Origin: a virus
Taxonomy: Duplodnaviria > Caudoviricetes
DNA: 64,000 nucleotides
Reading direction: 5' to 3' (one strand)
IMG/VR virus record: IMGVR_UViG_3300037067_001255
Coordinates: 1 to 64,000 of that record
Shown here: positions 1-64,000 of the stretch, piece by piece
How positions within the stretch are numbered: position 1 is the stretch's first letter
Layout of the letters: each line of letters opens with the position of its first letter
Translations under genes and position numbers: made by a program
The notes under the pieces: model-generated
Database searches by the model: none
The model's input: the letters and a program-made list of their open reading frames with translations, nothing else
Told to the model about the DNA's origin: nothing

Positions 1-1
1 T

Positions 2-721
2 GAAGTTGTTTATATTGTAGATTTTAACTTACAGAAAGAAGGAGATTGGGATAAGCTTCTTGGTATTACTCCAAATGTAACCTGGATAGATCATCACCAA
101 AATTGTAATAGTAATATCTATCCACAATATCTTTCTGGTATTAGAGCAGCAGGTAATGATGGTGAAAGAATGGCTGCTTGTGAATTAGTTTGGAGATATT
201 TGTACAATGGTCTAGACATTCCAATGGCTGTACAGTTGATAGGAGATTGGGATACGTGGTCATTTAAGTTTGGTGATAAAACTAAAGATTTTCATTATGG
301 GTTACAGTATTGCTATAATACTACACCTAGTTCAAATCAGTTGTGGACACTGGTGTATTCCTTATCAGATGCTAAAGAAATAGAATGGGCAACAAGTGTT
401 GGTGACAAGATACGACGTAAGCTAGATATTACTAATGCTTCTATGATTATAGAGAGAGCATTTGAGGCTGAGTTTGAAGGGTATACTATCCTAGCTATTA
501 ACTATGGTAGAAGTTCGGATATGTTTAATAGTATAGAGAAGAATCTATACCCAATCTGCTCTTGTATTTCGTTTGATGGTTATCTTTGGACAGTTAGTTT
601 GTATTCAACAACTATAGATGTATCAGAGATTGCAAGAAGATATGGTGGAGATGGGCATAAAGGAGCAGCGGGGTTTCAGTGTAAAGAACTACCGTTTAAG
701 ATTAAGGAGAGAGAACAGTGA
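2..721 (+). CDS. DHH/DHHA1-family phosphoesterase (5'-truncated at window edge)
   Basis: The frame is open from base 2: VYIVDF...WIDHH upstream of the called Met at 170; C-terminal GGDGHKGAAGF (DHHA1 GGGH-type motif). Confidence 0.85.
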   Translation, partial: EVVYIVDFNLQKEGDWDKLLGITPNVTWIDHHQNCNSNIYPQYLSGIRAAGNDGERMAACELVWRYLYNGLDIPMAVQLIGDWDTWSFKFGDKTKDFHYGLQYCYNTTPSSNQLWTLVYSLSDAKEIEWATSVGDKIRRKLDITNASMIIERAFEAEFEGYTILAINYGRSSDMFNSIEKNLYPICSCISFDGYLWTVSLYSTTIDVSEIARRYGGDGHKGAAGFQCKELPFKIKEREQ

Positions 722-1305
722 TTGTAGCACTGCTATTAGCAACCGTCTCATTTGCCAGCAACTACTGTAGAACAGAAGATGAATATATAATCAGAAACAA
801 TGGATCATGTTATGACTTAGCTGATAAATTCAACAAGTGGGCTAATGAGGATCAACTAAATAGTATAGCATGGGATACAGCAGTAATGAATCATGTAAAT
901 GATATTTACAAACATCTATCTAATGGCAAGAGGGTAAGAGTACCAATCTACTCTTCTACATCTAAGTTCTTTAAGGGTGATCTAAGAAACTGGCATATTG
1001 CTATTGTAGCTGGTACACTACACAATGTATCACCTAATTTGCTAATAGCCATTAGGACACATGAGAACCCAAGTTCAGATAGAGATGATTATGGGTATGG
1101 TGTTAAGGTGGCAAGAGGAACAGACCTGAGAACACAAGCAATCTGGTCTGCTAAAATCATTAGGAGGTTTGCTAATTCAGATGGTTCAGATGCTAATGGA
1201 CCTACAAAGTATAATGTGATTAGTTATGGTAAAAGATATGCTGAAGGCTCTACTGAGTGGGGCCAAGCAGTCTGGAGTTTATACAAGAGAACAAAAGGAG
1301 AATAG
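718..1305 (+). CDS. Secreted protein with possible lysozyme/transglycosylase-like domain
   Basis: Hydrophobic signal-like N-terminus; LLIAIRTHEN catalytic-Glu-like helix and YAEGSTEWGQAV C-terminal motif. Confidence 0.45.
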   Translation: MIVALLLATVSFASNYCRTEDEYIIRNNGSCYDLADKFNKWANEDQLNSIAWDTAVMNHVNDIYKHLSNGKRVRVPIYSSTSKFFKGDLRNWHIAIVAGTLHNVSPNLLIAIRTHENPSSDRDDYGYGVKVARGTDLRTQAIWSAKIIRRFANSDGSDANGPTKYNVISYGKRYAEGSTEWGQAVWSLYKRTKGE

Positions 1306-1307
1306 AG

Positions 1308-1532
1308 ATGTCTATTCCTAGAGGTTTTATTGAAGTCAGTGGCACAAGGATCAACATAGATCATATTACAGCATACCATGCTGATGCTACATACCCAGAA
1401 ACACATACTAACATCTTCTTAGCAAGTAGTAGTACGGTAATGGATATTGAATGTAGTGTAGATGATCTTGACAATAAGATTATTGAGATGGATAGTTATA
1501 TAGATGGTAGTGATGTAGCAGGACCACACTAA
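1308..1532 (+). CDS. Hypothetical protein
   Basis: AAGGAG RBS before ATG 1308. Confidence 0.6.
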   Translation: MSIPRGFIEVSGTRINIDHITAYHADATYPETHTNIFLASSSTVMDIECSVDDLDNKIIEMDSYIDGSDVAGPH

Positions 1533-1640
1533 AGCTATAAATCATTTATAGCTGCTACGCAGCTTAGTTCCTATAGTCTAACGTTCTTAGTATATAAATG
1601 TCTTACTGGATAAAAGGATAGTGATGCTCTTTGATGTACA

Positions 1641-1707
1641 CACACGGTACTCCTTCCTACTAACCGTTAGCCCCGGCAATTAGTGGTTGGAGTACCGTGT
1701 GCTTTTT
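1641..1707 (+). terminator. Terminator-like hairpin with large loop
   Basis: CACACGGTACTCC / GGAGTACCGTGTG perfect 13-bp stem followed by CTTTTT. Confidence 0.6.
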
Positions 1708-1763
1708 AGGCTCTACTATTTTGAGTTCCTCAAATTGGGGCTAAACAAGAAAGGAAAAGAGAA

Positions 1764-2180
1764 ATGTTATACAAAGGACAACGACATCACATCTTATATG
1801 ATGTACCTACTAATGGGGTAGTTATTATAAATGATGAAGTTGTTATTTATGATTTATCAGGTAATCTAGTATTATCTTATCATATGTGTAAATCTACTCC
1901 TTGCTTTAACAAAGTAACTGAGGCGTTGAAATATCTCTTAGATACATGTCCTACAGATGCTATTAGTATTCAATCTATTCCTGTATTAAGGATGCTAAGA
2001 GATGAACTAGATGATACTATTAAACTAGGAGATGCAACTTCTACAACATCTAAACCAGTTACTATTAGAACAACATTTAGTGATCTTACTAAGGATTATA
2101 ATGAACTTGTGAAGGCAGTTACAGAAGCTAAGAAAGGAATAGAAGAAGCTGTAGAAGAAGTAAAGGAGATTATAGGATGA
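1764..2180 (+). CDS. Hypothetical protein
   Basis: ORF with purine-rich RBS; overlaps next gene at ATGA. Confidence 0.6.
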   Translation: MLYKGQRHHILYDVPTNGVVIINDEVVIYDLSGNLVLSYHMCKSTPCFNKVTEALKYLLDTCPTDAISIQSIPVLRMLRDELDDTIKLGDATSTTSKPVTIRTTFSDLTKDYNELVKAVTEAKKGIEEAVEEVKEIIG

Positions 2181-2410
2181 TTACCTTACTAAGAAGAGAA
2201 GATGGTAGTTGTATTATAGATGGACCTAATGGTAGTCTAGTAGAACCTAACTTCTTAGATGCTATTTGCTATTGTATTAGAGCCGCCGAAACAATGAATT
2301 TGAAGTTATGCATTGACGTAAGTTGTATGTTTGAACTAGCAAATGTAGTTAAGGACTATAAATCATTTATAATCATAATGAATATGCTAAAGGAGCATAG
2401 TAATGGCTAA
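2177..2410 (+). CDS. Hypothetical protein (contains palindrome as YKSFI)
   Basis: Translationally coupled ORF. Confidence 0.55.
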   Translation: MITLLRREDGSCIIDGPNGSLVEPNFLDAICYCIRAAETMNLKLCIDVSCMFELANVVKDYKSFIIIMNMLKEHSNG

Positions 2411-2581
2411 TTGTATTAGATGTGGAAAGAAGTTTAGTTCTGTCAAGTCTATTCCCGAGTATATACCAGGAACGGATATTCCAAATACAGATAAGATTGT
2501 ATATGAAATATCAGAAACCGGATTGTGTAGAGATTGCTGTAGAAATATTAAAGATATTCTAGAGAGAAAGGATAAATAGCA

Positions 2582-2839
2582 ATGGCTAAGAAAGAAGTAT
2601 TTGTATGTGATAAGTGTGGTAAAGAGTTTGAACCTACTGAATGGACTAAAGGACAACTAAAGTTTACGGTAGATATTAAGGAGGATGGTAGTAGGGGAAA
2701 CAATTTAGAGTTTGATCTTTGCCATAACTGTTGTTATGCATATATAGAGTTCATGTTTTGTGAAATGCAAAGTAACAATGTTGCTAGGCATATTAGAAAT
2801 TTTATTCCTGCTGAGAACCTAAGGATAGTACCAAGATGA
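2582..2839 (+). CDS. Small Zn-finger protein
   Basis: CDKC...DLCHNC. Confidence 0.6.
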   Translation: MAKKEVFVCDKCGKEFEPTEWTKGQLKFTVDIKEDGSRGNNLEFDLCHNCCYAYIEFMFCEMQSNNVARHIRNFIPAENLRIVPR

Positions 2840-3411
2840 AACCAAAATACTCAGAAACACAAGTAGAAACTCCTCCTTTTCCTTATAAGAAGTATGGTGT
2901 AATATATGCTGATCCTCCTTGGTCATTTAAGACATATTCAGAAACTAATCAGACTAGAGCAGCAACTAATCACTATCCAGTAATGTCATTAGATGATATT
3001 TGCTATTTAGATGTAGGTAGAATATGTTTATCTGATTGTGTACTATTGATGTGGGTAACTGATCCTATGCTAAAGGATGGACTATATGTAATAGAGAATT
3101 GGGGATTTAAGTATAAGACAGTAGCATTTACTTGGGTTAAGTTAAATCAAGATAGTACAGAGTTTATGGGAACAGGATATTGGACAAGGGCTAATCCAGA
3201 GATGTGTCTTTTAGCAACTCGGGGCCATCCAAAAAGAGAAAATAAGAGTGTTACCCAACTAACAGTAGCTAAGAGAAGAGAGCATAGTAGGAAGCCAGAG
3301 ATAATGTATAGGAAGATAGAAAGGCTGGTGAAAGGTCCTTATATTGAGTTGTTTGCTAGAACACAAAGAGCAGGATGGGACTCATGGGGTATTGAAACAG
3401 ACAAGTTCTAA
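2836..3411 (+). CDS. MT-A70 family N6-adenine DNA methyltransferase
   Basis: IYADPPW, YPVMS, WGFKYKT, G.GYWTR.N.E, HSRKP, ELFAR, GWDSWG motifs. Confidence 0.92.
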   Translation: MKPKYSETQVETPPFPYKKYGVIYADPPWSFKTYSETNQTRAATNHYPVMSLDDICYLDVGRICLSDCVLLMWVTDPMLKDGLYVIENWGFKYKTVAFTWVKLNQDSTEFMGTGYWTRANPEMCLLATRGHPKRENKSVTQLTVAKRREHSRKPEIMYRKIERLVKGPYIELFARTQRAGWDSWGIETDKF

Positions 3412-3460
3412 GGGTATAGGAACTAAGTCTATAAATGATTTATACTTAGGAGAATGGATT

Positions 3461-3790
3461 ATGACAACATTTGCTAAAAGACTAAAAAGAATTAGGGAAA
3501 CGAGAGGAATATCTCAAGCAGAACTAGGAAAACTTTGTGGACTAACTAGCGTTGCTATTTCTTTGTTAGAAAATAATAGAAGACTTCCTAACTATAATAC
3601 ACTAGTTAAGATAAGAGGGGCACTAGATATTAGTTTTGATACCTTAATGGGAGGTTTTAGCTATTCACCAGAAATGAGTATTGAGGTAGCAGAGATTATA
3701 TCTAACTACAGTCTTCTAGGTAAGCACGATAAGGAGGTAGTACAACTATTAGTAAGTAGATTAGCTAGTAAAGTGAGGCATGGTTTCTAA
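3461..3790 (+). CDS. XRE/Cro-family HTH transcriptional regulator
   Basis: FAKRLKRIRETRGISQAELGKLCGLTSVAISLLENNRRLP; AGGAG RBS before ATG 3461. Confidence 0.9.
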   Translation: MTTFAKRLKRIRETRGISQAELGKLCGLTSVAISLLENNRRLPNYNTLVKIRGALDISFDTLMGGFSYSPEMSIEVAEIISNYSLLGKHDKEVVQLLVSRLASKVRHGF

Positions 3791-3879
3791 GCTATAAATG
3801 ATTTATAACTGGGGTATAAATCATTTATAATGTCTCAATTTTCCCGATTTTGGGGCTACAAAAGAAAGGAAAAAAAGAA

Positions 3880-4122
3880 ATGATCTTCTTCGATGGAACA
3901 CACCTAACAACAGATGGAGATATCCAAGAGCTACATAACTTCGCAGAGAGTGTAAGAATGAATAGAAGCTGGTTTAGGGAGGAGGGAACAGACTTAGTAA
4001 AAGTACCTCACTATTATGTACATAGTGCATTTAATGGGGCAGTCCTCAAAAAAGAAGTAATTCCTTGTACAATAGATATCCTATTAGCACACTGTGATCC
4101 AAAGCCCCCACATGTGATTTAG
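3880..4122 (+). CDS. DUF4031-like protein
   Basis: HLTTDG.IQELHNFAE..RSWF...PHY pattern. Confidence 0.55.
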   Translation: MIFFDGTHLTTDGDIQELHNFAESVRMNRSWFREEGTDLVKVPHYYVHSAFNGAVLKKEVIPCTIDILLAHCDPKPPHVI

Positions 4123-4191
4123 ACCATTAGGTACATAAGTCCTAAACTATAAATGATTTATAATCGGGGCTAAACAGAAAGGAAAAGAATA

Positions 4192-4392
4192 ATGACTAGA
4201 ATAGCAATATACAGAGTATCAAAGGATATTGTAGGTGTAGACCTAAGAGGAATAAGTATAGGTAAGATGGAACGAGTATCTAGTCTGTCATTAGGAATTA
4301 AAGCAGCTAATAGACTAGTACAGCAGTTTCCTGAAGCAACCTGTATTGAAATATCAAAAGAGGTACTTAAAGAACTTAGTGATGTAGTATAA
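4192..4392 (+). CDS. Hypothetical protein (paralog of 4760..4978)
   Basis: Shared SIGK and IE.SK.VL motifs. Confidence 0.55.
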   Translation: MTRIAIYRVSKDIVGVDLRGISIGKMERVSSLSLGIKAANRLVQQFPEATCIEISKEVLKELSDVV

Positions 4393-4415
4393 TCTAAGAC
4401 TTCAAGTTATATCTA

Positions 4416-4702
4416 AAAGCTTTGCCTATAAATCATTTATAGCCTAAAATCTAAGAAAAGGCGGGCTAAAGATGGAAAGAAAAGAAGAGGATACTAAGCA
4501 TAGAATAGTAGTAGGTAGAGACTGTAAGGAATATAGGATAGAAGTATATAAAGACTATTACTTAGTAACTCAACTTAGTAGGTATGAAAGTTGGCTTAGG
4601 CACCCTCCACCTCCTCCAGATAGCATAAAGGTATAGATTATAGGAACTAAGCTGCTACGCAGTTATAACTGAAAGCTTTGCTTATAAATCATTTATAGCC
4701 TA
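4416..4702 (+). repeat. 31-bp direct repeat containing the palindrome
   Basis: AAAGCTTTGC(C/T)TATAAATCATTTATAGCCTA at 4416-4446 and 4672-4702. Confidence 0.85.
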
Positions 4703-4759
4703 CATACCTCAAAAATTCCAAAACCGGGGCCAACTATAAAAAAAAGAAGGAAGATTACC

Positions 4760-4978
4760 TTGAAAATAAGAATAGATAAGAGAACTAACAAGGATGAGAC
4801 AGTATATACAGTAGATATACTAGTAGGGGAGAGTATAGGAAAAAGAAGAGAAACAATGAAACTATCAGAAGCATTTAGACTGGCCCGTGTGTGGTCTAAG
4901 GAGTATATACAAGTAGAACTTATAGAACTCTCTAAAGATGTATTAGATGATGCAGCTAATATATTAGATGACTACTAG
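4760..4978 (+). CDS. Hypothetical protein
   Basis: TTG start after AAGGAAG; paralog of 4192..4392. Confidence 0.55.
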   Translation: MKIRIDKRTNKDETVYTVDILVGESIGKRRETMKLSEAFRLARVWSKEYIQVELIELSKDVLDDAANILDDY

Positions 4979-5761
4979 TTATGACTTTAGTCTTAGTTAT
5001 AAATGATTTATACTCACCTATAAATCATTTATAGTCTCTCAATTTTCTCCAATTTCGGGGCCAACTAGAAAAAAAGAAGGAGATCACTATCAAAATAGAT
5101 ATACCAGACTATGAAAGAATATTCAAACAACAAGAGCTTACGGAAAGTGATTGGAAGACAATACAAGAAGCTATTAGAGAAATAGAACAACAATCTAACA
5201 GTAATAGCTGCAATAGCCCCAAAAACCAAGGCGGGGGCCAGCGCCGCAGGCAAAGAGAGAAGACTACTAAGTATTTAGTAAAGAAGGAGTAAGAGGAGAG
5301 AGGAAGGAGAGGATAAGGAGAGGAAGGAGAGATACTATAGCCTAAGAGAAGGGGGTATAAATGATTTATAGGTGACCCCTCCAGAGTCCTGTCTACCCCA
5401 AAAGAGGTATACTCCTACCATCCGGCGAATAGTGCAGAGACGATAGCACACCAGGTCAGACACCAGCCCCTCCGCCCACACCCATATAGTGCGCGAGTGG
5501 GGCAGTCCCCTAATCTATAGCGCAATGCGCTCGGGGACAGGTATGGAACCTTGACATAGCGGAATAGCGCAAGACGCCCTTCTGTGGCGGAATATAGTCA
5601 ATATTGCGCGAAAGTCTAAGGTTATCGTCCCTTAGTACAATTCTGAACCCCCTCTAGTAACAAGGTGGCCTTTCTCCCTACAATCATAGTGGGGAGGTCC
5701 GAAGTGGTCACAAATGTGAACTTTGCCTAGATATATATGATTCAGCCCTTACTAGGCAAGG

Positions 5762-5867
5762 TAGGCACAAGAGTTTACCCCTTGGTGTTATATCAGTATC
5801 CCTTCGGAAAGGAATGATATGAGTGCTTCGGCACTCTACGGACATAGTCCGTATAACTTTGTGTCTA
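5762..5867 (+). ncRNA. Candidate structured RNA or leader (multi-way junction)
   Basis: Abutting hairpins ATATCA..TGATAT, GAGTGC-TTCG-GCACTC and TACGGAC-ATA-GTCCGTA, closed by GTT/AAC and TAGGCACAA/TTGTGTCTA. Confidence 0.4.
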
Positions 5868-6001
5868 TTGACAAGGAATGACTATAATGCCTTCACCTCT
5901 GCTATGGGGAATAAGAATTCGGTATCATTTCAATGTTTACTGCCTTCTTGCGAAGGAAAGTATACATTGTAGTGATATTCTGCTAAGGAAAGGGAACTAA
6001 A

Positions 6002-6640
6002 ATGGACAAGAATGCAGACATGTTTCACGTGGGAGAGGTTGTTTCGTGCTTCAAGAACGAGGAGGGGAATATCGTCGCAATCTTCGCACCTTCCCCCTCC
6101 CCCAAGGAGTGTGTCAGTAGCAAGGGCCACAAGTCCGTTCGCCTCTTCAGCCAATCCTTCGCTGATGTCATCCCTGTGACGAATCTCCCCGGGTTCGCTC
6201 TCAAGGGTGCCAGTATCGTGCAGCAGGAGAAGCCGAAGGGTGCCGCCTTGGAGGACCTCACCAAGGCCCAGTTGATCGAGCGCATGCGGGCTCTTGAGGC
6301 AGGCAAGGTCGTTCAGGTGAACCCCCAGACGCCCACTCCGTCCGCTACGATGGACACCGGCGAGGACACCACCAGCGAGGCCTTGGACGACGAGGAAGAG
6401 GTGTGCGAGGAGGTTGTGCCCGCTACCGCGGGGAACGGGCTTCCCGCGTTCACCTTCCCCTCCTGTGGCAAGGTTGTCTCCCACGGCAAGACGCTGTTGG
6501 CTCTGATTGACCGCAAGGGGAACAGGGACGGTCTGATTGGGTGGATTGGCAAGAATCACCCCGAGGGGAAGAAACTCAAGGTCGACCTTGCGGCCGCCGA
6601 GACCTACGCTGACAACACCCCGAAACCGTCCAAGGCGTAG
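6002..6640 (+). CDS. Hypothetical protein, first gene after the non-coding gap
   Basis: AAGGAAAGGGA RBS; strongly C-ending codon usage; followed by a terminator. Confidence 0.75.
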   Translation: MDKNADMFHVGEVVSCFKNEEGNIVAIFAPSPSPKECVSSKGHKSVRLFSQSFADVIPVTNLPGFALKGASIVQQEKPKGAALEDLTKAQLIERMRALEAGKVVQVNPQTPTPSATMDTGEDTTSEALDDEEEVCEEVVPATAGNGLPAFTFPSCGKVVSHGKTLLALIDRKGNRDGLIGWIGKNHPEGKKLKVDLAAAETYADNTPKPSKA

Positions 6641-6687
6641 CCGTATCCTGCCACACCTGCTACATCCACGACACAGACAGGGGAAGA

Positions 6688-6761
6688 GGGAGGAGGCACT
6701 CCTATAGACGCTATGCGTCTACTGCGCGAAAGCGCAGATAGGGGTGTTTCCTCCCTTTTTT
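6688..6761 (+). terminator. Branched intrinsic terminator
   Basis: GGGAGGAGGCACTCCTAT / ATAGGGGTGTTTCCTCCC + T6, enclosing AGACGC-TAT-GCGTCT and CTGCGC-GAAA-GCGCAG. Confidence 0.7.
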
Positions 6762-7022
6762 GTTATCTAAGCATATAGATACCCGATATTGTGTGCTTTT
6801 TTTATTTACCAAGTAGCAGCAATACCTGTGATTTGGGGATTTCTAAGTAAAAGGGACTACCTTAAGTGAATTAAGTAATAGGTATAGAGGGAGGTCCTGG
6901 AAGGGTAGGTGTAAGTTTCAGATTTCTGAGATTGTCATATGCTGCACCATGCAAACTACTCGTCTTTCTTTTTCTGTAGCCCCTTTTGGGGGGCTAAAGT
7001 AAAGGAAAGAAGGGGATATCTA

Positions 7023-7190
7023 ATGGATAAGCACACCCTTGAGGAGTACATGAATCATATTATGGATACAGTGGACAGTCTTGCTGATAACCAGATGCAG
7101 TTCAATGACATTTTGGTACTTCTGCAAGAGAAGAAGATCTCACTAGACACGTTCAAGGCTATTCTTGACCTAATCCGGGCAGCAGAGTAG
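7023..7190 (+). CDS. Hypothetical protein
   Basis: AAGGGG RBS before ATG 7023. Confidence 0.55.
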   Translation: MDKHTLEEYMNHIMDTVDSLADNQMQFNDILVLLQEKKISLDTFKAILDLIRAAE

Positions 7191-7196
7191 TACAAT

Positions 7197-7331
7197 GTAG
7201 CAGTTATCACTGCGTAGCAGTGAAGCAACGTAGTTGCTATAACTCATTTATGGATATGTAACTCTGTTATACATCCATAAATGGTTTATAATCACTACGT
7301 AATTTAGCTACTACGTAGCTATAGTTGCTAC
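7197..7331. repeat. 135-bp imperfect inverted repeat with four GTA-loop mini-hairpins
   Basis: 66-bp arms 7197-7262 and 7266-7331 align without gaps. Confidence 0.85.
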
Positions 7332-7509
7332 TTAGAATGAAAGGGACTACCTTAAGTCATTAAGTATGAGGATATAGAGGGAGGTCCAGGAAGAGTATCA
7401 TTAGGTCTTGGAAATTTGAGATGTAGGTGGACAGGTATTAGCGGAATTCAGAAATCTGAGATATTGGTGGATGTTACTAGGTCTCAAAATTCCGAAAGGA
7501 GTGGCAAAG

Positions 7510-7773
7510 ATGGCAAGACTGAAGGAGTTCGGAGGAGTTCCGTTCACGGCAGAGGAAATGAAGAGGAGGCGGTTCACCTGTATCAACAGGAAGCATGTCT
7601 ACCTCTCCTATTCCGAGATTTGGGCTATGGGGCCGAGGGACGAGGGAACCCGCTACGAATGCACGGAGGTTGACGTATACGCTCGGGGGTTTGACGGTCT
7701 GGTTGCCCACACCACCATCTGTCTCTTGGAGAGGGCCTCCTACATCACCAAGGTGCTCAACCTCGACAAGTAG
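7510..7773 (+). CDS. Hypothetical protein
   Basis: AAAGGAG RBS; C-ending codon bias. Confidence 0.6.
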   Translation: MARLKEFGGVPFTAEEMKRRRFTCINRKHVYLSYSEIWAMGPRDEGTRYECTEVDVYARGFDGLVAHTTICLLERASYITKVLNLDK

Positions 7774-8066
7774 GTTGTATTAGCCTTCTTTTTCCTTTAT
7801 CTTTAGCCCCGGTTTTAAGAAAAAAGGAAAAGAAGGCTATTAGAACCTATTAGTATCTTGCTGGACTACTAAAGAAGGAGTGAGGAAGTATGGCTAAGAA
7901 GAAGGCCTTAGATAAGAAGTTAAGATGCAAGAAGTGTGGTAGGAAGCGTGTACTATTTGAGGGATGGATTCACTGTTGTCCTAAGTGCGACCTTTAGTAT
8001 CCATTCCCTTCTTTTTTTCATGTAGCCCCCGAAAAGCGGGAAATGTGATAGAAAGAAGGGATGTAA

Positions 8067-8273
8067 ATGTACGAGATTTACCTCTGCGACGAAGACGGTA
8101 TCATAGGCATCTTAATGCCCCAGTTGTGGGGTGATATTAAGGTGTTGTGGACTTGGCTGCATGATTCCTACGTTCTTGATGGCACTTGCTTCTTTGACAG
8201 GGTAGTAGTGAAGAATACTGCTACCAATGAATACTACACAGGATGGGAAGGGCTCTACGAACTGCGGAAGTAG
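8067..8273 (+). CDS. Hypothetical protein (Y.G..GL family)
   Basis: RBS; similar to 9117 and 10240 ORFs. Confidence 0.6.
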   Translation: MYEIYLCDEDGIIGILMPQLWGDIKVLWTWLHDSYVLDGTCFFDRVVVKNTATNEYYTGWEGLYELRK

Positions 8274-8498
8274 GTTGTTTCTCCCTTTTTCTTAGATTTA
8301 GCCCCGGCTTTTCTTAGAAAAAGGGAGTCTAGAACCTATTACCACCAATCAAGTACAAGGGAAGACTTGAGCATACAACAATATAACATGATTACATGCC
8401 CATAAATCATTTATACCTGTTGTGTGCTTAGGTCTACTTAGAGAAGTTTCTTTCTTTTCTCTAAGTTTAGCCCGCCAAAAAAAAGGAGATGAAGTAAC

Positions 8499-8795
8499 AT
8501 GGACAAGGGTATATGGATGGTGCAGTGGGAGAGTGGAAAAGCTCTGATCTGGGGTACAAACGAGGAGGCACACAAGCTTGCCGTTCAGGTGGGGGGAGAT
8601 GTAAGCTTATGGTCGTGGATGAAAGATGACCACGGACATGACCTCAGTCGTATCCTCGTTATCAAGATGTGGAGGATATTTTCTGGCAAGGAACTGAAAG
8701 ATGCAAAGGAAGATGTGGACAAACTGTTCAACACCACAGAACTGGGAGTAATCCTGGAGAAACTTGAAGAGATGATGAAGAAGGATGGTGCATAA
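8499..8795 (+). CDS. Hypothetical protein, ribosomal L7/L12 C-terminal-like motif
   Basis: RILVIKMWRIFSGKELKDAKEDVD resembles the KI.AIK..R..TGL.LKEAK..VE pattern. Confidence 0.4.
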   Translation: MDKGIWMVQWESGKALIWGTNEEAHKLAVQVGGDVSLWSWMKDDHGHDLSRILVIKMWRIFSGKELKDAKEDVDKLFNTTELGVILEKLEEMMKKDGA

Positions 8796-9116
8796 TGATT
8801 GTTCCCGTCGATAAGACAGGAGGAGTAAGGATGGCATTTACTTTGCTATCCTCTCCAGGGAAAGATGGTTGGTGTAGTCCTATTCGTACTACTCTAAAGT
8901 GGGAGGAACTTCACGAGATGTTGCATGAAGCCGAGAAGATTGGAGGAAGCGTAGTTCCTCAAGTTCAGCAAAAACCAGTAACTCAACAAGTAACAGGTCT
9001 TGTCTTAGTACCACAAGGATTTGAGGAGGTGAATGAGTTTGGTGAGTTGAAGCCTTTCTGATTCTCTTTTGTAGCCCCCTTTTTCGGGGGAAATCAAGGG
9101 TATAGGAGTGGGACAA

Positions 9117-9671
9117 ATGAACTACGAGGTGTTTTTGTGCAACAGTAATGGTGTTGTTGGGCATGTTACACATCATGGGGAGCTAGATGATGAGTTTTTG
9201 TGTACCCTTACTGGACTTACCAACAGCATGTCACATCATATCGTGATCTATCGGTGGTTGGGTCCACAAGGAGGTGTAGGGGACATCTATGTGGGAAGGG
9301 AGGGATTGGTTGTGTTGGCTCAGGAGATTGAGGAGGAAAAGAAGATCGAGAAGGAGCCTACATTCTCAATCAAGGTGGAGATCCCAGAGGGATATCCTCT
9401 TGAACAAGTGACATGCAAGATTACTGGAGTAGTTCCAGAAGTGATAAGTAAGTCTATGGGCAAGCCGGACTTCCCAATTAGTGTTACTGGTGACACCGCC
9501 AACATCTTCTACGGGTTTTGGGGACACCTGGAGAATGGTGGTTGTTACTTCAAGGTACTTAGGCGGGATGTTCCTAGTTATATTGGTAAGTTTGAGGAAT
9601 GGGTCAAGGAGGTGAACGAGTGGATTGTAAAGCAGGAGATTATGCCTGCTGAGACAGCGGTAATCTCCTAG
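9117..9671 (+). CDS. Hypothetical protein (Y.G..GL family N-domain)
   Basis: AGGAG RBS; YEVFLCNSNG...YVGREGL. Confidence 0.6.
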   Translation: MNYEVFLCNSNGVVGHVTHHGELDDEFLCTLTGLTNSMSHHIVIYRWLGPQGGVGDIYVGREGLVVLAQEIEEEKKIEKEPTFSIKVEIPEGYPLEQVTCKITGVVPEVISKSMGKPDFPISVTGDTANIFYGFWGHLENGGCYFKVLRRDVPSYIGKFEEWVKEVNEWIVKQEIMPAETAVIS

Positions 9672-9790
9672 TCTAGGGTTCTAAGTTCTCAAACTTTCTT
9701 AGCGGGATTTCTTTCTTCTTTCTAATTAGCCCCCGCTAAGAAAGCTTAAGCACTTAGGGCTGTAAACAACCAAAAGGGGTGAGTAGTAAT

Positions 9791-10081
9791 ATGTCATTGT
9801 TAGACCTGCAAGTGGCGGAGGTTAGTAGTATGCTAGAAAGGTTGACAAATCTAGTAAGATCGGGGGAGGGAGATGTTGAGAAGTTTGCACGAGACATTTC
9901 CGAGGCAGAGAAGTTTCTGAAGCCTTGGTTCAGTGATTCTGCTGCTCCAAAGGTACTCTCGAATATCGCAGTAATGGTAGTAACAAATCCCATGTCACTA
10001 CCTGGTCTGCTTATGGTTGTTTTGCAGGCCGGGTACAACTGTCGTAAACTAGAAGAATCTGCAATGGGGGAGGAGAAGTAG
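9791..10081 (+). CDS. Hypothetical protein
   Basis: ORF with RBS. Confidence 0.55.
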   Translation: MSLLDLQVAEVSSMLERLTNLVRSGEGDVEKFARDISEAEKFLKPWFSDSAAPKVLSNIAVMVVTNPMSLPGLLMVVLQAGYNCRKLEESAMGEEK

Positions 10082-10239
10082 ATGGAAAAGTGGCAAGAGA
10101 AGTTAGCAGAGTCACACAAGAAGGCAGAACTAAATCAGAGAAGTTGTCCAGAACACGCCCTTAGGTGTGCCTTCATAGGTGCATCTAAGCGTCAAGAGAT
10201 GAAGGTTGCAGGCAAGCATCCTATGGGGAGGAAACTAGT

Positions 10240-10497
10240 ATGAAATTCGAGTTTGTAGACCTGCTTGTACATCTAATACACCAAGATGGTAGTATTGACT
10301 CGTTCGACGTAAATGGGGAGTCATGTGACTTGATGACTCTCTTAGGAATGTTGGAGCATTCTGGCTATATCTGTGGGGAATGGTGCGCGTTTTCTAACAT
10401 AGTTGTAATCGGGCTAAGCAAAGAAACTAAGATGTTCACTAACTTTTACATTGGATGGGATGGTCTGAAGGCACTATTGAAGGAGTGTGGAGAATAA
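10240..10497 (+). CDS. Hypothetical protein (Y.G..GL family)
   Basis: GGAGG RBS; FYIGWDGLKAL. Confidence 0.6.
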   Translation: MKFEFVDLLVHLIHQDGSIDSFDVNGESCDLMTLLGMLEHSGYICGEWCAFSNIVVIGLSKETKMFTNFYIGWDGLKALLKECGE

Positions 10498-10767
10498 TGG
10501 GAAAGACATTGAGGAACTACCAATATTATAAGGGAGGCAAGAAAACAAGGGAGAAGCAGAGTCATTCAAGATCAAGTATGACGATTCGATTCCTCAGAGG
10601 GTATATCGAATGTACAAAAGACTAGAAGAGGAGGCAATGGTAGTAGAATAAGGAAGAAAGCTCTACTCCTCCCTTAGAATTTAACCTCTAAGGGAGGGTT
10701 GGACTTTTCTTTTTCTGTTTTTTGTAGCCCCGAATTTCGGGGAAATCTAAAGAAGGATGTGAGTTAC

Positions 10768-11379
10768 ATGTTCTCAGGTATTGATAATGCCCAGTCGTTC
10801 GGACGTTACTATGTTCTAAAGATGTTGGAACGTTTTGCAGAGGAGTTTGTACTGACGGGCTCAGCATGTTACCTATCTCACCCGGCAGATTTGGATTTCT
10901 TTGCAGAAGATCACGAGCATACTGGTAAGTTTCTAAAGAATAACGGGTTTGTTCGGTATCCGGCTGAAGATGGTGAGGAATTTGTTGGAATTCCATCTGT
11001 TGACGTAGAAGAGTACACAAGGGACCCTCATGTAGTTTCGTTGTGGATACATATGTGTGGTATCCATGTAATGTTGGTTGACGATTTCCTTCTTAGGAAG
11101 GAGAAGATCAATCCAACCTGTACTGAATTCTTCCGGGGCCTAATGGAAGAGGGACGAAGAATTAGAACTGATTTCCTCTCCAAGGACTTCAGGCGCGTAT
11201 TTTGGTATCTAACTGTGATGTTGTATCATTCAAAGGATGTAGAAGCAAAGGAGGATAAGAAGGTAAGTCTCGATGATGCATATAGAGTTCCCTATTCTGG
11301 GCTGCCAAGGGGAACTACAATTACACATGTTCCTGATGGGGCGTACGATGAGAATGATACTCCGGCAGAGAGAGGTTAA
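10768..11379 (+). CDS. Possible nucleotidyltransferase-fold protein
   Basis: VLTGS....PADLDFF (hG[GS]x9-13DhDh-like motif). Confidence 0.45.
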   Translation: MFSGIDNAQSFGRYYVLKMLERFAEEFVLTGSACYLSHPADLDFFAEDHEHTGKFLKNNGFVRYPAEDGEEFVGIPSVDVEEYTRDPHVVSLWIHMCGIHVMLVDDFLLRKEKINPTCTEFFRGLMEEGRRIRTDFLSKDFRRVFWYLTVMLYHSKDVEAKEDKKVSLDDAYRVPYSGLPRGTTITHVPDGAYDENDTPAERG

Positions 11380-11473
11380 GCAGTAAGGTCTAAACTCTGG
11401 GTATAAATCATTTATAACTGTCACACTTGATTTATGCCCAGTCTTAGGTCATACTAAAAAGGAGGAAGTAGAT

Positions 11474-12123
11474 ATGAGACATATAACGATAAATGGTATC
11501 CCATACTGCAAGTGCCGTGATCTAAAGCCGGATTACTACGACTGGAAGAAATATCCGTGGGAAGCAACAAAACCATGTTGTTACGAAGCCGTAGATGAGG
11601 AAATCTACGGCTTTGCAAACTATCTATGTGTGGAGCATAGATATAAGAAGATTGACATAGTAGATGGACCTTGTCCTTTCTGCTATGCAGTCGAGTATGA
11701 TATGAAGGAGGAGAACAGATGAGTTTCATTCTTAGAAACATGACCGGACATAACCCGTTTGGTGACAAGATCGTGTACGGGTATAGCAGTTTGCCTGATG
11801 TTTGGGTATTCTCTGAGCTGGATGTAGCATTTGCACATATCCTTAATCTTCCTACTCCTGATATGGAAGATGATGCACTCTACTTGATTGAGGATGATGG
11901 AGAAACAAAGGAGCTAATCTGGGCGTTTGAAGGATGGCACTATGCGGGTGTTGCTGAGGGAACTTGGAAGAAGATTGTCAAGGAGGAATACCTACCTGGA
12001 TTTTCCGTTAGAGTAGAAGATGCTCTCTACAAGATGGAAGAGTGTGGTGGAGGCTGTGATAGAATTCCGATCAATACCATTGAAGATATGCTTAGGCATA
12101 TCGAAAGTGGACATAAGGAGTGA
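11474..12123 (+). CDS. Two coupled hypothetical genes (11474..11722, 11719..12123)
   Basis: AGGAGG RBSs; ATGA overlap. Confidence 0.55.
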
Positions 12124-12638
12124 AAAAGAGTGGCTTGCATTACAGTTCTAGTGGCAGTGTCTTGTCTTACGCTCTATACACACGCTTCACATTACCCTGG
12201 ATGGGGTAATGAATTTATTGGGGGTGTTCTTCTTTTCTGGGGCATTCTGTGTACTGTGCTAGCAGCAATGAACCATATTGGTATGGATAAGAAAGGGTGA
12301 AAAAGAGTGGCTTCTCTTAGGGAACTGATAGACAAGTATGGAGTTCCTCTGAAAGTGGTGTGGTATCTTGGCTCACATCCAGTACGAAGTACAATTATCT
12401 CGGATGAAGGGAAAACTTGTACACAAAAGACTAGTAGTGGAAAGATTTGGACTGGGGTGCAGACTAAATGTGAAGGATGTAATGATTATGAGGTAGATAA
12501 AGAGATGAGTACAAGTGAGTGAGGAAGTAATGATGATGGTTGTGCTGACAGTTGTATTGGCGTTGTTCTTCGTTGTATTGTACTTCACGTCGGACAATAA
12601 GCTTTAGCGTAATCTAAGGCTATAAATGATTTATAGGT

Positions 12639-12716
12639 GGGCCCTTAGCTCAATTAGGTTAGAGCAAACGGCTCATAACCGTTAGGTTCCGGGTTCAAAT
12701 CCCGGAGGGCCCACCA
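12639..12716 (+). tRNA. tRNA-Ile2 (CAT, lysidine type; reads AUA)
   Basis: Full cloverleaf GGGCCCT/AGGGCCC, loop CTCATAA, encoded CCA, C4/C5 acceptor pairs typical of TilS substrates; no C1:A72 mismatch, so not fMet. Confidence 0.85.
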
Positions 12717-12732
12717 AATAATCCAAAAGGAG

Positions 12733-13500
12733 TTGGGAAAGATGGAACGTAGAATCGTAGTGTATTTCTACGACGATTGTGGTATTGTAGCAGAAGTAAA
12801 GTGCCGGTCTATGGAGAAGATTGATACAAGTTCTAACTGCTGTGACGATCTTGGGATTGTTATTGAAGTCATTAAGGGGGAAAATCCCGGATATAGTTTC
12901 CGACCTTCGATGAAGTCAAGAGAGAAGTCTCGGAGTGATAGTGAAATTAAGAAATTGGAGGCTACAAAAGAAGAGAAGGATGATAATTGGGTACTATGTC
13001 CATTTTGCGAGCACTATTCTACTAAGCACGAGGTAATTGAGACTCGTAGGAGTGAGGGTGAGTATTACTGTCTTTATTGCCTGGAACATGTCTTTAGTGC
13101 AGAAGAACTGGGGGTAGAAGAAGAGAAAAAGGAAGAAAAGGAAGATGAAAGTCTTTGTGATACTTGTATTAGTAGAGGAAAATGTAAAGTGCTAGTTACT
13201 CCCGGAAATAAGATTTATCAGTGCATTAACTATACTAGCAATGAGTTTGAGATCATTAGTATCAAGAATTCTGGTTATACTCCTAGTCGTCTTGCTAGAT
13301 TTGCCGGTGGGAGTTTGATACTCTACCAAGGCGTATGGTTGGCCATCTATGAAGAAAATGTAGTGTTGGATTGTAAGGTGTCTACCGAAAAACTTCCTGG
13401 ATATACAAGTAGGAAGGACCTTGTACGTAAGATTGCCAAGAGGGCTGGTAGGTATGTTGCGAATCAAGATGCAATTAGGGTGAAGAAGAGTGATATGTAA
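12733..13500 (+). CDS. Cys-rich hypothetical protein
   Basis: CPFC, CLYC, CDTC motifs. Confidence 0.6.
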   Translation: MGKMERRIVVYFYDDCGIVAEVKCRSMEKIDTSSNCCDDLGIVIEVIKGENPGYSFRPSMKSREKSRSDSEIKKLEATKEEKDDNWVLCPFCEHYSTKHEVIETRRSEGEYYCLYCLEHVFSAEELGVEEEKKEEKEDESLCDTCISRGKCKVLVTPGNKIYQCINYTSNEFEIISIKNSGYTPSRLARFAGGSLILYQGVWLAIYEENVVLDCKVSTEKLPGYTSRKDLVRKIAKRAGRYVANQDAIRVKKSDM

Positions 13501-13810
13501 CAAGACACTAAAAGCAAGGTGGGTATACAAGGGGGTGGAAAGAACCCTAAAGATATACCCACCATCACAAAAGTTCTTAAACATGCTAGCATTCCTGGAT
13601 GTAGAAAGGAGAGTGGGGGAGATACGAGAGTGGTGTGCTAAGTTTGTATCACCTTTTTATGGAGATTGCCCCCAAAAAGTGATACAAGCTTATATAAAGT
13701 TATATGGTATTGATGTTACAAGTCCGGGGGAATGTGAAAGAAACCCAAGATGGAAGGAGGACATTTGTTATCAGTCTAGAATAAGATTTCTAAGAGAGAC
13801 CTATAAATGA
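13490..13810 (+). CDS. Hypothetical protein
   Basis: Stop codon overlaps the palindrome at 13802. Confidence 0.5.
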   Translation: MICNKTLKARWVYKGVERTLKIYPPSQKFLNMLAFLDVERRVGEIREWCAKFVSPFYGDCPQKVIQAYIKLYGIDVTSPGECERNPRWKEDICYQSRIRFLRETYK

Positions 13811-13858
13811 TTTATAGCTGCTACTCACTTAGCTGCTATAATCGAAGGAGGAAGCAAA

Positions 13859-14083
13859 ATGACAGTCTTTGTTACACTAATAGATGGTACCAAGATTGAA
13901 GGGGTAACAGTACCAAAGTCGGATACTACAGATCACATCTTAGCAGAAGGGATCATTGAGGCTGCTATTGGAAAGGAGTACATTTGTGTAGGATGTACTT
14001 CTCCTACTCGGCACACTAAGGAAGTGATCTGTAGGATGTATATCCCAAAGGATAAGATTTTGCATATTACTGTTGTTGAGTAA
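13859..14083 (+). CDS. Small beta-barrel (Sm-like?) protein
   Basis: VTLIDGTKIEG...YIPKDKI; paralogous to N-terminus of 14509. Confidence 0.5.
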   Translation: MTVFVTLIDGTKIEGVTVPKSDTTDHILAEGIIEAAIGKEYICVGCTSPTRHTKEVICRMYIPKDKILHITVVE

Positions 14084-14092
14084 GTAATTAGT

Positions 14093-14179
14093 GCCGGAGT
14101 GGTGGAATTGGCATACACGACTGGCCTAAACCCAATTGCCCGAAAGGGATTGAGGGTTCGAGTCCCTCCTCCGGCACCA
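14093..14179 (+). tRNA. tRNA-Leu (TAA), atypical C33
   Basis: GCCGGAG/CTCCGGC acceptor, long variable arm CCC-GAAA-GGG, A73, CCA; anticodon loop CCTAAAC. Confidence 0.85.
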
Positions 14180-14204
14180 AACAAATACCAAAAGGAGTAA
14201 GGAA

Positions 14205-15573
14205 ATGGTTACACTGGGAGACTTCATCACTAATCATGTATCACCACAAGGCAATTACCATGATTGCGGTGATGCACGGACCTTCTGGGGATTTGCTACT
14301 TATGCTAAAACCAATACAGACTCTACAATCTGTTTTAGGTTTCTAACACCTAGAGTGGGAAAGGAGTATTCAACGGTAGTAGTTACAGTGGATTCTGGGA
14401 AGAGACAGAAGAATGGACAAATGATCTACTTCTGTATCTTCAATCCAGAGTCAGTAGAACAAGCAGAGAAGGATTTACTTAGTCTACTAGAACTAGCAGA
14501 GAAGGAGAATGAAGATGAAAGTAATTGCAAAGCTGGTTAATGGAGAAGAAGTAGTAGGATTGGTACCAGAGACACAGAGTCTTGAGAGTATATTGGAGGT
14601 AGTCAGTAGCTTTGTTAGTGAGAGGGGAGATTTTCTAACACTTAGTCCATTACAGCGAAAGGATGGACAGTTTGATAAGAAGGTATTCATTCCAAAGAGT
14701 AGTGTGGTTTATGTGACGATTGATAACAGTGAGGAGGAAGAAGTAGAAGAGAATAACAAAGAAGAGGAAGAGGAGAAGGAATGTGATAACTGTGCACATC
14801 TTCATTCACCAGAAGAGTGTAAGAAATGTGGTGTAATTAGGGATGGAGAGGACAAAGGCGGGTACAAAAATTGGAAGAAGATTGCTATCAATATGGTAAG
14901 ATGTCCAAAGTGTCTAAAGGACTTCACTAAGGTATACGTTATTAACTGGAATGAGCACGGAAAGAATGGACCATTTGTCTGTCCTCACTGCACTGGGCAT
15001 GTCTTTAATATTGGAGAACTAAAACTAGAGAAGGAGGACAACAATGAAACAGCCAATTGAAGTGAGCAAGTTATATGATACTGGTCGATGTATGGAAGTT
15101 GCTAAGGAACTCGGGGGAGATATTCATTGTGGAACTATGTCATTACCGAATGAATGGGTGGCAGAGTATCAAGGAGAGGTAATTGGTAACTTTCCTATTG
15201 CAGATAATCCAAAGTTAAGATGTGTTACTGGTTGTGCTACGGATTTGGAACAGATTAAGATAATCAATGATCTACGTAGGCAGAATATAGAGATAGTTCA
15301 CTCCCTTCTTTTTCTTGTAGCCCAAAGAGCAGGCCACAAAGTTGATTCTGTCAACAAATTGATCTATCCTAAGGAAGAAGAGTAATGTACTATATCCGGG
15401 CAGTAATAGCAGGTTTCAGGTGCTATATACAAAAAGGAACTAAAACAGAAAGTACGCATGATAGGAAGGAGGCCAAGAAGTTTAAGGACAAAGAGGGTGC
15501 AAGAGAATTCATCCGTACTAGGGGACTTATCTCTTCAGTATGGAAAGTAGTGAAAGTTACTGAAAGGAAGTGA
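14205..15573 (+). CDS. Four hypothetical genes (14205..14540, 14509..15060, 15044..15385, 15385..15573)
   Basis: Overlapping/coupled ORFs with RBSs; 14509 has CxxC pairs. Confidence 0.55.
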
Positions 15574-15689
15574 CAATTTGTACCTTTTTGTCCTTATTCT
15601 GGCCGCTTTTGTACTGATTTCGTTGGTGTGATGAGCCATAAATGATTTATAGTCTCTCAAAACGGGCCAACCAAAAAGGAGAGAGTAGA

Positions 15690-16787
15690 ATGAAGAACTG
15701 GCAATTGATCCAAAAGTGGGCAGAGAGAATTTCAGATGGGGATGAGGAGTTGTATCAAGGATTCTCTCTTAGTGCTCAGGGAAGGTTCTTGTACTCAGAT
15801 AAGTATGGTAGAGACATTTATGCCATTCATTGTGGGAGGTTTATCCTGATGGATGGAACTACTGGGCAGTTTCCTCCGATGTCTCCTTCAAGAGGACAGA
15901 TCAATTCTCAAATTCGGGCAACAAATAATTGGGGTAATGATGGGCCAGTACCTGTTGTTATCTCTACCTCCTTTGAAGTCCTTCAGCGAGTAATTGGTAA
16001 TGTTGATATGCCAATCAATACTGACAGGATGGATTATCTCTCAAGTGATAGGGTACATAACCTTGATGAGCTAAGAGTTGAGGCGGGGTTTGATTGGGGA
16101 GATTACCACATCTTTTATATCAGGGGAAACTATTGGGTTTTCGGTAGATACTGGGGGAAGAATAAGCAGAATTTTGCCTTTTCTTCACGGATTAGGAACG
16201 GTTATCTTAGTGACCTAATTCCTCAAGAATGTTATCTAACTGCAAATGAACTTAACAACCTAAAGCAGATGGAGGATAGTCCTGGGATCAATATCCCTTA
16301 TCTTGTTAACGGGAGGAAAATCCTTAGGCGGGGGATTAAGAGACAAGGAGACCTGTTCTTCATTCCAGTAGAAGCAGTAAACAAGCCTAATACTAGGATA
16401 TTTCAGAATAACAGCAATTTGATTGAGGACTTTATGTGTGAAAAGGTAATTGCACTAAGGTCTGAGGTAGACCTTTACCTAAAGTTTGATTATGTATCAA
16501 ACAGGGTAGATAGTCTATATCCAACTGTAGCAAGTAGTCGTCATTCATTCACGGACGTAGCAGTAGGACAATTTGCTACTACAAGTTTTGGAGGAAATTC
16601 TATACCTTCCTCACCAGAACTACTTGTTAGAGGAGTAGTTCGACATCCAGAACATTCAAACGTGAAGCTTGAAGTAGTTAATGATAAGCACAGGAAGTCA
16701 GGAGGTTGGTTCATTGTTCGTAAGAACGGTGCATTGGAGTCATATTCTGCAAATCTAACCCGCTCTGGGCGGGCTAATTCAGATTAG
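15690..16787 (+). CDS. Hypothetical protein with RQGD motif
   Basis: KRQGDLFFIPV...RH....HPEH pattern seen in phage proteins. Confidence 0.6.
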   Translation: MKNWQLIQKWAERISDGDEELYQGFSLSAQGRFLYSDKYGRDIYAIHCGRFILMDGTTGQFPPMSPSRGQINSQIRATNNWGNDGPVPVVISTSFEVLQRVIGNVDMPINTDRMDYLSSDRVHNLDELRVEAGFDWGDYHIFYIRGNYWVFGRYWGKNKQNFAFSSRIRNGYLSDLIPQECYLTANELNNLKQMEDSPGINIPYLVNGRKILRRGIKRQGDLFFIPVEAVNKPNTRIFQNNSNLIEDFMCEKVIALRSEVDLYLKFDYVSNRVDSLYPTVASSRHSFTDVAVGQFATTSFGGNSIPSSPELLVRGVVRHPEHSNVKLEVVNDKHRKSGGWFIVRKNGALESYSANLTRSGRANSD

Positions 16788-16798
16788 GAGGAAGAATA

Positions 16799-17782
16799 AT
16801 GAGTCATTATTTCGAGACAGGATATAGTGTTAGGGAACCAATGTGGCATGGATTGGGTGTAGTGTTAGAGGACTATCCAAAAGATGCAATAGAGGCACAA
16901 CAATTGGCAGGACTTGACTGGAGGGTTAGAACATCTCCAATCTTTACTAAGAATGTAGATGGAGAGGTATGGATTCCAGAGCATCTTGCAGTCACAAGAG
17001 ATGATAACAACAAGGTGCTGGCAGTTGTTACAAATAAGTATGAGCCTATTCAGAACTCTGTTCTGTTTGATTTCATTGATCGCTTGCTTATGCTTGATAA
17101 GGGGGCAAAGTTTGAAACGGCGGGAAGCCTAAAAGAAGGGAGGGTTGTTTGGGCACTAACAGAACTAACAAGTCAAGAGTTCGCAATCGGAGGTAACGAT
17201 GATCTAAATAAGACGTATCTGCTAACTACAACCTCACATGATAAGTCATTGGCCTTTCAGGCAGTGGTGACTAATGTAAGGGTGGTGTGTTGGAATACAT
17301 TATCCCTTGCGTTAGGGACTACACAGAATAGTTGGAAGATTCGTCATGTGGGGGATGTAGAGGATAAAGTAGATGACGCAAGGATGGCACTGAAGATTTC
17401 CTTCAGGTGGAATAAGCAATTTAAGGAGGTATTGGAAGCCTTAGCAAAGGAGAAGATAGATGATGATTTAGAGAGCAAGATTGCAGAGGCATTATGGCCC
17501 ATTTCTGAGGAACTACTGGAAAATAAAGAGGAAAATGAGGAAAAAGTAGATAGGATTATAGACAAAAGGGGTGAAATTAACGACCTGTTTCTCCAAGTGG
17601 GGGAGCAAGACGAGTCAATTGCAGGAACCAAGTATGCGTTCTTGCAAGCAGTGACAGAGCAAGAGACTTGGTATCCTTCCTTTAAGGAACCAACACAGAG
17701 GTCTGTTCTCTGGAATGGCCTTGTGAATGATGAGTCAAGTAGGGGACGAAAAGCTCTTGCCTACAATATGTTGATTGCATAG
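16799..17782 (+). CDS. DUF932 / TIGR03299-like phage/plasmid protein
   Basis: PMWHGLG, AGLDW.V, YEPIQN, FETAGSLKEGRVVW, SHD, VRVVCWNTL, IRH. Confidence 0.88.
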   Translation: MSHYFETGYSVREPMWHGLGVVLEDYPKDAIEAQQLAGLDWRVRTSPIFTKNVDGEVWIPEHLAVTRDDNNKVLAVVTNKYEPIQNSVLFDFIDRLLMLDKGAKFETAGSLKEGRVVWALTELTSQEFAIGGNDDLNKTYLLTTTSHDKSLAFQAVVTNVRVVCWNTLSLALGTTQNSWKIRHVGDVEDKVDDARMALKISFRWNKQFKEVLEALAKEKIDDDLESKIAEALWPISEELLENKEENEEKVDRIIDKRGEINDLFLQVGEQDESIAGTKYAFLQAVTEQETWYPSFKEPTQRSVLWNGLVNDESSRGRKALAYNMLIA

Positions 17783-17798
17783 GCCAAAATCATCCCTA

Positions 17799-17827
17799 TT
17801 GACACAGATAGGGCTATGTGATATGAT
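17799..17827 (+). promoter_or_regulatory. Sigma70-type promoter of the parB-like gene
   Basis: TTGACA-17 bp-TATGAT with extended -10 TG; palindrome at 17881 lies between promoter and ATG. Confidence 0.75.
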
Positions 17828-17967
17828 AACACTCCCAGGTTCAAGGAGGTGACCTACAATTCGTTGACCTAACAGTGGCGTATAAATGATTTATAGCTCA
17901 AGCAGTACCGAGACAACCCTCTTCGTTAGAAGAGAAACCCCACAGTAGTAAAAGGAAAAAACGTATC

Positions 17968-19053
17968 ATGGCTACTCAGGCTACCAAGCAGGCAATGATC
18001 GAGTTTGACAAGATCGTCATTGATCCTTCCATCTGCGTGAACCCTCGGGGACCAGAGGCTATGGAACCCAAGGCACTAGGAAGTCTTCAGTCTAATATTG
18101 AGACTGAGGGTCTTTTGACACCTTTGACGATTGCAAAGGTTGGAAAGCAGTACGTTCTTGTTAGTGGTTTTCGCCGTCACGCTTGTATCACTATGATTCG
18201 TGATGGTAAAGTAGTTAACGAATCCTCCAAGTATGCGGATATCTTCCCCGGTGGTAAGGTTCCTGTTGTAGTTCTTAGTGAGGTTGATGATGCTCTTACG
18301 ACTAAGCAGAACTTTGCAATTGCTAATATCATTGAGAACATGCAGCGCGAGGACCTTAAGCCATATGAACGGTCTCAGGCAATTGCACAACTTTGTGGTA
18401 AGGATACTGAGAAGGGCGAACTCGGTCTTAGTCAGACTGCGGCAGCGGAACGGACAGGCATGACACAGGCTTATGTATCTATGCTTTTCAACATTAACAA
18501 GAAGGCCTCTGAGAAGGTTTTTGCAGCCTTTGCAGAAGGCAACCTTTCGGTGGAACAGGCCCGTGATCTTAGCAAGTTGTCGGAGGAAGAGCAAGATGCT
18601 AAGATGGGTGCCGTAGAGGCACTGGATGACGATGAGGTGGAGATTGAGGAGGAAGACGGAATTCCAAAGCGGGGTAGTGGTCTTCCCAAGGCACAGGTTA
18701 TGAAGTCGAAGAAGCAGAAGAAGGCAGAGGCAGCACAGGTGTTGGATGGAGATGCCAAGCCGAAGTTTGTTTATTCGGCTAGTAAGGTTGCGAAGATGGT
18801 TGCCGGGATTGAGAAGTACGGAATTAACCCCATGCACAGTAAGGACAGTTACATTGACGGTGTCCTTGCTATGGGTAAGGCCCTTCTTGGTATTGAGGTC
18901 TTCCCCTTCGATATTACTGAGCCGGAACCGGAGGAGAAGCCAAAGAAGGCTAAGAAGGGGAAGAAGGCAGCAGAGGTGTTGGATGATGAGGAAGAGGAGG
19001 TTGAAGAGGAGGAACTTGACGACGATGAGGAACTTGATGTAGACGATGAGTAG
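17968..19053 (+). CDS. parB: ParB/RepB/Spo0J-family protein (CTPase clamp + HTH, acidic tail)
   Basis: GLLTPL, LVSGFRR arginine patch, ENMQREDL, HTH LSQTAAAERTGMTQAYVS, G.LS...A..L. Confidence 0.9.
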   Translation: MATQATKQAMIEFDKIVIDPSICVNPRGPEAMEPKALGSLQSNIETEGLLTPLTIAKVGKQYVLVSGFRRHACITMIRDGKVVNESSKYADIFPGGKVPVVVLSEVDDALTTKQNFAIANIIENMQREDLKPYERSQAIAQLCGKDTEKGELGLSQTAAAERTGMTQAYVSMLFNINKKASEKVFAAFAEGNLSVEQARDLSKLSEEEQDAKMGAVEALDDDEVEIEEEDGIPKRGSGLPKAQVMKSKKQKKAEAAQVLDGDAKPKFVYSASKVAKMVAGIEKYGINPMHSKDSYIDGVLAMGKALLGIEVFPFDITEPEPEEKPKKAKKGKKAAEVLDDEEEEVEEEELDDDEELDVDDE

Positions 19054-19086
19054 TATGTAAGGTAGCATACAAAGTCAAGTAGAAAA

Positions 19087-19128
19087 AAGAAAGGGGCCTT
19101 CTGCTTAGAAAGAGGAGGCCCCTTTCTT
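19087..19128. terminator. Hairpin terminator after parB
   Basis: AAGAAAGGGGCCTTCT / AGGAGGCCCCTTTCTT. Confidence 0.7.
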
Positions 19129-19583
19129 ACCAATGGAGGTTTGAATTCATGGAAAAGCAAGAAGGATATGACTGGTATACTAGACTTGTGGAATCTAAGG
19201 ATGAGAATAGATATGTTATTCATGTGGGAGAGGAAACTGAAGATGCATATTGTCTTTCAGATGCTCTACATAGAGCAAGAGAACTAAAGGCATTAAATCT
19301 TCCAGGGTGTAGCAACGAGGTTTGGATTGAGTGCATTCGTACAACTAAGATGAAACACATTCTTGTATGGGGGAAGGCATAATGGCAAAACAAACTACAG
19401 TACAATGGCGTATTTTCGTAGGAACTGATGTAGTGGAGAATATAAGGGGAAAGACTATTCAAACGATCAATGCAAGGGTACGTAGTTTACAAAAGAAGCA
19501 TCCTACAGAGGAGATTACAGTAGAGAAGACTATTACCTCTGTAGAGTATACTACGTATCAGGAGGAAAAAGGAGTAAAGAATG

Positions 19584-19973
19584 ATGAAGGGAGATCAGTA
19601 CCTGCGCTTGATAGGTAAGGCAAAAGAGGAGGCATTAAAGAGTAGTTTTATTTGGTGGAAGATGGGATGTTTGATTGTTAGGGGAGGAAAGGTAATAGGG
19701 AAAGGGCATAATAGATATTCAGGTAAGAGTGAATGGGTATCTAAGAGATATGGGGTATCTTCTTGGTCATTACATGCTGAGGTAGATGCTCTCCTTTCTC
19801 TAGAGGTTGGCCCCGGCGGGGCAACAGTAGTAATAAATGGGGTAAAGCATAATGGAAATCAGATGTTATGTAAGCCTTGTAAGAACTGTCTTAAGATTCT
19901 AAAGTTGGTAGGAGTGGAGAAGATAGTATATGCAACAAAAAGTGGGTACTCAGTAATTATACTGAACCCATAA
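19584..19973 (+). CDS. Zn-dependent cytidine/dCMP deaminase-fold protein
   Basis: GCLIV..GKVIGKGHN, SLHAE, KPCKNC, GVEKIVY. Confidence 0.88.
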   Translation: MKGDQYLRLIGKAKEEALKSSFIWWKMGCLIVRGGKVIGKGHNRYSGKSEWVSKRYGVSSWSLHAEVDALLSLEVGPGGATVVINGVKHNGNQMLCKPCKNCLKILKLVGVEKIVYATKSGYSVIILNP

Positions 19974-20004
19974 ATCATTTATAGTTGAGGAGGAGAATAA
20001 CTAA

Positions 20005-21097
20005 ATGGGAGTAGCAACTGTATGGGTGAATATGAGAGTTCCTATTAGCATGATAGGAGAGGCATGTGCGGGACAATGCAAGTTTCTTTCTAGGTTGTCC
20101 GATGCTAGAGTTTGTGCATTGTTTGATCGGGTTATCTATCCTTCTGAGGATGGGTATCAGAGGTGTCAAGAATGTATTGATTTAGTAAATAAGGAAGACG
20201 AGGAGCAGAGAAATGCTTAGTACCAAGATAGATGGAACTCCTACAGTTAATCCTGATTTACTAGAAAGAACAAGATGTGCGCATTGTGGAGAAGTACATG
20301 GTATTGTTAGATATATGAGGTGTTTCGCCGAATTTCCGGTAAACAGTGACAAGTATTTTACCATCTATGGTAATGTTGCTGTTGGAATTAACGGAGGGAT
20401 CATTGGAAATAACTTTAATTCGGAGGGTAAGTTGGAAAAGGCAAGTATTGTTTGCTATGATTGTTTTGTACAGTATCTAAGACCTACTATCAACGAGGAG
20501 GATAAAGATGGAAAAGGATAAGTTTGCAGAAACAGATCATGGTATGGAAATCATAGATGATAGGCAGATTGTAGATGGTAGGCCTCAACCAGAAAAGAGT
20601 TCAGTACAGGCATACTCTGAACTAAAGAGTAGACTTCTAACGGTGTGGCTAAGGACAAAGCACGGAAGTAGGACAGAAACAGTAGAGCACTTAGGGGAGG
20701 ACTATATCTATACACATCACAAATGTAGTAATTGTAGAAGAACAATCTCCTTAGATACAAGATTTGGTCTCCAACCAAGTATAGGATTTGATAAGTGTAG
20801 GAGGTAGTATAAATCATTTATAGCTGGAGGTAGGTTAGAATGTCAGTAACTATAAGAGATGATGATGCAGTTTCTAAGGAATTTTATATCTATCACAAAG
20901 TAACTGTTAGATATAAGAATGATAGGTATTGTTCGATGTCGTGTTTATTTCTTGATATAGGAGTAGGAACAACGTGCTTGCTCACTGATGAGAAGCTTCA
21001 ATGCGAGAACATTCCTTGTAAAGAAGCAGAGAATGGATTCTCTATGGAGTATGTTAGGTCCCAATGTTGCAAGAATTATTGTAGGGGGTGTTTGTAA
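20005..21097 (+). CDS. Four small Cys-rich hypothetical genes (20005, 20213, 20508, 20840)
   Basis: Coupled ORFs with RBSs and CxxC motifs. Confidence 0.55.
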
Positions 21098-22194
21098 TAA
21101 CAGAGGAGGAAGCAAGAAAGTATATAGAAAGTTGTAATATATACTGGAGTTTGCAAGTAGCCTCAAGGTCTTCCTATGGATTTTTTATGCTGCCCAATTT
21201 TCTATCTCTAAATGTAAAGAAGATAGGGCTAAAAGCAGCAGATTTCTTAGTATATGTATATCTTTGTGCATACCTAAGACCTGGAAATACAACACCATTT
21301 CCCAGTGAAGAGAGGATTGCTAATGATTTAGGGATAGGACTAAGAACAGTAGTTAGAACTATTCAGAGATTAGTCGAAAATGGTATGGTTTCTGTTATCA
21401 AAACTAATAGAAAGAACGGAGTTGGTTCACGAAATAGCTATGATCCTTTGCCAGGATTACACAAAACACTAACAGAGATGTACGAAAAAGACAGTAAATT
21501 TAGGGAATTTCTTGATGATATGGCCTCTAATAGAGAGGAAGATGGTGTCCAAGAAACAGAGCTAAGTGCCAAAATGGCACGTACTCGTATAGGGACTATA
21601 GAAAAGCTAAGTGCCAAAATGGCACACGAAGTATATAACGACTCTAAAGGAAAACAGAATGACGGAGCTAAGGATAAGGAGGAGGAATATAAATCATTTA
21701 TAGTAGTAGATGAAGAGGAGGAAAAGGGGGCTAAACAAGAAAAAGAAACTAGTCCTCTAAAAGTAATAACAGTTAAAGCTCTTAGAGAGGGGAAGGTTTC
21801 TACTCTCTTAGATTACTGGAGGACCCTCTTTGAAACTGTCTTAGGAAGAACTTCCTTAGCAAAGAGAGGCCCCGTTAGTTACGGCAAGCTAAACACGGCC
21901 TTAGAAGTGCTAAGGACACATGCGGACTTAATGGTCATTATGGAATGGGTAGTAGATCGTAGAAAGGAGAATGAGCCAGTTTGGCCTAAGGCAGAAATAA
22001 GAGACCCCACTCTTGGCTTGTTGGCTGGATCAGAGAGGTTGCAAGGTTTCTTAGAAAACATCATGGAGGATGAGTATTGGCGAAGAAGGAGGGCAAAGTT
22101 CAATTCCATTGCACTTGGGGGTCCAGAAGGAATAAAAAAGAAGTTCCAAGAAAAAGAAGCAAGTATTCTACTTAGGGAGTTGAAGAGAAGATGA
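21088..22194 (+). CDS. Phage replication initiator (winged HTH, HTH_36-like)
   Basis: LVYVYL...FPSEERIANDLGIGLRTVVRTIQRLVENGMV...N.Y; upstream of dnaB/dnaG; internal iterons. Confidence 0.8.
   Translation: MFVITEEEARKYIESCNIYWSLQVASRSSYGFFMLPNFLSLNVKKIGLKAADFLVYVYLCAYLRPGNTTPFPSEERIANDLGIGLRTVVRTIQRLVENGMVSVIKTNRKNGVGSRNSYDPLPGLHKTLTEMYEKDSKFREFLDDMASNREEDGVQETELSAKMARTRIGTIEKLSAKMAHEVYNDSKGKQNDGAKDKEEEYKSFIVVDEEEEKGAKQEKETSPLKVITVKALREGKVSTLLDYWRTLFETVLGRTSLAKRGPVSYGKLNTALEVLRTHADLMVIMEWVVDRRKENEPVWPKAEIRDPTLGLLAGSERLQGFLENIMEDEYWRRRRAKFNSIALGGPEGIKKKFQEKEASILLRELKRR
21560..21625 (+). repeat. Iteron pair, candidate replication origin
   Basis: AGCTAAGTGCCAAAATGGCAC at 21560 and 21605, each with internal GTGCCA-AAA-TGGCAC dyad. 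Confidence 0.7.
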
Positions 22195-22771
22195 AAGCTA
22201 TAACAGCGGTAGTTATAGTCTTTGCAGCAGTAACACTGAGCTTCATATTCATAGTATCGTTTAATCCAAAATGTGTAGGTCCACTATGTATTGGATGGTG
22301 TATCCTCTATCTACATTTTTATGTTATCTTTCAGTCCTTAGTAGAGATAGAGTTAAAGCAAAGGATAAAAATAAAGATGGGAATTGAAGGAGTTGAATAG
22401 GAAATGAAGCTAACGAGTAGTTGGTTGATGTTTTGGTTTGGAATGTTTACTACGGTTTTCATAGCATTACCGGGGGAAAAACCTCCTCTGTTGTTCATTT
22501 TACTGCTTGTTGCCTGGGAAGTAGGATATACTGTTTTTTGTATTAGCTTTACAAATGCAGTTATTAAGGAGGAGAAAGAAAGATGAGACTAAAGGAGTGG
22601 ATGATTTCTTGGTTTGGTATTTTGACCTTTTGTATTATGGCAATGATTTCAATGAAACAGTCTCTATTAACTCCAATGTTTCTATGCTGGGTAATTGTAT
22701 TTGTATTGTTTTGCTATTACTTTACTAAGGTAGTTGAAATAGAATTGAAGGAGAGAAAGAAAGATGAGTGA
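22191..22771 (+). CDS. Three tandem small membrane proteins (22191..22400, 22404..22586, 22583..22771)
   Basis: Two hydrophobic segments each; shared VEIELK-type tail. Confidence 0.6.
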
Positions 22772-23244
22772 TAAGACTGTAGGACAGGAGTTCGCAGATA
22801 ACTACCGAAGAGATGCAATAAGTCAAAGGGAAAACTCTCCAGCCGAATCTATTGCAAGCAGTCTAATTGCTATTAGTTGGCAGTTAGCTGAGATGATTTG
22901 TATCTTTAGAGACTCTATGGAAAAAAGTAAGAAGGATGACAGAGGAGGAATGCTATTAGAAGAGGTAAGAAATGTTGGATATAGAATTACAGAGATTGGA
23001 CAAATACTTCGTAATAATACTCCATAGATAGGAGAGATGAATAGTGGTGCATAATGACTATACTGAAATGTGGGTAGCAGCACAGATAATTTCAGCAGTG
23101 TTTCTTATTACATTTTCACTGGCAGTTATGATATATGTAACAGTTCTATACTTTAGGAGGTTAATAGAAATAAAGAGTAGTAAGAAGACAACAAAGTCAG
23201 ATGGCAGGCTGAGGTATAAACTTTATAAGTAGAGAGGAGAAGAA

Positions 23245-23640
23245 ATGTTACACTATCCAAAAGTAGGAGTAGATGTAAGATGTCTGATGCAAGGAAGTCC
23301 TTGGTCTTTGAAATACAGCGTAGACTGGGGAGTTATAAATGATTTATGGAATGAGGATAGGTGCTGGAATGTTCAGGTGTTTTCTCCAAGAGGAGTAGTT
23401 CCTATTAGATTACAATTTCTTGATCTTCCATTCGACTTTCCTTTGGTTTGTAAAGACTTACATGACTGGGAAACAAGAGCATTTATTCATGATGTTAAGA
23501 GGATATTCACTGATGACACATGCCTACTTTCTAATCTGAGATTTCTGACTCGTATGTGGACTGGTGTAGGGGATGTAGCGAAATATGCAAAGGATATTAT
23601 AGATGCGAAAAGCAGACCCAGAAGTCAATTTGCTAAATAA
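23245..23640 (+). CDS. Hypothetical protein
   Basis: RBS; overlaps dnaB start. Confidence 0.55.
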   Translation: MLHYPKVGVDVRCLMQGSPWSLKYSVDWGVINDLWNEDRCWNVQVFSPRGVVPIRLQFLDLPFDFPLVCKDLHDWETRAFIHDVKRIFTDDTCLLSNLRFLTRMWTGVGDVAKYAKDIIDAKSRPRSQFAK

Positions 23641-24895
23641 GTCAATTGAAATAGGAATGCAATCTGCTCTTAGGGTGGGGGTAAAGAGAACTCTTTTCAT
23701 TAGGTGGCAGAATGTGTGGGACTATTGTGAGAAGTTCTTCTTAGAGCATAATACAACTCCTACAATGGATACAGTACAGGAGAAGTTTGAAGTCTTTCCT
23801 TCTGTATCCGTGCCGGAACCACTTGAGCATTATTTCCATGAGGTTGAATGGAGTTATGAAAGGAGTAGATATATTAGATATGTAGATGAACTGAATCAAG
23901 CAATTAAAGAGGACCCGGAGCGATGCAAGAAATTGACTACTGGTCTCTATGCAGACATTGTATGTCGTCCATCATTTATGGATGATATTTCAAGTGGGGA
24001 TTTGAAAGACTCATACAACTTGATTACCTCCTTGGAACAGGATTTTGCTTCAGCAATTCCTACCGGGTTTGATGTGTTGGACGACGAAATTGGTGGGATA
24101 ATGCCAGGAGAGTTCTGGGGAATTATTGGTCCTACCTACACAGGAAAGACTTGGAACCTTCTGAATATTGGTTTGAATTCTGTAAGGAAAGGAAAGAATG
24201 TTTTATTCATAAGCTGTGAGATGATTCCACAGAGAGTGTGGATCAGATTTCTTTCTCTTCTTTTTGAGTTGCCCGCTAAAAGAGTTAGGCAGGGAAGGCT
24301 GACAATACAAGAGAAGAAAACTCTAAAGGGGGCTGTAAAAACAGTAGAGGAACTACCGGGAAAGATTACCATTATCAAACCCAGTTCTCGGGGGATAGCA
24401 TCTATCAGAGAGAAGATTTATCAGTACAATCCAGATATTGTATTGATAGATGCTTGGTATGATCTGGTAGACGAAGACTTGCACATAGCAATGTGGGAGA
24501 AGCTTTCTTTACTCTCTGCAGGCATTAAACGCATTAACTTGGAGACAGGTGTACCTGTTGTAATCACACATCAGATGGGAAGGGCGGGGGCAGAGAGAAG
24601 AAAAGGAGCGAGACTAACAGATATTGCAGGATCATACAATATCAATGGGTGGCTGGATGTAGCATTGGTATTGATGATAAATGATACTCTTAGGAGAACT
24701 TCAGAACTTGGAGTATTAGCACGTAAGATCAGAGACTTTGATCCAATGTCATTTACAGTGAAACTAAATGTGAATGAAGGAGAACCAATGAAAGTGGTAA
24801 GAAGTAGATGGATCATTGAGGATGCAATTGAAGGTCGCGGGGAAAGACTGTCAGATGATGAGTTGGACTCACTGCAAGATAACTCGTTGATTTAA
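23603..24895 (+). CDS. dnaB: DnaB-like replicative helicase
   Basis: IPTGFDVLD, GPTYTGKT Walker A, SCEM, VLIDAW, HQMGR, DIAGS. Confidence 0.92.
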   Translation: MRKADPEVNLLNKSIEIGMQSALRVGVKRTLFIRWQNVWDYCEKFFLEHNTTPTMDTVQEKFEVFPSVSVPEPLEHYFHEVEWSYERSRYIRYVDELNQAIKEDPERCKKLTTGLYADIVCRPSFMDDISSGDLKDSYNLITSLEQDFASAIPTGFDVLDDEIGGIMPGEFWGIIGPTYTGKTWNLLNIGLNSVRKGKNVLFISCEMIPQRVWIRFLSLLFELPAKRVRQGRLTIQEKKTLKGAVKTVEELPGKITIIKPSSRGIASIREKIYQYNPDIVLIDAWYDLVDEDLHIAMWEKLSLLSAGIKRINLETGVPVVITHQMGRAGAERRKGARLTDIAGSYNINGWLDVALVLMINDTLRRTSELGVLARKIRDFDPMSFTVKLNVNEGEPMKVVRSRWIIEDAIEGRGERLSDDELDSLQDNSLI

Positions 24896-24905
24896 GGGTG
24901 ATAGT

Positions 24906-25814
24906 ATGGGTCAAGAACTACAAAGCCTAATAGCAAGTTGGGAGATAGAAGTAAGAAATGTATCAGGAAATGAGATACATTGTCTATGCCCCTTTCATCA
25001 AGATAACAGAGTGTCCTTTTCAATTAACTCACTAACGGGTAAGTGGATTTGCTTCCGGGGCTGCGGAAAAGGATCATTAGAAACCTTAGCAGCAAGACTT
25101 GGAAAGACAATAGATGATTTCTATATTACAGATGATGATATACAATTGAGATTAGAAGATACTATAAGTCAAGAGACTACAGATTTCTTTCGGAAGCATG
25201 TTGGTGGATTTTGTCAATCTGGAACCAAGCTTGGAAAGAAGCTTGAAAGATACATGAAATCCAGGGGAGTATCTTATAATATTGTTAATGAGTTTGATAT
25301 AAGGATAAGTAATGACGAGGAAATTATGTACCCGGTGAGAAGTAGAGATATTGGATCAAGTAGTAAGGTTGTTGGTATACTACTTCAGAGGATTGGAGAG
25401 AAGGCAATCTCTCCCGGATTTGAGAAATCTAACTACTTGTATGGTATGTGTGAAACTAAGAAATGGATAGAATGTGATACGTTTGTAATCTGTGAAGGTC
25501 CTATTGATTTATTGCATATCTATCAAGCAGGATATGCTGGCGGGGCCTTAATGGGATCGTCTATTAGTGATAGACAAGTTCAGTGGGTACTGTCTACAGG
25601 AATAGATGATATTGTGATTTTCACAGATTATGACTTGGCGGGGGTAAGATGCGCAAAAGAGATTGTAGATAAGTTAGTAGCAAAAGGAGTATTACCTTCA
25701 GTAGTAAGATGGCAGGATATTCCAAACAAGAAAATAGGAAGTGATCCTGGAGAGCTTTCACGAAGAGAGATTAGACGACTGGTGGAGAATGCAGAACGTG
25801 TGTCACCAGTATAA
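24906..25814 (+). CDS. dnaG: DnaG-type primase (CHC2 Zn finger + TOPRIM)
   Basis: CPFHQD..SF...W.CFRGCG; CEGPID; D.D.AG. Confidence 0.92.
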   Translation: MGQELQSLIASWEIEVRNVSGNEIHCLCPFHQDNRVSFSINSLTGKWICFRGCGKGSLETLAARLGKTIDDFYITDDDIQLRLEDTISQETTDFFRKHVGGFCQSGTKLGKKLERYMKSRGVSYNIVNEFDIRISNDEEIMYPVRSRDIGSSSKVVGILLQRIGEKAISPGFEKSNYLYGMCETKKWIECDTFVICEGPIDLLHIYQAGYAGGALMGSSISDRQVQWVLSTGIDDIVIFTDYDLAGVRCAKEIVDKLVAKGVLPSVVRWQDIPNKKIGSDPGELSRREIRRLVENAERVSPV

Positions 25815-26430
25815 ATCATTTATAGATAGGAGTTGATTACCGTGGAACAAGAATGTGATGATGGATTTTGTAAGGATTGTCATTACTTAGAATGTGTTGG
25901 TGGTAGTTATACCTGCTTCAATATTGATGGGGCGCCAGAACTTACAAAAGATAAGGATGCTAATATTATTAGACATAAAGACTGTTCTGGGTGGGAAGGG
26001 GAAATAGTAGTAACTAAATTAGAATAGGAGTTGATTGTGATGATTAAGGAACTGGAAGTAATTGTTTCAATAGCAAATGATCCCTTGTGGAGTAGTGGGG
26101 GAATGGAGGAAAATGTAGTAGTTTCTCTATATCCAGAGAACAGGGATGTGGAGAAACTAGCTGAGGATAATGGATGGACTATTACATGTAAACAGTCTAG
26201 ATATTCATTATATCCAATGCTGGGTATTTTAATGAGTTGGGAATATTGTGTTGATAATGGGGTGATTGGCTTTAAGGATTTTTGTGGTAATTCTGATTTT
26301 GACAGTGAGAGATGTATTCTTAAGTGTTTACTGACTTCTGCTGGTGTTGATGTTAGCAGCATAGTCTCTTATCTTAGTCCACTACCAATGGATTATAGGT
26401 TTGTGCTAGAATACCTTGTGGGATAGGGCC

Positions 26431-26459
26431 TTGACATATATAGGGGTATGTGGTATAAT
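26431..26459 (+). promoter_or_regulatory. Consensus sigma70 promoter
   Basis: TTGACA-17 bp-TATAAT with TGn extended -10. Confidence 0.85.
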
Positions 26460-26478
26460 ATACATACTGGAGGTATCA

Positions 26479-26919
26479 ATGCTAATAGTTAAGTGTGATG
26501 GTGCGGGGCCACAAAAAAATAAAAGAGGTTGTTCAGTAGCAGTGTTGTGGAATACCGATGTTATCCATCCAGAAGAACCTCCACTAAAATACAAAAGGAA
26601 AATTCTGGTAAACTATACCACAGTGATGTTGGAGTATATGGCAGTTCTCTTGGGGCTAAGACTTATCTCAGAGTTTGTAGAGGATGAGGGAATACCTAAT
26701 ACAGAGGCTATTGTGTTTTCAGATAGCAATTGTGTGGTATTTCAGTTAATGGGAATCTGGCAAGTAACTCACCTATCACACATAAGACTAAAGGAAAGAA
26801 TTCTAGAAAAGACGAGAGAGTTGATAGATAGAGGAGTAGCTATATCCTTTATGTGGTGCCCGAGAAGTATGAATAGAGAAGCAGATGACTACGCAGGTAC
26901 ATCTCTTAGGAGAAAGTAA
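26479..26919 (+). CDS. Ribonuclease HI family protein
   Basis: CDGA, EYMAVLLGL, SDSNCVVFQLMG.W, WCPRSMNREAD; GGAGG RBS. Confidence 0.85.
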   Translation: MLIVKCDGAGPQKNKRGCSVAVLWNTDVIHPEEPPLKYKRKILVNYTTVMLEYMAVLLGLRLISEFVEDEGIPNTEAIVFSDSNCVVFQLMGIWQVTHLSHIRLKERILEKTRELIDRGVAISFMWCPRSMNREADDYAGTSLRRK

Positions 26920-26920
26920 T

Positions 26921-28420
26921 ATGTTCAAAGGAGAATTATATAGATACCAAGTAGATGATGTAGCAAGGATGCTAAAGATGGGTAGTGGGATAAATGCAAC
27001 AGCTTGTGGATTAGGTAAGACGGTAGAAACTATAGCAATGTGTGAGTTTCTACACAAAAAGCAAAAGGTGGAGAATGTACTAATCTTCTGTCCTCGTCCA
27101 TCGGAATGGGTAAGAATGATTGGTATATTCTCAGATAGTTCAGTTGTAGAATACAAAGGGGGGCCACAACAAAGAAAGAAGTTGGCAGATACCTTCTTAG
27201 CAGGACTTCCCTTTTACTTAGTTACTACACAAGGTTTGGTTCTACAAGACTTTGATGTTAAGTTGTTCAGAGCAATAACGAGTAGAGAGACTGTCTTGGT
27301 ATTTGATGAGGCACATAGAATTAAGAATAGGAAGTCACGAAGATCAGCAGCAATGAAGGGGCTGGGGCTAAAAGCAGGAGTACGATTAGCACTAACAGCA
27401 ACACCAATCTGGAATAGGGCAGATGATCTCTTTGGAATAATGGAATGGGTGGATAAGGATTTCTTTGGATTGTGGGGGCAATTCAAAGAGGATTACTTAG
27501 TAACAAACAGGTTCGGGAAAATAGTAGACTACAAAAATCTGGATGGTTTGTATAAAGAGGTGCAACCGTGCATGGTACGGCGTACCTATGATAGTCCAGA
27601 GGTTTCGGAGCAGATTCCCGAATTGATCGAAGAGGTATTACCTCTATCACCCGGAAGGGATCAGCAGAAGTTTCTCGATTATTGTGTTAGAATAATCAAG
27701 GGTCAATTAGATGAGTTAATGGAAAGTGGGGAATGGGACGGAAAGAATGTAAGAGCGGGTTCGGTATTCAAGTTCTTAGTGTTCTTAGATCGTGTAGGGA
27801 TTGATCCACAGTATACAGAGGAGCAAGTACCAGAAGAACTAAAGCCATTCTTTGAGTTTGAAGATGGTAGTGGAAGTATAGAAGGGATAAAGGTAACAGA
27901 GACATTAAATCTTATAAATGATATTGTACTAACCGGGGAGAGTGTGGTAGTCTTTTGTAGGTACCTATCAGGACTAAGAGCAGTGAGAAATAGACTACCG
28001 GCAAAGTATAAATCATTTATATATACTGGGAAGCAGACTGAAACAGAGAAGGCAGTACAGTTAGCAAGGTTCAGAGACGAAGCAACAAAACAAGGAGCAG
28101 TTCTTTTAGCCTCAGATGCGGGGAAGGAATCAATCAATGTACCAGAGGCAAAGTATGTAATCAACATAGATGTACCTTGGGGCCACTCAGAGTATGTGCA
28201 GAGAATATCTCGTATTAGAAGAGTAGATTCAAGAAACAAAACAGTTGTAGCAATACAACTTCTAATTCCTGGATTAGATGAATACAAGTTCTTAACCTCA
28301 CAATGGAAGGGAAATGTTTCAGATCAAGTTGTCGACGGGGCCGAAGAACAAGGAAAGAAGCCAAAGATTCTAGATTTCTTAGTAGATAACAAAACGAAGT
28401 TTGATGGGAGGATTGTTTGA
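26921..28420 (+). CDS. SNF2-family helicase
   Basis: LYRYQ, GLGKT, DEAH, ALTATPIWN, QRISRIRR. Confidence 0.92.
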   Translation: MFKGELYRYQVDDVARMLKMGSGINATACGLGKTVETIAMCEFLHKKQKVENVLIFCPRPSEWVRMIGIFSDSSVVEYKGGPQQRKKLADTFLAGLPFYLVTTQGLVLQDFDVKLFRAITSRETVLVFDEAHRIKNRKSRRSAAMKGLGLKAGVRLALTATPIWNRADDLFGIMEWVDKDFFGLWGQFKEDYLVTNRFGKIVDYKNLDGLYKEVQPCMVRRTYDSPEVSEQIPELIEEVLPLSPGRDQQKFLDYCVRIIKGQLDELMESGEWDGKNVRAGSVFKFLVFLDRVGIDPQYTEEQVPEELKPFFEFEDGSGSIEGIKVTETLNLINDIVLTGESVVVFCRYLSGLRAVRNRLPAKYKSFIYTGKQTETEKAVQLARFRDEATKQGAVLLASDAGKESINVPEAKYVINIDVPWGHSEYVQRISRIRRVDSRNKTVVAIQLLIPGLDEYKFLTSQWKGNVSDQVVDGAEEQGKKPKILDFLVDNKTKFDGRIV

Positions 28421-28950
28421 TGCCTTCTACTAATGTAGGATGTGGGGATATTCAAGAACTTCCCAATGGTAAGATTATTGCTGGAAATACCAATCTACCA
28501 CCTTTAGTGAGTGAAGAAAAAATAGAAGGGTTAACTCCAGCACAGTGGGTAAATGGTGAAATTCTTAGTTTGGAAGTAGAAGCACACCAGTGTGTACTTT
28601 GTCGTAGATTGTGGCTAAGAAAACTTGCAGCAGATTTATGTTGCCATGAAGGTAAAATGGCTATTAAGAAGAAGGTGGAAGATGCCCAGTAGAAAGATAG
28701 AAGCTTATGAGTGTACAGTATGTGGTATGGTTTATAAAACAGAGGAGGCAGCTAATAGGTGTCACGATAATAAGAAGAGTGAAGGTTATCAGAAGGTGGG
28801 AGGAGAGAACAGGACATTCTTTCCAGATGGGAAACCTCGAATAATGTCAGGAAGAGTAACAAACATTACTCCAAAAGATAAAGACTTTCTTAATGATGTT
28901 AGTAACGAAGATGATTTTCCAACATGGAACGGAAAGAAAAGAGGAGACTA

Positions 28951-29499
28951 ATGCCAAGAGACCTTAGTAGTTTGGGCAAGAAGAAGGAAATTGAACACAA
29001 GGAACTTGAGTTGACAGAACCAGAAAAAAAGGTATTAAAGAGCAATAAGAATGATGTAGATTCTACTCCTTCAGAGGTTCCAGCAGACGTATCTAATCTG
29101 ATTGAGGAATATCTAACTCTAAAGAAGGCAGAGAAGGATATTGCTGCTCAGATTAAGAATATGAAGCCTCAAGTAGAAAAGATTGCAGAAAAGATTTGGC
29201 AGAAAGATGTAGAAGGAAAACCATTCTTGTGGTCACGGTCACAGGATATGGGAATTCGTCTAACAACTCGTGGTGGGGGAAGGGTGTTAGATGATGTGCG
29301 GGCTATGGAATATGCAAAAGGGAGGAACTTAGATTGTATTAACGTAGTAGAAAGTTTGAATGTGGACAAGTTTACTGCGTTAGCTAAACAGGAAGTGATT
29401 CCGGTGGAAGTTCTTAGTTCACTAATGATTCCAGGACCTCCTCCAACAAAGGTAGCAATGATTATTGATAAGAAACCGGCAGTATCGGATGAGGAATAA
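28951..29499 (+). CDS. Hypothetical coiled-coil phage protein
   Basis: GAGGAG RBS; EEYLTLKKAEKDIAAQIK coiled coil. Confidence 0.6.
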   Translation: MPRDLSSLGKKKEIEHKELELTEPEKKVLKSNKNDVDSTPSEVPADVSNLIEEYLTLKKAEKDIAAQIKNMKPQVEKIAEKIWQKDVEGKPFLWSRSQDMGIRLTTRGGGRVLDDVRAMEYAKGRNLDCINVVESLNVDKFTALAKQEVIPVEVLSSLMIPGPPPTKVAMIIDKKPAVSDEE

Positions 29500-29501
29500 C
29501 T

Positions 29502-30146
29502 ATGGCGATCCCGTATTTCAGGATAGGCGTATTGATGGGAAAGGTGGATAGAAAGCGTAATACTGTACACCGATGGGAGGCAGATGGTATAATTGCAGAG
29601 CCCTCTGTTAGAGGGGGTAAGATTTCTGCAGCACAGAGATTATATACGAAAGGGGAAATTGATCTAATTGTAGAATCTCATAGACTGTGGTGGGAGGAGC
29701 ATTTCATAGCAACAGGAAGACTAGTCCCTCGCCCCAATATGTGGAGGTTCGGGGTACTATATTGGGACATGAGACAGTATCTAAGACCCAGTAGAAAGTA
29801 TGGATATTTGGTAACATTACCAGACGGGGGGTACAAAGCTCCTCCTGTTGCTAAGTGGGACTATGATACTAAGAAAGACTTCTGGGTATCAGAATTCAAA
29901 GATGTGGGGGTAGATGCAACACATAAGGAGCAGATACCAGGGACGTTATTTGATAAAGTTAAGGAGGTAAGTAGACTTCTAAGGGATGACAGAAGTTTAC
30001 GTAAAGCAGGCCAAACAGTAGAAGCAAGGATGGATTTCTCAGACAAGATATTCCATGTACAGTCAAGAGAGGAAGCTATTAGCGTCCTCGAAGAGTATAA
30101 ATCATTTATGCCCCGTTGGAGGATTGAAGATGCCACGCGATCTTAG
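29502..30146 (+). CDS. MerR-type HTH DNA-binding protein
   Basis: FRIG......RNTVHRWEADGII.P......RLYT..EI. Confidence 0.7.
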   Translation: MAIPYFRIGVLMGKVDRKRNTVHRWEADGIIAEPSVRGGKISAAQRLYTKGEIDLIVESHRLWWEEHFIATGRLVPRPNMWRFGVLYWDMRQYLRPSRKYGYLVTLPDGGYKAPPVAKWDYDTKKDFWVSEFKDVGVDATHKEQIPGTLFDKVKEVSRLLRDDRSLRKAGQTVEARMDFSDKIFHVQSREEAISVLEEYKSFMPRWRIEDATRS

Positions 30147-30780
30147 GAAAGCAGCAGAGGAAAAGCCGAAGGCAAAGAAGAGTACAGTAGTTAGCCGAAA
30201 GTTGGAACTGGATATCGAAGATGACGATGTAGAGGAACAGGTTGAGGAAGAAGAGGAACTGGTGTTGGATGATGATATTGAGGAGGAGGTATTGGACGGT
30301 GAGGAGGAAGGACTTGAAGTAGAAGATGATGAAGAGGAAGTAGAGGAAGAGGTGTTGGATGAAGAAGATGAGGAAATCGAAGAGGTTGAAGAGACTAACG
30401 AAACAGAGGAAGAAGTGGTTGAAGAGGAGGATGAGGGGGTTGAGGAAATCGGGGAAGATGATGATGAACTTGTTGAGGAACATGACGGAGGCCCTGGTCG
30501 TTATTGTAGCAAGGATGAAGTCATTAGCGGAGAACCTCAAGAAGTTAAATTCAGCGCAAACTTTGTCCAGTTAGCAGAGGTGTCATACGGACAAAGTATG
30601 ACAATCAATGTGGGTGGAACTGAGCATGTGAAGTTTGAGGCAAGTTGTAAGTGTCCGTACAATCAGGCAGTGGGGGGAAACAGGGAAGAGGTTTACCAGG
30701 AGATCAAAGAGTTTGTTGACAACATGATCCTGGAAGATGTAAAAGCTGCGAAAGCATTGCGTTCAAAGAAAGGTGGATAA
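30130..30780 (+). CDS. Highly acidic protein
   Basis: About 90-aa E/D/V low-complexity tract. Confidence 0.7.
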   Translation: MPRDLRKAAEEKPKAKKSTVVSRKLELDIEDDDVEEQVEEEEELVLDDDIEEEVLDGEEEGLEVEDDEEEVEEEVLDEEDEEIEEVEETNETEEEVVEEEDEGVEEIGEDDDELVEEHDGGPGRYCSKDEVISGEPQEVKFSANFVQLAEVSYGQSMTINVGGTEHVKFEASCKCPYNQAVGGNREEVYQEIKEFVDNMILEDVKAAKALRSKKGG

Positions 30781-30785
30781 AGTAA

Positions 30786-31709
30786 ATGGGATACAGCAGT
30801 AAGGGAATTCAAGAAGCACTGGAATACTTGTCGGCACAAGAAGGTTCATTTGATAAGTCGTCTGGAGGATTCTTTACTCCTGAGTTCTTTCTGAAGGATA
30901 AACAATCCTCACTAATTCAGGTGGTGGATAATGATGTTGTTAACGTCAACTTGCATTCTGTAACTAAGGTATCAAAGGGTGGCAACACCTATCAGGTAAA
31001 GAAGGTCTGCATGGGGGAAGGCTGTCTCTACTGTGAGGCAGCACAAACTGCCCGCAATGTAGATGCGGCCAAATTCACTTGTCATTTGTCAGTTCTTGAT
31101 AGTCGAGAGTGGCCTTACACTATTGGCGACGAGAAGTATGAACCTGCCCCTTGGACACTTAGGTTGTGGCGTGGTTCACCTAAGCGTATTGGTGCAGTAT
31201 TTCAACTTGCAAAGATTGCCAAGCGGGGAAGAATTAAGGGGTCACTGCTAATCATCACTCGCTCAGGAGAAGGAGTACACACTAACTATGTTCCTGAGTA
31301 CGTAGAACCATCCGATTTGGTGGGTGATGGTGTATTTGCAGATGATTATGCATCTTGCATCAGGAACTTGAAGTGGAACCCGACAAAGAATTTGTGGGCG
31401 CCTTGTCCTCAGTTTGAGGGTGATCCAGAACCATTCGACTACAACAAGATTCTAAAGGTGGATACCTACGAACAGGCAGCAGCATTCCTCGGGAAAAGTA
31501 GTAAGCAAAGGAAGTCACGGTATGATGATGGGCAAGAAACTCTTCCGTTAGAGGAAGAGGATACAGTTCGTGAGGATGTAAGTCTCTTGGATGATGATGA
31601 GGTGGAAGATTTTAAGCGCACTGCAAAGGTTAAGAAAGAGGAGCCAAAGGAAGAGTACGAATACTTCGTGAAAGATGGGAAGAGGTATCGTCGTAAGATT
31701 AAGAAGTAA
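30786..31709 (+). CDS. Probable phage single-stranded DNA-binding protein (gp32-like)
   Basis: H...C....C..C Zn site, ITRSGEG..T.Y OB-fold motif, acidic C-terminal region, replication context. Confidence 0.6.
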   Translation: MGYSSKGIQEALEYLSAQEGSFDKSSGGFFTPEFFLKDKQSSLIQVVDNDVVNVNLHSVTKVSKGGNTYQVKKVCMGEGCLYCEAAQTARNVDAAKFTCHLSVLDSREWPYTIGDEKYEPAPWTLRLWRGSPKRIGAVFQLAKIAKRGRIKGSLLIITRSGEGVHTNYVPEYVEPSDLVGDGVFADDYASCIRNLKWNPTKNLWAPCPQFEGDPEPFDYNKILKVDTYEQAAAFLGKSSKQRKSRYDDGQETLPLEEEDTVREDVSLLDDDEVEDFKRTAKVKKEEPKEEYEYFVKDGKRYRRKIKK

Positions 31710-31848
31710 TTGAGTTCAGGGGGTTCCCGGTTCCTGTATTCCCCAGCAGGATAGTACACTTTCGGGGGTTTCCACTCCTTCCCTCGTCAGGAATAGCTAA
31801 GAGTAACTTAAAGTGTAAAGTGCTCTACTGGGAACTCCCATTTTTTGT

Positions 31849-31924
31849 GCGCCCGTAACTCAGTGGATAGAGTATCTGCCCTCTAAGCAGAGAGTCGGGG
31901 GTTCAAATCCCTCCGGGCGCACCA
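31849..31924 (+). tRNA. tRNA-Arg (TCT), atypical C33
   Basis: GCGCCCG/CGGGCGC, A20 in D-loop, stem TCTGC/GCAGA, loop CCTCTAA, encoded CCA. Confidence 0.85.
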
Positions 31925-31991
31925 AATTATAAATCATTTATAGCTGCTTAAGTGGCTAAACTGCGGAGCAATTATAACGTAGGTGAGTTAA

Positions 31992-32234
31992 GTGGTAGTA
32001 CGAAAAAAAGTTCAGTTCTTTCTAAATCCAGATGATTTTGTGGGGCTACAAAGACTGGCAGAAAAGACTGGACAGAGTACAGTATCAGAAGTTATCCGTA
32101 ATGCATTGATCTTATACTCCTTAGTTGCAAAAGATGTAAGTGAAGGAGGAAAGTTACAAATGGTGGGCAGTGATGGAGAAGTGTGCATGTATATTTTACC
32201 AGGTATTGTGAATTATAATATAGAGGTGAGTTAA
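31992..32234 (+). CDS. Ribbon-helix-helix (CopG-like) protein
   Basis: KKVQFFL....L..LAEKTG.STVSEVIRNAL. Confidence 0.7.
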   Translation: MVVRKKVQFFLNPDDFVGLQRLAEKTGQSTVSEVIRNALILYSLVAKDVSEGGKLQMVGSDGEVCMYILPGIVNYNIEVS

Positions 32235-32888
32235 ATGGTAGCTTGGAATAAAGTAACAAAGTATGGTAACGGACATGTACTTAGGGCATTTGAGGTAGCA
32301 GCAGTACAAGGACATAATATTGGTCTAGTAGCTAATGCCAATGCACCAGGGTGGGAGTTAGCTGAAGCAGCAAAGGAATTGTTTGTGGCTGTGAATATGG
32401 AATTGGAAGTTATGGATAGTCTTTCTATAATGAGCGAAGATGAACATTTTCTATGGGTACTTCCCAAGTGTAGATGCGGGTATCTTGGTTCTAGGAGGGG
32501 TAATTGTTATTGTTCAGTGGAAGAGATTAACTACTATCTTCGGGGGGTTGTAGATTTCTTTCTACGTAAGACGGCTATTAGAATAGCTGCTTCTGAAGTA
32601 ATGTTTGGTGATCTTTTGAATATGCCGGGGGAAGATATTAGTAAGGCAGTAGAAAGGGTAGTAAAAGCAAGAACAGTAAAGATGGAAAGAACAAGGCTAT
32701 CAAAGATGCCAAAGGATCAACTTGCTCTTCTTAGCACAGCCTATGACCAGTTCATTTGGCAACCAAGAGACGTAACTTCTGTACTTTCAGTTGCAAGAAG
32801 TATTTCAATGCTTGAGGGGAAGACAGAGATTGGTATTCCACAGTTGGCAGAAGCAATTCAGTATCATACAAGAAATATCTTAGTATAG
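32235..32888 (+). CDS. Degenerate ComM/YifB (Mg-chelatase-related)-like protein
   Basis: RAFEVAA..GHN, CRCGY.G...C.CS..EI..Y, ARSI..L...AEAIQY; P-loop absent. Confidence 0.7.
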   Translation: MVAWNKVTKYGNGHVLRAFEVAAVQGHNIGLVANANAPGWELAEAAKELFVAVNMELEVMDSLSIMSEDEHFLWVLPKCRCGYLGSRRGNCYCSVEEINYYLRGVVDFFLRKTAIRIAASEVMFGDLLNMPGEDISKAVERVVKARTVKMERTRLSKMPKDQLALLSTAYDQFIWQPRDVTSVLSVARSISMLEGKTEIGIPQLAEAIQYHTRNILV

Positions 32889-33477
32889 GAGAAAAGATAA
32901 TGGAGATAGTTCTTAGACCAGAGATACAGAAGTTTGCTGAACAAATGGAAATACAAATGAGAATACGTGATACAGATGGTGAAGATGATTGGAAAGATAG
33001 TTGGGGAGAATTAGGTTTTGTATCTTTGTGTGGTAGATTGGTCTATGAGTTTGAAGGATTTATGGGTGCAGTTAGGAATCACTTACAGGTAAGGGATGCA
33101 GATACTAACTATCATGTTGTAAGAAGGTCTGCAGATGCAGGGAATCTATTGATGATGTTATTTAGTATTGCTGTAAAGGAAAGAGAGCTAAGAAAGGAAA
33201 TGGAGTATAATGGATAACGAAGTGGACAATGAGCCGTTTGAAATAGAAGAGAACTTGGGGCTAAGAATATTAGTGGCTAAAGGAAGGAGAGGATACAATA
33301 TTTATTCACAGTTTGGAGAAGAGGATGCTGGCATAGTATTAACTGCTATGTGTATTTATGAGGTATTATTAGAAGAGATTACTGATATAGTAGATAGAAT
33401 TCTTAAGAGTATGATGGTTTCTCAATACAGAGAAGAAGTGAGAAAGAATACTCAAATTGTAGTAATGGGTTGGTAAA

Positions 33478-35271
33478 ATGCGAAGAGTAACTCCGGTAGG
33501 GACAAGTATTCCAAGAGGCTTAATTGTCACTCCTGAACAGATGAATGTTTGGGAGAAACGTCTGTTATCAGAAGATGTATCATTGGACTTTGAGACACAC
33601 GGAAAGAAGTTCCCTGGGGCTAAAGTATTAGGTGTGTCATTAGCAACAAAAGATCATACTGGGTATCTTCCATTAGAAGATATAAACAGTGAGATACCAA
33701 GGTTTAATAGGCCGGATGCAATAAGACTATTAGAGCAGTTAGCTATATCAAAGAGCCATAAAATCTCACATAACTTTCAGTTTGAGTTACATTGTATGTA
33801 TGCATTAGGAATAGAGATGCAACCTCCTTTTGCATGTACAATGTTAATGGCATACAACCACGATGTTAATAGAAAGAGTGTAAAGCTTACTGCAGTATGT
33901 GAAGCTTACAATATTGGGGCAGCACCAGATTTTGATGAGTTTGCTAAGAACAGGTCAATGCTAACATTTCCAGTTAAAGAGATTATGGGATATAGTATTC
34001 CTCATGCTAAGAAGGCATTAGAGCTTTACGATATTCTTGGCAGGGTATTAAGATCAAATGGATTATGGAGTTCGTATCAGATAGATATTGATTGTGTTCC
34101 TTCCGTGGTTTGGATTGAGCGGGCCGGGGTATTGATAAATGAAGGAAGACTACAGAACCTTTCATTAGGTATGATGAGAGAAGAACAGAGATTAGAGGGG
34201 GAGATTAAGGAAATAGCGGGGGAAGAGTTTAATGTAAGAAGTTCACAGCAATTAGGAGTTATTCTCTATCGTAAGTTTGGGCTACCAGTAAAGAAAAGAG
34301 CAGAAAAGACAGGCCGGGCTTCAGTGGATAAAGAGAGTGTAGAATCTCTTAGAGGTCTACATCCAATAGCAGATAAGTTGTTAGAGTATAGAGAAACACA
34401 GAAGTTAAGAAGTACATTCATAGATGGATTAGATGAGTTTGTTGGTGAAGATAACAGGGTTCATACATCTCTAAATATGGCACAGGCAAGATCAGGAAGA
34501 TTTTCTTCATCTAATCCTAATCTACAGAATATACCAACTTTTGATAAGTTTGGGGTAAGACAGTTATTCATAGCTCCTCCTGGGAAGACATTAGTAGTGG
34601 CGGACTATTCTCAGATTGAAATGAGACTTGCAGCAGTAGTAAGTGGGGACCAGGAACTGTTAGACATTTATGAGAAAGATGATGATATTCATTCTCGTAC
34701 CTGTATGGCATTGTTTGGGGAAGTAACACCAGAGTTAAGAAAGAATGCCAAGACAATTAACTTTGCCGTTGGATATGGAATGATGGAGGGTGCATTAGGT
34801 AGAAAGCTGGGGATACCAAAAGCAGAGGCTAAGAAGTATCTTAGTAAATTCTGGAAGACATATTCAGGATTAGCTTCGTGGAATAATGTACAGATAATGC
34901 TTGCTAAGATTAGAGGATACACAACTACTCTTGGTGGCAAGAGAAGAATACTTCCTGATATTAACAGTTCAGAGTTTATAAAGCAGAGTAATGCAGAGCG
35001 TGCTGGATTGAATCACATAATTCAGGGAACTGCAGCAGAAATTCTTAAGATAGCACATGCAGAATTGTATAAGGAGTATAAGGATGATTCAGATGTAAGG
35101 TGTGTATTATCAGTACATGATGAACTTGTGTTAGAAGTTCCAGAGGAACGGGCCGAAGAAGTAGCACAAAGACAGAAAGAGATTATGGAGAATTTAGGCG
35201 GGAAGGTTAAGTTTCCTATTCCGTTAAAGGTGGAGGTAGGGATTGGAAAGACTTGGGCAGATGCTAAATAG
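33478..35271 (+). CDS. polA: Family A DNA polymerase (3'-5' exonuclease + polymerase)
   Basis: DFET, HNFQFE, SGRFSSSNPNLQNIP, ADYSQIEMR, RKNAKTINFAVGYG, IQGTAA, VHDE. Confidence 0.96.
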   Translation: MRRVTPVGTSIPRGLIVTPEQMNVWEKRLLSEDVSLDFETHGKKFPGAKVLGVSLATKDHTGYLPLEDINSEIPRFNRPDAIRLLEQLAISKSHKISHNFQFELHCMYALGIEMQPPFACTMLMAYNHDVNRKSVKLTAVCEAYNIGAAPDFDEFAKNRSMLTFPVKEIMGYSIPHAKKALELYDILGRVLRSNGLWSSYQIDIDCVPSVVWIERAGVLINEGRLQNLSLGMMREEQRLEGEIKEIAGEEFNVRSSQQLGVILYRKFGLPVKKRAEKTGRASVDKESVESLRGLHPIADKLLEYRETQKLRSTFIDGLDEFVGEDNRVHTSLNMAQARSGRFSSSNPNLQNIPTFDKFGVRQLFIAPPGKTLVVADYSQIEMRLAAVVSGDQELLDIYEKDDDIHSRTCMALFGEVTPELRKNAKTINFAVGYGMMEGALGRKLGIPKAEAKKYLSKFWKTYSGLASWNNVQIMLAKIRGYTTTLGGKRRILPDINSSEFIKQSNAERAGLNHIIQGTAAEILKIAHAELYKEYKDDSDVRCVLSVHDELVLEVPEERAEEVAQRQKEIMENLGGKVKFPIPLKVEVGIGKTWADAK

Positions 35272-35781
35272 GAGGCTACAAAATGTCTATACTTGCTTCA
35301 ACAAATCTACTAATGGAAACTAAGAAACAGGCTCAAGTGGCAAAGTCATTTGAGCAGTTTGAGTTGTCATTAACTATGATGCAGGGAACAGGAATAGCAG
35401 TAATGCCCGAAGATGTAGATAAGAAGTATAAAGGAAGGTCTGGGCTAAAGAGGTTTTACAAAGAATTTCATAAGGGGCAATAATGGCTAATACGATATAT
35501 CAATGGAGAAAAAGTGCATTGGAAACAGCAAGGCAGTTACAAGGCATGAATGAATCTCTCCAAAAGATGGAGGAGACAAAGAAAAGAATAAAGTTACTTG
35601 GATATGGTATTAAGGTGGAACAGAACTATGATGATAGGTGGTGTGTATATTTAGGTAAGAGACTTGTATCTGGTGGTAATGTAGATGATGTATATAAAAC
35701 AGGATACTATCTTGATTTACAGAATGCATTAGATCAGGCATTGAAATATGCTGAGATAAATGATTTATAGGAGGTGAGTAA

Positions 35782-36870
35782 GTGGAAACGGCGCAGATAG
35801 ACAAACTCTTAGAGAAGATAAACAAGTCCTTAGGAAGTAGTCAGATAGTACGTGCATCTAATGCACATGGATTAGGATATAAAAGATATTCAACAGGTAT
35901 TATTGGATTGGATATTCTTTGTGGGGGATCAGATGAAGGAAAGTCGTGGGGAATACCTTCTGGTAGAATTACAGAATTGTGGGGGGAAGAGGGATCAGGA
36001 AAGACAACTGCCGCCCTTAATTGTATTCGATTAGCACAAGAAGAAGGCAATGTGGGCGCCTTCATTAACATGGAAGGGGCCTGGGATAGTACCTGGGCAG
36101 AGAAGATTGGTGTAGACCTCTCTAAGATGATTATTGCAAGGCCTCCTTCTTCGGAAGATTTACAAGCAGTAATGCGGGAACTAATAACTACAGCAGGAAT
36201 AGGAGTTATTGTTGTAGACTCTATTGCAATGATGACTTCTACTTCTGAACTTCTAACAGATACACGAGAAAAGAATATCCAACCGGGGACACAGCCAAGG
36301 GCAGTAAATGTTATGGTAAGGCATTTAGCAAGTGCCTTTAATCGTTGGCCGATTGATGATGCAGCTTCGATATTTAGATGCCCTGCTGTAATCTTTCTAA
36401 ACCAAGTTAGGCAGAAGATTGGCGGTTATGGTGATCCAGACTATTCGCCGGGGGGTAAAGGAAAAGACCATCAGTGCTCCCTTAAGATTAGAATGAGAAA
36501 GGGAGAAAGGATTAAGGCGAGTAAGGATGCTAAAGCAGAGGACCCTGTATTAGCTATTAAGCTAAAAGGTTTTTGTGGAAAGAACAAAGTATGGGCTCCT
36601 TACTCAACTTGTGAGTTTAAGTTATGGATTAGAAATGTAAAGGCAAAGGATGGTATCCATCATGCGGGGGAGATAGATAAGGCAGATGAATTGTTTAGAC
36701 TGGGGATGGTGTATGGATTAGTAACAAGAAGTGGAAATAAGTATGAATATCAAGATAAGTATGCAGTAGGTGAAGTAGCTTTCAGGCAGGGGCTAAACGA
36801 AGATAAAGAAATGGCTAAGTCCTTAGAAGAAGCAATCTACAAAGCGGCGTGGGAAAAGGGAGGAACTTAG
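35782..36870 (+). CDS. recA: RecA/UvsX-like recombinase
   Basis: GIPSGRITELWGEEGSGKTT, IVVDSIA, FLNQVRQKIG, PGG, KNKV. Confidence 0.93.
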   Translation: METAQIDKLLEKINKSLGSSQIVRASNAHGLGYKRYSTGIIGLDILCGGSDEGKSWGIPSGRITELWGEEGSGKTTAALNCIRLAQEEGNVGAFINMEGAWDSTWAEKIGVDLSKMIIARPPSSEDLQAVMRELITTAGIGVIVVDSIAMMTSTSELLTDTREKNIQPGTQPRAVNVMVRHLASAFNRWPIDDAASIFRCPAVIFLNQVRQKIGGYGDPDYSPGGKGKDHQCSLKIRMRKGERIKASKDAKAEDPVLAIKLKGFCGKNKVWAPYSTCEFKLWIRNVKAKDGIHHAGEIDKADELFRLGMVYGLVTRSGNKYEYQDKYAVGEVAFRQGLNEDKEMAKSLEEAIYKAAWEKGGT

Positions 36871-37166
36871 TGAGAATATTGTTAGATGGTAGTTGCTCCC
36901 CCAGAGGGGAGAAAGAAATATGCAAGATATTTCACCTGAATCAAACTCCAGCCTCGGGGGCAAAATGGCATAGTAAAAGTGATGCCTATAAAGATGACCA
37001 AAGAATAGAGATCAAGGAAACAGATAAGGAACAGTTAATAGTAAAGAAAGAGTGGCTACAAAAGATAAAGAAAGAGGCAGCACAGGAAGGACAAAGTCCC
37101 AGACTTCTATTCCGAATTGGAAATGAAATCTGGGTAGCTTTACCTGCAGAGGAGCATTTTGAATGA
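36870..37166 (+). CDS. Holliday-junction resolvase-like PD-(D/E)xK nuclease
   Basis: E...PASGA...KSD......IEIK.T...W..KI..EA. Confidence 0.7.
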   Translation: MRILLDGSCSPRGEKEICKIFHLNQTPASGAKWHSKSDAYKDDQRIEIKETDKEQLIVKKEWLQKIKKEAAQEGQSPRLLFRIGNEIWVALPAEEHFE

Positions 37167-37330
37167 CCTTTATAATTCCAATTTTTTGGTGTGGTTTTAT
37201 TGATGGGTCCTTGTTTATGCTTCTTGTGATAACATTCTGGGCATGGAGAATCAATAAGAGAACAGAGCAAAAGGAAAAGGCTGCCAGGGAATTAGAGCTA
37301 TAAATGATTTATAGAAAAGGGGTGAGTTAA

Positions 37331-38287
37331 TTGGGAGTAGATGCAAGGGTAAAAGCTTGTGACAAGTGTGAATTGTGTAAGTCAAGGACTAATGCAGTTA
37401 TTGGAGAAGGGGATATACCAGCGGATGTTATGTTTATTGGGGAGGGTCCTGGGGAAACAGAGGACAAAACAGGGAAGCCTTTTTGTGGTAAGGCGGGGGA
37501 AGTATTAGACAAGATGTTGGCTCTCTCAGGATTAACTAGGGAAATGATCTACATAGCTAACGTAGTAAAGTGTAGACCACCGGGGAACAGAAAGCCTTTA
37601 GAGAATGAGATAGAAGCATGTCTTACTTATCTAAGAGAGCAGATTACAGAGGTAAGACCTAAGGTAATTGTACTCTTAGGACAGACGGCAGTAACAGCAT
37701 TTGGCATCGAAGGTACAATGCAGGAGTTACATGGTAAGACTTTTGAGAAAGCAAACAAAAGGCTGTTTGTAATGTATCATCCGGCAGCAGTGTTGTACAA
37801 GAAGGATACAATTGTGGCAGTAGAAGGAGACTGCTCAAGATTATCCTTACTTCTTCAAAGTCTTGATATTGGTACTTTTGATGGAAGTTTGATAGTCAAT
37901 CTTATCAAGACTGTTATTAAACCCTATAGAGATGCGTTCAAACCTCTGATGAAAAAGATCAGAGACATGCCAGGAAGATTTAGTGAGTTTGGGGAAAATG
38001 TAATTAAGTTTGTAGATTATGTAATTGCTGCATCCGCAAAGGAAGTTCGTGGAATGGTGGGGGCACAAAGTAATAGAGAAGTACAATTCCTCTACCAAAG
38101 CCTCTTAGCAATAGACACCAAGGATGCAGTATTGATAGCACTAAGATTAAGGTTAGAGCAAGATTTAGATATTGTTAAAGCCTTTGAGAAAAGTGGTAGT
38201 GCGGCTATTAAGGAAGTATTGAAGAGTAGAGGTTTCTTCGGTCAAAGAGAGAAGCTATTACAGGAGATATTGAATGAGAAGGAATAA
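37331..38287 (+). CDS. Family-4 uracil-DNA glycosylase with C-terminal extension
   Basis: CDKCELC, GEGPGETED..G.PF.G.AG, NVVKCRPPGNR, YHPAA. Confidence 0.93.
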   Translation: MGVDARVKACDKCELCKSRTNAVIGEGDIPADVMFIGEGPGETEDKTGKPFCGKAGEVLDKMLALSGLTREMIYIANVVKCRPPGNRKPLENEIEACLTYLREQITEVRPKVIVLLGQTAVTAFGIEGTMQELHGKTFEKANKRLFVMYHPAAVLYKKDTIVAVEGDCSRLSLLLQSLDIGTFDGSLIVNLIKTVIKPYRDAFKPLMKKIRDMPGRFSEFGENVIKFVDYVIAASAKEVRGMVGAQSNREVQFLYQSLLAIDTKDAVLIALRLRLEQDLDIVKAFEKSGSAAIKEVLKSRGFFGQREKLLQEILNEKE

Positions 38288-39023
38288 AGCATTAGAGGAA
38301 TTATTGAGTAATGAAGGATTAAAGGATGGTCTTAACACACAGATGTTGGATAAATTAGTTGAGCAACATGCGAATGAAAGTAAGAGGTGGATACCTCCCA
38401 AGGACCATTTCTCAGTAAGTAAGATTTTCTACTGTCCACGAGGAGCATTTCTTGATCGTGCTGGTGTTCCCGCAATGAGTGGGGCACATGGATTAAGAAG
38501 AATGTTGTTTGGAATTAAGATACATGAAATGATGCAGGAACTACTAAAGAAAGTACCGGGGTTCGGATATGTAGAAGAGAGGTTGGAATATCCTTCATTA
38601 GAGATTGTGGGAAGGATAGATGGCTGTTTCATTGATCGTGGAGTTTTATTAGAAATGAAAACAGCCGGGGGATTCCAAACAAAGAAGATGAAGAACGGGT
38701 GGATACCAGAGTATTATCAGAGTCAAGCTAACTTCTATTGTTGGCTATGGAATAAACTAAAAGCAGATAAGTTACATAGTATTTGGTGGGTAGTGTTGGA
38801 TCGTGATAGTCTGGATTGGATTAAGTATGAGCCTCGGTTAATGAATGAGGAAATAGCATTAGCGGCAGTAGCTCATTGTGCTAAGTTAAATACTATGTGG
38901 GGTAATGGGGCGCTTCCTGCATCAAAGAATAAGTGTGAAGTTTCCTGTGAATACTTCTCAATTTGTAAGCAAGCAGAAGTATTAACTGATATACTTCCGG
39001 GTGGAAAACTATGCGGGATGTAA
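38274..39023 (+). CDS. Cas4-like/RecB-family exonuclease
   Basis: YCPR, G..IHE, GRIDG, EMKT, Q..FY, C..CEY...C. Confidence 0.85.
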   Translation: MRRNKALEELLSNEGLKDGLNTQMLDKLVEQHANESKRWIPPKDHFSVSKIFYCPRGAFLDRAGVPAMSGAHGLRRMLFGIKIHEMMQELLKKVPGFGYVEERLEYPSLEIVGRIDGCFIDRGVLLEMKTAGGFQTKKMKNGWIPEYYQSQANFYCWLWNKLKADKLHSIWWVVLDRDSLDWIKYEPRLMNEEIALAAVAHCAKLNTMWGNGALPASKNKCEVSCEYFSICKQAEVLTDILPGGKLCGM

Positions 39024-39529
39024 AGTTAGGTAGTCAAAGGGAGCAATTAGAGAGTGAAGTAGAGGAGTTTACTCAAAAAGTAAGTGAGAAGTTAGATAGA
39101 CTTGGAATAAAGTCTATTATCAAACCAGAAACAAAGGAGGTGTTGCTTTCACAACCAAGGGATATTTCTAATGTAAGTGACCAAGATATTGGTAGGCTAT
39201 ACTTTGCTGCTCAACAGTGGGCTGCTTATATTTCTGTTTGTGCTTCTCGTGCAGATGCAGAAGCAACATTAGCACATACATATAAAGATAGAGCATATTC
39301 AAGAGCACTATCTGCTTCAGAAGGTTCGGCGGCAGAGGATAGAAAGGCAGAAGCCCTTTTAGCCCCTTTACACCAGGAGTGGAATATGGTATACTTAGAA
39401 AAGAGGGCCCTTTATAGGGAACTTCAAAGTATATCATTGTCTCACGAAAGGATGGCAGAAGCATATTCCCGAGAAATGACAAGAAGAAAGCTGGAATGGG
39501 ATAAAGCTTCGGGATCGCATGGAAATTAA
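39011..39529 (+). CDS. Helical protein, possibly UvsY-like recombination mediator
   Basis: Coiled coil ending SREMTRR; recombination context. Confidence 0.35.
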   Translation: MRDVKLGSQREQLESEVEEFTQKVSEKLDRLGIKSIIKPETKEVLLSQPRDISNVSDQDIGRLYFAAQQWAAYISVCASRADAEATLAHTYKDRAYSRALSASEGSAAEDRKAEALLAPLHQEWNMVYLEKRALYRELQSISLSHERMAEAYSREMTRRKLEWDKASGSHGN

Positions 39530-39839
39530 AGTAATTGAAATGGGAGAAGTAGAGAAGATTTCACGGGTGAAGGCTGATGCAGAGACTGAGGAAGTTTGCA
39601 GAACAGTTCTTAATGCCTTCAAGAAAAGTCAGAAGGTTATCTTCCGCGCAATTGGAGCAGGGGCTATCAATCAAACTATGAAGGGAATTGCTTCGGCAGC
39701 AATTGAATTGAAGAAAGGTCCTATGGGTATTGGAAGAGTATTAGTAGAACCTTTCTGGTTTAATGGTAAGGGAGACAATGACGAAGATATTAGTGGTTTA
39801 GAGTTTAAGGTTGTATATATTGCTAGGGAGGAAAGTTAG
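39519..39839 (+). CDS. spoVS: SpoVS-family (Alba-fold) protein
   Basis: RAIGAGAINQTMKGIA.A....P.W......E.ISGLEFKV. Confidence 0.85.
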   Translation: MEIKVIEMGEVEKISRVKADAETEEVCRTVLNAFKKSQKVIFRAIGAGAINQTMKGIASAAIELKKGPMGIGRVLVEPFWFNGKGDNDEDISGLEFKVVYIAREES

Positions 39840-39840
39840 A

Positions 39841-40119
39841 ATGGGACAAGTAATTGGTAATAAGGAAGAGGAAAAGATCAATGGTGCGTTTATTGTAATT
39901 GTAACAGATAATGGAATTAGGGTGGATGGAAATCCAGATGGCATTAAGGTAGAGAAGGCAATGTCAATGGAAGAGATTGTTAGTGTAGCAGAGAGGTTTG
40001 TAGAGAATGTAAAGATGCAAGCACAGGCTAATATGACAGCTAATGCAATGATGCAAAAGATGGCTCAGTTGCAACAACTTCAGGGCAAGGTTATCAAGCC
40101 TCCGATGGGGCTGGTGTAG
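39841..40119 (+). CDS. Hypothetical protein
   Basis: GGAGG RBS. Confidence 0.6.
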   Translation: MGQVIGNKEEEKINGAFIVIVTDNGIRVDGNPDGIKVEKAMSMEEIVSVAERFVENVKMQAQANMTANAMMQKMAQLQQLQGKVIKPPMGLV

Positions 40120-40276
40120 ATGCAGATCGTTATAAATGATTTATACACTCCGTGGGCAATCTTTTTACTTGGGGCAGTAGTTGGATGGTTCTTGAGATAT
40201 GGATACCAGAGACTTATAAATCATTTATACCAGAAGAAGATTAAGAATGATGCTTATCTATTTAGGGGAGGATTAA

Positions 40277-40870
40277 ATGCCCCGTGATGCTTTCCTCGGA
40301 CCACAAGCAAAGAGAAAAGTAGTTGAGGAATGTAAACCAATAAGCGAAGAAGAAATAGTAGAAGAGGAGCCAGAAGAAGATCATCATATAGACATTGTTT
40401 TAATAGTAAATGCACTGAGAAGTAAGGTGGTAGCAAAGTTAGTTTGTGACTTTTTAGAGAAAGAGATACTAACAAACGTAGAAGTAGTAAATGCATTTAG
40501 GGAAGCACGGGCTCTAAAAGGTGAGTCAGATTGTGATGGGTGTCTCTACAGGGATGTATGTGATAAGTGCAGTAAGGGCGGGAACTGTAAACTTGTAGAG
40601 AATATCAGTGTATCAATTACAAACCGGGAAGATGTAGAGAAGTTGTTGATGGACTCTTTACAAGATGCAGTAACTACTCTTCGGCGGGCTGAAGCATTAG
40701 CGAGAGAAAGACCTCCTAAAGTAAAACTAAGTGATGTAGTCTATCTAAGACGTGCTGTTTTTGAGTATGGGGAGAAGTTAAGGAAAGCAATGGCCCCGGT
40801 GGAATCTGAAGAGAAGTTAAGTGTTAGTGAAAAACTTGGTATTAGGAAACACGGAAATGTTACTTCGTAG
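40277..40870 (+). CDS. Possible terminase small subunit
   Basis: Position directly upstream of and overlapping terL only. Confidence 0.35.
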   Translation: MPRDAFLGPQAKRKVVEECKPISEEEIVEEEPEEDHHIDIVLIVNALRSKVVAKLVCDFLEKEILTNVEVVNAFREARALKGESDCDGCLYRDVCDKCSKGGNCKLVENISVSITNREDVEKLLMDSLQDAVTTLRRAEALARERPPKVKLSDVVYLRRAVFEYGEKLRKAMAPVESEEKLSVSEKLGIRKHGNVTS

Positions 40871-42494
40871 TCTTGCTCCACGAGATGATGATATAGAAGA
40901 AATCATTGAAAAGATTATACATCTTGCTGAAGCAATAGATGTAGAAATTGATGATGGTTTCTATCCCTATCAGAAGAAGTTTGCTTGGCGGATTATTGAA
41001 AGTGTAATAGTCAATGATGGGGATGAAATCATCGGAGAGTGGGCAAGACAGTCTGGAAAGTCAAGATGTATTGGATCAATCATTCCACCTATGATGGTGG
41101 TTCTTCCTTCATTAGCTGTTGATTCTTACTTTGAGAATACCTCAATTGGAAGATTTAAGCGGGGGATGAAGAATGGGGTATTCGCACCAGCAACAAAACA
41201 AGCAGCAAACTTGTATGATAAGATCAGGTTAAACATACAAACAGATGAATTCGGGGAATTGATAGATGCATTAGGAATAACAATAGTAGGAGATAGTTCC
41301 AGCAAACTTACTCTTAAGCATCCAAATAGTACACAGTCATTTGTAGTGGTTCAGTCAGCAGACCCAGATGCAAGTATTGAATCACATACATTTGACTTAA
41401 CTATTATAGATGAAGCGCAGGATGCTGATAGTACAGTTTGTACAAAGTCAATTCACCCAATGTCAGCGGCAACAAATGGAACGATTGTAAAGATTGGTAG
41501 TGCCTCAACAGACATTTCCAACAACAATTTCTATGATACCATTCAGCAACATAAAGATGATCCAAGGTATCACTTTAGGTTTGATAGTGATGTAGTAGAA
41601 AGATACAATCCAAGGTATAGAGAGTTCCTGCACAAAGAGCGGGGTAGGTTAGGGGAAGATTCAACGTCATATCAGATGAGTTATAAACTTGTCTGGCCCA
41701 CAGAACAAGGAATGTTCTTAACGGAAGATCAGTTCATGGGGCGAGGGGATTGGATAGGTAGAGGGTTTGTAGGAAGTTTTGGGTGGGTAGCAGAGAAAAG
41801 AAGTGGTATGCAAGTAGCAGGACTGGACTGGGCAAAAGAAGGGGATACAATTGTTACAATAGGAGATATTCAATTAGATACAATATTTGAGATTGAGAAT
41901 GAGAAGTATTTTGATCTACATATCATAAACTTCTTAATCTTAAACGGGTTTGACTACGAAGTTCAGTATCCACAGATTGTGGATTTCTTGTCATTATACA
42001 ATATAGTTCAGATGCACACGGATGCAACGGGAGGGTCGGTTGGTGATCCTCTCTTAGATAAGTTGTTACATGATACAGACCTTATGCACATACAGATAGA
42101 AGGTGTTGGGTTTACTTCAGTTAATAAGTCAAGGTTGTATAAACAGGGGCAGCAGGAAATACAGGCGGGAAGACTAAAAGTAGCGGGATCAACAAATGCA
42201 CAAAGATCAAAGATATTTGAGATAGTGAAAAGTGAGTTCTTAGGACTGAGAAAACAGCACAAGGCTAATAACATTCTAAAGGTAGAGAAGAATCCAAAGA
42301 GAAAAGATGCAAAGGATGATATTCCAGACTCAGTAATGTTATGTATGGATGCGGCAAAAAGATATATGCTGTATGACTCTACTTCAGATTCTAATCCTCT
42401 AAACGTGTTTGAAAAGAATAGAGCAGGATTTGAATCTGCTTCAATAGGTATGCGTAGAATGGAAACTGGATTCAAACGAGTTATTAGGCGTTAG
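40857..42494 (+). CDS. terL: Terminase large subunit
   Basis: YPYQ, ARQSGKS, IIDEAQ, GLDWA, DATG, DDIPDS. Confidence 0.92.
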   Translation: MLLRSLAPRDDDIEEIIEKIIHLAEAIDVEIDDGFYPYQKKFAWRIIESVIVNDGDEIIGEWARQSGKSRCIGSIIPPMMVVLPSLAVDSYFENTSIGRFKRGMKNGVFAPATKQAANLYDKIRLNIQTDEFGELIDALGITIVGDSSSKLTLKHPNSTQSFVVVQSADPDASIESHTFDLTIIDEAQDADSTVCTKSIHPMSAATNGTIVKIGSASTDISNNNFYDTIQQHKDDPRYHFRFDSDVVERYNPRYREFLHKERGRLGEDSTSYQMSYKLVWPTEQGMFLTEDQFMGRGDWIGRGFVGSFGWVAEKRSGMQVAGLDWAKEGDTIVTIGDIQLDTIFEIENEKYFDLHIINFLILNGFDYEVQYPQIVDFLSLYNIVQMHTDATGGSVGDPLLDKLLHDTDLMHIQIEGVGFTSVNKSRLYKQGQQEIQAGRLKVAGSTNAQRSKIFEIVKSEFLGLRKQHKANNILKVEKNPKRKDAKDDIPDSVMLCMDAAKRYMLYDSTSDSNPLNVFEKNRAGFESASIGMRRMETGFKRVIRR

Positions 42495-42546
42495 CTAACT
42501 GGGAAGCTATAAATGATTTATATTTCTTCTAATTGAGGCTATCTCT

Positions 42547-44163
42547 ATGCGACCATCCTATATGTCTTCCGCAGCAGATACAGTAGCAAAAACTCCTTTT
42601 GCTCTAACGTCTCAACAAAGGAGATTGCGGGAGGCATATCGTCGTAGATGGTTGTATTACTTAGGGATGCAAGCTGCTTACTTAGAGGAGCCGGGAGAAA
42701 GTCAGTTAATCATTAACTATTGTCAGGCACTTACTGACAAGATCAATGATTTTATGTTTGGTAGTGGATTTAGTTTCAAAGGCAACCAGGACCTATGGCC
42801 TTTTGTAGAACCCATTATCTCAAAGGTGTGGAGTGGTACAAACAAGATTCTATTCGGCTTAGAACTTGGGCAGATGGGTTCAGTAACTGGTGATGTTTAT
42901 ACAAAGGTATGGTGGGATGATGACATTTATTCTCCTACCTATGGTACTGTGCAGTTCTCAACACTCCAGTCTTCTTCTGTCATTCCTCTTTGGGAACCGG
43001 GGAGAGCAGGAAAAGATAGAAAGATGATGGAGTGTCGTACTGTTCAGATTGAAGAAGAGTATTTAGATGATGCAGGCGGGGAACCAACAAAGGTTTACTA
43101 TACTACAGTCTATACCCCGATGGAGATTGTAAGATATAGAAACTCTGCAGTTATATCACATACGGAAAATCCTTTGGGCGAAATACCAATTGTTCATATT
43201 CAAAATATGGTATTAGCGGCAGAGGCCCAAGGTATTAGTGATATTGAGGGCATTGTAGAAATTCAAAAAGAGATCAATGAAAAGACGACCTCAATTGGTC
43301 AGATCATTGATTACATGGGATACCCTCTTACTGCCGCTTACGGAATTAAGAAAGGACAAATTGAGGTAGGTCCTAATCGTATCCTCTACCTTCCGGCCAA
43401 AACTCATGGGGCGGAAATTACAAACATTGAGAGAAATGCAGACCTTCGTGCATCTACAGAACATCTTGCACACATGAAGGAAGCCGCACACGAAATGGCT
43501 GGGGTGCCAGAAGCATCATTAGGAAAGATGCAGCCCATTAGTAATACTTCTGGTGTAGCCTTACACATGCAGTACCAGCCAATAGTACATAGAACAAATA
43601 GAAAGAAAGCAACTTATGGTCCGGGGTTGGTAGAGCTAACTCGCTTAGGAATGAAGATGTGCCAGTTATATGATCCGACAGTAACAGAGGGAAGATTTAG
43701 TGTAGAAATAGGAAATGCTATCAAGGGTGCAGACTTAAGACTACAACAAGCATTTCCGGTAGGAATGATGATTCAAGTTGGGGTAACGGGGGATGATTGG
43801 AGAGCACTGCAACTTGAAACTTCATGGCCCAATATCCTACCAAAAGATATTCTCATGGAACTTGAGATGGCACGTTCAGTTATGGATATGCAGCTTGTTC
43901 CTAAGAGAAATGTTCTTAAGAAGGTTATTGAGTCCGGGGCATTAGATGTACCATTAGAGGAAGTAGATGAACTAATAGAGGCGGCGGCAACAGAAGCACT
44001 TCAGCAGCAACAGTTAGAGATGTATGGAGGAATGATGGGAGGATATGGCGGGGAACCAATTACAGGACAAAATGAACAGGGGCCGGGATCAGGAAGTGCA
44101 ATGCAGGCTCCAGAAGAAACAGTAAAGGGGTCAACTAAAGAAGAAGATAAGAAGTCAAGGTAA
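42547..44163 (+). CDS. Portal protein (SPP1 gp6-like)
   Basis: YYLG, NYC, NPLGEIPIVHI.N, G.SDI, SG.AL; follows terL. Confidence 0.88.
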   Translation: MRPSYMSSAADTVAKTPFALTSQQRRLREAYRRRWLYYLGMQAAYLEEPGESQLIINYCQALTDKINDFMFGSGFSFKGNQDLWPFVEPIISKVWSGTNKILFGLELGQMGSVTGDVYTKVWWDDDIYSPTYGTVQFSTLQSSSVIPLWEPGRAGKDRKMMECRTVQIEEEYLDDAGGEPTKVYYTTVYTPMEIVRYRNSAVISHTENPLGEIPIVHIQNMVLAAEAQGISDIEGIVEIQKEINEKTTSIGQIIDYMGYPLTAAYGIKKGQIEVGPNRILYLPAKTHGAEITNIERNADLRASTEHLAHMKEAAHEMAGVPEASLGKMQPISNTSGVALHMQYQPIVHRTNRKKATYGPGLVELTRLGMKMCQLYDPTVTEGRFSVEIGNAIKGADLRLQQAFPVGMMIQVGVTGDDWRALQLETSWPNILPKDILMELEMARSVMDMQLVPKRNVLKKVIESGALDVPLEEVDELIEAAATEALQQQQLEMYGGMMGGYGGEPITGQNEQGPGSGSAMQAPEETVKGSTKEEDKKSR

Positions 44164-44170
44164 ATAGATT

Positions 44171-45748
44171 ATGGATACTACTACTATTGATTCCTTGACT
44201 ATAGATAATGATAAAAGAATGCTTATGGCTAGAAAGGAATCAGAAGCACAGTCTAATTTTATGGTCTCAAGGATAATAAGAGGCTTGGAAAAAGACAATG
44301 AAATAAGATTGGGGCTAAATGAGCAGTTACTTCCTAACGGTAATAAGATACCGGGCCACAGAATAAGTAAATGGGTGTCAAAAAACAAAGATACTATCAG
44401 GGGTCTAGTAGAAGATGCAGCTAAAGAGCATGAGTTTAAGGAATCTATAAAACAGAGACTTCACACAACATTATCAAAAGGCGTAGAAGAAGGAATAGAT
44501 GATGCTGTTGGGTTGTTAGTTGGACAAGGTGTGGACGTGGATTTTGAAAGTGTATTAGATGTTGCTTCTATCAACAGAGAGATACTGAATACTCATATTA
44601 GGGATAGGTTTCCTTTTAGAAGAAGAGAAGATAGAGGAATATGGGAAGAGGGGGTTTCATTTGATACTCTTCCTGGGGAAGAGCCCGAGGGATATGGTGA
44701 TAGAGAATACAAGATTAGACCGGGACCTAATGATTATAGGATAGGATATAGGGCAGATAAGGATGAGGGAGAAGGACTAAGTCCAAATCTGAACAACAGA
44801 GTAGACAGGACTATAAATGATTTATTAGGCGATTCACATTCATTGGTATCAGAAAGTATGCGTGCATTGAGTGATGTTAGGTCAATACCTGGTGGTATTA
44901 GTGAAAAAAGAGAATCTCTTATTCCGGCAACGGTAATTGGCAAGACAATTAGTGGAAAAATGAAGATGCTATTTGTAAGTGAGAGAAACAGGGCCTATCA
45001 GAGAGCAGTTATTAGCTTAACAGCTAAATTGGGGATAAAGTTTGTTAAGTGGAATCTAAGATCAGGACATGGTGTAATATTAGGTAAATACAAGATGGTT
45101 CGTGATTGGTGTGATGATATAGCCTGTACACCAATAGAAGTTAGTTTAAGAAGATGGCCGGAGCAGATAAAAGCTCTTAGGGATTGGAATGAAACTGGAT
45201 TCTTCAAGGATGCAAAAAAAGGTAAAACATCCTTTCCAATAGAAGAGGGTCCAGTTGATATTATAAATAAGGAGAATATTAGAAAGGTTACACTTAGCCC
45301 TTTAGTAGGGATATTTAACTCTGTTCAGATTGTACAGAGAAAAATCCCAACTATTGTATATAAGTGGAATTTCTCAAAAGGAGTACAGATATTTTACGAC
45401 AGGGTAGAGAGGGAGCTTTTTGTTCCTCCACACCCATTTTGTAGTTGTATTATGATTCCACTGTTTAATTCTAAAGATGTAGAAGGTTCTACAAGGGGTG
45501 GAAAAGCCGGAGAAGAGATGAGAAATAGGTTGTTGTCTCTGGAGAATCAAGAGAGGGCGGCAGATATAGAACAAGGAATGGCTTCGGGGGAAATGTCAGA
45601 TAGTGTTCTATTAGCACTCTTAGCAGATATGTTAGAGTCAGATGATCTTGCAAAGGTATACATGGAACCAGTTAAAGAATACGGTACAGATGCAGTATTC
45701 CTTCCTCCTGAGGTGGTGATAGAACTTCCAGAAAGACAAGTTGCATAA
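44171..45748 (+). CDS. Head morphogenesis (MuF-like) protein
   Basis: SE.NRAY, WCD, PPHPFCSC; follows portal. Confidence 0.65.
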   Translation: MDTTTIDSLTIDNDKRMLMARKESEAQSNFMVSRIIRGLEKDNEIRLGLNEQLLPNGNKIPGHRISKWVSKNKDTIRGLVEDAAKEHEFKESIKQRLHTTLSKGVEEGIDDAVGLLVGQGVDVDFESVLDVASINREILNTHIRDRFPFRRREDRGIWEEGVSFDTLPGEEPEGYGDREYKIRPGPNDYRIGYRADKDEGEGLSPNLNNRVDRTINDLLGDSHSLVSESMRALSDVRSIPGGISEKRESLIPATVIGKTISGKMKMLFVSERNRAYQRAVISLTAKLGIKFVKWNLRSGHGVILGKYKMVRDWCDDIACTPIEVSLRRWPEQIKALRDWNETGFFKDAKKGKTSFPIEEGPVDIINKENIRKVTLSPLVGIFNSVQIVQRKIPTIVYKWNFSKGVQIFYDRVERELFVPPHPFCSCIMIPLFNSKDVEGSTRGGKAGEEMRNRLLSLENQERAADIEQGMASGEMSDSVLLALLADMLESDDLAKVYMEPVKEYGTDAVFLPPEVVIELPERQVA

Positions 45749-45754
45749 TAGGTA

Positions 45755-45783
45755 TTGACAATTATACCTGTTAGAAGTATAAT
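45755..45783 (+). promoter_or_regulatory. Consensus sigma70 promoter of the capsid operon
   Basis: TTGACA-17 bp-TATAAT. Confidence 0.85.
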
Positions 45784-45842
45784 ATAGTATCAGAGTGACA
45801 GTCTGGAAGGTTTTCTACAATAAGTAAAGGAGAGTAAATAAG

Positions 45843-46052
45843 ATGCCAGCAAACAGTGTAGGGACTCGTCCGCACACGATGTACATGGTGGAAGATGGTA
45901 AGCTTCATGCAACGATGGCCGGTGGAGTTATGGTAGGCAAGGGTGCCTCCAAGGATAAGCCGAGAGTGCCGGTGCGCAATGCCGAGGCTGGAATTGATAA
46001 CCCGTCTGATAGTGGTAGTCTTATTGACCACATGGAGAGCACGTCCCCCTAA
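45843..46052 (+). CDS. Small hypothetical protein
   Basis: AAGGAG RBS; first gene after promoter. Confidence 0.6.
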   Translation: MPANSVGTRPHTMYMVEDGKLHATMAGGVMVGKGASKDKPRVPVRNAEAGIDNPSDSGSLIDHMESTSP

Positions 46053-46111
46053 CAGCCATTAAGGGGCTGTTGTAGTAGACTATAAATCATTTATAAGGGA
46101 GCAAGAGAGAA

Positions 46112-46915
46112 ATGCCGGATCAAGTCGAGGATCAGCAGACGCAAACACCAGAGACAACTACCGAGACACCGACAACTACAAAGCCAGACCCTCTTCCCAG
46201 AGAAGCAAGAGAGCTTCTGAAGTCGAAGGCTCCTGGTCTGGATGAACTGCTTGATCGAACCCGTGCTCAAGAATCACAGAAGGTGCGGGGGGATATTGAG
46301 GCCACAAAGAAGCGTGCAGAAGAGGCCGAAGCCGAGGCAAACTCCCTAAAAGCAAGACTGGCAGAGATTGAAGGAAAGAACTTAGAGGCAATTGCTACGA
46401 GACAGAATGGTTTGGAACAACAGAGTGCAAGTAGTGTTTCTGCACTTGAGCAGAGACTTTCTCAACTTGAGACAAGTATCGAAAGAGTATTGGACTATGC
46501 ACAGACTAGTTCTATTCAGACAAGGCGTTCAGTAATTCTTAGTCAGTTGCCGGAAGATACTCTTCCCAAGGAGTTTCATTCCTTGGTGAAGGGGACTACT
46601 GATGAGGAATTGCAGAATTCTTTAGAAGAAGCAATTAGTGTTTGGAGTTTGCTTAAGCAGAAGACACAGCCACAACAAAGTCAGCAGCAACCTGGCTTTT
46701 TGCCAGTAAGTCAACAGGAAGTAAATCCGGCCTTAGGCGGGCCAGAGAATGGCGGCACACTACAACAAGGTGTGATACCGACAGCAGATTCAGTTCGGGA
46801 AATGGCACAGAGAGCTATGAGAACTGGTGGACGGGTTGACCAAAATCAACTTATGGGTGTTTTGGATCAAGCAGATCAAGTTATCAATGCAGAACTTCTA
46901 AAACAAGAGCAGTAG
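46112..46915 (+). CDS. Capsid scaffolding protein
   Basis: Coiled coil, V.G.T.EE motif, directly before MCP. Confidence 0.7.
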   Translation: MPDQVEDQQTQTPETTTETPTTTKPDPLPREARELLKSKAPGLDELLDRTRAQESQKVRGDIEATKKRAEEAEAEANSLKARLAEIEGKNLEAIATRQNGLEQQSASSVSALEQRLSQLETSIERVLDYAQTSSIQTRRSVILSQLPEDTLPKEFHSLVKGTTDEELQNSLEEAISVWSLLKQKTQPQQSQQQPGFLPVSQQEVNPALGGPENGGTLQQGVIPTADSVREMAQRAMRTGGRVDQNQLMGVLDQADQVINAELLKQEQ

Positions 46916-46963
46916 GGATATTTTTGTAGTGTGTCTCCTTAAAACAAAAGGGAGACACCAGAT

Positions 46964-47884
46964 ATGGCAAACCAGTGGAATAGGGCAACGGCGGGGGCTT
47001 ATGCCCTTACCGATGCGATTAGAACAGTCTATTCAAGTCTCATTATGTTTGCGGCGCAGCCAGTGGAACGTTATGCACAGTTCGCGGAAATTCGTGAGGA
47101 ACTGGGCGTAGTTCCTGGTTTGACGATTCAGTTTATGAAGTACGACGGGCTTAGCGACGCTACCGACCTTACTGAGACGACTGATATGGAAGTAGAAGCG
47201 ATGGCTACTTCTACTGTTAGTATTACTGTTGCAGAGAAGGGTAAGGCCGCTGGTGTTACCGAACTTCTTCTGCAGAGTGCCTTCACCGATGTTATGGCCG
47301 ATGCGTCGACTCAACTGGGCCACAACTTTGCGAAGAAGGAAGACACCGATCTTCGCACTACGGTTATTGCTGTGGGTAATGTGAAGTATGCGTGGTCTGG
47401 TGGAACTGCAGCAGCTAGTCGTGCTGCGCTTACTAGTGCCCATAAGTTTGATACCAACCTAATTAAGGATGGTGCCGAACTTCTCGCCATTAACAATGTT
47501 CCTAAGGTTGGCGGAGAGTTCTGGGTCTGCTTCGTGCATCCTCACCAAGCACGGGCGCTTCGTGACGACTCTGCTTGGATTTCCGCGAACGAGTATGCTG
47601 GTGCCCGCGCGATCTTCCTCGGTGAATGCGGGATGTATGAAGATACCATCTTCATTGAGACTACTCAGCAGCCCAAGCTGACTGGTTCTGGTCTCGCTGG
47701 CGCGGATGTTTATCAGGCGGTTATGTTTGGTGACATGTTCTATGGTTATGCTATTAGTCTTCCTGTAGAACTTCGCGATAATGGTGTTCAGGACTTCGGT
47801 CGCAAGCACGCCCTTGCGTGGTACTCTATTTATGGTTCTGGTCTTCTGCAGAGTGGCTTCGGTACTCGCCTGGAATCCGGCTAG
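46964..47884 (+). CDS. Major capsid protein (N4-gp56-like HK97 fold)
   Basis: PG.TI.F.KY, V..E.G, FVHP.Q...LR.D..W, GE.G.YE...FIET, DFGR...LAWY; biased codon usage. Confidence 0.9.
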   Translation: MANQWNRATAGAYALTDAIRTVYSSLIMFAAQPVERYAQFAEIREELGVVPGLTIQFMKYDGLSDATDLTETTDMEVEAMATSTVSITVAEKGKAAGVTELLLQSAFTDVMADASTQLGHNFAKKEDTDLRTTVIAVGNVKYAWSGGTAAASRAALTSAHKFDTNLIKDGAELLAINNVPKVGGEFWVCFVHPHQARALRDDSAWISANEYAGARAIFLGECGMYEDTIFIETTQQPKLTGSGLAGADVYQAVMFGDMFYGYAISLPVELRDNGVQDFGRKHALAWYSIYGSGLLQSGFGTRLESG

Positions 47885-47936
47885 AAGTTTGCTGACTATA
47901 AATGATTTATACCTATAGTCACGGAGGTGACAATAC

Positions 47937-48239
47937 ATGCCGAAGGCCGGATATAAGGAAAACTTGGATAAGGCCTGCAAGCAGTCTGCAGAGACTAGTG
48001 TTCTAAATGGCGGGACACTGACTCTCACCATTAGCGACCTGGACATTCATACCAAGATTCCATTTGCAACTGTGGTGTCTGTGGCTACTGATACAATTAC
48101 CTACTCCCCGACTGGTGTTACCTTGGTGGGGGTAAGGGATACTGCAGCAAATACTGTGACGTTCACGGCTACGAATAGCTCAGGCGGGACACTAGTGCTT
48201 GCTATTATTGCACTGGCGTTTGACTTTGCATCATCTTAG
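47937..48239 (+). CDS. Probable capsid decoration/structural protein
   Basis: Thr-rich beta protein right after MCP. Confidence 0.5.
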   Translation: MPKAGYKENLDKACKQSAETSVLNGGTLTLTISDLDIHTKIPFATVVSVATDTITYSPTGVTLVGVRDTAANTVTFTATNSSGGTLVLAIIALAFDFASS

Positions 48240-48253
48240 GAGGCAAGATAGAA

Positions 48254-48577
48254 ATGGCTGGCAAGAAAGTAACTGAGAGAGTCGGAAAAGCACTAGGTAC
48301 TGCTCTTGATGTGGGAAAGAGGGCTGCTAGCAAAGTAACTAGTGGTGCTAAGGCTGGCTATGGTGCTGCTAAGGGACAGGCACGTGCTGCATACAGCGAT
48401 GTTAAGGTTGCAGCGAGTAGGGGTTCAAAGACTGATACTCCTGGTACTCGCAAGTATGTTAAGGGTGCCCGTGTTCGCACAGGGCTTCGCGGTGCAGCAT
48501 TAGCTGCTGGTGCTACTGGTGCTGTGAAGGGTGCAAAGGCAATCCAGAAGAAGCGGGCAGCAAAGAAAGCTAAGTAA
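48254..48577 (+). CDS. Basic Lys/Ala/Gly-rich (histone-like) protein
   Basis: Composition; ends KKRAAKKAK. Confidence 0.6.
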   Translation: MAGKKVTERVGKALGTALDVGKRAASKVTSGAKAGYGAAKGQARAAYSDVKVAASRGSKTDTPGTRKYVKGARVRTGLRGAALAAGATGAVKGAKAIQKKRAAKKAK

Positions 48578-48578
48578 G

Positions 48579-49526
48579 ATGAGAATAGCCTTTTCCCGAA
48601 TAGGTGGTTTCGGGGACGGTTTGGTGGCAACGGCAGCAGTGTCAGGTATTAGAACAAAGTTTCCAGAAGCACAGATTACTGGTTATCTGTACTCGTCTAC
48701 TTATCAGATGTTTGCGGGGAATAAAGACGTAGACAAGTTAGTAGAGATAACTATTAGTCCAAGTAGAATACCAGAAGAAACGATTAGAGAAACTGTTAAG
48801 GATAAGTGGGATATCTTCTATGATCTAAAACCGATACCTGTAGTATACTTCAAGGAAGACTATGAAAACTACAGGACAGAACAGAATATACTGTGGGGTG
48901 ACAGACTAAAGACGCTCAATTCTGGCTATATAGATAGCTGCAGAGAATTGAGCGTCTTTGGTTTAGGGCAGTTGGAACTAATGTCCGAAGTATTAGATAT
49001 ACCATTAGGTAGGATGAAAACTAAGTTTAAGAGAACTACTAATAACTACATAACAATCTGCAATGAGGCATGGGGGGAAGCCCCCACAAAGACGTGGTAT
49101 CAAGAAAGATGGAAAAAAGTAATAGAGTTCATTATCTATCATGCACAGTTAGATGCAGTATTTCAGATTGGGGAATTCAGAACAGAGACAATGACAGGAT
49201 GTACAAACCTCACAGGTACACAGAATCTAAGATCGGCTTGCGAAATAGTGGCCGGGTCAAAACTTCACTTAGGAATAGAAGGTTTCTGGAATCATTTCTG
49301 TAAAGCATTAGAGATACCAGCAGTTATTATCTTTGGCCCGACACCAAGTTCATTTTTTGGTTATCAGGAAATAAGTAATATCCAAAGTGAAGTTTGTAAT
49401 AACTGTTGGTGGCAGAAGAAGACTTGGATGCTTGAGTGTCCAAAGGGCTTCTCAATAAACGACAGGTCTTGTATGAATGATATAACAGTAGAGAGAGTAA
49501 TTGCTGAAGCTATAAATCATTTATAG
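48579..49526 (+). CDS. Glycosyltransferase family 9 (heptosyltransferase-like)
   Basis: RIGGFGDGL, KTW..ERW, NLTG..NL, G.EG..NH, IFGPT, C..C...C...CM.DI.VE.V. Confidence 0.85.
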   Translation: MRIAFSRIGGFGDGLVATAAVSGIRTKFPEAQITGYLYSSTYQMFAGNKDVDKLVEITISPSRIPEETIRETVKDKWDIFYDLKPIPVVYFKEDYENYRTEQNILWGDRLKTLNSGYIDSCRELSVFGLGQLELMSEVLDIPLGRMKTKFKRTTNNYITICNEAWGEAPTKTWYQERWKKVIEFIIYHAQLDAVFQIGEFRTETMTGCTNLTGTQNLRSACEIVAGSKLHLGIEGFWNHFCKALEIPAVIIFGPTPSSFFGYQEISNIQSEVCNNCWWQKKTWMLECPKGFSINDRSCMNDITVERVIAEAINHL

Positions 49527-49540
49527 TGAGGAGGGCAGTA

Positions 49541-50740
49541 ATGAAAAAGAATCAAAAACAGAATCTTAACTGGCAAGATTATGAACATGCTGCAAGATCA
49601 AACATCATGCCAAAAAGATTACACGGGGAAAGAAGAGAGGTTGCCCTCCAAGCTAATCCCGATTTAGATCGTAAGCTATTAGAAGAAGAAATAAAGCTGG
49701 CAAGACATCAAAGAAGTAGACAACAGGCAATAGGTGCCCGTCTAAGTGCGGAAGAGCTACGAAGACAACATGCTTATTGGACAAGTCCCGGTAAGGGTGA
49801 CAAGATTTTAAGTTTTCCGCTTAGAATGGTTGAAGCAACCGCAATGATGATTGGACTGGGTAGTGCTAAGGCTGGTATTTCTGCTTTAATGGAAGACGAG
49901 AAGACCCGTAAAGCAATAAATGCAAAACTTGGTACTACATTCGTTAGTCCAAGTAAGAGAATAGAACAAGGAGCATTTGAAAGATTAGTAAGGCAAAAGG
50001 CAGAGGAACATCTGACTAGGATTGGTGTGGGAAAGGCCAAGCCAAAGTCGTTTGATTATAGAACTCAACTGAGAACTATTCAACCACATTTTGCATCTAA
50101 TCCTGGACTAGAAGATTGGTGGAAAGAACTTCAGGCTGCTAAAGCGGATGAAGTGGTGGACGATGCATTTAAGAAGATGTGGAAAAAGAGTATTACTATT
50201 CATCCAGTAGACTTCTCTACCGCTCCTCCTATCTATAAGGCCACAAAAATTGCAGAGAAGGTAAGTGATGCCTCTTTTAGAGATGCTGTAACAGGAAGTC
50301 CTGAGTGGTTGATTGAAAGAGACAAGGCACTTAAGAGATATGAGAATAATGCTTTTGTTAAGGCCGGAAAAAGAGGGGTAAATGTAGCATCAAGTATTGG
50401 TAATACTATTAGTGCAGCACTAGGAAATGTAGAGGCACAGAGAGGTATTGGAGAAAAGATAAGTAAGGTTCCGGGAGAAGATTTGATTGCGTTAGGAAGG
50501 AAATCTGCAAGAACAAAACTTGCATTGGGTGCTGGTGTGGCAGCAGCAGTAGTAGGTGGGGGAATAATCCTCACAAGACAAATACAAAAGAAGAGAATGG
50601 AACAAGAGTTAAAAGCACACCAAGAGCAGAGACACAGTATCTATGAACAAGCAGGTTATCAAATTGATCCTTCTAAGCGTGTAGAGAAGTCTTGGCTTAC
50701 TCGTAGAAGGAAGTATGGAGAAAGTGGTATGCATGGCTAA
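49541..50740 (+). CDS. Basic protein with glycine-rich hydrophobic helix and W.TRR..YG tail
   Basis: LALGAGVAAAVVGGGIIL; C-terminal RVEKSWLTRRRKYGESG. Confidence 0.65.
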   Translation: MKKNQKQNLNWQDYEHAARSNIMPKRLHGERREVALQANPDLDRKLLEEEIKLARHQRSRQQAIGARLSAEELRRQHAYWTSPGKGDKILSFPLRMVEATAMMIGLGSAKAGISALMEDEKTRKAINAKLGTTFVSPSKRIEQGAFERLVRQKAEEHLTRIGVGKAKPKSFDYRTQLRTIQPHFASNPGLEDWWKELQAAKADEVVDDAFKKMWKKSITIHPVDFSTAPPIYKATKIAEKVSDASFRDAVTGSPEWLIERDKALKRYENNAFVKAGKRGVNVASSIGNTISAALGNVEAQRGIGEKISKVPGEDLIALGRKSARTKLALGAGVAAAVVGGGIILTRQIQKKRMEQELKAHQEQRHSIYEQAGYQIDPSKRVEKSWLTRRRKYGESGMHG

Positions 50741-51170
50741 AGTAAGTAGATTCGGAGATATTGCTCCTCCAATTCCAATGGCAACAGCCGGGGAAGTTGA
50801 GACAAACGAGGCTGTATTACCAAAGTTGTTTATGGTAAATAAGGGTGGGGCAAAAAGAGTAGCAGCACTTAGAGAAAAGAGATTCGGTATAGCAGAAGAT
50901 CAGATGGCAGCACAAGGAAATCCAGATGATCTAATAGAAGTATCAACTACTATAGACTATGAACATACAGTAGGAAATACTAAGTACCAATACTTAGCCT
51001 TTGAGCCGATGGAAGTTCCAAGAAGTGTGGCAGCAATTCTACAAGAAGCTGGTGTACTCTTTGTTGGTGGGGCTACAGCAGCAGTAATTAAACAAGCACA
51101 GATTAACTCAATTAAGAATATTGAAGCCGCAGGTAAGTGGAGAATTCCTAAACCAATAATCGGTGGGTAA
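50733..51170 (+). CDS. Head-associated hypothetical protein
   Basis: G...Y.......VPRSVA..L.E.G pattern; structural context. Confidence 0.5.
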   Translation: MAKVSRFGDIAPPIPMATAGEVETNEAVLPKLFMVNKGGAKRVAALREKRFGIAEDQMAAQGNPDDLIEVSTTIDYEHTVGNTKYQYLAFEPMEVPRSVAAILQEAGVLFVGGATAAVIKQAQINSIKNIEAAGKWRIPKPIIGG

Positions 51171-51171
51171 T

Positions 51172-51546
51172 ATGGAAATTGCAAGAACTTTTACAGACCC
51201 CAAGACTGGTAAATCTACTAACAGGAATCAAATAGCCAGTATTGATTTGAATAGAGGCATGTCTACAGCTACTGCAATTATAGGTGGGGCAGTAGGTGTA
51301 GTAGCAGGAACTTACTTAGGAACAAAGATGGGTGGGAAGTTTAAGGGAGAAGCAGCACAAGCAGCAGTATCTACTGGTTTGGGGACATTAGGATATGATA
51401 TTGGTTCGCACGTAGGAACTTCCCAAGATGAGAGGTTTGACGAGAGATATACTCCGAGGGCAGGTGTGGGGGATCGTTACGAGAAGATGTGGATTACACG
51501 ACGGGATAGGTATGGTAAAACAGGAAGAGGGAAGAGGTCGCGGTAA
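51172..51546 (+). CDS. Glycine-zipper protein with W.TRR..YG tail
   Basis: IIGGAVGVVAGTYLG; RYEKMWITRRDRYGKTG. Confidence 0.6.
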   Translation: MEIARTFTDPKTGKSTNRNQIASIDLNRGMSTATAIIGGAVGVVAGTYLGTKMGGKFKGEAAQAAVSTGLGTLGYDIGSHVGTSQDERFDERYTPRAGVGDRYEKMWITRRDRYGKTGRGKRSR

Positions 51547-51675
51547 TAGGTGGGGCTTGCTGCGGAGTATCTAAGCGTAGTGCAGAAGCTACAAAGCAGC
51601 TATAAATCATTTATAGTTTTTCTGTGCAGGCAGGCTGTTGCCTGCAAAAAAATCACGGGGGAAATTGGACAATAT

Positions 51676-52274
51676 ATGCAGAAGGATATTAACAGTGGAT
51701 TTTCAGAATGGAAGAGGCCTAGCGTAGTAATAACACTAGTAATGTTGGCTGTGGGAATTCTTGGGGGCTACTTCAATTTACAGGGACAGGTTTGTGCATT
51801 AGAGGATAATGTAAAATCAGTAAATACCGGAATAAATGATCTTCCAGAGAAGTATATGACAAGAGAGGAAACGTCTCTGACATTTAAGGCAATTGAGAAA
51901 GAGCAGGAAAGACAAGGGAAGTTGCTGGATCAGATTGCCAATAAGTTGAACGTAATTCCAGTTAGATAGTGGTGGTACAAATAATTCACAACTTAATTAC
52001 GGGAGTAGTTCTGGTAGTATTGATACTCTTAGTTTCTGTGGCAATAGGGCAGTCTTCAGCAACCTTGATAACACAAGCAGCTATTCTTTCCTCTGAGAGT
52101 AAGATCACGTTCGGTCTGTTAGTTGTGGTAGGAACTGTAGTTGGTGGGGGAATAGGAAGTTGGATAGCACTTCGTATCCTTGTAGCAAAGTTGGAAGAGA
52201 GACTTACTATTGTATGCCAGCGGTTAGATAGACTTGAGTCTCTATTAGATAAGTTACGAAATCACGATACGTAG
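51676..52274 (+). CDS. Two membrane/coiled-coil lysis-module proteins (51676..51969, 51969..52274)
   Basis: TM helix plus coiled coil, next to holin/endolysin. Confidence 0.55.
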
Positions 52275-52283
52275 GAGGATACT

Positions 52284-52649
52284 ATGTCAGATGCATTTAC
52301 GGCGGAACAGATTGCAGCCTATTCAGTTATTCTAACTTGGGTAGTAGACTTTCTTTCAAAGCTACCAAAGGTTGGTACATATATCCAAGGAGCAGTTAAG
52401 CAGTTGGTAGCAGTAGGAGTAGGCGTGGGATATTGTCTGGCAACTGGGCTTTCTGTTTTCAATGCAACGGCTGGAATTGGTGGATCGGTGCTAACAGGTA
52501 TTCTCTTAGCAGCAATTGCGGGACTAGGCTGGTCTAAGGTAGCTAATATCCTTAGTGCTAAGAGAGAGGAGATTAACGCTAGAACAGATAATACCTATGC
52601 GAAGACAGATGAAATGGTAATCAATACCGCAAACGGAGCTAATAGATGA
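52284..52649 (+). CDS. Probable holin
   Basis: Three hydrophobic segments; overlaps endolysin start. Confidence 0.6.
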   Translation: MSDAFTAEQIAAYSVILTWVVDFLSKLPKVGTYIQGAVKQLVAVGVGVGYCLATGLSVFNATAGIGGSVLTGILLAAIAGLGWSKVANILSAKREEINARTDNTYAKTDEMVINTANGANR

Positions 52650-53257
52650 AATACCAGCTTCCTATTAGTGATTTTGAAGATTTGCCGGTGAATAATACGT
52701 TGCATGGTAGAAGTGTCTATCGGCCTTATGATGTTCCGGGGCATAATGTATTCAAAGGTTATTCTACGTGGCAAGATAATGGGCATAGAGGTGTGGGGGA
52801 CTCACTAGATTTATTCTGTAAAGGAAGAACACCTGTCTATGCAATAGAAGATTGTGAACAGATTAGACATAGTAATGATGAAAGTAGATTGGAAGTTATC
52901 TATCTTCAGGGGGCAAATTCTTTAGCGGTATATGCACATATCAACGCAGAGTATACAGGAATAGGGAGAAACTATAGTAAAGGTGATGTAGTAGGGTTGG
53001 TCAGAAGTGATCTTAATGAGCCCCATCTTCATTTTGAATTGTGGTATGATGGAAAAGCAGTCTCGGGGGAAACTCCGAGACAGTTACACAGCAAGATGTA
53101 TAAATGGTTTATAGGTGAACCGGGGCAGCAGGAGTTGGAGTTCAGAGTATTTGTAGCAGTAGATGGAAAAGACAAAGAGGTATTTCTTAGAGAAAACGGG
53201 GACCACAGAAGAGATCAGAACAGAAGAGATCAGAAGAAAATATACATGAGGTTCTAG
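52646..53257 (+). CDS. M23-family peptidase endolysin
   Basis: GHRG...SLDL, TPVYA, YAH, PHLHFELW. Confidence 0.85.
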   Translation: MKYQLPISDFEDLPVNNTLHGRSVYRPYDVPGHNVFKGYSTWQDNGHRGVGDSLDLFCKGRTPVYAIEDCEQIRHSNDESRLEVIYLQGANSLAVYAHINAEYTGIGRNYSKGDVVGLVRSDLNEPHLHFELWYDGKAVSGETPRQLHSKMYKWFIGEPGQQELEFRVFVAVDGKDKEVFLRENGDHRRDQNRRDQKKIYMRF

Positions 53258-53436
53258 ATTATGGATAATGATAGGGATGTTGTAGCTAATGAATTAAGGT
53301 CGGCTGGAATGGATGAAAAGGATATAGATGTGTTTGTAAAGCTAGTTGAGGTGGCTTCTAAGAGTTCTGGAATATCTGTGGTGGAGATTGTTAGAAGTGT
53401 TATTAGCTTAATAAGAGTCTCTAAGTAGGGATATGC

Positions 53437-53793
53437 ATGGCAGCACCAAGTATAGTTGAGGTAACACTTGAAGCCTATGAATATAACCCTCAGGGTGCCG
53501 GTCATGTAGGCTCTGGGGCAAGAACTGTTTATGTAGTATCAGTAGATGAAGGAAACATAGGTGTACAGACACACTGGGCTGCTCTTAGTGATAAAGGAAC
53601 AGGAACAAGTACAGATGCTGATGGTAAGTGGTCTTTCAAAGTACCAGCGGGGCTAAAACTAACGGTAAAGATTTTAGATAATACAACACTAAAAGCAGAG
53701 TATTACCAAGTACAGGTTCCTTCACCAGTCTCAGCAGCTACATATAACTTCTATGGGCTTCAGCCATTTAAGCTTCAGCCGAGAACTTTGTAG
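53437..53793 (+). CDS. Ig/carboxypeptidase-regulatory-like structural protein
   Basis: TSTDADGKWSFKVPAG. Confidence 0.5.
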   Translation: MAAPSIVEVTLEAYEYNPQGAGHVGSGARTVYVVSVDEGNIGVQTHWAALSDKGTGTSTDADGKWSFKVPAGLKLTVKILDNTTLKAEYYQVQVPSPVSAATYNFYGLQPFKLQPRTL

Positions 53794-53827
53794 TACCTAT
53801 AAATCATTTATAGTCTGGCTAGTTATC

Positions 53828-56045
53828 ATGTCAAATACCAAGGCCAACAACGGCAACGGGCAGATCCGCGACCCCATGCGCATAGCCACCATCCGCCGCG
53901 ACGCTGATGGCCTGCACATCACACTCCTGGCCGACCCGTCGCTGGTGCTGGACGGGACCGGCCAGCCGTTGCCGAAGTCCGCCGCTCTGGCCGCCATCCG
54001 AGCGCACATAGCGAAGGCGAGGCGAGGCGCATGACACCCGAGCAGATAGCAACCCTCCGCGCCGCTTTCGTCGGGCAGACCTGGGAGAGTGGCGCGTGGA
54101 CATGCACCGAGGTCCGCGATACCGGCTACCGCGTGATGGTGTTCGTGCGACGCCACAGCGGCAACTACCTCGACCTTGACGCGACGGGCACCGACCCAGT
54201 TGCGCTGGCGGCTACCATCGCCGCACAGGTTGCGCTGCGCGAGGCAGACATCAAGACGCGCGAGGCCGCCGAAGTCGAAGCGGCTGCGCTGGCACAGCTT
54301 GTCGGAGGGGAGGTGTAGCGCATGGCAACCTATCGGTATTGGGACCCGGTGACCGGGCACGACGACACCGGAACCGGGACGGCGGCGCTACCTTACGCCA
54401 CCCTGAACAAGGCGACCACCGGAGCCGTCGGCGGCGACGAGGCACGCCTCGCTAAAGGTCCGGCGCATACCGACCTCGGGACTGCATTGTGGACGGAAGG
54501 CAGCACGACCGTCGAGTTCACGAGCGCTCCGACACTGGTCAACGGTGACTTCATCGCCAAAACATCAGCGGGAGGGCCTGGCAGCGCAGAGACCTGTTGG
54601 GAAGTCAACACGTGCGTCGGGACGACCGTGACGCTCTACGCCACCTACCCTGGAGCGACAGGGACGGTGTCGACCAAGAAGATCGGGACCATTACCAGCG
54701 GAAGTCAGACGATGGCTGGTATCAGCGCGAGTGAGGGTAACCCCGTTGTTGTGTCGGGTGGCTGGAACCTAGCGACCGAGACGCAGGACGGGGAAAGCTG
54801 GCTTTGCAGGGTTGGTCCAAAGGACACGGCCGGTCTCGATAACAACTCGCAGGAGCACGTCAGGTTCGAGGACATTGGGTGCCTACGCCACTCCTATGGC
54901 CTGGGGTTCTACTACGGCGCCAATGCCGACGTCTCCAACATCACCTGCAATGGGTCGGCTGGCGACGGAGTACATGTGCGTCTCGTGGGCTGCGAACTGA
55001 CGGACATCGTCGCCTGTGGTAATGGGGCCTACGGTATCAACTGCTACGAGTCCTGCCGCCAGAGCAGATTCACGAGGCTGACGCTCGACAGCAACGCCAA
55101 CGGGCTGTATCTGCGCCGCGCCAAACAGAGCGTGTACTCGGATGTTACAGCACGGCGCAATACTAATGCGAATATCATGGTTGCATATACTCGCGACGCG
55201 GCAATTCGCGGAGCGACACTTGAACATAGCACCTACGGAATCTATCAAGCCTCTGGAGGGTTGGGAACCCGCAACGAGTTCACCGGGATCACCGCGACCT
55301 CCTGCACCTACGGGGTCTACATGGACGAGCAGTGCGACGATAACGTGTTCAGCGATGTTATTTTCGACTCGTGCACCACCGGCTACTACAGCATCCGCTG
55401 CCTGGGCAACGTCCTGAACAACGCCATTTTCACGGGGTGCGGGACCGACCGCAACATCGTGGCAGGGCAGGACTACGCCCAGTTCCCAAGCCTGCTGATG
55501 GAGAGCTATGGTGGTGTCGCAAATGCCCGGCGCATCTATTACGAGCACGGTATGGCGGAGTACGACACAGCCAACCAGCCGGTTGGGCTCGATGGATGCC
55601 TCGCACTCACTCCGTCCAGCGCCACCTACTACATCGGCACCTGTTTACTGGACGAAGCGTTCCCGGCCATTGCGACCGCGAGCACACAGCTTGTGCTCAG
55701 CATCCTGGCGAAGAAGTCGGTGGACTTCAACGGCGACGTGGTGCTTGAAGCCTACGTCGACGGGAAGTTGACGGACACCGTCGTGCCCACGCTGACGACC
55801 AGCTACGCCACCTACACGGTGACGGTGGCGGGCGTCGACATCCCGCGCAGCGGCCCATGCGTGGCCCTCCGCGTGCGCGTGCGAGGGACTGCGGGCAGCG
55901 TCTACCTCTCGACCTTCGGGTGGGCATAATGTCTGACAACCTCACCCTCTGGCGTAACGGCGGCCCATTCATCGCGGCTGGCATGGGCAACACTACCAGC
56001 CTGACCGCTTGGCGTAACGGCGGCCCGTTCGTGCGATTTCTGCCA
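53828..56045 (+). other. GC-rich horizontally acquired cassette (53828..54034, 54031..54318, 54322..55929, 5' part of 55929..56600)
   Basis: Abrupt switch to C/G-ending codons and CpG-rich DNA, then abrupt return near 56045. Confidence 0.85.
54322..55929 (+). CDS. Right-handed parallel beta-helix protein (putative tailspike/receptor-binding)
   Basis: YWDPVTGHD..TGT...PYATL.KA start; repeated N...YGI, N.F..I turns. Confidence 0.75.
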   Translation: MATYRYWDPVTGHDDTGTGTAALPYATLNKATTGAVGGDEARLAKGPAHTDLGTALWTEGSTTVEFTSAPTLVNGDFIAKTSAGGPGSAETCWEVNTCVGTTVTLYATYPGATGTVSTKKIGTITSGSQTMAGISASEGNPVVVSGGWNLATETQDGESWLCRVGPKDTAGLDNNSQEHVRFEDIGCLRHSYGLGFYYGANADVSNITCNGSAGDGVHVRLVGCELTDIVACGNGAYGINCYESCRQSRFTRLTLDSNANGLYLRRAKQSVYSDVTARRNTNANIMVAYTRDAAIRGATLEHSTYGIYQASGGLGTRNEFTGITATSCTYGVYMDEQCDDNVFSDVIFDSCTTGYYSIRCLGNVLNNAIFTGCGTDRNIVAGQDYAQFPSLLMESYGGVANARRIYYEHGMAEYDTANQPVGLDGCLALTPSSATYYIGTCLLDEAFPAIATASTQLVLSILAKKSVDFNGDVVLEAYVDGKLTDTVVPTLTTSYATYTVTVAGVDIPRSGPCVALRVRVRGTAGSVYLSTFGWA

Positions 56046-56600
56046 ACTGTATATATACAAGTTCTTTTAGATACTGTTCTGTTTGTGGACATAGAAGAGA
56101 ATACTACAAAGAAAGTATTATCTGATACTGTTGTATTCTCAAGTTTGGTGGAGAGAACGGGGCATAAATCACTTATAGACACATTTAATCTTTTAGATTC
56201 AATAAAGAATACTCCAGTTAAGCTGTTTTCAGACGCAGTTAACTTCTCAGCGGAAATTGTAAAATCTGGGTATAAATCATTTATAGATGCACTTATTCTT
56301 TCAGATGCAGTAAATAAGTCTGTTATTATAATATTCTCAGATGCAGTTAGTTTCTCAACAAGTCTTGTAAAGTTGGGGTATAAATCATTTATAGACTCAG
56401 TTACGTTTTCAGAGGGAGCATTTACAAGACAAGTTATTAAGAGATTAGTAGAAGCACTACATTTTTCAGATGTAGTTACTTTTATAGTAAGTAGAACTAC
56501 GTTAATCAATATAGCAGTGAAAAGTACAGCACTAAACTTACTTAGAAGATCAACAATTAACATAACAAAGAAGAGTAGTGAAATTGATATTGAGAAGTAG
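55929..56600 (+). CDS. Chimeric repeat protein
   Basis: GC-rich N-terminus with 2x WRNGGPF; AT-rich 18/36-aa K.F.D...F repeats carrying three palindrome copies 108 bp apart. Confidence 0.65.
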   Translation: MSDNLTLWRNGGPFIAAGMGNTTSLTAWRNGGPFVRFLPTVYIQVLLDTVLFVDIEENTTKKVLSDTVVFSSLVERTGHKSLIDTFNLLDSIKNTPVKLFSDAVNFSAEIVKSGYKSFIDALILSDAVNKSVIIIFSDAVSFSTSLVKLGYKSFIDSVTFSEGAFTRQVIKRLVEALHFSDVVTFIVSRTTLINIAVKSTALNLLRRSTINITKKSSEIDIEK

Positions 56601-56610
56601 GAGGACATAA

Positions 56611-57117
56611 ATGATCTATAACTTTATCAAGAGTTTGTTTGGTAGTAGAAAGAGTGGATTGGTTGAAAGTATCTCCTTTCGGGGCCACTTAAAGGTATCA
56701 CAGATACGTGGTGGAGAAGTAATAGCAACTAGAGAAGGAAAGAACTTAGTAGTAACAGTTGGTGTAGCATGGTTCATGGGTGCTCTTAGCGGTGATGTAG
56801 TAGACCCGACACTGGTAAAATATGTAGGAATGGGTACAGGGGCAGTAGCACCAATTCCTGCTAATACTGCACTAGGAAATCAGGTATGTTCAAGGGTGGA
56901 AGGAACTGCCTCAAGAACAACTACCACACTTACTAATGATACTTTCTATGTTGATGCAACAGTTCCGGCAGATAATACTTATGCAATTACAGAAGTTGGA
57001 ATATTCTCGGCAGCATCGGCGGGGACAATGCTTGCGAGAAAGACATTTGCTGCACTGAACTTAGTTAGTGGAGATAGTCTAAGAGCAGAGTGGAGTATTG
57101 TAGGTTCAGCTACTTAA
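56611..57117 (+). CDS. Tail-fiber/collar-type structural protein
   Basis: NLVVTVG, G.GTG, TALGN, ITEVGIF...GTMLAR. Confidence 0.7.
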   Translation: MIYNFIKSLFGSRKSGLVESISFRGHLKVSQIRGGEVIATREGKNLVVTVGVAWFMGALSGDVVDPTLVKYVGMGTGAVAPIPANTALGNQVCSRVEGTASRTTTTLTNDTFYVDATVPADNTYAITEVGIFSAASAGTMLARKTFAALNLVSGDSLRAEWSIVGSAT

Positions 57118-57131
57118 GGGAAGGATGAGAT

Positions 57132-58532
57132 ATGGCTACAATTGATTTCAATGTCCTTCCTTATATCAACGACTTCTCCATTCTAAAAGGTAACCCAATA
57201 GAATGGGCTATTACTGTAGATGTAGATGGTGTAGCTACTGATTTTACTGATTGTACTTTGACATACAAAGTAGAGACACAGGATAATCCTGCAGTAGTTA
57301 AGATAGATTGGACAGCAATAACACCAGATGATGCAGATGCAGGTATCTTTACGTTTAGACTGACGGCAGGACAAACAACTTCTTGGCTAGGAAAATATAG
57401 ATACTATATCAAGTGTGTTTGGCCCGTTGGTCATGCTGATTTCCCCTTGGGGGCTACAGCAACAATCATATCTGGTGAGATAAATGTATCCTCATTAACT
57501 GGTGCCGGGGTAGTCTACGCAGATAATGTACAGAGAATGATAACTGCAGTAAGAGACTTTATCGGGGATAGAGATAACAGAGAGAATGTAATAAAGATAA
57601 GATGTACAAGGTATAATGCAACAGCGGCTACACTTGATATAGCAAATGGTTCATTGGCAACCTCAGTAAGTGGTGGAACAGGTAGTGCCTTAAACCTTAT
57701 CTTAGCTAATGAATCAACCTTATATGATGTAGTAGAGAAGATGGAAGATAATGGGGACTACGAAGTAACATTTGTGGGGACAGATGGTAGCCATGATCCA
57801 AGAGACCTCCTTTCTGTTCATTCTAAGAGTATTCTTGGAACTAGGTATGTTCTCAAGACTCAACACTGGTTCTCGGACTATCAGATTTATCAGTGGATAT
57901 ATGATTGTTGTCTAAGAATACTTCAAGACTATGTTCCAGAAACATTGCGGCAGGACGATGAAGAGTTTGTTTCAATACATGCAGCATTACATGGAAGCAC
58001 TCTTCTCTTGGCGGGGGCGGCAAAATACTTTGGGGCGAGCTTTGAAGGATTTACAGCGGATAGATCAGCACTAGTAAGAAACTATGTAGAGCTATCAAGA
58101 AGTCTTAGAGAAAGACTACAAGATATTGGTCATACAATTACACAAGGAAGAATAGTACACGAGAGTAATGTAACAGGGAGACTTTCACCTTCAGCAGATG
58201 TGTATATTGTACTTCCTGTTATTGTTAGTCTTGATACAAGTACAACAACTACGGCAACAATCAAGTGGACGCAGACATTAGAGCACGATCTTTATGGATA
58301 TGAGGTTTACAGAAAGACTGGTTCGGGGGCTTATGCTCTAATAACAACGATCTATGATAGACATACTCTTGATTATGAAGATACCGGATTAGTCTCGGGG
58401 ACAACATATACATATAAGGTAAGATTGAAGACCTCTCTCTTAGTATCAAGACAGAATGCATATCCAGCACAGCCAGCAGCAAGTACCTATAAGTACATAG
58501 ACTCAAATGAACTGGAAGTAACTCTTCCTTAA
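57132..58532 (+). CDS. Multidomain virion protein (BppU-like N-terminus, connector-like middle, FN3 C-terminus)
   Basis: G.F...LTA.QT..G.Y.Y; VRDFIGD...FSD..I; W......GYEVYRK...YEDTGL.SGTTYTYKV. Confidence 0.65.
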   Translation: MATIDFNVLPYINDFSILKGNPIEWAITVDVDGVATDFTDCTLTYKVETQDNPAVVKIDWTAITPDDADAGIFTFRLTAGQTTSWLGKYRYYIKCVWPVGHADFPLGATATIISGEINVSSLTGAGVVYADNVQRMITAVRDFIGDRDNRENVIKIRCTRYNATAATLDIANGSLATSVSGGTGSALNLILANESTLYDVVEKMEDNGDYEVTFVGTDGSHDPRDLLSVHSKSILGTRYVLKTQHWFSDYQIYQWIYDCCLRILQDYVPETLRQDDEEFVSIHAALHGSTLLLAGAAKYFGASFEGFTADRSALVRNYVELSRSLRERLQDIGHTITQGRIVHESNVTGRLSPSADVYIVLPVIVSLDTSTTTTATIKWTQTLEHDLYGYEVYRKTGSGAYALITTIYDRHTLDYEDTGLVSGTTYTYKVRLKTSLLVSRQNAYPAQPAASTYKYIDSNELEVTLP

Positions 58533-58544
58533 GGACTGATTAGA

Positions 58545-58817
58545 GTGGGATTAAGGGCGGCACTAAAGAAGGATAAAGAAAATACTAAGAGGATGATTGA
58601 TCTTAAAGTGGTGGAAGCTCTAGAAGATGCTAATAAGAGAGCAATTAAAGAGGTTCCATTTTATCATCCAATTAAGAGAGCAAGGCTAGTTAAGAAGTAT
58701 CACGAGCAGGCACTTAAGGATACTGGATATGATAAGGGAGATGTCTGGCCCAATCAAGATTCTGAGTGTGGAAGAATAGAGTATAAGGGTTTTCATTCTC
58801 CTAAACAGTTTTGTTAA
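58545..58817 (+). CDS. Small protein with GDVWPN tag (1/5)
   Basis: C-terminal GDVWPNQDSECGRIEYKGFHSPKQFC. Confidence 0.7.
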   Translation: MGLRAALKKDKENTKRMIDLKVVEALEDANKRAIKEVPFYHPIKRARLVKKYHEQALKDTGYDKGDVWPNQDSECGRIEYKGFHSPKQFC

Positions 58818-58829
58818 GGATTGATAAAG

Positions 58830-59042
58830 ATGCCAAGACTAGGAAAAGCAGGAAGGGCTCCAGAAGTAAGGCCAGTAAATAGTAAACTCTTTGTTCCTTT
58901 TGCATTAGGAACGGGGGTAAGTAGATGCCCTTATTTTGGGTCTGGTCTTAGTAGATTTACTAAGTTCTCTATTGCTGCACAAGGGGCGCCAGACTCAAGG
59001 AGCGGGTATCCAATTACTCGTAATGAAGGTAGAGCCTGGTAG
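58830..59042 (+). CDS. Small basic protein
   Basis: GVSRCPYFGSGLS resembles GISRPGFGVGHS of 61899 ORF. Confidence 0.5.
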   Translation: MPRLGKAGRAPEVRPVNSKLFVPFALGTGVSRCPYFGSGLSRFTKFSIAAQGAPDSRSGYPITRNEGRAW

Positions 59043-59076
59043 ACTAAGCACTATAAATCATTTATAGGTGTAAACC

Positions 59077-59358
59077 ATGAACACATTTCCTTGGTATAAC
59101 TATAGACTTCCAAGTAGGTATGATATACCTACTAACGAAACTCTAACTAATCAGAGAGCTACGGATAGATTTCCTCTTAGACAATTTAGACCAGCAACAA
59201 GAGGAAATCCAAGTAAACTTTCTCCAAGTATTCAACAGATGGTGGTGGAAATTAGAGGGAAGTTCGATGAGGATCAGATGTTTCTCCTCCAAGGAATGTC
59301 TGCTCAAGCAGCAGCAAAAGCAATAGGGAATATTAACACGGGGAGGAGTTATATCTAA
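59077..59358 (+). CDS. Small basic protein
   Basis: AGGTG RBS next to palindrome; TAATG coupling to next gene. Confidence 0.55.
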   Translation: MNTFPWYNYRLPSRYDIPTNETLTNQRATDRFPLRQFRPATRGNPSKLSPSIQQMVVEIRGKFDEDQMFLLQGMSAQAAAKAIGNINTGRSYI

Positions 59359-59846
59359 TGGGAGTATTTTCTGGTATTGCTAATAAGGTGGTGGAAAAAG
59401 GAAAGTCTTTTGTTAATGCAGTTAAGCCTTCTACGGTTACAAAAAAGGTAGCGGGAAAAGGAAGGTCTTTCTTCGGGAATGTTGTTAAAGATATTAAGTC
59501 TTCAGTATTAGATACTGGGGTTGCTAAGAAGGCTCATGTAGAGAATATAGAAAGAATGAGAAGTGCTCATGTTACCGAGGAGACAATAAGTGCAGTAAAG
59601 AGACCACCGGGATACTTCAGAAACTATTTTACAAATACTAAAACTGGAAAGACCATAAAAAAGGGTGCCCAATATGGTGCTGTTGGGGCGTTGGCTCCTG
59701 CTTCAATAGGTGTTTCAAGGGCATTAGTGGGAGGACCTCCACCTCCTCAGTATTATGAAGGTGGTGATGTGTGGCCCAATCAAGATTTTGAATGTGCAAG
59801 GATTGAAGCTAAAGCATTCCGTGATCCTAAGACGTTTGTGGGGTAG
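59358..59846 (+). CDS. Basic protein with GDVWPN tag (2/5)
   Basis: GPPPPQYYEGGDVWPNQDFECARIEAKAFRDPKTFVG. Confidence 0.75.
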   Translation: MGVFSGIANKVVEKGKSFVNAVKPSTVTKKVAGKGRSFFGNVVKDIKSSVLDTGVAKKAHVENIERMRSAHVTEETISAVKRPPGYFRNYFTNTKTGKTIKKGAQYGAVGALAPASIGVSRALVGGPPPPQYYEGGDVWPNQDFECARIEAKAFRDPKTFVG

Positions 59847-59852
59847 ATTATT

Positions 59853-60077
59853 ATGTTATTTTCTAGGTATGATCGTGGTCCTGCTACTATTAGAAGTAAT
59901 CTTGATAATACTGTGGGAAGTATAATCAATATAGAGGCACAAGTTCTGGGGAAGAAGGTTGTAAAGGGAAAGGTAGTACCGGCAGATCAACGAGGAGATG
60001 TGTGGCCTAACAAGGATACTGAATGCGCTAGAATAGAAAGAAAAGCTTTTTTGCAACCTAAGACATTTATGGTGTAA
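59853..60077 (+). CDS. Small protein with GDVWPN tag (3/5)
   Basis: GDVWPNKDTECARIERKAFLQPKTFMV. Confidence 0.7.
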   Translation: MLFSRYDRGPATIRSNLDNTVGSIINIEAQVLGKKVVKGKVVPADQRGDVWPNKDTECARIERKAFLQPKTFMV

Positions 60078-60079
60078 TA

Positions 60080-60490
60080 ATGAAATTCAAACCCACATCA
60101 TTTGATGATAAGATATATGATGAAATGAAAGGAATATCAGAGGACTTCTTTGATAGTCTTGGAGATCGTCATATTATTCAGTGGGAGAAGGCACAGGCAA
60201 AAGGTAAGAAGGGGACTTATCAAAGATATGATCCAGTAGAAGCTAAGATGTTTATTCGGTGTGTAGCCGATGCTATGAAATCTCAGCTTCTACTAGGAAT
60301 AGTTATTAAGGGGGACTTTGTGGGGGTAGCAAAAAGAGATGATGATGTAGACTTTACAATGGGAGACCTGATAACAGATCACGAAGGAAATGTATATGAG
60401 ATAAATAAGAGAGATATTCAAGGCGGGGGAATATATACGGTGGTAGACTTAAGTAGAGTTAGAGATGGTGATATTGGTGATTTACCATGA
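60080..60490 (+). CDS. Probable head-closure protein
   Basis: GDLI....G..YEI motif; neck position. Confidence 0.5.
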   Translation: MKFKPTSFDDKIYDEMKGISEDFFDSLGDRHIIQWEKAQAKGKKGTYQRYDPVEAKMFIRCVADAMKSQLLLGIVIKGDFVGVAKRDDDVDFTMGDLITDHEGNVYEINKRDIQGGGIYTVVDLSRVRDGDIGDLP

Positions 60491-60813
60491 GAATGGTACT
60501 AAAAGATAAAAAAGATACAACAAAGAAAGATTGGTTGGATTATCAAAAGAGGTGGGGTGATAAGTATGCCAGAGACATGAAGCAGCATCTATTAGATAAA
60601 TCAAGAAAAGGAATAGGTAAAGCACCATTAGTGCAAACATCTAATACAGTAAGGTCTGGCGGAAGAGTAGTAGAGATTGTTGCAGAGGGTAAAGCAGCGG
60701 ATGTACTAGCTAATGAGAAAGCATTAAGTAGACAATTAAAGATAGGATTAGACTTACCAGAGAATCTTCCGTTGGGGCAGTATTTAGATAAGGTAAGGAA
60801 GAAGTCAGAATGA
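60487..60813 (+). CDS. Probable neck protein
   Basis: Basic; PLVQT; between head closure and tail terminator. Confidence 0.4.
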   Translation: MRMVLKDKKDTTKKDWLDYQKRWGDKYARDMKQHLLDKSRKGIGKAPLVQTSNTVRSGGRVVEIVAEGKAADVLANEKALSRQLKIGLDLPENLPLGQYLDKVRKKSE

Positions 60814-61355
60814 CAGTACCAAGAGAGTTTTATGACAAAGAAGTAAATGATGGCATACTTGATCTAATGTATGCCGACCTTGGTACTGAGTTTGAATTGG
60901 ATTCTTCGGAACCAATTTATTATGGACTTCCTGATTATGTTTCCAATTGGCCTTGTTTAATTAGTGTTCCTGCGGATACGGAAGTAAGAGCCGTAGAAAG
61001 TCCATATATTTCAGATCAAGAGATACAGCACAAGATTGTATATCTTTTTCAAGCAAAGCGGGCTACACAGTCAACATACACAGAAGACCCTTCTTTAACG
61101 GCAAAAGCATGGATAGCAAGGATGTTAGACTGGCTTGCTTATGCAACTGTTAATGATAGGTTTCCTCTAAGAGTTCCAGTAAATCCAAGCACCTCTGATA
61201 ATTGGCTAGTACACTTTTATGGAAGACCTTGGGTGGGTAGAGTAGAGGGAGAATACCAATCTTCTATTAGAGAGTTCAAAGAAGAAGAGAACTTGTTCGC
61301 TCCTCAAATAGAGTTTACAACGGTGTGTCGTATCCCGTTTAGGCAATTAGTTTAG
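60810..61355 (+). CDS. Probable tail terminator/completion protein
   Basis: Acidic; WPCL.S motif; position. Confidence 0.5.
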   Translation: MTVPREFYDKEVNDGILDLMYADLGTEFELDSSEPIYYGLPDYVSNWPCLISVPADTEVRAVESPYISDQEIQHKIVYLFQAKRATQSTYTEDPSLTAKAWIARMLDWLAYATVNDRFPLRVPVNPSTSDNWLVHFYGRPWVGRVEGEYQSSIREFKEEENLFAPQIEFTTVCRIPFRQLV

Positions 61356-61395
61356 CTGGTTATAAATCATTTATAATGGAGAGGAGGAATTAGAT

Positions 61396-61893
61396 ATGTC
61401 AGCAAGATCAGTTAGAGAACAAAAAATACAAGATGCGAGGCAGGCTAGAATAGATGCCTCTGTTAATAGAGGAAAAGAGTTTAGAGATAAGCTTGTGCAG
61501 AGACAAAATACTAGAGAAAGAGTAATGCAGAATATTGGAAAGAGCAGGGAGTCTAGTGGTAGGGCAGCTAGTGGAATTGGAAAGTTGGCTGAAACAGAGG
61601 CTAGAATGAGACCTTCTGCTCCAGTATCTGCACCAACCGTTGCCGCTAATCCGGCTACTGGTGTAGCGTCAAAAGGAATGTCTAGGGTAGGTAAGATTGG
61701 TGTAGCTGCGGGGGCAATAGGTGTAGCTGCATTAGGAGTAAGAGCACTTAGAAATAGAGGACAGAGAAGAATGGAATCACAGGGTCCTCCACCTACTCAA
61801 TACTACCAGCGTGGGGATGTGTGGCCCAATCAAGACCCTGAATGTGGAAGAATAGAATACAAAGCATTCAACAATCCAAAACAGTTTGTGTGA
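61396..61893 (+). CDS. Basic protein with GDVWPN tag (4/5)
   Basis: GPPPTQYYQRGDVWPNQDPECGRIEYKAFNNPKQFV. Confidence 0.75.
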   Translation: MSARSVREQKIQDARQARIDASVNRGKEFRDKLVQRQNTRERVMQNIGKSRESSGRAASGIGKLAETEARMRPSAPVSAPTVAANPATGVASKGMSRVGKIGVAAGAIGVAALGVRALRNRGQRRMESQGPPPTQYYQRGDVWPNQDPECGRIEYKAFNNPKQFV

Positions 61894-61898
61894 TTATA

Positions 61899-62186
61899 AT
61901 GAGAGTAATAGGAAGTGGTAGGTCAAATGCTCGATTAGGTGCTAAAAACTTTAGTACGGTGGTTGGTATTAGTAGGCCGGGGTTTGGTGTTGGTCACTCA
62001 CCAAAACCTACTGTCTTAGAGAGACGAGGGGCGGGGGCACTTAAGGTATTTCATAACAGAGGGCCTTATGGATCAGGAAGACTAAACAAGTTTACTGGTG
62101 GTGATATCTGGCCCAACAAAGACGAAGAATGTAGAAGAATAGAGTACAAAGCCTTTACAAATCCTAAGATGTTTGGAGGTGCCTAA
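61899..62186 (+). CDS. Basic Gly/Arg-rich protein with GDIWPN tag (5/5)
   Basis: GDIWPNKDEECRRIEYKAFTNPKMFGGA. Confidence 0.7.
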   Translation: MRVIGSGRSNARLGAKNFSTVVGISRPGFGVGHSPKPTVLERRGAGALKVFHNRGPYGSGRLNKFTGGDIWPNKDEECRRIEYKAFTNPKMFGGA

Positions 62187-62187
62187 A

Positions 62188-63348
62188 ATGAGTGATATTA
62201 GTAATACTCTTTTGCTTGGTTCAATAGATAGGGAAACTGCTACAGCTAAGGCAATCAAAGCTGCAGTAGCACAGACCGAAGATATGTATACAATGGTTAC
62301 AAGAGAAGATAATCCTGGTGACTTGACAGGAACAATTAACGGAGCAGTTTCTGCGGCTAACTGTGATGCAAAGGTACAAGGATGCACAGCACTTTACAAT
62401 TTGTTTGCTGATTGGGTAAGTTTCCTGAACACTCGTGCGATAGATGCGACAAGTACGGGTATTGAAGATTTGCTGGCAGATAGGTACTTGAGGGTTCCAA
62501 AAAGTTGGTGTGATTACTGTATTGCAGATACAGCTTATGATGGGGCAAGGTTGTTCCCGGATACGGATGTGTCCTTAGGTACGTTTTTGTATGGTGGAGA
62601 TTTTGTAGCAGGAAGCAATCTTTCTACAGATGTTGATTATTGTTGGGGTGTAATTGAAGTAGGTACTGGTGGAATTGGTGGAGTAGATTGGGTATTAGCC
62701 GTAGATGTTACTTATGCAGATGATACTGTCGGTACAGAAGCAGTGACCATAACTAACGGTAGTCTTGCAGGGGTTCAGTTTGATATTGGAGCGAATCTTC
62801 CTAATGCAGTAGCAAAGGCAGGACAAACGGAAATAGGAATTGCAGCCACGGCAGGGTTTGTGGCGGGGCAATATGTGTTGGTGGTTGACGATCAGTATCC
62901 GGCACTGCTAACTGCCAATGCTTCCTCGGCGCAGAAGATTATCTATGTTGATCCAACTCAGATCGGGGGCTTCAGAACAGGAGACCCTGTAACTGTTAGA
63001 GATGGATCAGCTAATGAGAATCTAACGATTGAAGATATTGACTATGAACTTGGTAAGATTACTATGACAACTGCTCTCGGTAATTCGTATACAACCGGGG
63101 CTAGCGCCTTTGTATATCTTCAAGCGCCAATTTCTGGTAGAGAAGGTTGGCAGGAATGTCATGCCGTTGCTAGTGTAACTACTAATACGAAGATTGTACT
63201 TACTGGAAATCTTCAGCATACTTACTATACTGGTGCTAAGGTTATTCGTATGATTAAGGATGTTACAGATATTGATACTACCTCTGGTGGGGCTTCGGCG
63301 GAAGATGTAATTGCGAAAAGTAAGTCAGAACGAACTCTCACACAATAG
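62188..63348 (+). CDS. Virion structural protein
   Basis: Repeated A..G.T.I......GF..G..V.I beta modules. Confidence 0.6.
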   Translation: MSDISNTLLLGSIDRETATAKAIKAAVAQTEDMYTMVTREDNPGDLTGTINGAVSAANCDAKVQGCTALYNLFADWVSFLNTRAIDATSTGIEDLLADRYLRVPKSWCDYCIADTAYDGARLFPDTDVSLGTFLYGGDFVAGSNLSTDVDYCWGVIEVGTGGIGGVDWVLAVDVTYADDTVGTEAVTITNGSLAGVQFDIGANLPNAVAKAGQTEIGIAATAGFVAGQYVLVVDDQYPALLTANASSAQKIIYVDPTQIGGFRTGDPVTVRDGSANENLTIEDIDYELGKITMTTALGNSYTTGASAFVYLQAPISGREGWQECHAVASVTTNTKIVLTGNLQHTYYTGAKVIRMIKDVTDIDTTSGGASAEDVIAKSKSERTLTQ

Positions 63349-63378
63349 TATAAATCATTTATAGGAGGTGAATTGATT

Positions 63379-64000
63379 ATGCCTTTTGGATTAACGTGGC
63401 AAAACTGGGTGGGGTTTACACTAGAGACCGGAGATAACATTGCCTATAAGGCTACTGGTGCTGCTGGTGTGGGAGAAACCTCTCCTACAGTATTTCTTCC
63501 TTTGGCCGGGGCAGAGAGTATTAAAAGAAATCCTAATACGATGTTCTCCCCGTCTATTGAGTCCCTTCTTCATCCAATGAGAACCTCAAAGGGTGCAGAG
63601 ATTGTGACTGGGAGTATTCCAGTAGGAATTCCTGTGGGGCTGTTTAGTGGAGACTTTATGGACTGGGCTATTGGAACTACTGGTGCATTTACATTTGCAG
63701 GTGACTACTATCAACTTCCTTCAGCTACGTTGTGGGTAGCTGTTTCTAATCAAACGGGTTTTGTTAAAGTTAAAAAAGTAACTGGGGCTAAGGTATCAAA
63801 AGTAACAATCGAAAGTGCAGCAGGAAGTAACTGGGTAAATATGACACTGGACATTGTAGGAAGAGACATGGCGTTAGATACTAATGCTATTTCTCTCTCT
63901 ACTATTCTAACAAGTATCTACGGCTCAGAGGCTTTGGCAACTGTACCTGAGTATCGTCATTTAGATAGTAGATTTTATTCTACTGCAGCAACTGGTGCTT
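63379..64000 (+). CDS. Probable tail tube/major tail protein (3'-truncated)
   Basis: GGAGGTG RBS; open to window end; G...ET..., V.GSI, LPS.T, G.KV....I pattern. Confidence 0.6.
   Translation, partial: MPFGLTWQNWVGFTLETGDNIAYKATGAAGVGETSPTVFLPLAGAESIKRNPNTMFSPSIESLLHPMRTSKGAEIVTGSIPVGIPVGLFSGDFMDWAIGTTGAFTFAGDYYQLPSATLWVAVSNQTGFVKVKKVTGAKVSKVTIESAAGSNWVNMTLDIVGRDMALDTNAISLSTILTSIYGSEALATVPEYRHLDSRFYSTAATGA

What the first reader, a model, noticed from the sequence alone, without database searches (positions are those of the whole stretch)
1536..63363. Genome-wide lattice of a 15-bp palindrome TATAAAT(C/G)ATTTATA
Seen: 34 exact and about 11 near copies in 64 kb. Beyond 8 kb they are strikingly evenly spaced (e.g. 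13802, 15637, 17881, 19969, 21688, 23334, 25810, 28007, 30096, 31928 ... 59052, 61361, 63349); the largest gap is 3.8 kb, over polA. Most are intergenic or overlap stop codons. Others sit inside conserved genes: initiator EYKSFI, SNF2 KYKSFI, MerR YKSFM, MuF INDLL. In the endolysin the copy reads TAT AAA TGG TTT ATA, a single change that avoids an in-frame TGA, which suggests selection on the DNA motif itself. Flanks are unrelated, so these are binding sites rather than mobile repeats. Inference: a dimeric protein is loaded about every 2 kb along the whole genome, regardless of promoters. That fits genome coating, condensation or shielding, or roadblock silencing. Analogies: Noc/NBS, KorB/OB, N15 dispersed centromeres, L5 stoperators.
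Basis: partly seen in the sequence, partly recalled or inferred. Interest (0 to 1): 0.95.

Follow-up and report, generated by a model that had tools for sequence, protein, structure and literature searches.

The report
Evenly spaced ParB docking sites in phage
An uncultured 102-kb groundwater phage carries one exact 15-base palindrome about every 2 kb along its whole chromosome, even written into genes. The copies are most likely docking sites for the phage's own ParB/KorB-type DNA clamp, an arrangement I could not find described in print for any phage.

Summary
The window holds 34 exact and 12 near copies of TATAAATSATTTATA (0 and 0.4 expected). The whole 102-kb phage holds 54 exact copies and 67 in all.

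- **Site anatomy.** The sites are really about 21 bp and two-fold symmetric, and the centre is always G or C.
- **Selection on DNA.** All ten YKSFI peptides in the proteome use the same 15 nucleotides.
- **Spacing.** It is far more even than chance (CV 0.36 against 0.85-0.97; 0 of 20,000 simulations).
- **Relatives.** Four related contigs (37-50% protein identity where measured) keep the same word and mostly the same spacing. Only about a third of the sites sit at orthologous positions. An equally related sister lineage has no lattice in 42 syntenic kb.
- **Candidate binder.** The only recognised DNA-binding protein I found shared by the lattice phages is an orphan ParB (17968-19053) with Spo0J/Noc/KorB-like CTPase motifs and no ParA. 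Its recognition helix, (S/T)QAYVS, recurs in an unrelated 43-kb phage that carries the same palindrome.

Best reading: these are loading sites or operators for a phage ParB clamp that tiles the genome. Binding, CTP dependence and purpose are inferred, not shown. It is not a promoter, because canonical sigma-70 promoters lie elsewhere. This scan has noted similar lattices in other phage genomes. In print, only the unexplained Cluster O mycobacteriophage repeat is comparable.

The parts
1536..1550 (.). site, exact, intergenic; 40 nt downstream of a sigma-70-like promoter match (1468-1496)
2357..2371 (.). site, exact, intragenic frame 0 (YKSFI) in ORF 2177-2410
3430..3444 (.). site, exact, 16 nt upstream of the XRE gene start
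3793..3829 (.). doublet of two exact sites (3793, 3815; 22 bp apart) that together form a -35/-10-like early promoter (3802-3831)
4148..4162 (.). site, exact, intergenic, early region
4427..4441 (.). site, exact, lying in the 17-nt spacer of a sigma-70-like promoter match (4422-4450)
4683..4697 (.). site, exact, intergenic, early region, same layout as 4427
4998..5033 (.). doublet of two exact sites (4998, 5019; 21 bp apart) forming a -35/-10-like early promoter (5007-5035)
5356..5370 (.). site, exact, intergenic
7238..7290 (.). two degenerate sites (7238, 7276; 2 mismatches each) in the two arms of a 66-nt inverted repeat (7197-7331)
8401..8415 (.). site, 1 mismatch, intergenic
11402..11416 (.). 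site, exact, intergenic
12621..12635 (.). site, exact, 3 nt upstream of tRNA-Met (12639-12716)
13802..13816 (.). site, exact, overlaps the upstream gene's stop codon
15637..15651 (.). site, 1 mismatch, intergenic
17799..17827 (+). sigma-70-type promoter of parB (11 of 12 consensus plus TG); an equivalent promoter stands upstream of parB in two relatives
17881..17895 (.). site, exact, in the parB leader 72 nt before the start codon; a site lies 83-96 nt upstream of parB in two relatives (REL, L196) but not in L218
17968..19053 (+). orphan ParB-family gene (361 aa): CTPase-type N-domain motifs, HTH with recognition helix TQAYVS, acidic tail; the proposed binder
16799..17782 (+). DUF932 gene, conserved neighbour of parB in all relatives seen
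19969..19983 (.). site, 1 mismatch, overlaps a stop codon
20808..20822 (.). site, exact, intergenic
21688..21702 (.). site, exact, intragenic (YKSFI) in the DnaD/HTH_36 initiator-like gene
23334..23348 (.). site, 1 mismatch, intragenic frame 2
25810..25824 (.). site, exact, overlaps the stop codon of the primase gene
28007..28021 (.). site, exact, intragenic (YKSFI) in SNF2 helicase; the same 15 nt at the same codons in two relatives
30096..30110 (.). site, 1 mismatch, intragenic (YKSFM)
31928..31942 (.). site, exact, 3 nt after tRNA-Arg (31849-31924)
35755..35769 (.). site, 1 mismatch, overlaps a stop codon, 12 nt before the recA-like gene
37299..37313 (.). site, exact, overlaps a stop codon
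40131..40229 (.). two exact sites (40131, 40215) inside small ORF 40120-40287, frame 2
42508..42522 (.). site, exact, between terminase and portal; unchanged in a ~90% identical strain while nearby bases differ; a site also lies just before the portal gene in REL (inspection of the gene order; the automatic map missed it)
44812..44826 (.). site, 1 mismatch, intragenic (INDL) in the 525-aa gene after portal
46081..46095 (.). site, exact, intergenic; orthologous position in REL
47897..47911 (.). site, exact, just after the major capsid gene; orthologous position in REL
49511..49525 (.). site, exact, overlaps a stop codon; orthologous position in REL
51601..51615 (.). site, exact, intergenic
53099..53113 (.). 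site, 1 mismatch (YKWFI), inside the Peptidase_M23 gene
53798..53812 (.). site, exact, at the edge of the G+C-rich island
56163..56393 (.). three sites (56163 with 2 mismatches; 56271 and 56379 exact) at a 108-bp period inside a repetitive ORF
56606..56620 (.). degenerate site (2 mismatches) overlapping a start codon
59052..59066 (.). site, exact, intergenic, 10 nt before the start codon
61361..61375 (.). site, exact, intergenic
63349..63363 (.). site, exact, intergenic, directly followed by the ribosome-binding site

Best explanation
The palindromes are dyad-symmetric sites of about 21 bp, recognised by a dimer of the phage's own orphan ParB-family protein (gene 17968-19053). ParB is transcribed early by host RNA polymerase from a near-consensus sigma-70 promoter. 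By analogy with ParB, Noc and KorB, it would load at each site as a CTP-dependent clamp and slide about a kilobase either way. Sites every ~2 kb would then let the whole chromosome be covered, so selection keeps the maximum gap small and writes sites into long genes where no intergenic space exists. At the left end, the sites are built into early promoters and would act as operators that shut off early genes, as KorB does on plasmid RK2.

Shown here:
- the sites are real, and selection acts on the DNA;
- the sites are symmetric;
- the spacing is even;
- the sites are conserved among relatives but their positions turn over;
- the sites co-occur with one particular ParB recognition helix.

Inferred:
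- that ParB is the binder;
- CTP-dependent sliding;
- what the coverage is for (silencing, compaction, or protection of the phage DNA).
For: **1. Reality and selection on DNA.**
- 54 exact copies against 0 expected.
- YKSFI occurs 10 times in the proteome (0.012 expected), always through the same 15 nt out of 144 synonymous ways.
- Shuffling synonymous codons cuts exact copies from 54 to 29.9, and 26 of those are intergenic and untouched by the shuffle.
- The centre base is G or C in 112 of 112 cores across four phages.

**2. Recognition as a symmetric duplex.**
- Flank preferences at -1/-2/-3 mirror those at +1/+2/+3 (p = 0.64, 0.43, 0.39 for a difference).
- Relatives have other flanks that are again symmetric.
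- In relative REL, the outermost base of each half-site varies independently. This fits a protein dimer on DNA, not a hairpin (data).

**3. Spacing.**
- CV is 0.356 against 0.85-0.97 under the two nulls.
- Every gene of 2.6 kb or more holds an internal site.
- REL keeps a mean gap of 1.9 kb with CV 0.45, yet only 5 of 17 mappable sites (6 counting the pre-portal site by inspection) are at orthologous positions.

**4. Link to ParB.**
- ParB is the only recognised DNA-binding protein I found shared by the lattice contigs checked (G000, REL, L196, L218), besides a partial C-terminal match to the initiator-like protein in REL.
- These ParBs are 38-39% identical overall, but the helix (S/T)QAYVS is invariant. 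It aligns with the recognition helix of Spo0J.
- The unrelated 43-kb phage G001 carries 3 exact and 4 one-mismatch copies of the same palindrome against 0 in the control. It encodes a ParB-N/HTH/methylase fusion that is only 27% identical but has the helix SQAYVS.
- QAYVS is found in just 2 of the 150 best ParB-family representatives, both of this family, and in none of the other loci fetched.
- L218 was picked because it has the same helix. It has three core-exact sites 2.0-2.1 kb apart.
- ParB homologues with other helices sit in phages with other 7-N-7 palindromes (G006: 9 exact copies over 41 kb; G007).

**5. ParB family features.**
- A profile search of solved structures hits Spo0J (1e-24), Noc (7e-19) and KorB (3e-6).
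- The GFRRHA and ENMQREDL boxes are present.
- There is no ParA, integrase or sigma factor in the genome.

**6. Range.** KorB clamps reach promoters up to 1.5 kb from their loading site (PMC11790492). That matches half the lattice spacing.

**7. Operator layout.** Early-region sites overlap -35/-10 elements or lie in the promoter spacer. A site sits in the parB leader.
Against: - No binding data exist, and the phage is uncultured.
- The related lattice contigs share much of their proteome, so co-occurrence with ParB inside the family is not independent evidence. The independent support rests on one unrelated phage (G001) and a six-residue helix.
- G001's eight sites are not evenly spaced, so the helix-site link does not by itself explain the lattice.
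- Several conserved proteins of unknown function (for example 28951-29499, 29535-30146, 30786-31709) could be the binder.
- The C-terminal dimerisation domain that a clamp needs is not recognisable. The AlphaFold model was poor (pLDDT 56).
- The glutamate of the canonical GERR box is replaced by phenylalanine.
- Not every phage with a ParB-like gene has a lattice: Gordonia phage Schnabeltier and MT835476 have none.
- In relative L208, 13 of 16 sites lie directly upstream of a ribosome-binding site. A gene-start-linked function would also predict this.
- Whether the lattice-free sister lineage lacks this ParB could not be settled. The 42-kb record held covers only the recA-to-tail region.
Confidence: 0.6

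Rival explanations
1. The sites are operators, or symmetric 'stoperators', of a different phage-encoded dimeric regulator. This could be the XRE protein at 3461-3790 or one of the conserved proteins of unknown function. It would silence or time transcription by blocking RNA polymerase at many points.
For: - A site lies 16 nt upstream of the XRE gene, and 11 sites cluster among the small early genes, overlapping promoter elements.
- 15-17-bp palindromes with an odd centre are typical of Cro/CI-type operators (established knowledge).
- Several conserved unknown proteins exist.
Against: - XRE and RHH have no homologue in REL, which keeps the identical core.
- No other HTH family is on record in REL's early or replication genes.
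- A roadblock function does not explain the even spacing or the independence from orientation.
- The helix-site co-occurrence in G001 points to ParB.
Confidence: 0.15
2. The sites bind a host protein, such as a nucleoid-associated protein, host Noc/ParB or a global regulator, which the phage recruits or exploits.
For:
- The host is unknown.
Against: - The sister lineage has no sites in 42 syntenic kb. It has the same degree of relatedness and comes from habitats where the relatives are also found.
- The same word occurs in an unrelated phage that brings its own ParB-type HTH with the same helix.
Confidence: 0.07
3. The palindrome is a phage-specific promoter. Its half-site resembles the T4 late promoter or a -10 element, and a phage factor would read it, starting transcripts just upstream of each ribosome-binding site.
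For: - The half-site resembles T4's late -10 element (established knowledge).
- Many sites lie 10-30 nt before a start codon, and in L208 they lie 2-4 nt before the ribosome-binding site.
- One site lies 3 nt before a tRNA.
Against: - All genes of the main body lie on one strand, yet the site and its flanks are fully symmetric and the centre base shows no orientation bias.
- There is no -35 or other upstream signal.
- No RNA polymerase or sigma-factor match was found in the proteins scanned.
- Perfect sigma-70 promoters (12 of 12) stand at 26431, 45755 and 74463, and one of 11 of 12 stands before parB. None is at a palindrome.
- 24 of the 67 sites genome-wide are deep inside genes at positions set by spacing.
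- The sister lineage expresses the same genes without any such word.
Confidence: 0.05
4. The sites serve DNA metabolism rather than a coat. They could be periodic nicking, priming, recombination or topoisomerase sites needed every ~2 kb during replication or packaging.
For: - The even spacing and the strong strand asymmetry (GC skew +0.25, one coding strand) fit a process that runs along the DNA.
- The phage encodes its own primase, helicase, PolA, RecA and an Hjc-like resolvase.
Against: - Known primase and nick sites are short and asymmetric.
- A symmetric 21-bp site with independent half-sites indicates binding by a dimer.
- A 7-bp A/T stem with a 1-nt loop cannot extrude as a cruciform.
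- There is no link to any such enzyme across relatives.
Confidence: 0.05
5. The word acts in RNA, as a hairpin, a processing site or a translational operator just upstream of ribosome-binding sites.
For: The sites lie close to ribosome-binding sites in intergenic positions.
Against: - The flanking positions -1/+1 are complementary in only 19 of 63 sites.
- In REL, the outer bases give 7 C..A mismatches against 2 C..G pairs, so there is no covariation for pairing.
- Both centre orientations are used equally on the coding strand.
- 24 of the 67 sites genome-wide lie far from any start codon.
Confidence: 0.03

Closest known systems
KorB and its OB operators on IncP-1 plasmid RK2 (PMC11790492)
   Same: - The protein is a ParB-family CTPase with an HTH.
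- The site is an odd-length palindrome with a central G/C.
- About a dozen copies are dispersed over the replicon, some at promoters and some far from any.
- The clamp slides up to about 1.5 kb and represses transcription.
   Different: - KorB has a ParA partner (IncC) and the clamp-locking partners KorA and TrbA. Here there is no ParA and no known partner.
- RK2 has 12 sites per 60 kb without even spacing. Here there are 67 sites per 102 kb, evenly spaced and written into coding sequence, in a phage with no tyrosine-integrase match that is apparently lytic.
- By sequence, this ParB is closer to Spo0J and Noc than to KorB.
17-bp dyad repeat of Cluster O mycobacteriophages (Corndog; PMC4351075)
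   Same: - Both have 7-bp inverted arms.
- Both have more than 30 near-invariant copies spread through a siphovirus genome.
- About a third of the copies lie inside genes.
- The phages are not obviously temperate.
- The phages encode a ParB-like domain protein and glycosyltransferases.
- The authors predicted a dimeric binder and judged a transcriptional role unlikely.
   Different: - The sequence differs, and the spacer is 3 nt rather than 1.
- Those copies are denser at one genome end, and even spacing was not reported.
- The binder and function remain unknown, and ParB was not proposed there.
Noc and its NBS sites in Bacillus subtilis
   Same: Noc is an orphan ParB paralogue without a ParA partner. 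It loads at many dispersed palindromic sites and spreads, so that a whole chromosome region is marked. It is the second-best solved homologue of this protein.
   Different: - Noc is a cellular protein, and its sites are tens of kilobases apart.
- Noc tethers DNA to the membrane through an N-terminal amphipathic helix. I did not test for such a helix here.
Stoperators of Cluster A mycobacteriophages (L5, Bxb1)
   Same: Both are tens of short conserved sites spread through a phage genome, mostly in short intergenic gaps, and bound by a phage protein that silences the genome.
   Different: - Stoperators are asymmetric and oriented with transcription. They are bound by the immunity repressor of a temperate phage (as summarised in PMC4351075).
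- The sites here are symmetric and show no orientation bias, and the genome has no tyrosine-integrase match.
BisD (ICEclc) and VirB: ParB-like CTP clamps that regulate transcription (PMC12409273, PMC10770331)
   Same: They are orphan ParB-type clamps on mobile elements that load at specific sites and act on genes at a distance.
   Different: They use one or a few loading sites and activate defined promoters. They do not form a genome-wide lattice.

Membership tests
ParB/Noc/KorB CTPase clamps (the protein 17968-19053) | N-terminal ParB/Srx-type nucleotide-binding domain with the arginine box (GxRR) and the ENLQRE box | tested here: met
   Pfam matches ParB_N weakly and HTH_ParB. A profile search of solved structures hits Spo0J at 1e-24, Noc at 7e-19 and KorB at 3e-6 over residues 21-186. 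GFRRHA and ENMQREDL are present, and their key residues (the G-F-R-R box, E-N, Q-R, D-L) are invariant in four homologues. The canonical glutamate of GERR is a phenylalanine.
ParB/Noc/KorB CTPase clamps (the protein 17968-19053) | Central helix-turn-helix that reads a palindromic site | tested here: met
   HTH_ParB and HTH_3 match residues 128-212. The helix TQAYVS aligns with the Spo0J recognition helix. This region is the only confidently folded part of the model.
ParB/Noc/KorB CTPase clamps (the protein 17968-19053) | C-terminal dimerisation domain that closes the clamp | tested here: inconclusive
   A conserved C-terminal block (about residues 266-314) is predicted as two helices. It matches no family, and the model is poor (pLDDT 56).
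ParB/Noc/KorB CTPase clamps (the protein 17968-19053) | CTP binding and hydrolysis, and site-stimulated clamp closure and sliding | not testable with these tools
   This needs biochemistry.
ParB/Noc/KorB CTPase clamps (the protein 17968-19053) | Specific binding of the protein to the repeated palindrome | tested here: inconclusive
   The evidence is co-occurrence only: same helix with same palindrome in related contigs and in one unrelated phage, and other helices with other palindromes.
ParABS partition system | A ParA ATPase partner encoded with ParB | tested here: not met
   There is no CbiA/ParA (PF01656) match in the 102-kb genome, while the control genomes were all positive. The neighbouring gene is DUF932, not parA.
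Stoperator system (Cluster A mycobacteriophages) | Asymmetric sites oriented with transcription, bound by the immunity repressor of a temperate phage | tested here: not met
   The sites and their flanks are symmetric, and the centre base is C or G about equally. There is no tyrosine-integrase match.
Cluster O-type dyad repeat array | Invariant 7-bp inverted arms, tens of copies through the genome, both between and within genes, not tied to promoters | tested here: met
   Searches show these features here. The description of the family comes from PMC4351075. The sequence and the spacer length differ, so this is the same kind of array, not the same element.
Phage-specific promoter | Directional element upstream of transcription units, with a cognate RNA polymerase or sigma factor | tested here: not met
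   The site is symmetric and lacks any upstream element. No sigma70_r2 match was found, and no polymerase among the proteins scanned. Canonical promoters lie elsewhere. The sister lineage lacks the word.

The most novel reading that the evidence does not exclude
A phage with no sign of lysogeny uses an orphan ParB-type CTP clamp and an evenly spaced lattice of loading sites to coat its entire chromosome. This would be a virus-encoded 'chromatin'. It could silence, compact or shield all phage DNA at once, and it is maintained by selection on site spacing rather than on individual sites. That would be a new biological role for the ParB CTPase switch, and the same solution seems to recur in several unrelated phage groups.
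Probability: 0.4. Interest if true: 0.85.

Novelty: new variant of a known kind. Interest (0 to 1): 0.72.

Why it matters
ParB-family CTP switches are known from chromosome and plasmid partition (ParB), nucleoid occlusion (Noc) and plasmid or ICE gene control (KorB, VirB, BisD). A 2025 survey found many orphan ParB proteins in phages but gave them no role (PMC12704722).

A genome-wide, evenly spaced lattice of loading sites would give these phage proteins a concrete and testable function. It would also explain the long-unexplained Cluster O mycobacteriophage repeats.

The system is compact: one protein and one 15-mer. The sites are exact, and the spacing constraint is measurable. It therefore suits single-molecule work on how far such clamps travel. 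It also suits testing whether coating protects phage DNA from host nucleases or times phage gene expression.

Tried and rejected
**Finding relatives**
- Megablast of 10 kb against cultured and deposited phages found no match.
- The search for related loci with the terminase alone found no relatives. With an alignment it found 47 loci, none carrying a lattice.
- Scans for the doublet pattern in viral, metagenome and genome collections mostly returned 11-bp tandem repeats in A+T-rich DNA. None is related to this phage by protein.
- A scan for the single 15-mer in viral contigs gave mostly single chance hits. It did yield G001 and a giant-virus bin.

**Expression and population data**
- No RNA holder is listed for this DNA, so there is no evidence on expression or transcript starts.
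- Read laying on four metagenome runs gave only short, shallow contigs. One site (42508) could be seen unchanged amid flanking differences. The rest was too fragmentary to use.

**Structure**
- The AlphaFold model of ParB from a 4-sequence alignment was poor (pLDDT 56.5), so I ran no fold search.

**Generality of the ParB link**
- Gordonia phage Schnabeltier has a ParB-like gene but no repeated palindrome. MT835476 has a canonical ParB with two parS-like sites and no lattice. A ParB-like gene alone does not predict a lattice.
- P0163, a ParB with a variant helix that would have been the sharpest covariation test, had no DNA available.

**The lattice-free sister lineage**
- Only 42 kb of it is held, covering recA to the tail genes, and that stretch holds no ParB.
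- The word-indexed protein search is not exhaustive, since it also missed REL's PolA. Absence of ParB on the 73.6-kb contig therefore cannot be claimed.

**Other**
- Rfam found nothing in the window beyond the three tRNAs, and the one sub-threshold match in 5.0-8.6 kb is not credible.
- The RNA-hairpin, cruciform and promoter readings were considered and rejected, for the reasons given under the rival explanations.

Full report
**What the window is.** The window is the first 64 kb of a 102,062-bp IMG/VR virus record (94% complete by CheckV). A groundwater metagenome run holds 99% of its sampled words and may be its source, and landfill and wastewater runs hold small shares of its words.
- Apart from a few apparent minus-strand early modules at 5.4-8.4 kb, the recognisable genes lie on the + strand, with strong GC skew.
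- It is a siphovirus-like phage. It encodes terminase, an SPP1-type portal, capsid and tape-measure proteins. It also has its own replication set: DnaB-like helicase, primase, SNF2 helicase, PolA and RecA.
- A glycosyltransferase cluster lies beyond the window.
- Searches of the whole record found no tyrosine integrase, no CbiA-type ParA and no sigma-70 region 2. None of the roughly 40 larger or conserved proteins scanned against Pfam or PHROGs matched an RNA polymerase.

- There are 34 exact copies of the 15-mer in the window against 0 expected, and 46 with up to two mismatches against 0.43 expected.
- The whole genome has 54 exact copies and 67 in all.
- Genome-wide, 43 of the 67 lie between genes or on a gene boundary, in a genome that is about 91% coding by my gene calls. 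The other 24 are inside genes.
- Only two reading frames are open across the word. Frame 0 forces a centre C (YKSFI). Frame 2 gives IN(D/H)L.

**Selection acts on the DNA, not the protein.**
- YKSFI occurs ten times in the proteome against 0.012 expected. Every instance uses the same 15 nucleotides out of 144 synonymous possibilities.
- Shuffling synonymous codons within genes removes nearly all gene-overlapping copies. Exact copies fall from 54 to 29.9, of which 26 are intergenic and untouched by the shuffle.
- In the terminase of a relative, the word is written as INHLY. Orthologues read IEHFY, IDRLY or IDDGFY at that place, so sites are installed where the protein tolerates them.
- The SNF2 site is kept as the identical 15 nt in three phages whose SNF2 proteins are about 45% identical.

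**The site is a symmetric duplex element of about 21 bp.**
- Positions -3/-2/-1 mirror +3/+2/+1: purine at -3 with pyrimidine at +3, and C (never A) at -1 with G (never T) at +1. Left and reverse-complemented right flanks are statistically indistinguishable.
- There is no upstream -35-like signal.
- The centre is G or C in 112 of 112 cores across four phages, and both orientations are about equally common although transcription runs one way.
- In relative REL, the outermost base of each arm varies independently. C..A occurs 7 times and C..G twice, close to the independence expectation of 3.2. Only 19 of 63 sites in this genome have complementary -1/+1 bases.
- This is what a protein homodimer reading two half-sites predicts. 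A hairpin or a directional promoter predicts something else.

**The spacing is far too even for chance.**
- Beyond 8 kb the gaps average 1.9 kb, with CV 0.356, minimum 663 and maximum 3,827.
- Uniform placement gives CV 0.97. Drawing the same numbers of sites from real gene boundaries and coding positions gives 0.85. No simulation out of 20,000 reached the observed value in either case.
- Boundary sites alone are much less regular (CV 0.61, maximum gap 7.7 kb). The intragenic sites fill the holes, and every gene of 2.6 kb or more holds one or two.

**Relatives.** I found no close relative among deposited phages. Metagenome contigs gave four related pieces.
- REL: 60 kb rebuilt from an ENA contig; its terminase is 50% identical.
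- L208: 21.7 kb; its PolA is 50% identical.
- L196 and L218: about 6 kb each.

All four carry the same core. REL has 31 copies with a mean gap of 1.9 kb and CV 0.45. L208 has 16 copies, L196 has 4, and L218 has 3 copies spaced 2.0-2.1 kb. Flank preferences differ between lineages but are symmetric in each. Between this phage and REL, only 5 of 17 mappable sites lie at orthologous positions (6 if the site before the portal gene is counted by inspection). The spacing is kept all the same. Selection therefore acts on coverage rather than on particular places.

**A sister lineage without the lattice.** An equally related lineage (G008; terminase 54% and capsid 75% identical in the tblastn alignment) is syntenic over 42 kb, from recA to the tail fibres. 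It has no lattice at all, of this or any other palindrome, where this phage has 22 sites. The lattice is therefore an accessory system, not part of the basic expression signals of these genes.

**Who reads the sites.**
- The only recognised DNA-binding protein I found shared by the lattice contigs checked, besides a partial match to the initiator-like protein in REL, is a ParB homologue (17968-19053). Wherever the neighbouring gene could be seen, it follows a DUF932 gene.
The supposed MerR has no detectable DNA-binding domain.
- The ParB is a true Spo0J/Noc-type protein by profile search (1e-24 and 7e-19; KorB 3e-6). It has the arginine box and the ENLQRE box of the CTPase domain and an HTH.
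- Across four homologues that are only 38-39% identical, the recognition helix (S/T)QAYVS is invariant.

**The strongest single piece of evidence is independent of this family.** G001 is a complete 43-kb phage that shares nothing but weak PolA and methylase matches with this one. It carries three exact and four one-mismatch copies of the same palindrome (control 0). It encodes a ParB-N/HTH/methyltransferase fusion that is only 27% identical but has the helix SQAYVS. This helix is rare. Among the 150 best ParB-family representatives of a 1.8-billion-protein library, only two have QAYVS, both from this family. None of the roughly 200 other loci fetched has it. Conversely, ParB homologues with other helices sit in phages with other 7-N-7 palindromes. 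G006 has nine exact copies spread over 41 kb, and G007 has another word.

**Relation to promoters.** The phage has canonical host-type promoters.
- Three perfect 12-of-12 matches stand at 26431, 45755 and 74463. About 0.02 would be expected by chance (my estimate).
- An 11-of-12 match with TG stands before parB.
- None is at a palindrome.

The parB control region is conserved in three phages. It consists of a consensus promoter, a 5-7-codon mini-ORF, a palindrome, and then parB 70-100 nt further on. L218 has no site in this position. At the left end, eleven sites crowd into 4 kb of small early genes. Two doublets (21-22 bp apart) supply both the -35-like and -10-like hexamers of a promoter. 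Two single sites fill the 17-nt spacer of another. These look like operators through which the binder would switch off early genes.

**Mechanism proposed.** ParB is made early and binds as a dimer at each palindrome. By analogy with ParB, Noc and KorB, it closes as a CTP-bound clamp and slides. KorB reaches promoters up to 1.5 kb from its loading site (PMC11790492). Loading sites about 2 kb apart would therefore let clamps reach every base of the chromosome. That explains both the ceiling on gap length and the cost-driven floor. Binding by ParB, CTP dependence, sliding and the purpose (global silencing, compaction, or protection of phage DNA) are inferences.

**What is known.**
- The closest published case is the 17-bp dyad repeat of Cluster O mycobacteriophages. 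It has 34 copies, a third of them in genes, in non-temperate phages that also carry a ParB-like gene and glycosyltransferases.
- A 2025 survey lists many orphan phage ParBs without assigning a role (PMC12704722).
- Full-text searches found no description of a ParB-linked lattice in a phage.
- This scan has noted similar evenly spaced palindrome arrays in other phage genomes. Those notes are unchecked AI notes, and I used them only as leads.

**Caveats.**
- There are no binding or expression data.
- Within the family, co-occurrence with ParB is not independent evidence.
- G001's sites are not evenly spaced.
- Some phages with ParB-like genes have no lattice.
- The ParB status of the lattice-free sister lineage is unknown.

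Noticed in passing
L015 and its record (giant-virus bin GVMAG-M-3300014838-26, 574 kb): This A+T-rich giant-virus bin holds 266 copies of the same 15-mer with up to 1 mismatch, against 7 for the control word. That is about one per 2.2 kb, and the copies seen in the one 11.8-kb locus inspected (L015) lie in very A+T-rich stretches. It looks like an unrelated promoter- or terminator-type word that shares the same core.
   Followed up: partly
window 5400-8450: This stretch has no good + strand genes. It holds reverse-complement copies of the early leader module (palindrome, then a GGGGCYAA box, an A-rich tract and the ribosome-binding site), so a few early genes probably run leftwards here. A 66-nt inverted repeat (7197-7262 / 7266-7331) carries two degenerate sites and several GCTAC repeats. 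It could be a divergent control region or an origin.
   Followed up: partly
window 17849-17872: A mini-ORF (8 codons including the stop, with a strong ribosome-binding site) lies between the parB promoter and the palindrome. Mini-ORFs of 5-7 codons occupy the same place in two relatives. This may be a conserved leader peptide in parB control.
   Followed up: partly
window 26431-26459 and 45755-45783; genome 74463-74491: Three perfect sigma-70 consensus promoters (12 of 12; the first and third also have the TG extension) stand between genes. The phage therefore relies on host RNA polymerase for at least some middle and late units. The host probably favours extended -10 promoters and strong GGAGG ribosome-binding sites.
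   Followed up: partly
window 56100-56450: Three copies of a 108-bp tandem repeat lie inside ORF 55857-56600, and each contains one site. Both strands are open here.
   Followed up: no
window 53800-56000: This is a G+C-rich island (0.53 against about 0.41 elsewhere). It encodes a 535-aa beta-helix/NosD-like protein, probably a recently acquired tail-spike or depolymerase module.
   Followed up: no
window 1400-2450 and genome 100350-101400: The two ends of the record carry diverged paralogous modules, sites included. In one pair of paralogous sites the centre base is flipped (C against G), which agrees with the centre orientation being neutral. REL's gene order runs from the glycosyltransferase cluster straight into the early genes. 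The record may therefore be opened at an arbitrary point of a circularly permuted or terminally redundant genome.
   Followed up: partly
window 12621-12716 and 31849-31942: One site ends 3 nt before tRNA-Met, and another starts 3 nt after tRNA-Arg.
   Followed up: no
L203 and its record (G006, 41 kb, direct terminal repeats): This is an unrelated high-G+C phage with a canonical GERRWRA ParB. It carries nine exact copies of a different 7-N-7 palindrome spread over the whole genome (gaps 2.2-8.4 kb), one of them inside parB.
   Followed up: partly
whole genome: Isolated half-sites are scarce: 8 and 5 on the two strands, against about 17 each expected from a first-order Markov model. Stray half-sites may be avoided.
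   Followed up: no
window 39519-39839: A SpoVS-like gene lies just upstream of the terminase genes. It is conserved in REL and in the lattice-free sister lineage.
   Followed up: no
genome 84000-97000 (outside the window); REL 1-10000: A large cluster of glycosyltransferases, a nucleotidyl-transferase, a GHMP kinase and methyltransferases is conserved in REL. It recalls the virion-glycosylation genes of Cluster O mycobacteriophages.
   Followed up: no

What the first reader, a model, noticed from the sequence alone, without database searches (positions are those of the whole stretch)
17799..19128. Orphan ParB CTPase clamp with the palindrome in its own leader: candidate reader of the lattice
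Seen: a stand-alone unit made of a TTGACA-17-TATGAT promoter, an exact palindrome at 17881, parB (GFRR patch, ENMQREDL, HTH, Lys-rich linker, long D/E tail) and a terminator. No ParA or Walker-type partition ATPase is present in the window. Known: ParB-family proteins load at ~13-16-bp palindromes and slide over kilobases using CTP; Noc and KorB use dispersed sites for occlusion or silencing rather than segregation. Inference: sites spaced about one spreading distance apart would let this ParB coat the entire phage chromosome, for protection from host nucleases, organisation of a replication compartment, or transcription timing. This would be a ParA-independent phage 'chromatin' system.
Basis: inference. 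Interest (0 to 1): 0.88.

Follow-up and report, generated by a model that had tools for sequence, protein, structure and literature searches.

The report
Partner-less phage ParB beside palindrome lattice
An uncultured 102-kb groundwater phage makes a stand-alone relative of the bacterial DNA-segregation clamp ParB and also writes one 15-letter palindrome about every 1.8 kb through its whole chromosome; ParB is the best, but still unproven, candidate for the protein that reads those sites.

Summary
Window 17799-19128 is a self-contained unit: near-consensus sigma-70 promoter, palindrome, a 361-aa ParB/Noc-type protein with intact CTP motifs, strong terminator. The whole 102-kb genome has no ParA, integrase or canonical parS.

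The palindrome TATAAATSATTTATA occurs 54 times exactly. Its spacing is far more even than chance, and 22 copies lie inside genes in stop-free frames.

A relative with about 40% protein identity keeps the same word, the same mean spacing and the same largest gap. Site positions are only partly the same.

All four lattice lineages keep parB with its promoter and leader site. ParB is the only recognisable sequence-specific DNA-binding protein they share. An XRE repressor in the site cluster and the initiator's winged helix are not conserved.

Binding is not shown. There is no covariation, because every relative has the same word. A more distant ParB+DUF932 phage has no lattice.

New rival: the same word is a single-copy operator-like site beside a conserved small ribbon-helix-helix gene, or before parA, in Beta/Gammaproteobacteria. 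A host protein may therefore read it.

Earlier notes of this scan report similar lattices with orphan ParBs in other phages. I found no published description.

The parts
17799..17827 (+). sigma-70-type promoter of parB: TTGACA, 17 nt, TATGAT, with a TG extension
   Evidence: Conserved in front of parB in relatives R1/L124, L125 and L221.
17881..17895 (.). Lattice palindrome TATAAATGATTTATA in the parB leader, 53 nt after the -10 hexamer and 72 nt before the start codon
   Evidence: Positionally conserved in all four lineages. In R1 it is the only imperfect copy among 32.
17968..19053 (+). parB: 361-aa orphan ParB/Noc-type protein. N-terminal CTPase-fold domain (NPR, GFRR, ENMQREDL), HTH with recognition helix TQAYVSM, disordered Lys-rich linker, small two-helix C-terminal domain, acidic tail.
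19087..19128 (+). Intrinsic terminator hairpin followed by UUUCUU
   Evidence: -29.1 kcal/mol, z -5.3.
16799..17782 (+). DUF932 protein (327 aa), a conserved neighbour upstream of parB
   Evidence: PF06067 next to parB in every relative. 39-44% identity.
15642..16787 (+). Conserved protein of about 380 aa with no known family; first gene of the conserved trio
1536..63363 (.). The lattice within the window: 34 exact and 8 one-mismatch copies of TATAAATSATTTATA
   Evidence: It continues to 101316 in the genome.
3430..5370 (.). Dense cluster of 9 sites among small early genes, including two pairs 21-22 bp apart (3793/3815 and 4998/5019) that together resemble a -35/-10 pair
3461..3790 (+). XRE-family HTH_3 protein (109 aa), flanked by sites; a rival reader
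   Evidence: (HTH_3, 45.9 bits). No homologue in 60 kb of relative R1.
21088..22194 (+). DnaD-like replication initiator with an N-terminal winged helix (HTH_36); it has one lattice site inside it (21688)
   Evidence: Only its C-terminal third is conserved in relatives.

Best explanation
The unit at 17799-19128 encodes a ParA-independent ParB/Noc-type DNA clamp of a virulent-looking phage. It is made from its own strong host-type promoter.

My best reading is that ParB dimers dock through their helix-turn-helix on the palindrome TATAAATSATTTATA. This word is kept about every 1.8 kb, and never more than 3.8 kb apart, along the whole chromosome. From these sites ParB would close around the DNA and slide, as Noc, KorB and BisD do with CTP, so that one protein reaches all of the phage DNA. 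The copy in its own leader would give feedback control.

Shown:
- family membership and intact CTP-motif residues;
- absence of ParA and of canonical parS;
- reality, even spacing and conservation of the lattice;
- co-occurrence of the lattice with parB.

Inferred:
- binding of ParB to this word;
- CTP-dependent sliding;
- the purpose. The sites usually sit immediately before ribosome-binding sites, so I favour genome-wide control of transcription or access to DNA over segregation.
For: 1. Family. The profile hits Spo0J at 1e-24 and Noc at 1e-19, and the fold search agrees. NPR, GxRR and ENxQRxDL are invariant in the clade.

2. Orphan status.
- No ParA.
- No LG[KR]GL ParA-binding N-terminus (motif as defined in PMC12704722).
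- No integrase or resolvase.
- No parS, NBS or OB within 2 mismatches.

3. The lattice is selected at the DNA level.
- 54 exact copies.
- Gap CV 0.43 against 0.97 for random placement, and largest gap 3.8 kb against 7.9 kb.
- 22 copies inside genes, only in stop-free frames.
- Symmetric flanks and no -35 element.
- No other enriched long word.

4. Replicated in relative R1, which has 25-58% protein identity.
- 32 sites, mean gap 1.92 kb, CV 0.44, largest gap 3.79 kb.
- Only part of the sites are at orthologous places.
- Corndog's dyad repeats are not evenly spaced (CV 1.06), so evenness is not automatic.

5. All four lattice lineages keep DUF932-parB, the parB promoter and the leader site.

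6. Other candidate readers.
- Among recognisable DNA-binding proteins, only ParB is conserved. XRE is absent from R1, and only the initiator's C-terminus is conserved.
- No HU, HTH_17 or sigma regions were found.

7. DNA-contact residues.
- The recognition helix TQAYVS is invariant in the four-lineage alignment; further clade representatives vary it slightly.
- At the position where ParB has R173 (contacts G1 of parS) and Noc has Q (contacts A1 of NBS) (PMC7383237), the clade has an invariant Q.
- The site's half TATAAAT begins TAT, like the NBS half TATTTCCC.

8. Outer flanks at +-8/9 differ by phage lineage (C; TG; AG), as expected for a phage-encoded reader.

9. Precedents for ParA-independent ParB clamps on dispersed sites: KorB (PMC11790492), BisD (PMC12409273), VirB (PMC10770331), Noc (PMC8429893).
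Against: - There is no direct or covariation evidence. Every lattice relative has the same core word, so ParB changes cannot be matched to site changes.
- ParB is only 37-45% identical between lineages, yet the 13-15-bp core is identical. That fits a more conserved reader at least as well.
- The same 17-mer is a single-copy, operator-like site next to a conserved small ribbon-helix-helix gene, or in front of parA, in Beta/Gammaproteobacteria. A host protein that reads this word probably exists.
- L311, a phage with a 29%-identical clade ParB and DUF932, has no lattice in 20.8 kb. More distant ParB phages have none either.
- The site is 15 bp (7-1-7), not 16 bp as parS and NBS are. ParB contact residues N178 and R204 are not conserved in the clade.
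- Many conserved phage proteins have no known fold and could bind DNA.
Confidence: 0.5

Rival explanations
1. A host protein reads the lattice. The palindrome would be the operator of a conserved proteobacterial small DNA-binding protein: a ribbon-helix-helix-like domain with a histone-H1-like Lys/Ala tail. The phage would copy that word along its genome to recruit, or to soak up, this host protein. ParB would then do something else, or would compete for the same word.
For: - The exact 17-mer occurs once per chromosome in 63-71% GC genomes, where it cannot be chance.
- In 14 loci it lies 12-45 nt before the same small gene family. That family has more than 2000 homologues.
- In Massilia, Pseudoduganella and Janthinobacterium it lies before parA.
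- The geometry of site, then Shine-Dalgarno, then start codon is the same as at many phage genes.
- An ancient host reader would explain why the core word is identical in phages whose proteins are about 40% identical.
- The source habitats (groundwater, tailings, wastewater) suit Betaproteobacteria.
Against: - The host is unknown. The phage GC of 41% is far from most carriers of this gene, though carriers with 45-49% GC exist.
- Only 4^7 x 2 palindromes of this shape exist, so a coincidence with some conserved operator is not very unlikely.
- Phage flanks at +-8/9 are lineage-specific and do not follow the bacterial (G/C)G.
- An autoregulated factor with one chromosomal site would be heavily outnumbered by 54 sites per phage copy, and a sponge has no need for even spacing.
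- Earlier notes of this scan (unchecked) report other phages whose evenly spaced palindromes have different words.
Confidence: 0.2
2. The palindrome is bound by another, unrecognised phage-encoded dimeric protein, or it is itself a phage-specific promoter or transcription-unit signal. ParB would merely be one of the genes that carry it.
For: - 41 of 63 sites lie at gene boundaries, typically 0-30 nt before the next start.
- One site directly precedes a tRNA.
- Sites cluster in the early small-gene region with a shared leader.
- Strong sigma-70 promoters are few, so most genes need some other signal.
- Paired sites imitate -35/-10 hexamers.
- Many conserved proteins have no family.
Against: - The word and its flanks are symmetric although all genes run one way. 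The centre is C 34 and G 29, with no strand bias.
- It has no usable -10: either T at -7 or A at -11 is missing. No sigma factor or phage RNA polymerase was detected.
- A third of the sites lie deep inside long genes at lattice spacing, and spacing is conserved while positions turn over.
Confidence: 0.2
3. The XRE-family repressor (3461-3790) is the reader, as Cro/CI-type proteins read odd-length palindromes.
For: - It is a clear HTH_3 protein.
- One site lies 16 nt before its ribosome-binding site and a double site lies just after its stop. It sits in the densest site cluster.
Against: There is no homologue in 60 kb of relative R1, which covers the whole syntenic early region, nor in L221 or L125. 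Yet the lattice is intact there.
Confidence: 0.04
4. The word acts in RNA, as a hairpin or processing signal.
For: All genes are on one strand, so every copy is transcribed in the same sense.
Against: - As RNA it folds at 0 to -3.4 kcal/mol, no better than shuffles.
- The sequence, not the pairing, is conserved, and there are no compensatory changes.
Confidence: 0.02

Closest known systems
KorB and its 12 OB operators on IncP plasmid RK2 (PMC11790492, PMC13584720)
   Same: - A ParB-family CTP clamp that acts on dispersed palindromes over a whole mobile genome.
- An odd-length palindrome with a central S (my recollection of OB, TTTAGCSGCTAAA).
- Sites near and far from promoters.
- Autoregulation.
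   Different: - KorB also partitions the plasmid with the ParA homologue IncC and uses KorA/TrbA as clamp locks. None of these is seen here.
- KorB has 12 sites without even spacing; this phage has 54 evenly spaced ones.
- By sequence this protein is closer to Spo0J/Noc (1e-24, 1e-19) than to KorB (3e-6).
Noc and its NBS sites in Bacillus subtilis (PMC8429893, PMC7383237)
   Same: - An orphan ParB paralogue without ParA and with many dispersed sites.
- Q at the R173-equivalent position and K at the 184-equivalent position.
- A half-site that begins TAT.
   Different: - Noc has an N-terminal membrane-targeting helix and acts in cell-division control. Here the N-terminus is short and the C-terminus carries a Lys-rich stretch plus an acidic tail.
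- The site is 15 bp, not 16 bp.
- This is a phage genome with even spacing.
BisD of ICEclc (PMC12409273) and VirB of Shigella (PMC10770331)
   Same: ParA-independent ParB-like CTP clamps that regulate many genes of a mobile element after loading at palindromes. bisS-3 and virS are 7-bp inverted repeats.
   Different: - They load at one to a few sites and spread over tens of kb.
- BisD needs BisC, and VirB works against H-NS.
- No such partners are known here.
17-bp dyad repeats of Cluster O mycobacteriophages such as Corndog (PMC4351075)
   Same: - More than 30 exact dyad repeats through a phage genome, about a third of them in coding DNA.
- Few SigA promoters.
- An orphan ParB-like protein (gp90), glycosyltransferases and DNA methyltransferases.
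- Function unknown.
   Different: - Corndog's sites are not evenly spaced (CV 1.06).
- gp90 shows no BLASTP match to this ParB.
- The word is different.
Canonical ParABS partition, chromosomal Spo0J/ParB
   Same: Same fold, the same CTP-motif residues and an HTH of the same family.
   Different: No ParA, no ParA-binding motif, no parS, a different C-terminal domain, and no sign of a plasmid or prophage state.

Membership tests
ParB/Spo0J/Noc family (ParB-CTPase fold with HTH) | N-terminal ParB/Srx-type domain with box I (N/QPR), box II (GxxR) and box III (ENxxR) | tested here: met
   NPR27, GFRR67-70 and ENMQREDL123-130 are invariant or nearly so in the clade and align with canonical ParBs. 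PDB profile hits cover this domain. Pfam ParB_N scores only 20.1 bits, below the 26.3 cut-off.
ParB/Spo0J/Noc family (ParB-CTPase fold with HTH) | Central helix-turn-helix DNA-binding domain of the ParB type | tested here: met
   PF17762 at 30.3 bits, above the cut-off. Model pLDDT is 87-92 over residues 150-210. Foldseek matches Noc, ParB and KorB.
ParB/Spo0J/Noc family (ParB-CTPase fold with HTH) | C-terminal dimerisation domain (PF23552 type) | tested here: not met
   No PF23552 hit. Instead there is a clade-specific two-helix domain at 271-306 (pLDDT about 70), followed by a disordered Lys-rich and acidic tail. Whether it dimerises was not tested.
ParB/Spo0J/Noc family (ParB-CTPase fold with HTH) | Binds and hydrolyses CTP and closes as a clamp at its site | not testable with these tools
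   Only the motif residues can be read from sequence.
ParABS partition system | Cognate ParA (Walker-type ATPase) encoded with ParB | tested here: not met
   PF13614 gives no hit. PF01656 gives only an 11-bit match in a 93-aa frame. None is seen in 60 kb of relative R1.
ParABS partition system | N-terminal ParA-interaction motif (L/F/I)G(K/R)G(L/F/I) | tested here: not met
   It is absent from the short N-terminus but present in the canonical ParBs aligned alongside. Motif as defined in PMC12704722.
ParABS partition system | Canonical 16-bp parS | tested here: not met
   No match within 2 mismatches in 102 kb.
KorB-type global regulator | Dispersed palindromic operators over the element's genome, bound by the ParB-family protein | tested here: inconclusive
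   Dispersed palindromes are shown. Binding by this ParB is inferred only.
KorB-type global regulator | Clamp-locking co-repressor (KorA/TrbA) | not tested
   No search for KorA or TrbA homologues was run.

The most novel reading that the evidence does not exclude
A virulent phage uses a partner-less ParB-CTP clamp together with an evenly spaced, genome-wide set of loading sites as a kind of viral chromatin. Every stretch of its DNA lies within one sliding distance of a site, so a single early protein can coat, organise or gate the whole chromosome. The loading word is the same as the operator of a conserved host nucleoid-type protein, so the phage clamp may also compete with, or stand in for, that host protein at the host's own parA or regulator locus.
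Probability: 0.3. Interest if true: 0.9.

Novelty: new variant of a known kind. Interest (0 to 1): 0.74.

Why it matters
ParB-family CTP clamps are known from chromosome and plasmid segregation, and from a few regulators (Noc, KorB, BisD, VirB) that load at one to a dozen sites.

A lytic phage that keeps a loading word at a selected, even spacing through all its genes, with a ParB that has no ParA, would be a different use of the clamp: whole-genome coverage. It would give a directly testable model for how large phages organise, protect or time their DNA.

The test material is small: one protein and one 15-bp site.

The match between the phage word and a conserved bacterial operator also points to an uncharacterised proteobacterial DNA-binding protein, and possibly to the phage's host.

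Earlier notes of this scan suggest the lattice-plus-ParB pairing recurs in other phages with other words, so it may be a general, undescribed feature.

Tried and rejected
- **Close relatives by ParB in IMG/VR and JGI metagenomes.** Only distant canonical ParBs came back.
- **Exact-word scans of IMG/VR.** These gave single chance hits plus one redundant prophage family. No further lattice phage was found.
- **P0002/P0024, the 79-93% relative.** Its contig could not be fetched.
- **Covariation test.** Impossible, because all four lattice lineages share the core word. The more distant ParB phages (L311, L312, MT835476, Schnabeltier) have no lattice at all.
- **ParB-dependent T-dioxygenase idea (PMC13229309).** No Tet_JBP gene is present, and those ParBs lack an HTH.
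- **Sigma factor, phage RNA polymerase, HU, HTH_17.** None found.
- **RNA hairpin reading.** Rejected on folding energy.
- **RNA-seq evidence.** No RNA holder is listed for this DNA.
- **Rfam on the window.** Only three tRNAs.
- **HMM of the bacterial ribbon-helix-helix family against all phage frames.** Nothing found; best E 8.7.
- **Literature.** No description of a phage-wide ParB site lattice.
- **Complex prediction.** Not used, because no protein-protein claim is made.
Full report
**What is at the coordinates**

The stretch 17799-19128 reads as one transcription unit.
- A TTGACA-17-TATGAT promoter with a TG extension lies at 17799-17827. It is the best sigma-70 match in the first 20 kb, a region otherwise poorer in such matches than shuffles (31 against 43.7).
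- The exact palindrome TATAAATGATTTATA lies at 17881-17895.
- A 361-aa ORF runs from 17968 to 19053.
- A hairpin of -29.1 kcal/mol (z -5.3), followed by UUUCUU, lies at 19087-19128.

The window is the first 64 kb of a 102,062-bp IMG/VR record rated 94% complete. All of its roughly 160 genes are on the + strand. The DNA is held by a groundwater metagenome run.

**The protein**

- Pfam gives HTH_ParB above its cut-off and ParB_N just below. PHROGs gives ParB-like partition protein at 1e-19.
- A profile of the four closest relatives hits Thermus Spo0J (1e-24), Noc (1e-19), other ParBs and KorB (3e-6) among solved structures.
- An AlphaFold2 model is confident over the N-terminal domain and the HTH. 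It shows a disordered linker (222-268), a small two-helix C-terminal domain (271-306) and a disordered acidic tail. Foldseek puts Noc, ParB and KorB on top.
- The CTP-pocket motifs are invariant against canonical ParBs: NPR, GFRR (for GERR) and ENMQREDL.
- The N-terminal LG(K/R)GL motif that marks ParA-binding ParBs (PMC12704722) is missing.

**Is it an orphan?**

The whole genome has:
- no ParA;
- no tyrosine or serine recombinase;
- no canonical parS, NBS or OB within two mismatches.

The phage therefore looks virulent, and ParB is not part of a partition cassette.

**The lattice**

- The palindrome occurs 42 times with at most one mismatch in the window, against 0.02 expected. There are 54 exact copies in the genome, and 63 with at most one mismatch.
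- Gaps are much more even than for random placement. From 11 kb onwards the mean is 1.8 kb and the CV 0.43 against 0.97. The largest gap is 3.8 kb against 7.9 kb. None of 10,000 simulations reached either value.
- Forty-one sites sit at gene boundaries, often 0-30 nt before the next start.
- Twenty-two sit inside genes, only in the two frames that avoid a stop (YKSFI or xIN(D/H)LY). Long genes carry one or two at lattice spacing.
- The centre is C in 34 and G in 29 although all genes run one way. Flanks are symmetric, with no -35-like element.
- No other long word is enriched.
- As RNA the word does not fold.

Together these facts point to a dimeric protein that reads double-stranded DNA, and to selection on spacing.

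**Relatives**

The ParB clade is rare. At 50% clustering, about five representatives besides the phage's own align over the full length. I could fetch four lineages:
- G000, the window's own genome;
- R1, 60,093 bp rebuilt from overlapping loci of one ENA contig with identical overlaps. L220 is nearly the same phage;
- L125/L126;
- L221.

All four keep the core ATAAATSATTTAT at 1-3-kb spacing. All keep DUF932 followed by parB, the TTGACA-17-TATxxT promoter in front of parB, and a site 45-53 nt after its -10.

R1 shares 36 proteins with G000 at 25-58% identity. It has 32 sites, a mean gap of 1.92 kb, CV 0.44 (random 0.96) and a largest gap of 3.79 kb (random 7.3 kb, P = 0.0008). These are the same figures as in G000.

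Site positions are only partly orthologous. The parB leader site, one site at the same place inside the SNF2 gene, the terminase/portal junction and the site upstream of PolA are shared. Many others are not. Sites therefore turn over while density and evenness are kept.

As a control, Corndog's 34 dyad repeats are spaced at random (CV 1.06).

**Who reads the word? The case for ParB**

- Recognisable sequence-specific DNA-binding proteins in G000 are ParB, an XRE-type HTH_3 protein at 3461-3790 and a DnaD-like initiator with a winged helix.
- The XRE protein sits in a cluster of nine sites and looked like a strong rival. It has no homologue in R1, whose syntenic early region is fully covered, nor in L221 or L125.
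- Only the initiator's C-terminal third is conserved.
- No HU, HTH_17 or sigma regions were detected.
- ParB is thus the only recognisable candidate shared by all lattice phages.
- Its recognition helix TQAYVS is invariant in the four-lineage alignment; further clade representatives vary it slightly.
- At the position where ParBs have R173 (contacts G1 of parS) and Noc has Q (contacts A1 of NBS) (PMC7383237), the clade has an invariant Q. It also has a Lys at the 184-equivalent position. The site's half TATAAAT shares its outer TAT with the NBS half TATTTCCC. This is consistent but weak.
- In R1 the only imperfect copy among 32 is the one in the parB leader. That would suit a feedback operator, but it is a single case.
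- Outer flanks at +-8/9 differ by lineage: C in G000, TG in R1, AG in L221 and L125. This fits a phage-encoded reader that drifts with its phage.

**The case against, and a new rival**

- There is no covariation, since the core word never changes.
- A more distant clade member (P0293, 29% identity, no acidic tail, helix TQGFVSQ) sits near DUF932 in a phage with no lattice in 20.8 kb.
- Other phages with distant ParBs have none either.

More important is what an exact scan of bacterial genomes showed. GTATAAATSATTTATAC occurs once per chromosome in many high-GC Beta- and Gammaproteobacteria.
- In 14 fetched loci it lies 12-45 nt before one small uncharacterised gene family. The family has a Lys/Ala-rich tail plus a conserved ribbon-helix-helix-like domain and more than 2000 homologues.
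- In Massilia, Pseudoduganella and Janthinobacterium the only copies lie between rsmG and parA, while the small gene is elsewhere.
- The phages encode no homologue of this family.

So a host protein that reads this very word probably exists, and it could be the lattice reader if the host is such a bacterium. Four points count against this.
- The host is unknown and the phage GC is 41%.
- Only about 33,000 palindromes of this 7-1-7 shape exist, so a coincidence is not far-fetched.
- The flanks do not match.
- A sponge has no need for even spacing.

I give this rival about 0.2.

**What it would do**

The purpose is inferred only.
- Sites lie immediately before ribosome-binding sites.
- Pairs 21-22 bp apart imitate a -35/-10 pair in the early region.
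- The parB leader carries a site downstream of its promoter.

These suggest genome-wide control of transcription or of access to DNA, as with KorB, BisD or VirB. Even spacing through long genes suggests full coverage from many loading points. Segregation is unlikely without ParA or a prophage state.

**Comparison and novelty**

- The protein is a member of the ParB/Noc family by sequence and fold. It fails the ParABS features: ParA, ParA-binding motif, parS and the usual C-terminal domain.
- It works most like KorB or Noc, but with far more sites, evenly spaced, in a lytic phage.
- Cluster O mycobacteriophages show dispersed dyad repeats plus an orphan ParB-like protein, of unknown function (PMC4351075), but without even spacing.
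- I found no paper describing a phage-wide ParB lattice.
- Earlier notes of this scan, which I did not check, report evenly spaced palindromes with orphan ParB-like proteins in several other phages, each with its own word. If they hold, they raise the odds for ParB and lower those for a host reader.

**Verdict**

Observation confirmed. Interpretation partly supported: ParB as reader 0.5, host ribbon-helix-helix protein 0.2, another phage factor or a promoter-type signal 0.2. Interest 0.74.

Noticed in passing
L318:766-1068, L324:3235-3695, L316:3469-4218 and 11 further bacterial loci: A conserved, uncharacterised small protein of Beta/Gammaproteobacteria. It has a histone-H1-like Lys/Ala tail plus a ribbon-helix-helix-like domain (LVRDSFTMP...KKSELLRAGL), with no Pfam hit and more than 2000 homologues. 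It is preceded by the single chromosomal copy of GTATAAATSATTTATAC. In Massilia, Pseudoduganella and Janthinobacterium the copies lie between rsmG and parA instead.
   Followed up: partly
window 5370-5990: About 600 bp of GC-rich non-coding DNA directly after a lattice site. It looks structured and has no Rfam family at gathering threshold.
   Followed up: partly
window 3815-3880, 4148-4190, 4683-4760, 5019-5080, 15637-15690: A shared leader after several early sites (gtctctcaattttc...cggggcc/taa, then a purine-rich run and the start codon). It suggests one repeated early expression cassette.
   Followed up: no
window 26431-26459, 45755-45783; genome 74463-74491: Three perfect 12/12 sigma-70 promoters. 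The first is before an RNase H-like gene and is conserved in R1. The second is before a 69-aa gene that is 59% identical in R1 and lies ahead of the capsid genes. The third is before an 89-aa gene.
   Followed up: partly
genome 86073-97133 (L128, L129); R1 5300-14100: A large sugar module: several glycosyltransferases in both phages and, in R1, an NTP-transferase, a GHMP kinase and methyltransferases whose homologues map to G000 94344-96157. Together with two DNA methyltransferases (window 2836-3411 MT-A70; genome 84283-85143) it recalls the glycosylation genes of Corndog. The target, virion or DNA, is unknown.
   Followed up: no
window 1536-2371 versus genome 100478-101316: The two ends of the record carry diverged copies of the same stretch of about 0.8 kb, including two lattice sites and paralogous genes (718-1305 and 99401-99982).
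   Followed up: no
window 39519-39839 and 36849-37166: A SpoVS-like (Alba-like) small protein, and an Hjc-like resolvase scoring just below its Pfam cut-off; both have homologues in R1. The first is a possible non-specific nucleic-acid binder.
   Followed up: no
L222:7624-7884 (relative R1): An Acb2/Tad1-type anti-defence sponge gene in the early region of the relative.
   Followed up: no

Follow-up and report, generated by a model that had tools for sequence, protein, structure and literature searches.

The recruitment of small internal or channel proteins into tailed-phage particles is known for only a few models, namely the N-terminal signals of T4 and P1 and the core of T7. Outside the tailed phages, encapsulin cargo is loaded by means of peptides at its C-terminus, which attach to the inner side of a shell with the HK97 fold (review, PMC7355545). 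The internal proteins of phage T4 (IPIII) and DarB of phage P1 carry capsid targeting sequences, which are N-terminal signals, about 10 residues long in T4 and located within the first 30 residues in P1 (PMC9024508, citing Mullaney and Black, 1996). Small proteins that sit at the DNA channel of the virion include gp6.7 and gp7.3 of phage T7 (PMC11784390); inside the tail of phage 80alpha, a tail completion protein accompanies the DNA and the tape measure (PMC11661146). These channel proteins are found in the core, adaptor, nozzle or tail top, beside the DNA end, and some proteins of this type leave the particle at infection. In the P22 scaffolding protein, a C-terminal helix-turn-helix of about 30 residues suffices to bind coat protein, a virion building block.

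We analyzed a 64,000-nucleotide stretch (the window) of a 102,062-bp phage genome, in which five small, strongly basic proteins encoded on the + strand end in a 25-residue module (the tag), GD[VI]WPN[QK]DxECxRIExK[AG]FxxPKxF. ORF calls and a six-frame scan agreed with the first-pass annotation, which had placed this tag at the ends of ORFs 58545, 59358, 59853, 61396, and 61899, always 1 to 3 residues from the stop (1, 2, 2, 1, and 3 residues for tags 1 to 5). The motif starts at nt 58737, 59763, 59994, 61813, and 62100, and a six-frame regex scan found no other copy in the window. Likewise, tblastn and a broader family HMM found only these five copies in the whole genome. Tag protein 1 (58545..58817; 90 aa from a GTG start; tag at nt 58737-58811, one residue before the stop) carries no hydrophobic helix in its basic N-terminal part, which it shares with its orthologues P0004 and P0008. 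In tag protein 2 (59358..59846; 162 aa; tag at nt 59763-59837; orthologue P0005), the N-terminal part is basic, and a hydrophobic stretch rich in Gly and Ala and a GPPPPQYY linker come ahead of the tag. Tag protein 3 (59853..60077; 74 aa; tag at nt 59994-60068) has P0006 as its relative. Tag protein 4 (61396..61893; 165 aa; tag at nt 61813-61887) starts with a long, charged helix; after it come a disordered segment, a hydrophobic stretch rich in Gly and Ala, a GPPPTQYY linker and the tag. Its AF2 model contains a helix at residues 3-71 (pLDDT mostly >90 to about residue 50 and 65-73 beyond), a segment at residues 86-115 with pLDDT <50, and a tag of moderate confidence (pLDDT 75-84) with a helix at residues 148-159. 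Tag protein 5 (61899..62186; 95 aa; tag at nt 62100-62174) is basic and rich in Gly, has a conserved RxLGAxNxST motif in its N-terminal part, and has N-terminal orthologues in four other genomes. Because these orthologues share the N-terminus from that point on, the start predicted from the sequences is most likely ATG 61899 rather than 61842.

The five tags share 16 or 17 invariant residues, depending on the alignment, and 14 of 16 invariant codons use at least two synonymous codons. Nucleotide identity between tags is 65-79%, with dN of 0.09-0.29 and dS >1 or saturated. These values imply that the tags did not arise by recent DNA duplication, and a DNA-level repeat is ruled out as their source. 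Five-fold occurrence of the tag by chance is excluded, and its conservation is at the protein level, as first proposed, and under purifying selection. The N-terminal parts of all five proteins are basic (pI 9.8-12.0; net charge +4 to +17) and two of them, in tag proteins 2 and 4, carry the Gly/Ala-rich stretch and GPPP(P/T)QYY linker, again in line with the initial description; the tag itself is neutral to acidic (net charge -3 to +3). The statement that the five proteins are unrelated holds for most of the N-terminal parts, which lack detectable mutual similarity, but not for those of tag proteins 2 and 4, which are weakly similar (30% over 138 aa; BLAST E 4e-4).

This arrangement resembles encapsulin cargo loading in that a short C-terminal peptide occurs on different proteins of one system, presumably with one binding site, and in that an HK97-type shell protein is present. 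However, the tag does not resemble encapsulin cargo peptides in sequence, is longer and more structured (25 residues with a predicted helix), and is carried by small basic proteins without a recognisable domain rather than by enzymes or ferritin-like proteins. As in T4 and P1, a common short signal marks several proteins of one phage, and the T4 and P1 proteins travel in the particle; the phage tag is C-terminal, unlike their signals. T4 internal proteins are small and basic, as are the tag carriers. Like the tag proteins, the T7 and 80alpha channel proteins are small and encoded among structural genes, but they share no sequence similarity with them (PHROGs), and none is known to have a docking module common to several paralogues. 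The P22 scaffold helix differs from the tag in being basic, in occurring on a single protein, and in having a carrier that leaves the particle.

Searching 1.84 billion proteins with a profile gave 31 real relatives, each of metagenomic origin. These relatives are 65-306 aa long with basic N-terminal parts, their 25 tag positions align without gaps, and in 26 of the 31 the tag ends 0-7 (or no more than 5) residues before the stop. The N-terminal pI is 9.7-12 in all members but P0017 (pI 8.1). In roughly half of the members, a hydrophobic stretch rich in Gly and Ala precedes the tag by 7-57 residues (10-36 in most), and members without any hydrophobic helix are common. Ten tag positions are invariant among 24 tags of seven genomes and nine across all aligned members. 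In agreement with the earlier judgement that the tag is not a named domain, neither the tag nor any of the five whole proteins had a significant match in Pfam-A, PHROGs v4, NCBIfam 20 or PDB sequences. The best E-values of the five proteins against named families (0.045-0.74) fell far short of the cut-offs, and these matches all lay in N-terminal parts, the one exception being phrog_21226 (E 0.32), whose match extends into the tag of protein 1. A PDB profile search gave 0 matches at E up to 10, and ESM Atlas look-alikes of tag 4 gave nothing above noise. In the wider family, 32 of 33 members had no Pfam match; the remaining one has a DUF533 match on its Gly/Ala stretch. A tag-pattern search of IMG/VR returned no relatives, and GenBank phages gave no DNA match, no match to the 181-aa neck protein described below and no tag match. 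The nearest cultured relatives of the capsid protein, at about 44% identity, are in Bacillus phage BCD7 and Streptomyces phages similar to BRock, and the single record of these that was examined, Streptomyces phage GiJojo, has a contractile tail module, differing from the phage studied here. This phage and all its relatives are uncultured, metagenome-only sequences. The five window proteins and the tags of L008-L026 combine a gap-free C-terminal 25-residue motif, a basic N-terminal part and a place in a neck/tail gene block, and we propose from these sequence features that the tag is an unnamed, new family, the GDxWxN...ExKxFxxPK C-terminal module of a rare siphophage clade.

The invariant Cys of the five window tags had been suggested to serve covalent or metal attachment. 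This role, and with it any likeness through the Cys to spontaneous isopeptide or disulfide attachment tags, is unlikely, and we rejected it, because the Cys at position 11, present in 5 of 5 window tags, is replaced by V, I or L in 14 of the 31 relatives. Residues D2, N6, E15, K17, and K23 of the tag are invariant, and a putative Lys-Asn/Asp isopeptide could in principle form through them.

Matches of neighbouring genes to PHROGs and Pfam (a weak Hc1 match, Phage_tube_2, and tape measure) upheld the placement of the tag genes among neck and tail genes. Three conserved neck-like genes of 136, 108, and 181 aa (60080..61355, +), the first with a weak PHROG match to head closure Hc1 (E 0.003), lie within the tag cluster and encode candidate partners of the tag. 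Directly after the tag genes, a conserved protein of about 386-391 aa (62188..63348, +), of virion tail type, is a further candidate partner. A strong RBS precedes ATG 62188 of this gene, for which the ORF list gives TTG 62173 as the start. It is followed by the start of the 358-aa tail tube gene (63373..64000, +, continuing to genome position 64449; Pfam Phage_tube_2, E 1.8e-6) and, beyond chaperone-like genes, by the tape measure gene (65357-68254; PHROG match). Only 7 relatives of the ~390-aa protein were found; the same query gave no relatives in IMG/VR, and a metagenome scan gave short contigs only. In its AF2 model (pLDDT 85), only an 80-aa beta-barrel insertion domain was recognised (Foldseek, VIA-align), with counterparts in the tail tube, tail tip and baseplate proteins of phages (Z 8-12.5). 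Such 80-residue beta-barrel insertion domains are common in phage tail proteins.

Related phages have 2-5 tag genes each, tightly packed, partly start-stop coupled, and within the late neck/tail block of every relative. In L009, L010, L012, L018, and L025, gene order is as in the window, with tag genes flanking the neck-like trio and preceding the ~390-aa gene and the tube gene. L022 covers only the last trio gene and has extra tagging genes between its 388-aa gene and the tube gene. L026 has a cut 171-aa gene in that position (not compared) and extra tag genes between the tail chaperone and the tape measure. Most N-terminal parts have no detectable similarity to each other, yet they form orthologous groups across genomes, with BLAST E-values of 1e-7 to 1e-12 for most links of the group of tag protein 5 and 4e-4 for the weakest. 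The view of the N-terminal parts as varied cargo was not supported: the tag is always found on a small basic protein of 65-306 aa, never on an enzyme or a recognisable domain, and the N-terminal parts belong to these orthologous groups. Moreover, a tag-only 34-aa ORF occurs in two independent assemblies, L018 and L019, and L018 also has a tag5-type orthologue without a tag, which implies that the tag is neither always attached to nor always needed by its "cargo".

We observed, for the first time here, that tags within one phage resemble each other genome by genome even though their N-terminal parts are orthologous between genomes. Identity at variable tag columns was 0.59 within genomes compared to 0.37 between genomes, a difference reached in 0 of 10000 label permutations among seven related genomes, a test that overstates independence. 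In the tag5-type group, tags were closer to same-genome paralogues (0.59) than to orthologues (0.36), whereas the genome effect was weak in a second orthologous group, B (0.51 vs 0.46). Between tags of one genome, synonymous sites have reached saturation; this speaks against gene conversion in the recent past, although old gene conversion followed by synonymous drift may lie behind the likeness. The columns that are genome-specific (10, 11, 13, 14, and 18) point to one side of the helix, at 138 degrees, and those that vary freely (9, 12, 16, and 20) to the opposite side, at 346 degrees, a separation equalled by 2 of 126 splits, and the amphipathic helix predicted by AF2 in the tag 4 model spans exactly tag positions 9-20. 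Together, the co-variation and the clustering of genome-specific positions on one predicted face point to one shared partner, and in our reading of the sequences the tags most likely dock all carriers of a phage onto that putative partner. The same genome-wise co-variation would be expected for a host protein as partner or for tags that bind each other. The proposal of a modular docking peptide therefore stands as regards one common partner, and its analogy to capsid loading in encapsulins and T4 is weakened by the absence of tag genes from the head modules of those relatives whose contigs include this region.

The explanation that we favor, at somewhat less than an even chance, is that the tag is a docking module through which small basic proteins are positioned in the channel of the neck or tail. 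The module would consist of an extended GD[VI]WxNxD stretch, a 12-residue amphipathic helix and PKxF, and one helix face of every tag in a phage would bind the same site on one partner. This partner would be a neck or tail part, such as the connector rings, the ~390-aa protein, the tube lumen or the tape measure. Docking would bring 2-5 proteins, small, strongly basic and in part membrane-active, to or into the channel through which DNA leaves the virion, where they could hold the DNA end or exit ahead of the DNA at infection. Basic proteins with a Gly/Ala-rich hydrophobic stretch resemble internal or ejected virion proteins and tape measures. We infer the virion nature of the partner, the presence of the proteins in the virion, and the roles of the N-terminal parts. 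A bolder form, which we regard as possible but doubtful, is that in this rare siphophage clade a portable 25-residue C-terminal address loads changeable DNA-binding and membrane-active small proteins into the neck/tail channel, with address and receptor co-evolving so that each lineage has its own matching pair. If correct, the tag would be the first described C-terminal virion-targeting module common to several tailed-phage proteins and a tail-side counterpart of encapsulin cargo peptides. A short C-terminal module carried by several proteins of one phage and evolving in step with its partner would be a recruitment device of a new sort. Such a module would also single out proteins that may be ejected by siphophages, for which usually the tape measure alone is considered, and a tag sufficient for targeting would be a compact handle to load foreign proteins into phage particles. 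The one-face co-variation makes a concrete prediction about the docking interface, although a rare, uncultured clade without a known host makes the claim hard to probe in its native system.

The shared-partner evidence fits capsid loading equally well, in which the tag would bind the inner capsid face, the scaffold or the portal and the basic proteins would enter the head with the DNA. The genome encodes an HK97-type capsid protein (46964-47884) and a separate scaffold, the tag is short and C-terminal like the encapsulin cargo peptides (PMC7355545), and the strongly basic N-terminal parts recall DNA-associated internal head proteins. We nevertheless consider this unlikely. Encapsulin cargo genes adjoin the shell gene, but here 10.7-15 kb, with a lysis cassette and fibre-like genes, separate the capsid gene from the tag genes downstream of it, a place that suggests neck/tail rather than head core. 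In relatives they stand beside neck, tube and tape-measure genes and never in the head module, including in L018 and L025, which cover the capsid gene to the neck. Basic Gly/Ala-helix proteins that are encoded in the head module carry a different C-terminal motif, which in sequence terms suggests separate addresses, and no enzyme-like cargo bears the tag. In T4, the prohead protease cleaves off the signal (PMC9024508), whereas no such protease was found here among the head-module ORFs scanned, in which a 525-aa ORF at 44171 has no assigned family. A prohead-protease cleavage site (xxE, T4/phiKZ type) inside the tag was likewise rejected, since residues before the invariant Glu are inconsistent across the family and no protease gene was found.

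We give similarly little weight to an ordinary paralogous family, in which a small structural or assembly gene was duplicated, the tag is the functional core (a cement, plug or chaperone piece) rather than an address, and disordered N-termini diverge. The tag-only ORF of L018 and L019, the weak homology of tag proteins 2 and 4, the N-terminal parts predicted as disordered or of low confidence except for the long tag 4 helix, and the absence of foreign domains attached to the tag are all consistent with it. However, the dissimilar N-terminal parts are each conserved across genomes as their own orthologous group, implying that they are under selection of their own and are not mere decayed linkers. 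Moreover, old duplication predicts that tags cluster by orthologous position, and the tag5-type group shows the opposite. Hetero-oligomerisation, with tags binding each other and joining 2-5 paralogues, for example as a bundle with a Gly/Ala-rich membrane channel and no separate receptor, has a low probability as well. Within-genome co-variation is what mutually binding helices would show, the predicted tag helix is amphipathic, and the Gly/Ala-rich stretches in about half of the members are glycine-zipper-like. Against this, copy number varies from 2 to 5 among related phages, many members have no hydrophobic helix, and 25 residues with a single 12-residue helix are small for a specific multi-subunit bundle. 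Quite improbable is a signal that a machine outside the virion, such as a chaperone, protease or membrane insertase of host or phage, would recognise on proteins acting in the infected cell: adaptation to a host-specific factor would also give genome-wise co-variation, tags for degradation and recognition typically sit at the very C-terminus, and the hydrophobic stretches could be membrane anchors, but the genes keep to the late neck/tail block of every relative, a basic cluster after the hydrophobic stretch and a large basic N-terminal part before it leave no simple membrane topology by the positive-inside rule, and the proteins have no match to defence, lysis or host-takeover families.

The 259-nt "gap" after tag protein 1 was considered as a site of a non-coding RNA and rejected, with no Rfam match and a fold z-score of -0.6; a conserved gene of about 70 aa (58830-59042) occupies it instead. 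This gene and a 93-aa gene (59077-59358) are two conserved small tag-less genes between tag proteins 1 and 2 (58830..59358, +), and homologous ORFs occur at the same place in L018 (6802-6999 and 7002-7277).

Five small proteins of the window, encoded at 58545-58817, 59358-59846, 59853-60077, 61396-61893 and 61899-62186 (tag1 to tag5), end in a shared 25-residue module with the motif GD[VI]WPN[QK]DxECxRIExK[AG]FxxPKxF, as the first-pass annotation had claimed, and in all five only 1-3 residues are left before the stop codon. A sixth copy was not found by tblastn of the whole genome or by searching all six frames with an HMM of the broader family. Depending on the alignment, all five copies share 16 to 17 tag residues, and a codon table showed synonymous variation at 14/16 of the invariant positions. 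Pairwise nucleotide identity among the tags is 65-79%, dN is 0.09-0.29, and dS is either >1 or not computable from saturation. These dN and dS values are far from the dN/dS near 1 of a recent DNA duplication, which was ruled out by the nucleotide identity and the high or saturated dS. Thus, conservation of the tag is at the protein level, as had been proposed, and old. The parts N-terminal to the tag were likewise found to be basic in the five proteins (pI 9.8-12.0), and tag2 and tag4 are the two with a hydrophobic stretch rich in Gly/Ala plus a GPPP(P/T)QYY linker.

The tag belongs to no named domain that we could recognize: the five proteins had no significant match in Pfam, PHROGs or NCBIfam, and no PDB sequence matched the tag profile at E up to 10. 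A search of 1.84 billion representative proteins with the five-tag profile (E up to 1e-3) returned 32 matches, 31 of them real. These relatives are 65-306 aa long, align over the 25 tag positions without gaps, and end ≤5 residues past the tag in 26/31 cases, with 16-27 extra residues in the other 5/31; a Pfam match was absent in 32/33 scanned family members. The consensus of the family reads GD[VIL]W-x-N-x-D-x-x-[CVIL]-A-x-x-E-x-K-[ACS]-F-x-x-P-K-x-F. A covalent or metal-binding role had been suggested for the Cys, which all five window tags share; V, I or L takes its place in 14/31 relatives, which leaves no basis for such a role. Across the family the N-terminal parts have a pI of 9.7-12, except in one member (P0017, 8.1), and their net charge is positive throughout (+1 to +27). 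About half of the members carry a Gly/Ala-rich hydrophobic stretch 7-57 (mostly 10-36) residues upstream of the tag, usually followed by an Arg/Lys cluster. In ten clusters checked, all members came from metagenome or read-archive assemblies under the sole name 'hypothetical protein', and the tag was not found in any cultured phage of GenBank. The tag-bearing contigs come from groundwater and sediment samples, and one family member, P0013, is reported on contigs 50-200 kb long.

Within a genome, the tags co-vary. When only variable columns were compared, tag identity was 0.59 in the same genome versus 0.37 in different genomes, a difference reached by 0/10000 permutations of the genome labels. 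Each genome carries a signature of its own, such as E-C-x-R-I-E in 5/5 window tags and V-A-G-K-E with H-x-P-K-T-F in 5/5 tags of the related metagenome contig L010; L14 and C18 are fixed in contigs L018 and L022, with A13 additionally in L022 (A-L-E-x-K-C-F). By BLAST, the N-terminal parts form orthologous groups that span genomes, implying that the pattern does not merely reflect five recent copies per genome. The tag5-type group comprises window tag5, the family members P0002, P0018 (L010), P0025 (L022, L025) and P0030 (L009), and an 81-aa protein (L012); E values are 1e-7 to 1e-12 for most links and 4e-4 for the weakest, between window tag5 and P0018. Tags of this group show 0.59 identity to non-orthologous tags of the same genome versus 0.36 to the tags of their orthologues, and the effect is weak in a second orthologous group (0.51 versus 0.46). 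Recent gene conversion was ruled out as the cause of the co-variation, because in each of the genomes the tags have diverged to saturation at synonymous sites.

The genome signal lies on one side of a predicted helix. In an AlphaFold2 model of tag4 made with a 33-sequence family alignment, an N-terminal helix spans residues 3-71 (pLDDT mostly >90 to about residue 50 and 65-73 after), the middle has low confidence, and the tag (pLDDT 75-84) contains a helix at residues 148-159, corresponding to tag positions 9-20. A per-column test identified columns 3, 7, 10, 11, 13, 14, 18 and 24 as genome-specific (p up to 0.0025), and columns 9, 12, 16, 20 and 21 as highly variable but devoid of such a signal. 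When the helix was drawn as a wheel, the free positions (9, 12, 16 and 20) clustered at 346 degrees and the genome-specific ones (10, 11, 13, 14 and 18) at 138 degrees; only 2/126 possible splits separate the faces as well. The simplest reading is that the tag would form an amphipathic helix with one face to solvent, and that the other face touches a partner common to the tags of one phage and different between phages. Most likely, the tag serves for docking and lets several small basic proteins of a phage reach a single partner that they share. Co-variation by genome would also be expected if the tags associated with one another, or if the partner were a host factor, which would give the same genome-wise pattern.

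Some features favour, and others oppose, a plain paralogous family in which the C-terminus is simply the conserved core. An ORF of 34 aa with the tag alone, and a tag5-type orthologue that lacks the tag and adjoins an HNH endonuclease insertion, fit this reading. However, the N-terminal groups are independently conserved, and in the tag5-type group tags are closer to non-orthologues of the same genome (0.59) than to orthologues (0.36). The 34-aa ORF, hardly more than a tag, lies directly ahead of the Hc1-like gene in L018 (7866-7970), and the truncated orthologue (9804-9983) is cut before the tag with the endonuclease gene inserted alongside (9254-9781); both recur in L019 and thus occur in two independent assemblies.

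Tag genes occupy the neck and tail region, where the first-pass annotation had located them, and the window gene order is kept in the tag-bearing contigs L008-L014, L018-L023, L025 and L026. A homologue of a 466-aa FN3 protein is followed by small genes with up to three tag genes, by a trio encoding ~133, 110 and 180 aa (window 60080, 60487 and 60810), whose leading member weakly matches 'head closure Hc1' (E 0.003), by one or two more tag genes, and then by a ~390-aa protein, the Phage_tube_2 tube, chaperone-like genes and the tape measure. Contigs carry 2 to 5 tag genes, and additional ones lie between a 388-aa gene and the tube in L022 (3026-3340) and after the tail chaperone region, before the tape measure, in L026 (3890-4153). 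No tag gene was found in the head module of L018 or L025, the contigs that reach back to the capsid gene. The ~390-aa neighbour has a confident predicted fold (pLDDT 85) with no clear Foldseek match; its sole recognizable part is an 80-residue beta-barrel insertion domain (Z 8-12.5), common to phage tail tube, tail tip, baseplate and tailspike proteins. From the conserved order, the tag-free head modules and this tail-type domain, we conclude that tag genes associate with neck and tail, not head. Loading of cargo into the capsid, the possible role first proposed, is made less likely by this position and by the basic Gly/Ala-helix proteins that the head module does encode, at 49526 and 51163, which end in a different conserved motif.

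Because tag genes always lie within the neck/tail block, the partner of the docking module would be found there, in the connector rings, the ~390-aa protein, the tube lumen or the tape measure. The N-terminal parts may be DNA-end-binding or membrane-active pieces kept at the DNA exit channel, as suggested by their basic charge, the long charged helices of some and the Gly/Ala-rich hydrophobic stretches of others. Those stretches resemble the ones that start the tape measure of the same phage. Small proteins do occupy DNA-channel sites in known structures: in T7, gp6.7 and gp7.3 are located in the core and where the adaptor meets the nozzle (PMC11784390), and the tail completion protein of phage 80alpha touches DNA and the tape measure inside the tail (PMC11661146). 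The nearest functional concepts are encapsulin cargo-loading peptides, which are C-terminal, shared and read at one site (PMC7355545), and the capsid targeting sequences of T4 IPIII and P1 DarB, which lie at the opposite, N-terminal end (PMC9024508). By their descriptions, the tag is set apart from these peptides in being longer, more structured and neck/tail-encoded. No sequence likeness to the tag was found in Pfam, PHROGs, NCBIfam, PDB or the phage sequences searched; the tag would be of the known type of peptide by which several proteins are targeted to, or docked on, a virus-like assembly, in a protein family that is new. The tag itself is a solid observation and its co-variation yields a sharp, testable prediction; its function is inferred, and the phages that carry it form a rare, uncultured clade.

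The ~390-aa gene probably starts at ATG 62188, giving 386 aa in agreement with its database cluster, and the final codons of tag5 (F-G-G-A-stop) supply its GGAGGTG ribosome-binding site, implying that the two genes are tightly coupled. After tag1, the seeming 259-nt gap (58818-59076) matched nothing in Rfam and showed no unusual RNA folding; it contains a conserved gene of ~70 aa (ATG 58830 to 59042), with a homologue at L018 6802-6999 and counterparts in L010, L012 and L025 that are alike by size and place only. The 15-mer TATAAATCATTTATA occurs in 54 exact copies in the 102-kb genome; a YKSF translation filter gave 57 matches, three of which deviate at the last bases. Copies at window 59052-59066, 61361-61375 and 63349-63363 and at genome 64456 lie directly upstream of the ribosome-binding sites of a 93-aa gene, tag4, the tube gene and the next gene, and so divide the tag cluster into units. 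The 15-mer includes TATAAAT, resembling a -10 or T4-late-type promoter element, and the peptides it translates to (YKSFI / INDLY) recur between genes in L009, L012 and L018.

A second C-terminal motif, R-[VY]-x-K-x-W-x-[TE]-R-R-x-x-Y-G-x-[ST]-G, is unrelated to the tag and ends two basic head-module proteins of the window (49526-50740 and 51163-51546), in both preceded by a Gly/Ala-rich hydrophobic stretch. Further copies lie in L018 (2725-4221, 4599-4931), L025 (5348-6793, 7158-7493) and L010 (453-845), and the motif resembles a second class of 'address' within this phage clade. A third class, with one to three copies per genome, consists of small basic proteins encoded just after the capsid gene, in which a Gly/Ala-rich hydrophobic stretch directly precedes a poly-Lys/Arg C-terminus such as ...KKRAAKKAK (window 48254-48577; L018 838-1212, 1250-1531, 1535-1765; L025 4059-4379).

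The full record is 102,062 bp, with an estimated completeness of 94%; the window is its first 64 kb, in which the + strand carries every long ORF. PHROG/Pfam scans placed, all on this strand, the large terminase at 40821, the portal at 42547-44163, a scaffold-like protein at 46112, the HK97-type major capsid protein at 46964, an M23-type peptidase in a lysis-like block at 52646, a GC-rich beta-helix fibre gene at 54322 and the Phage_tube_2 tail tube at 63373; a PHROG scan placed the tape measure outside the window (genome 65357-68254). The tag cluster thus lies after the fibre-like genes and before the tube. A 525-aa ORF after the portal (44171-45748) had no Pfam or PHROG match; its PPHPFCSCIMIPL stretch may be similar to the His/Cys motif conserved in minor head proteins of the Mu F / SPP1 gp7 type. 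Within the head block, 48531-49526 encodes a heptosyltransferase-like family 9 glycosyltransferase (Pfam E 1.6e-7), which may have virion proteins as targets; L018 and L025 have a 314-aa gene at the corresponding place, alike in length and C-terminus only. The 2-kb segment at 54000-56000, which contains the fibre-like right-handed beta-helix (NosD/Beta_helix) gene, is 62.5% GC versus ~40% elsewhere and looks like a recently acquired receptor-binding module.
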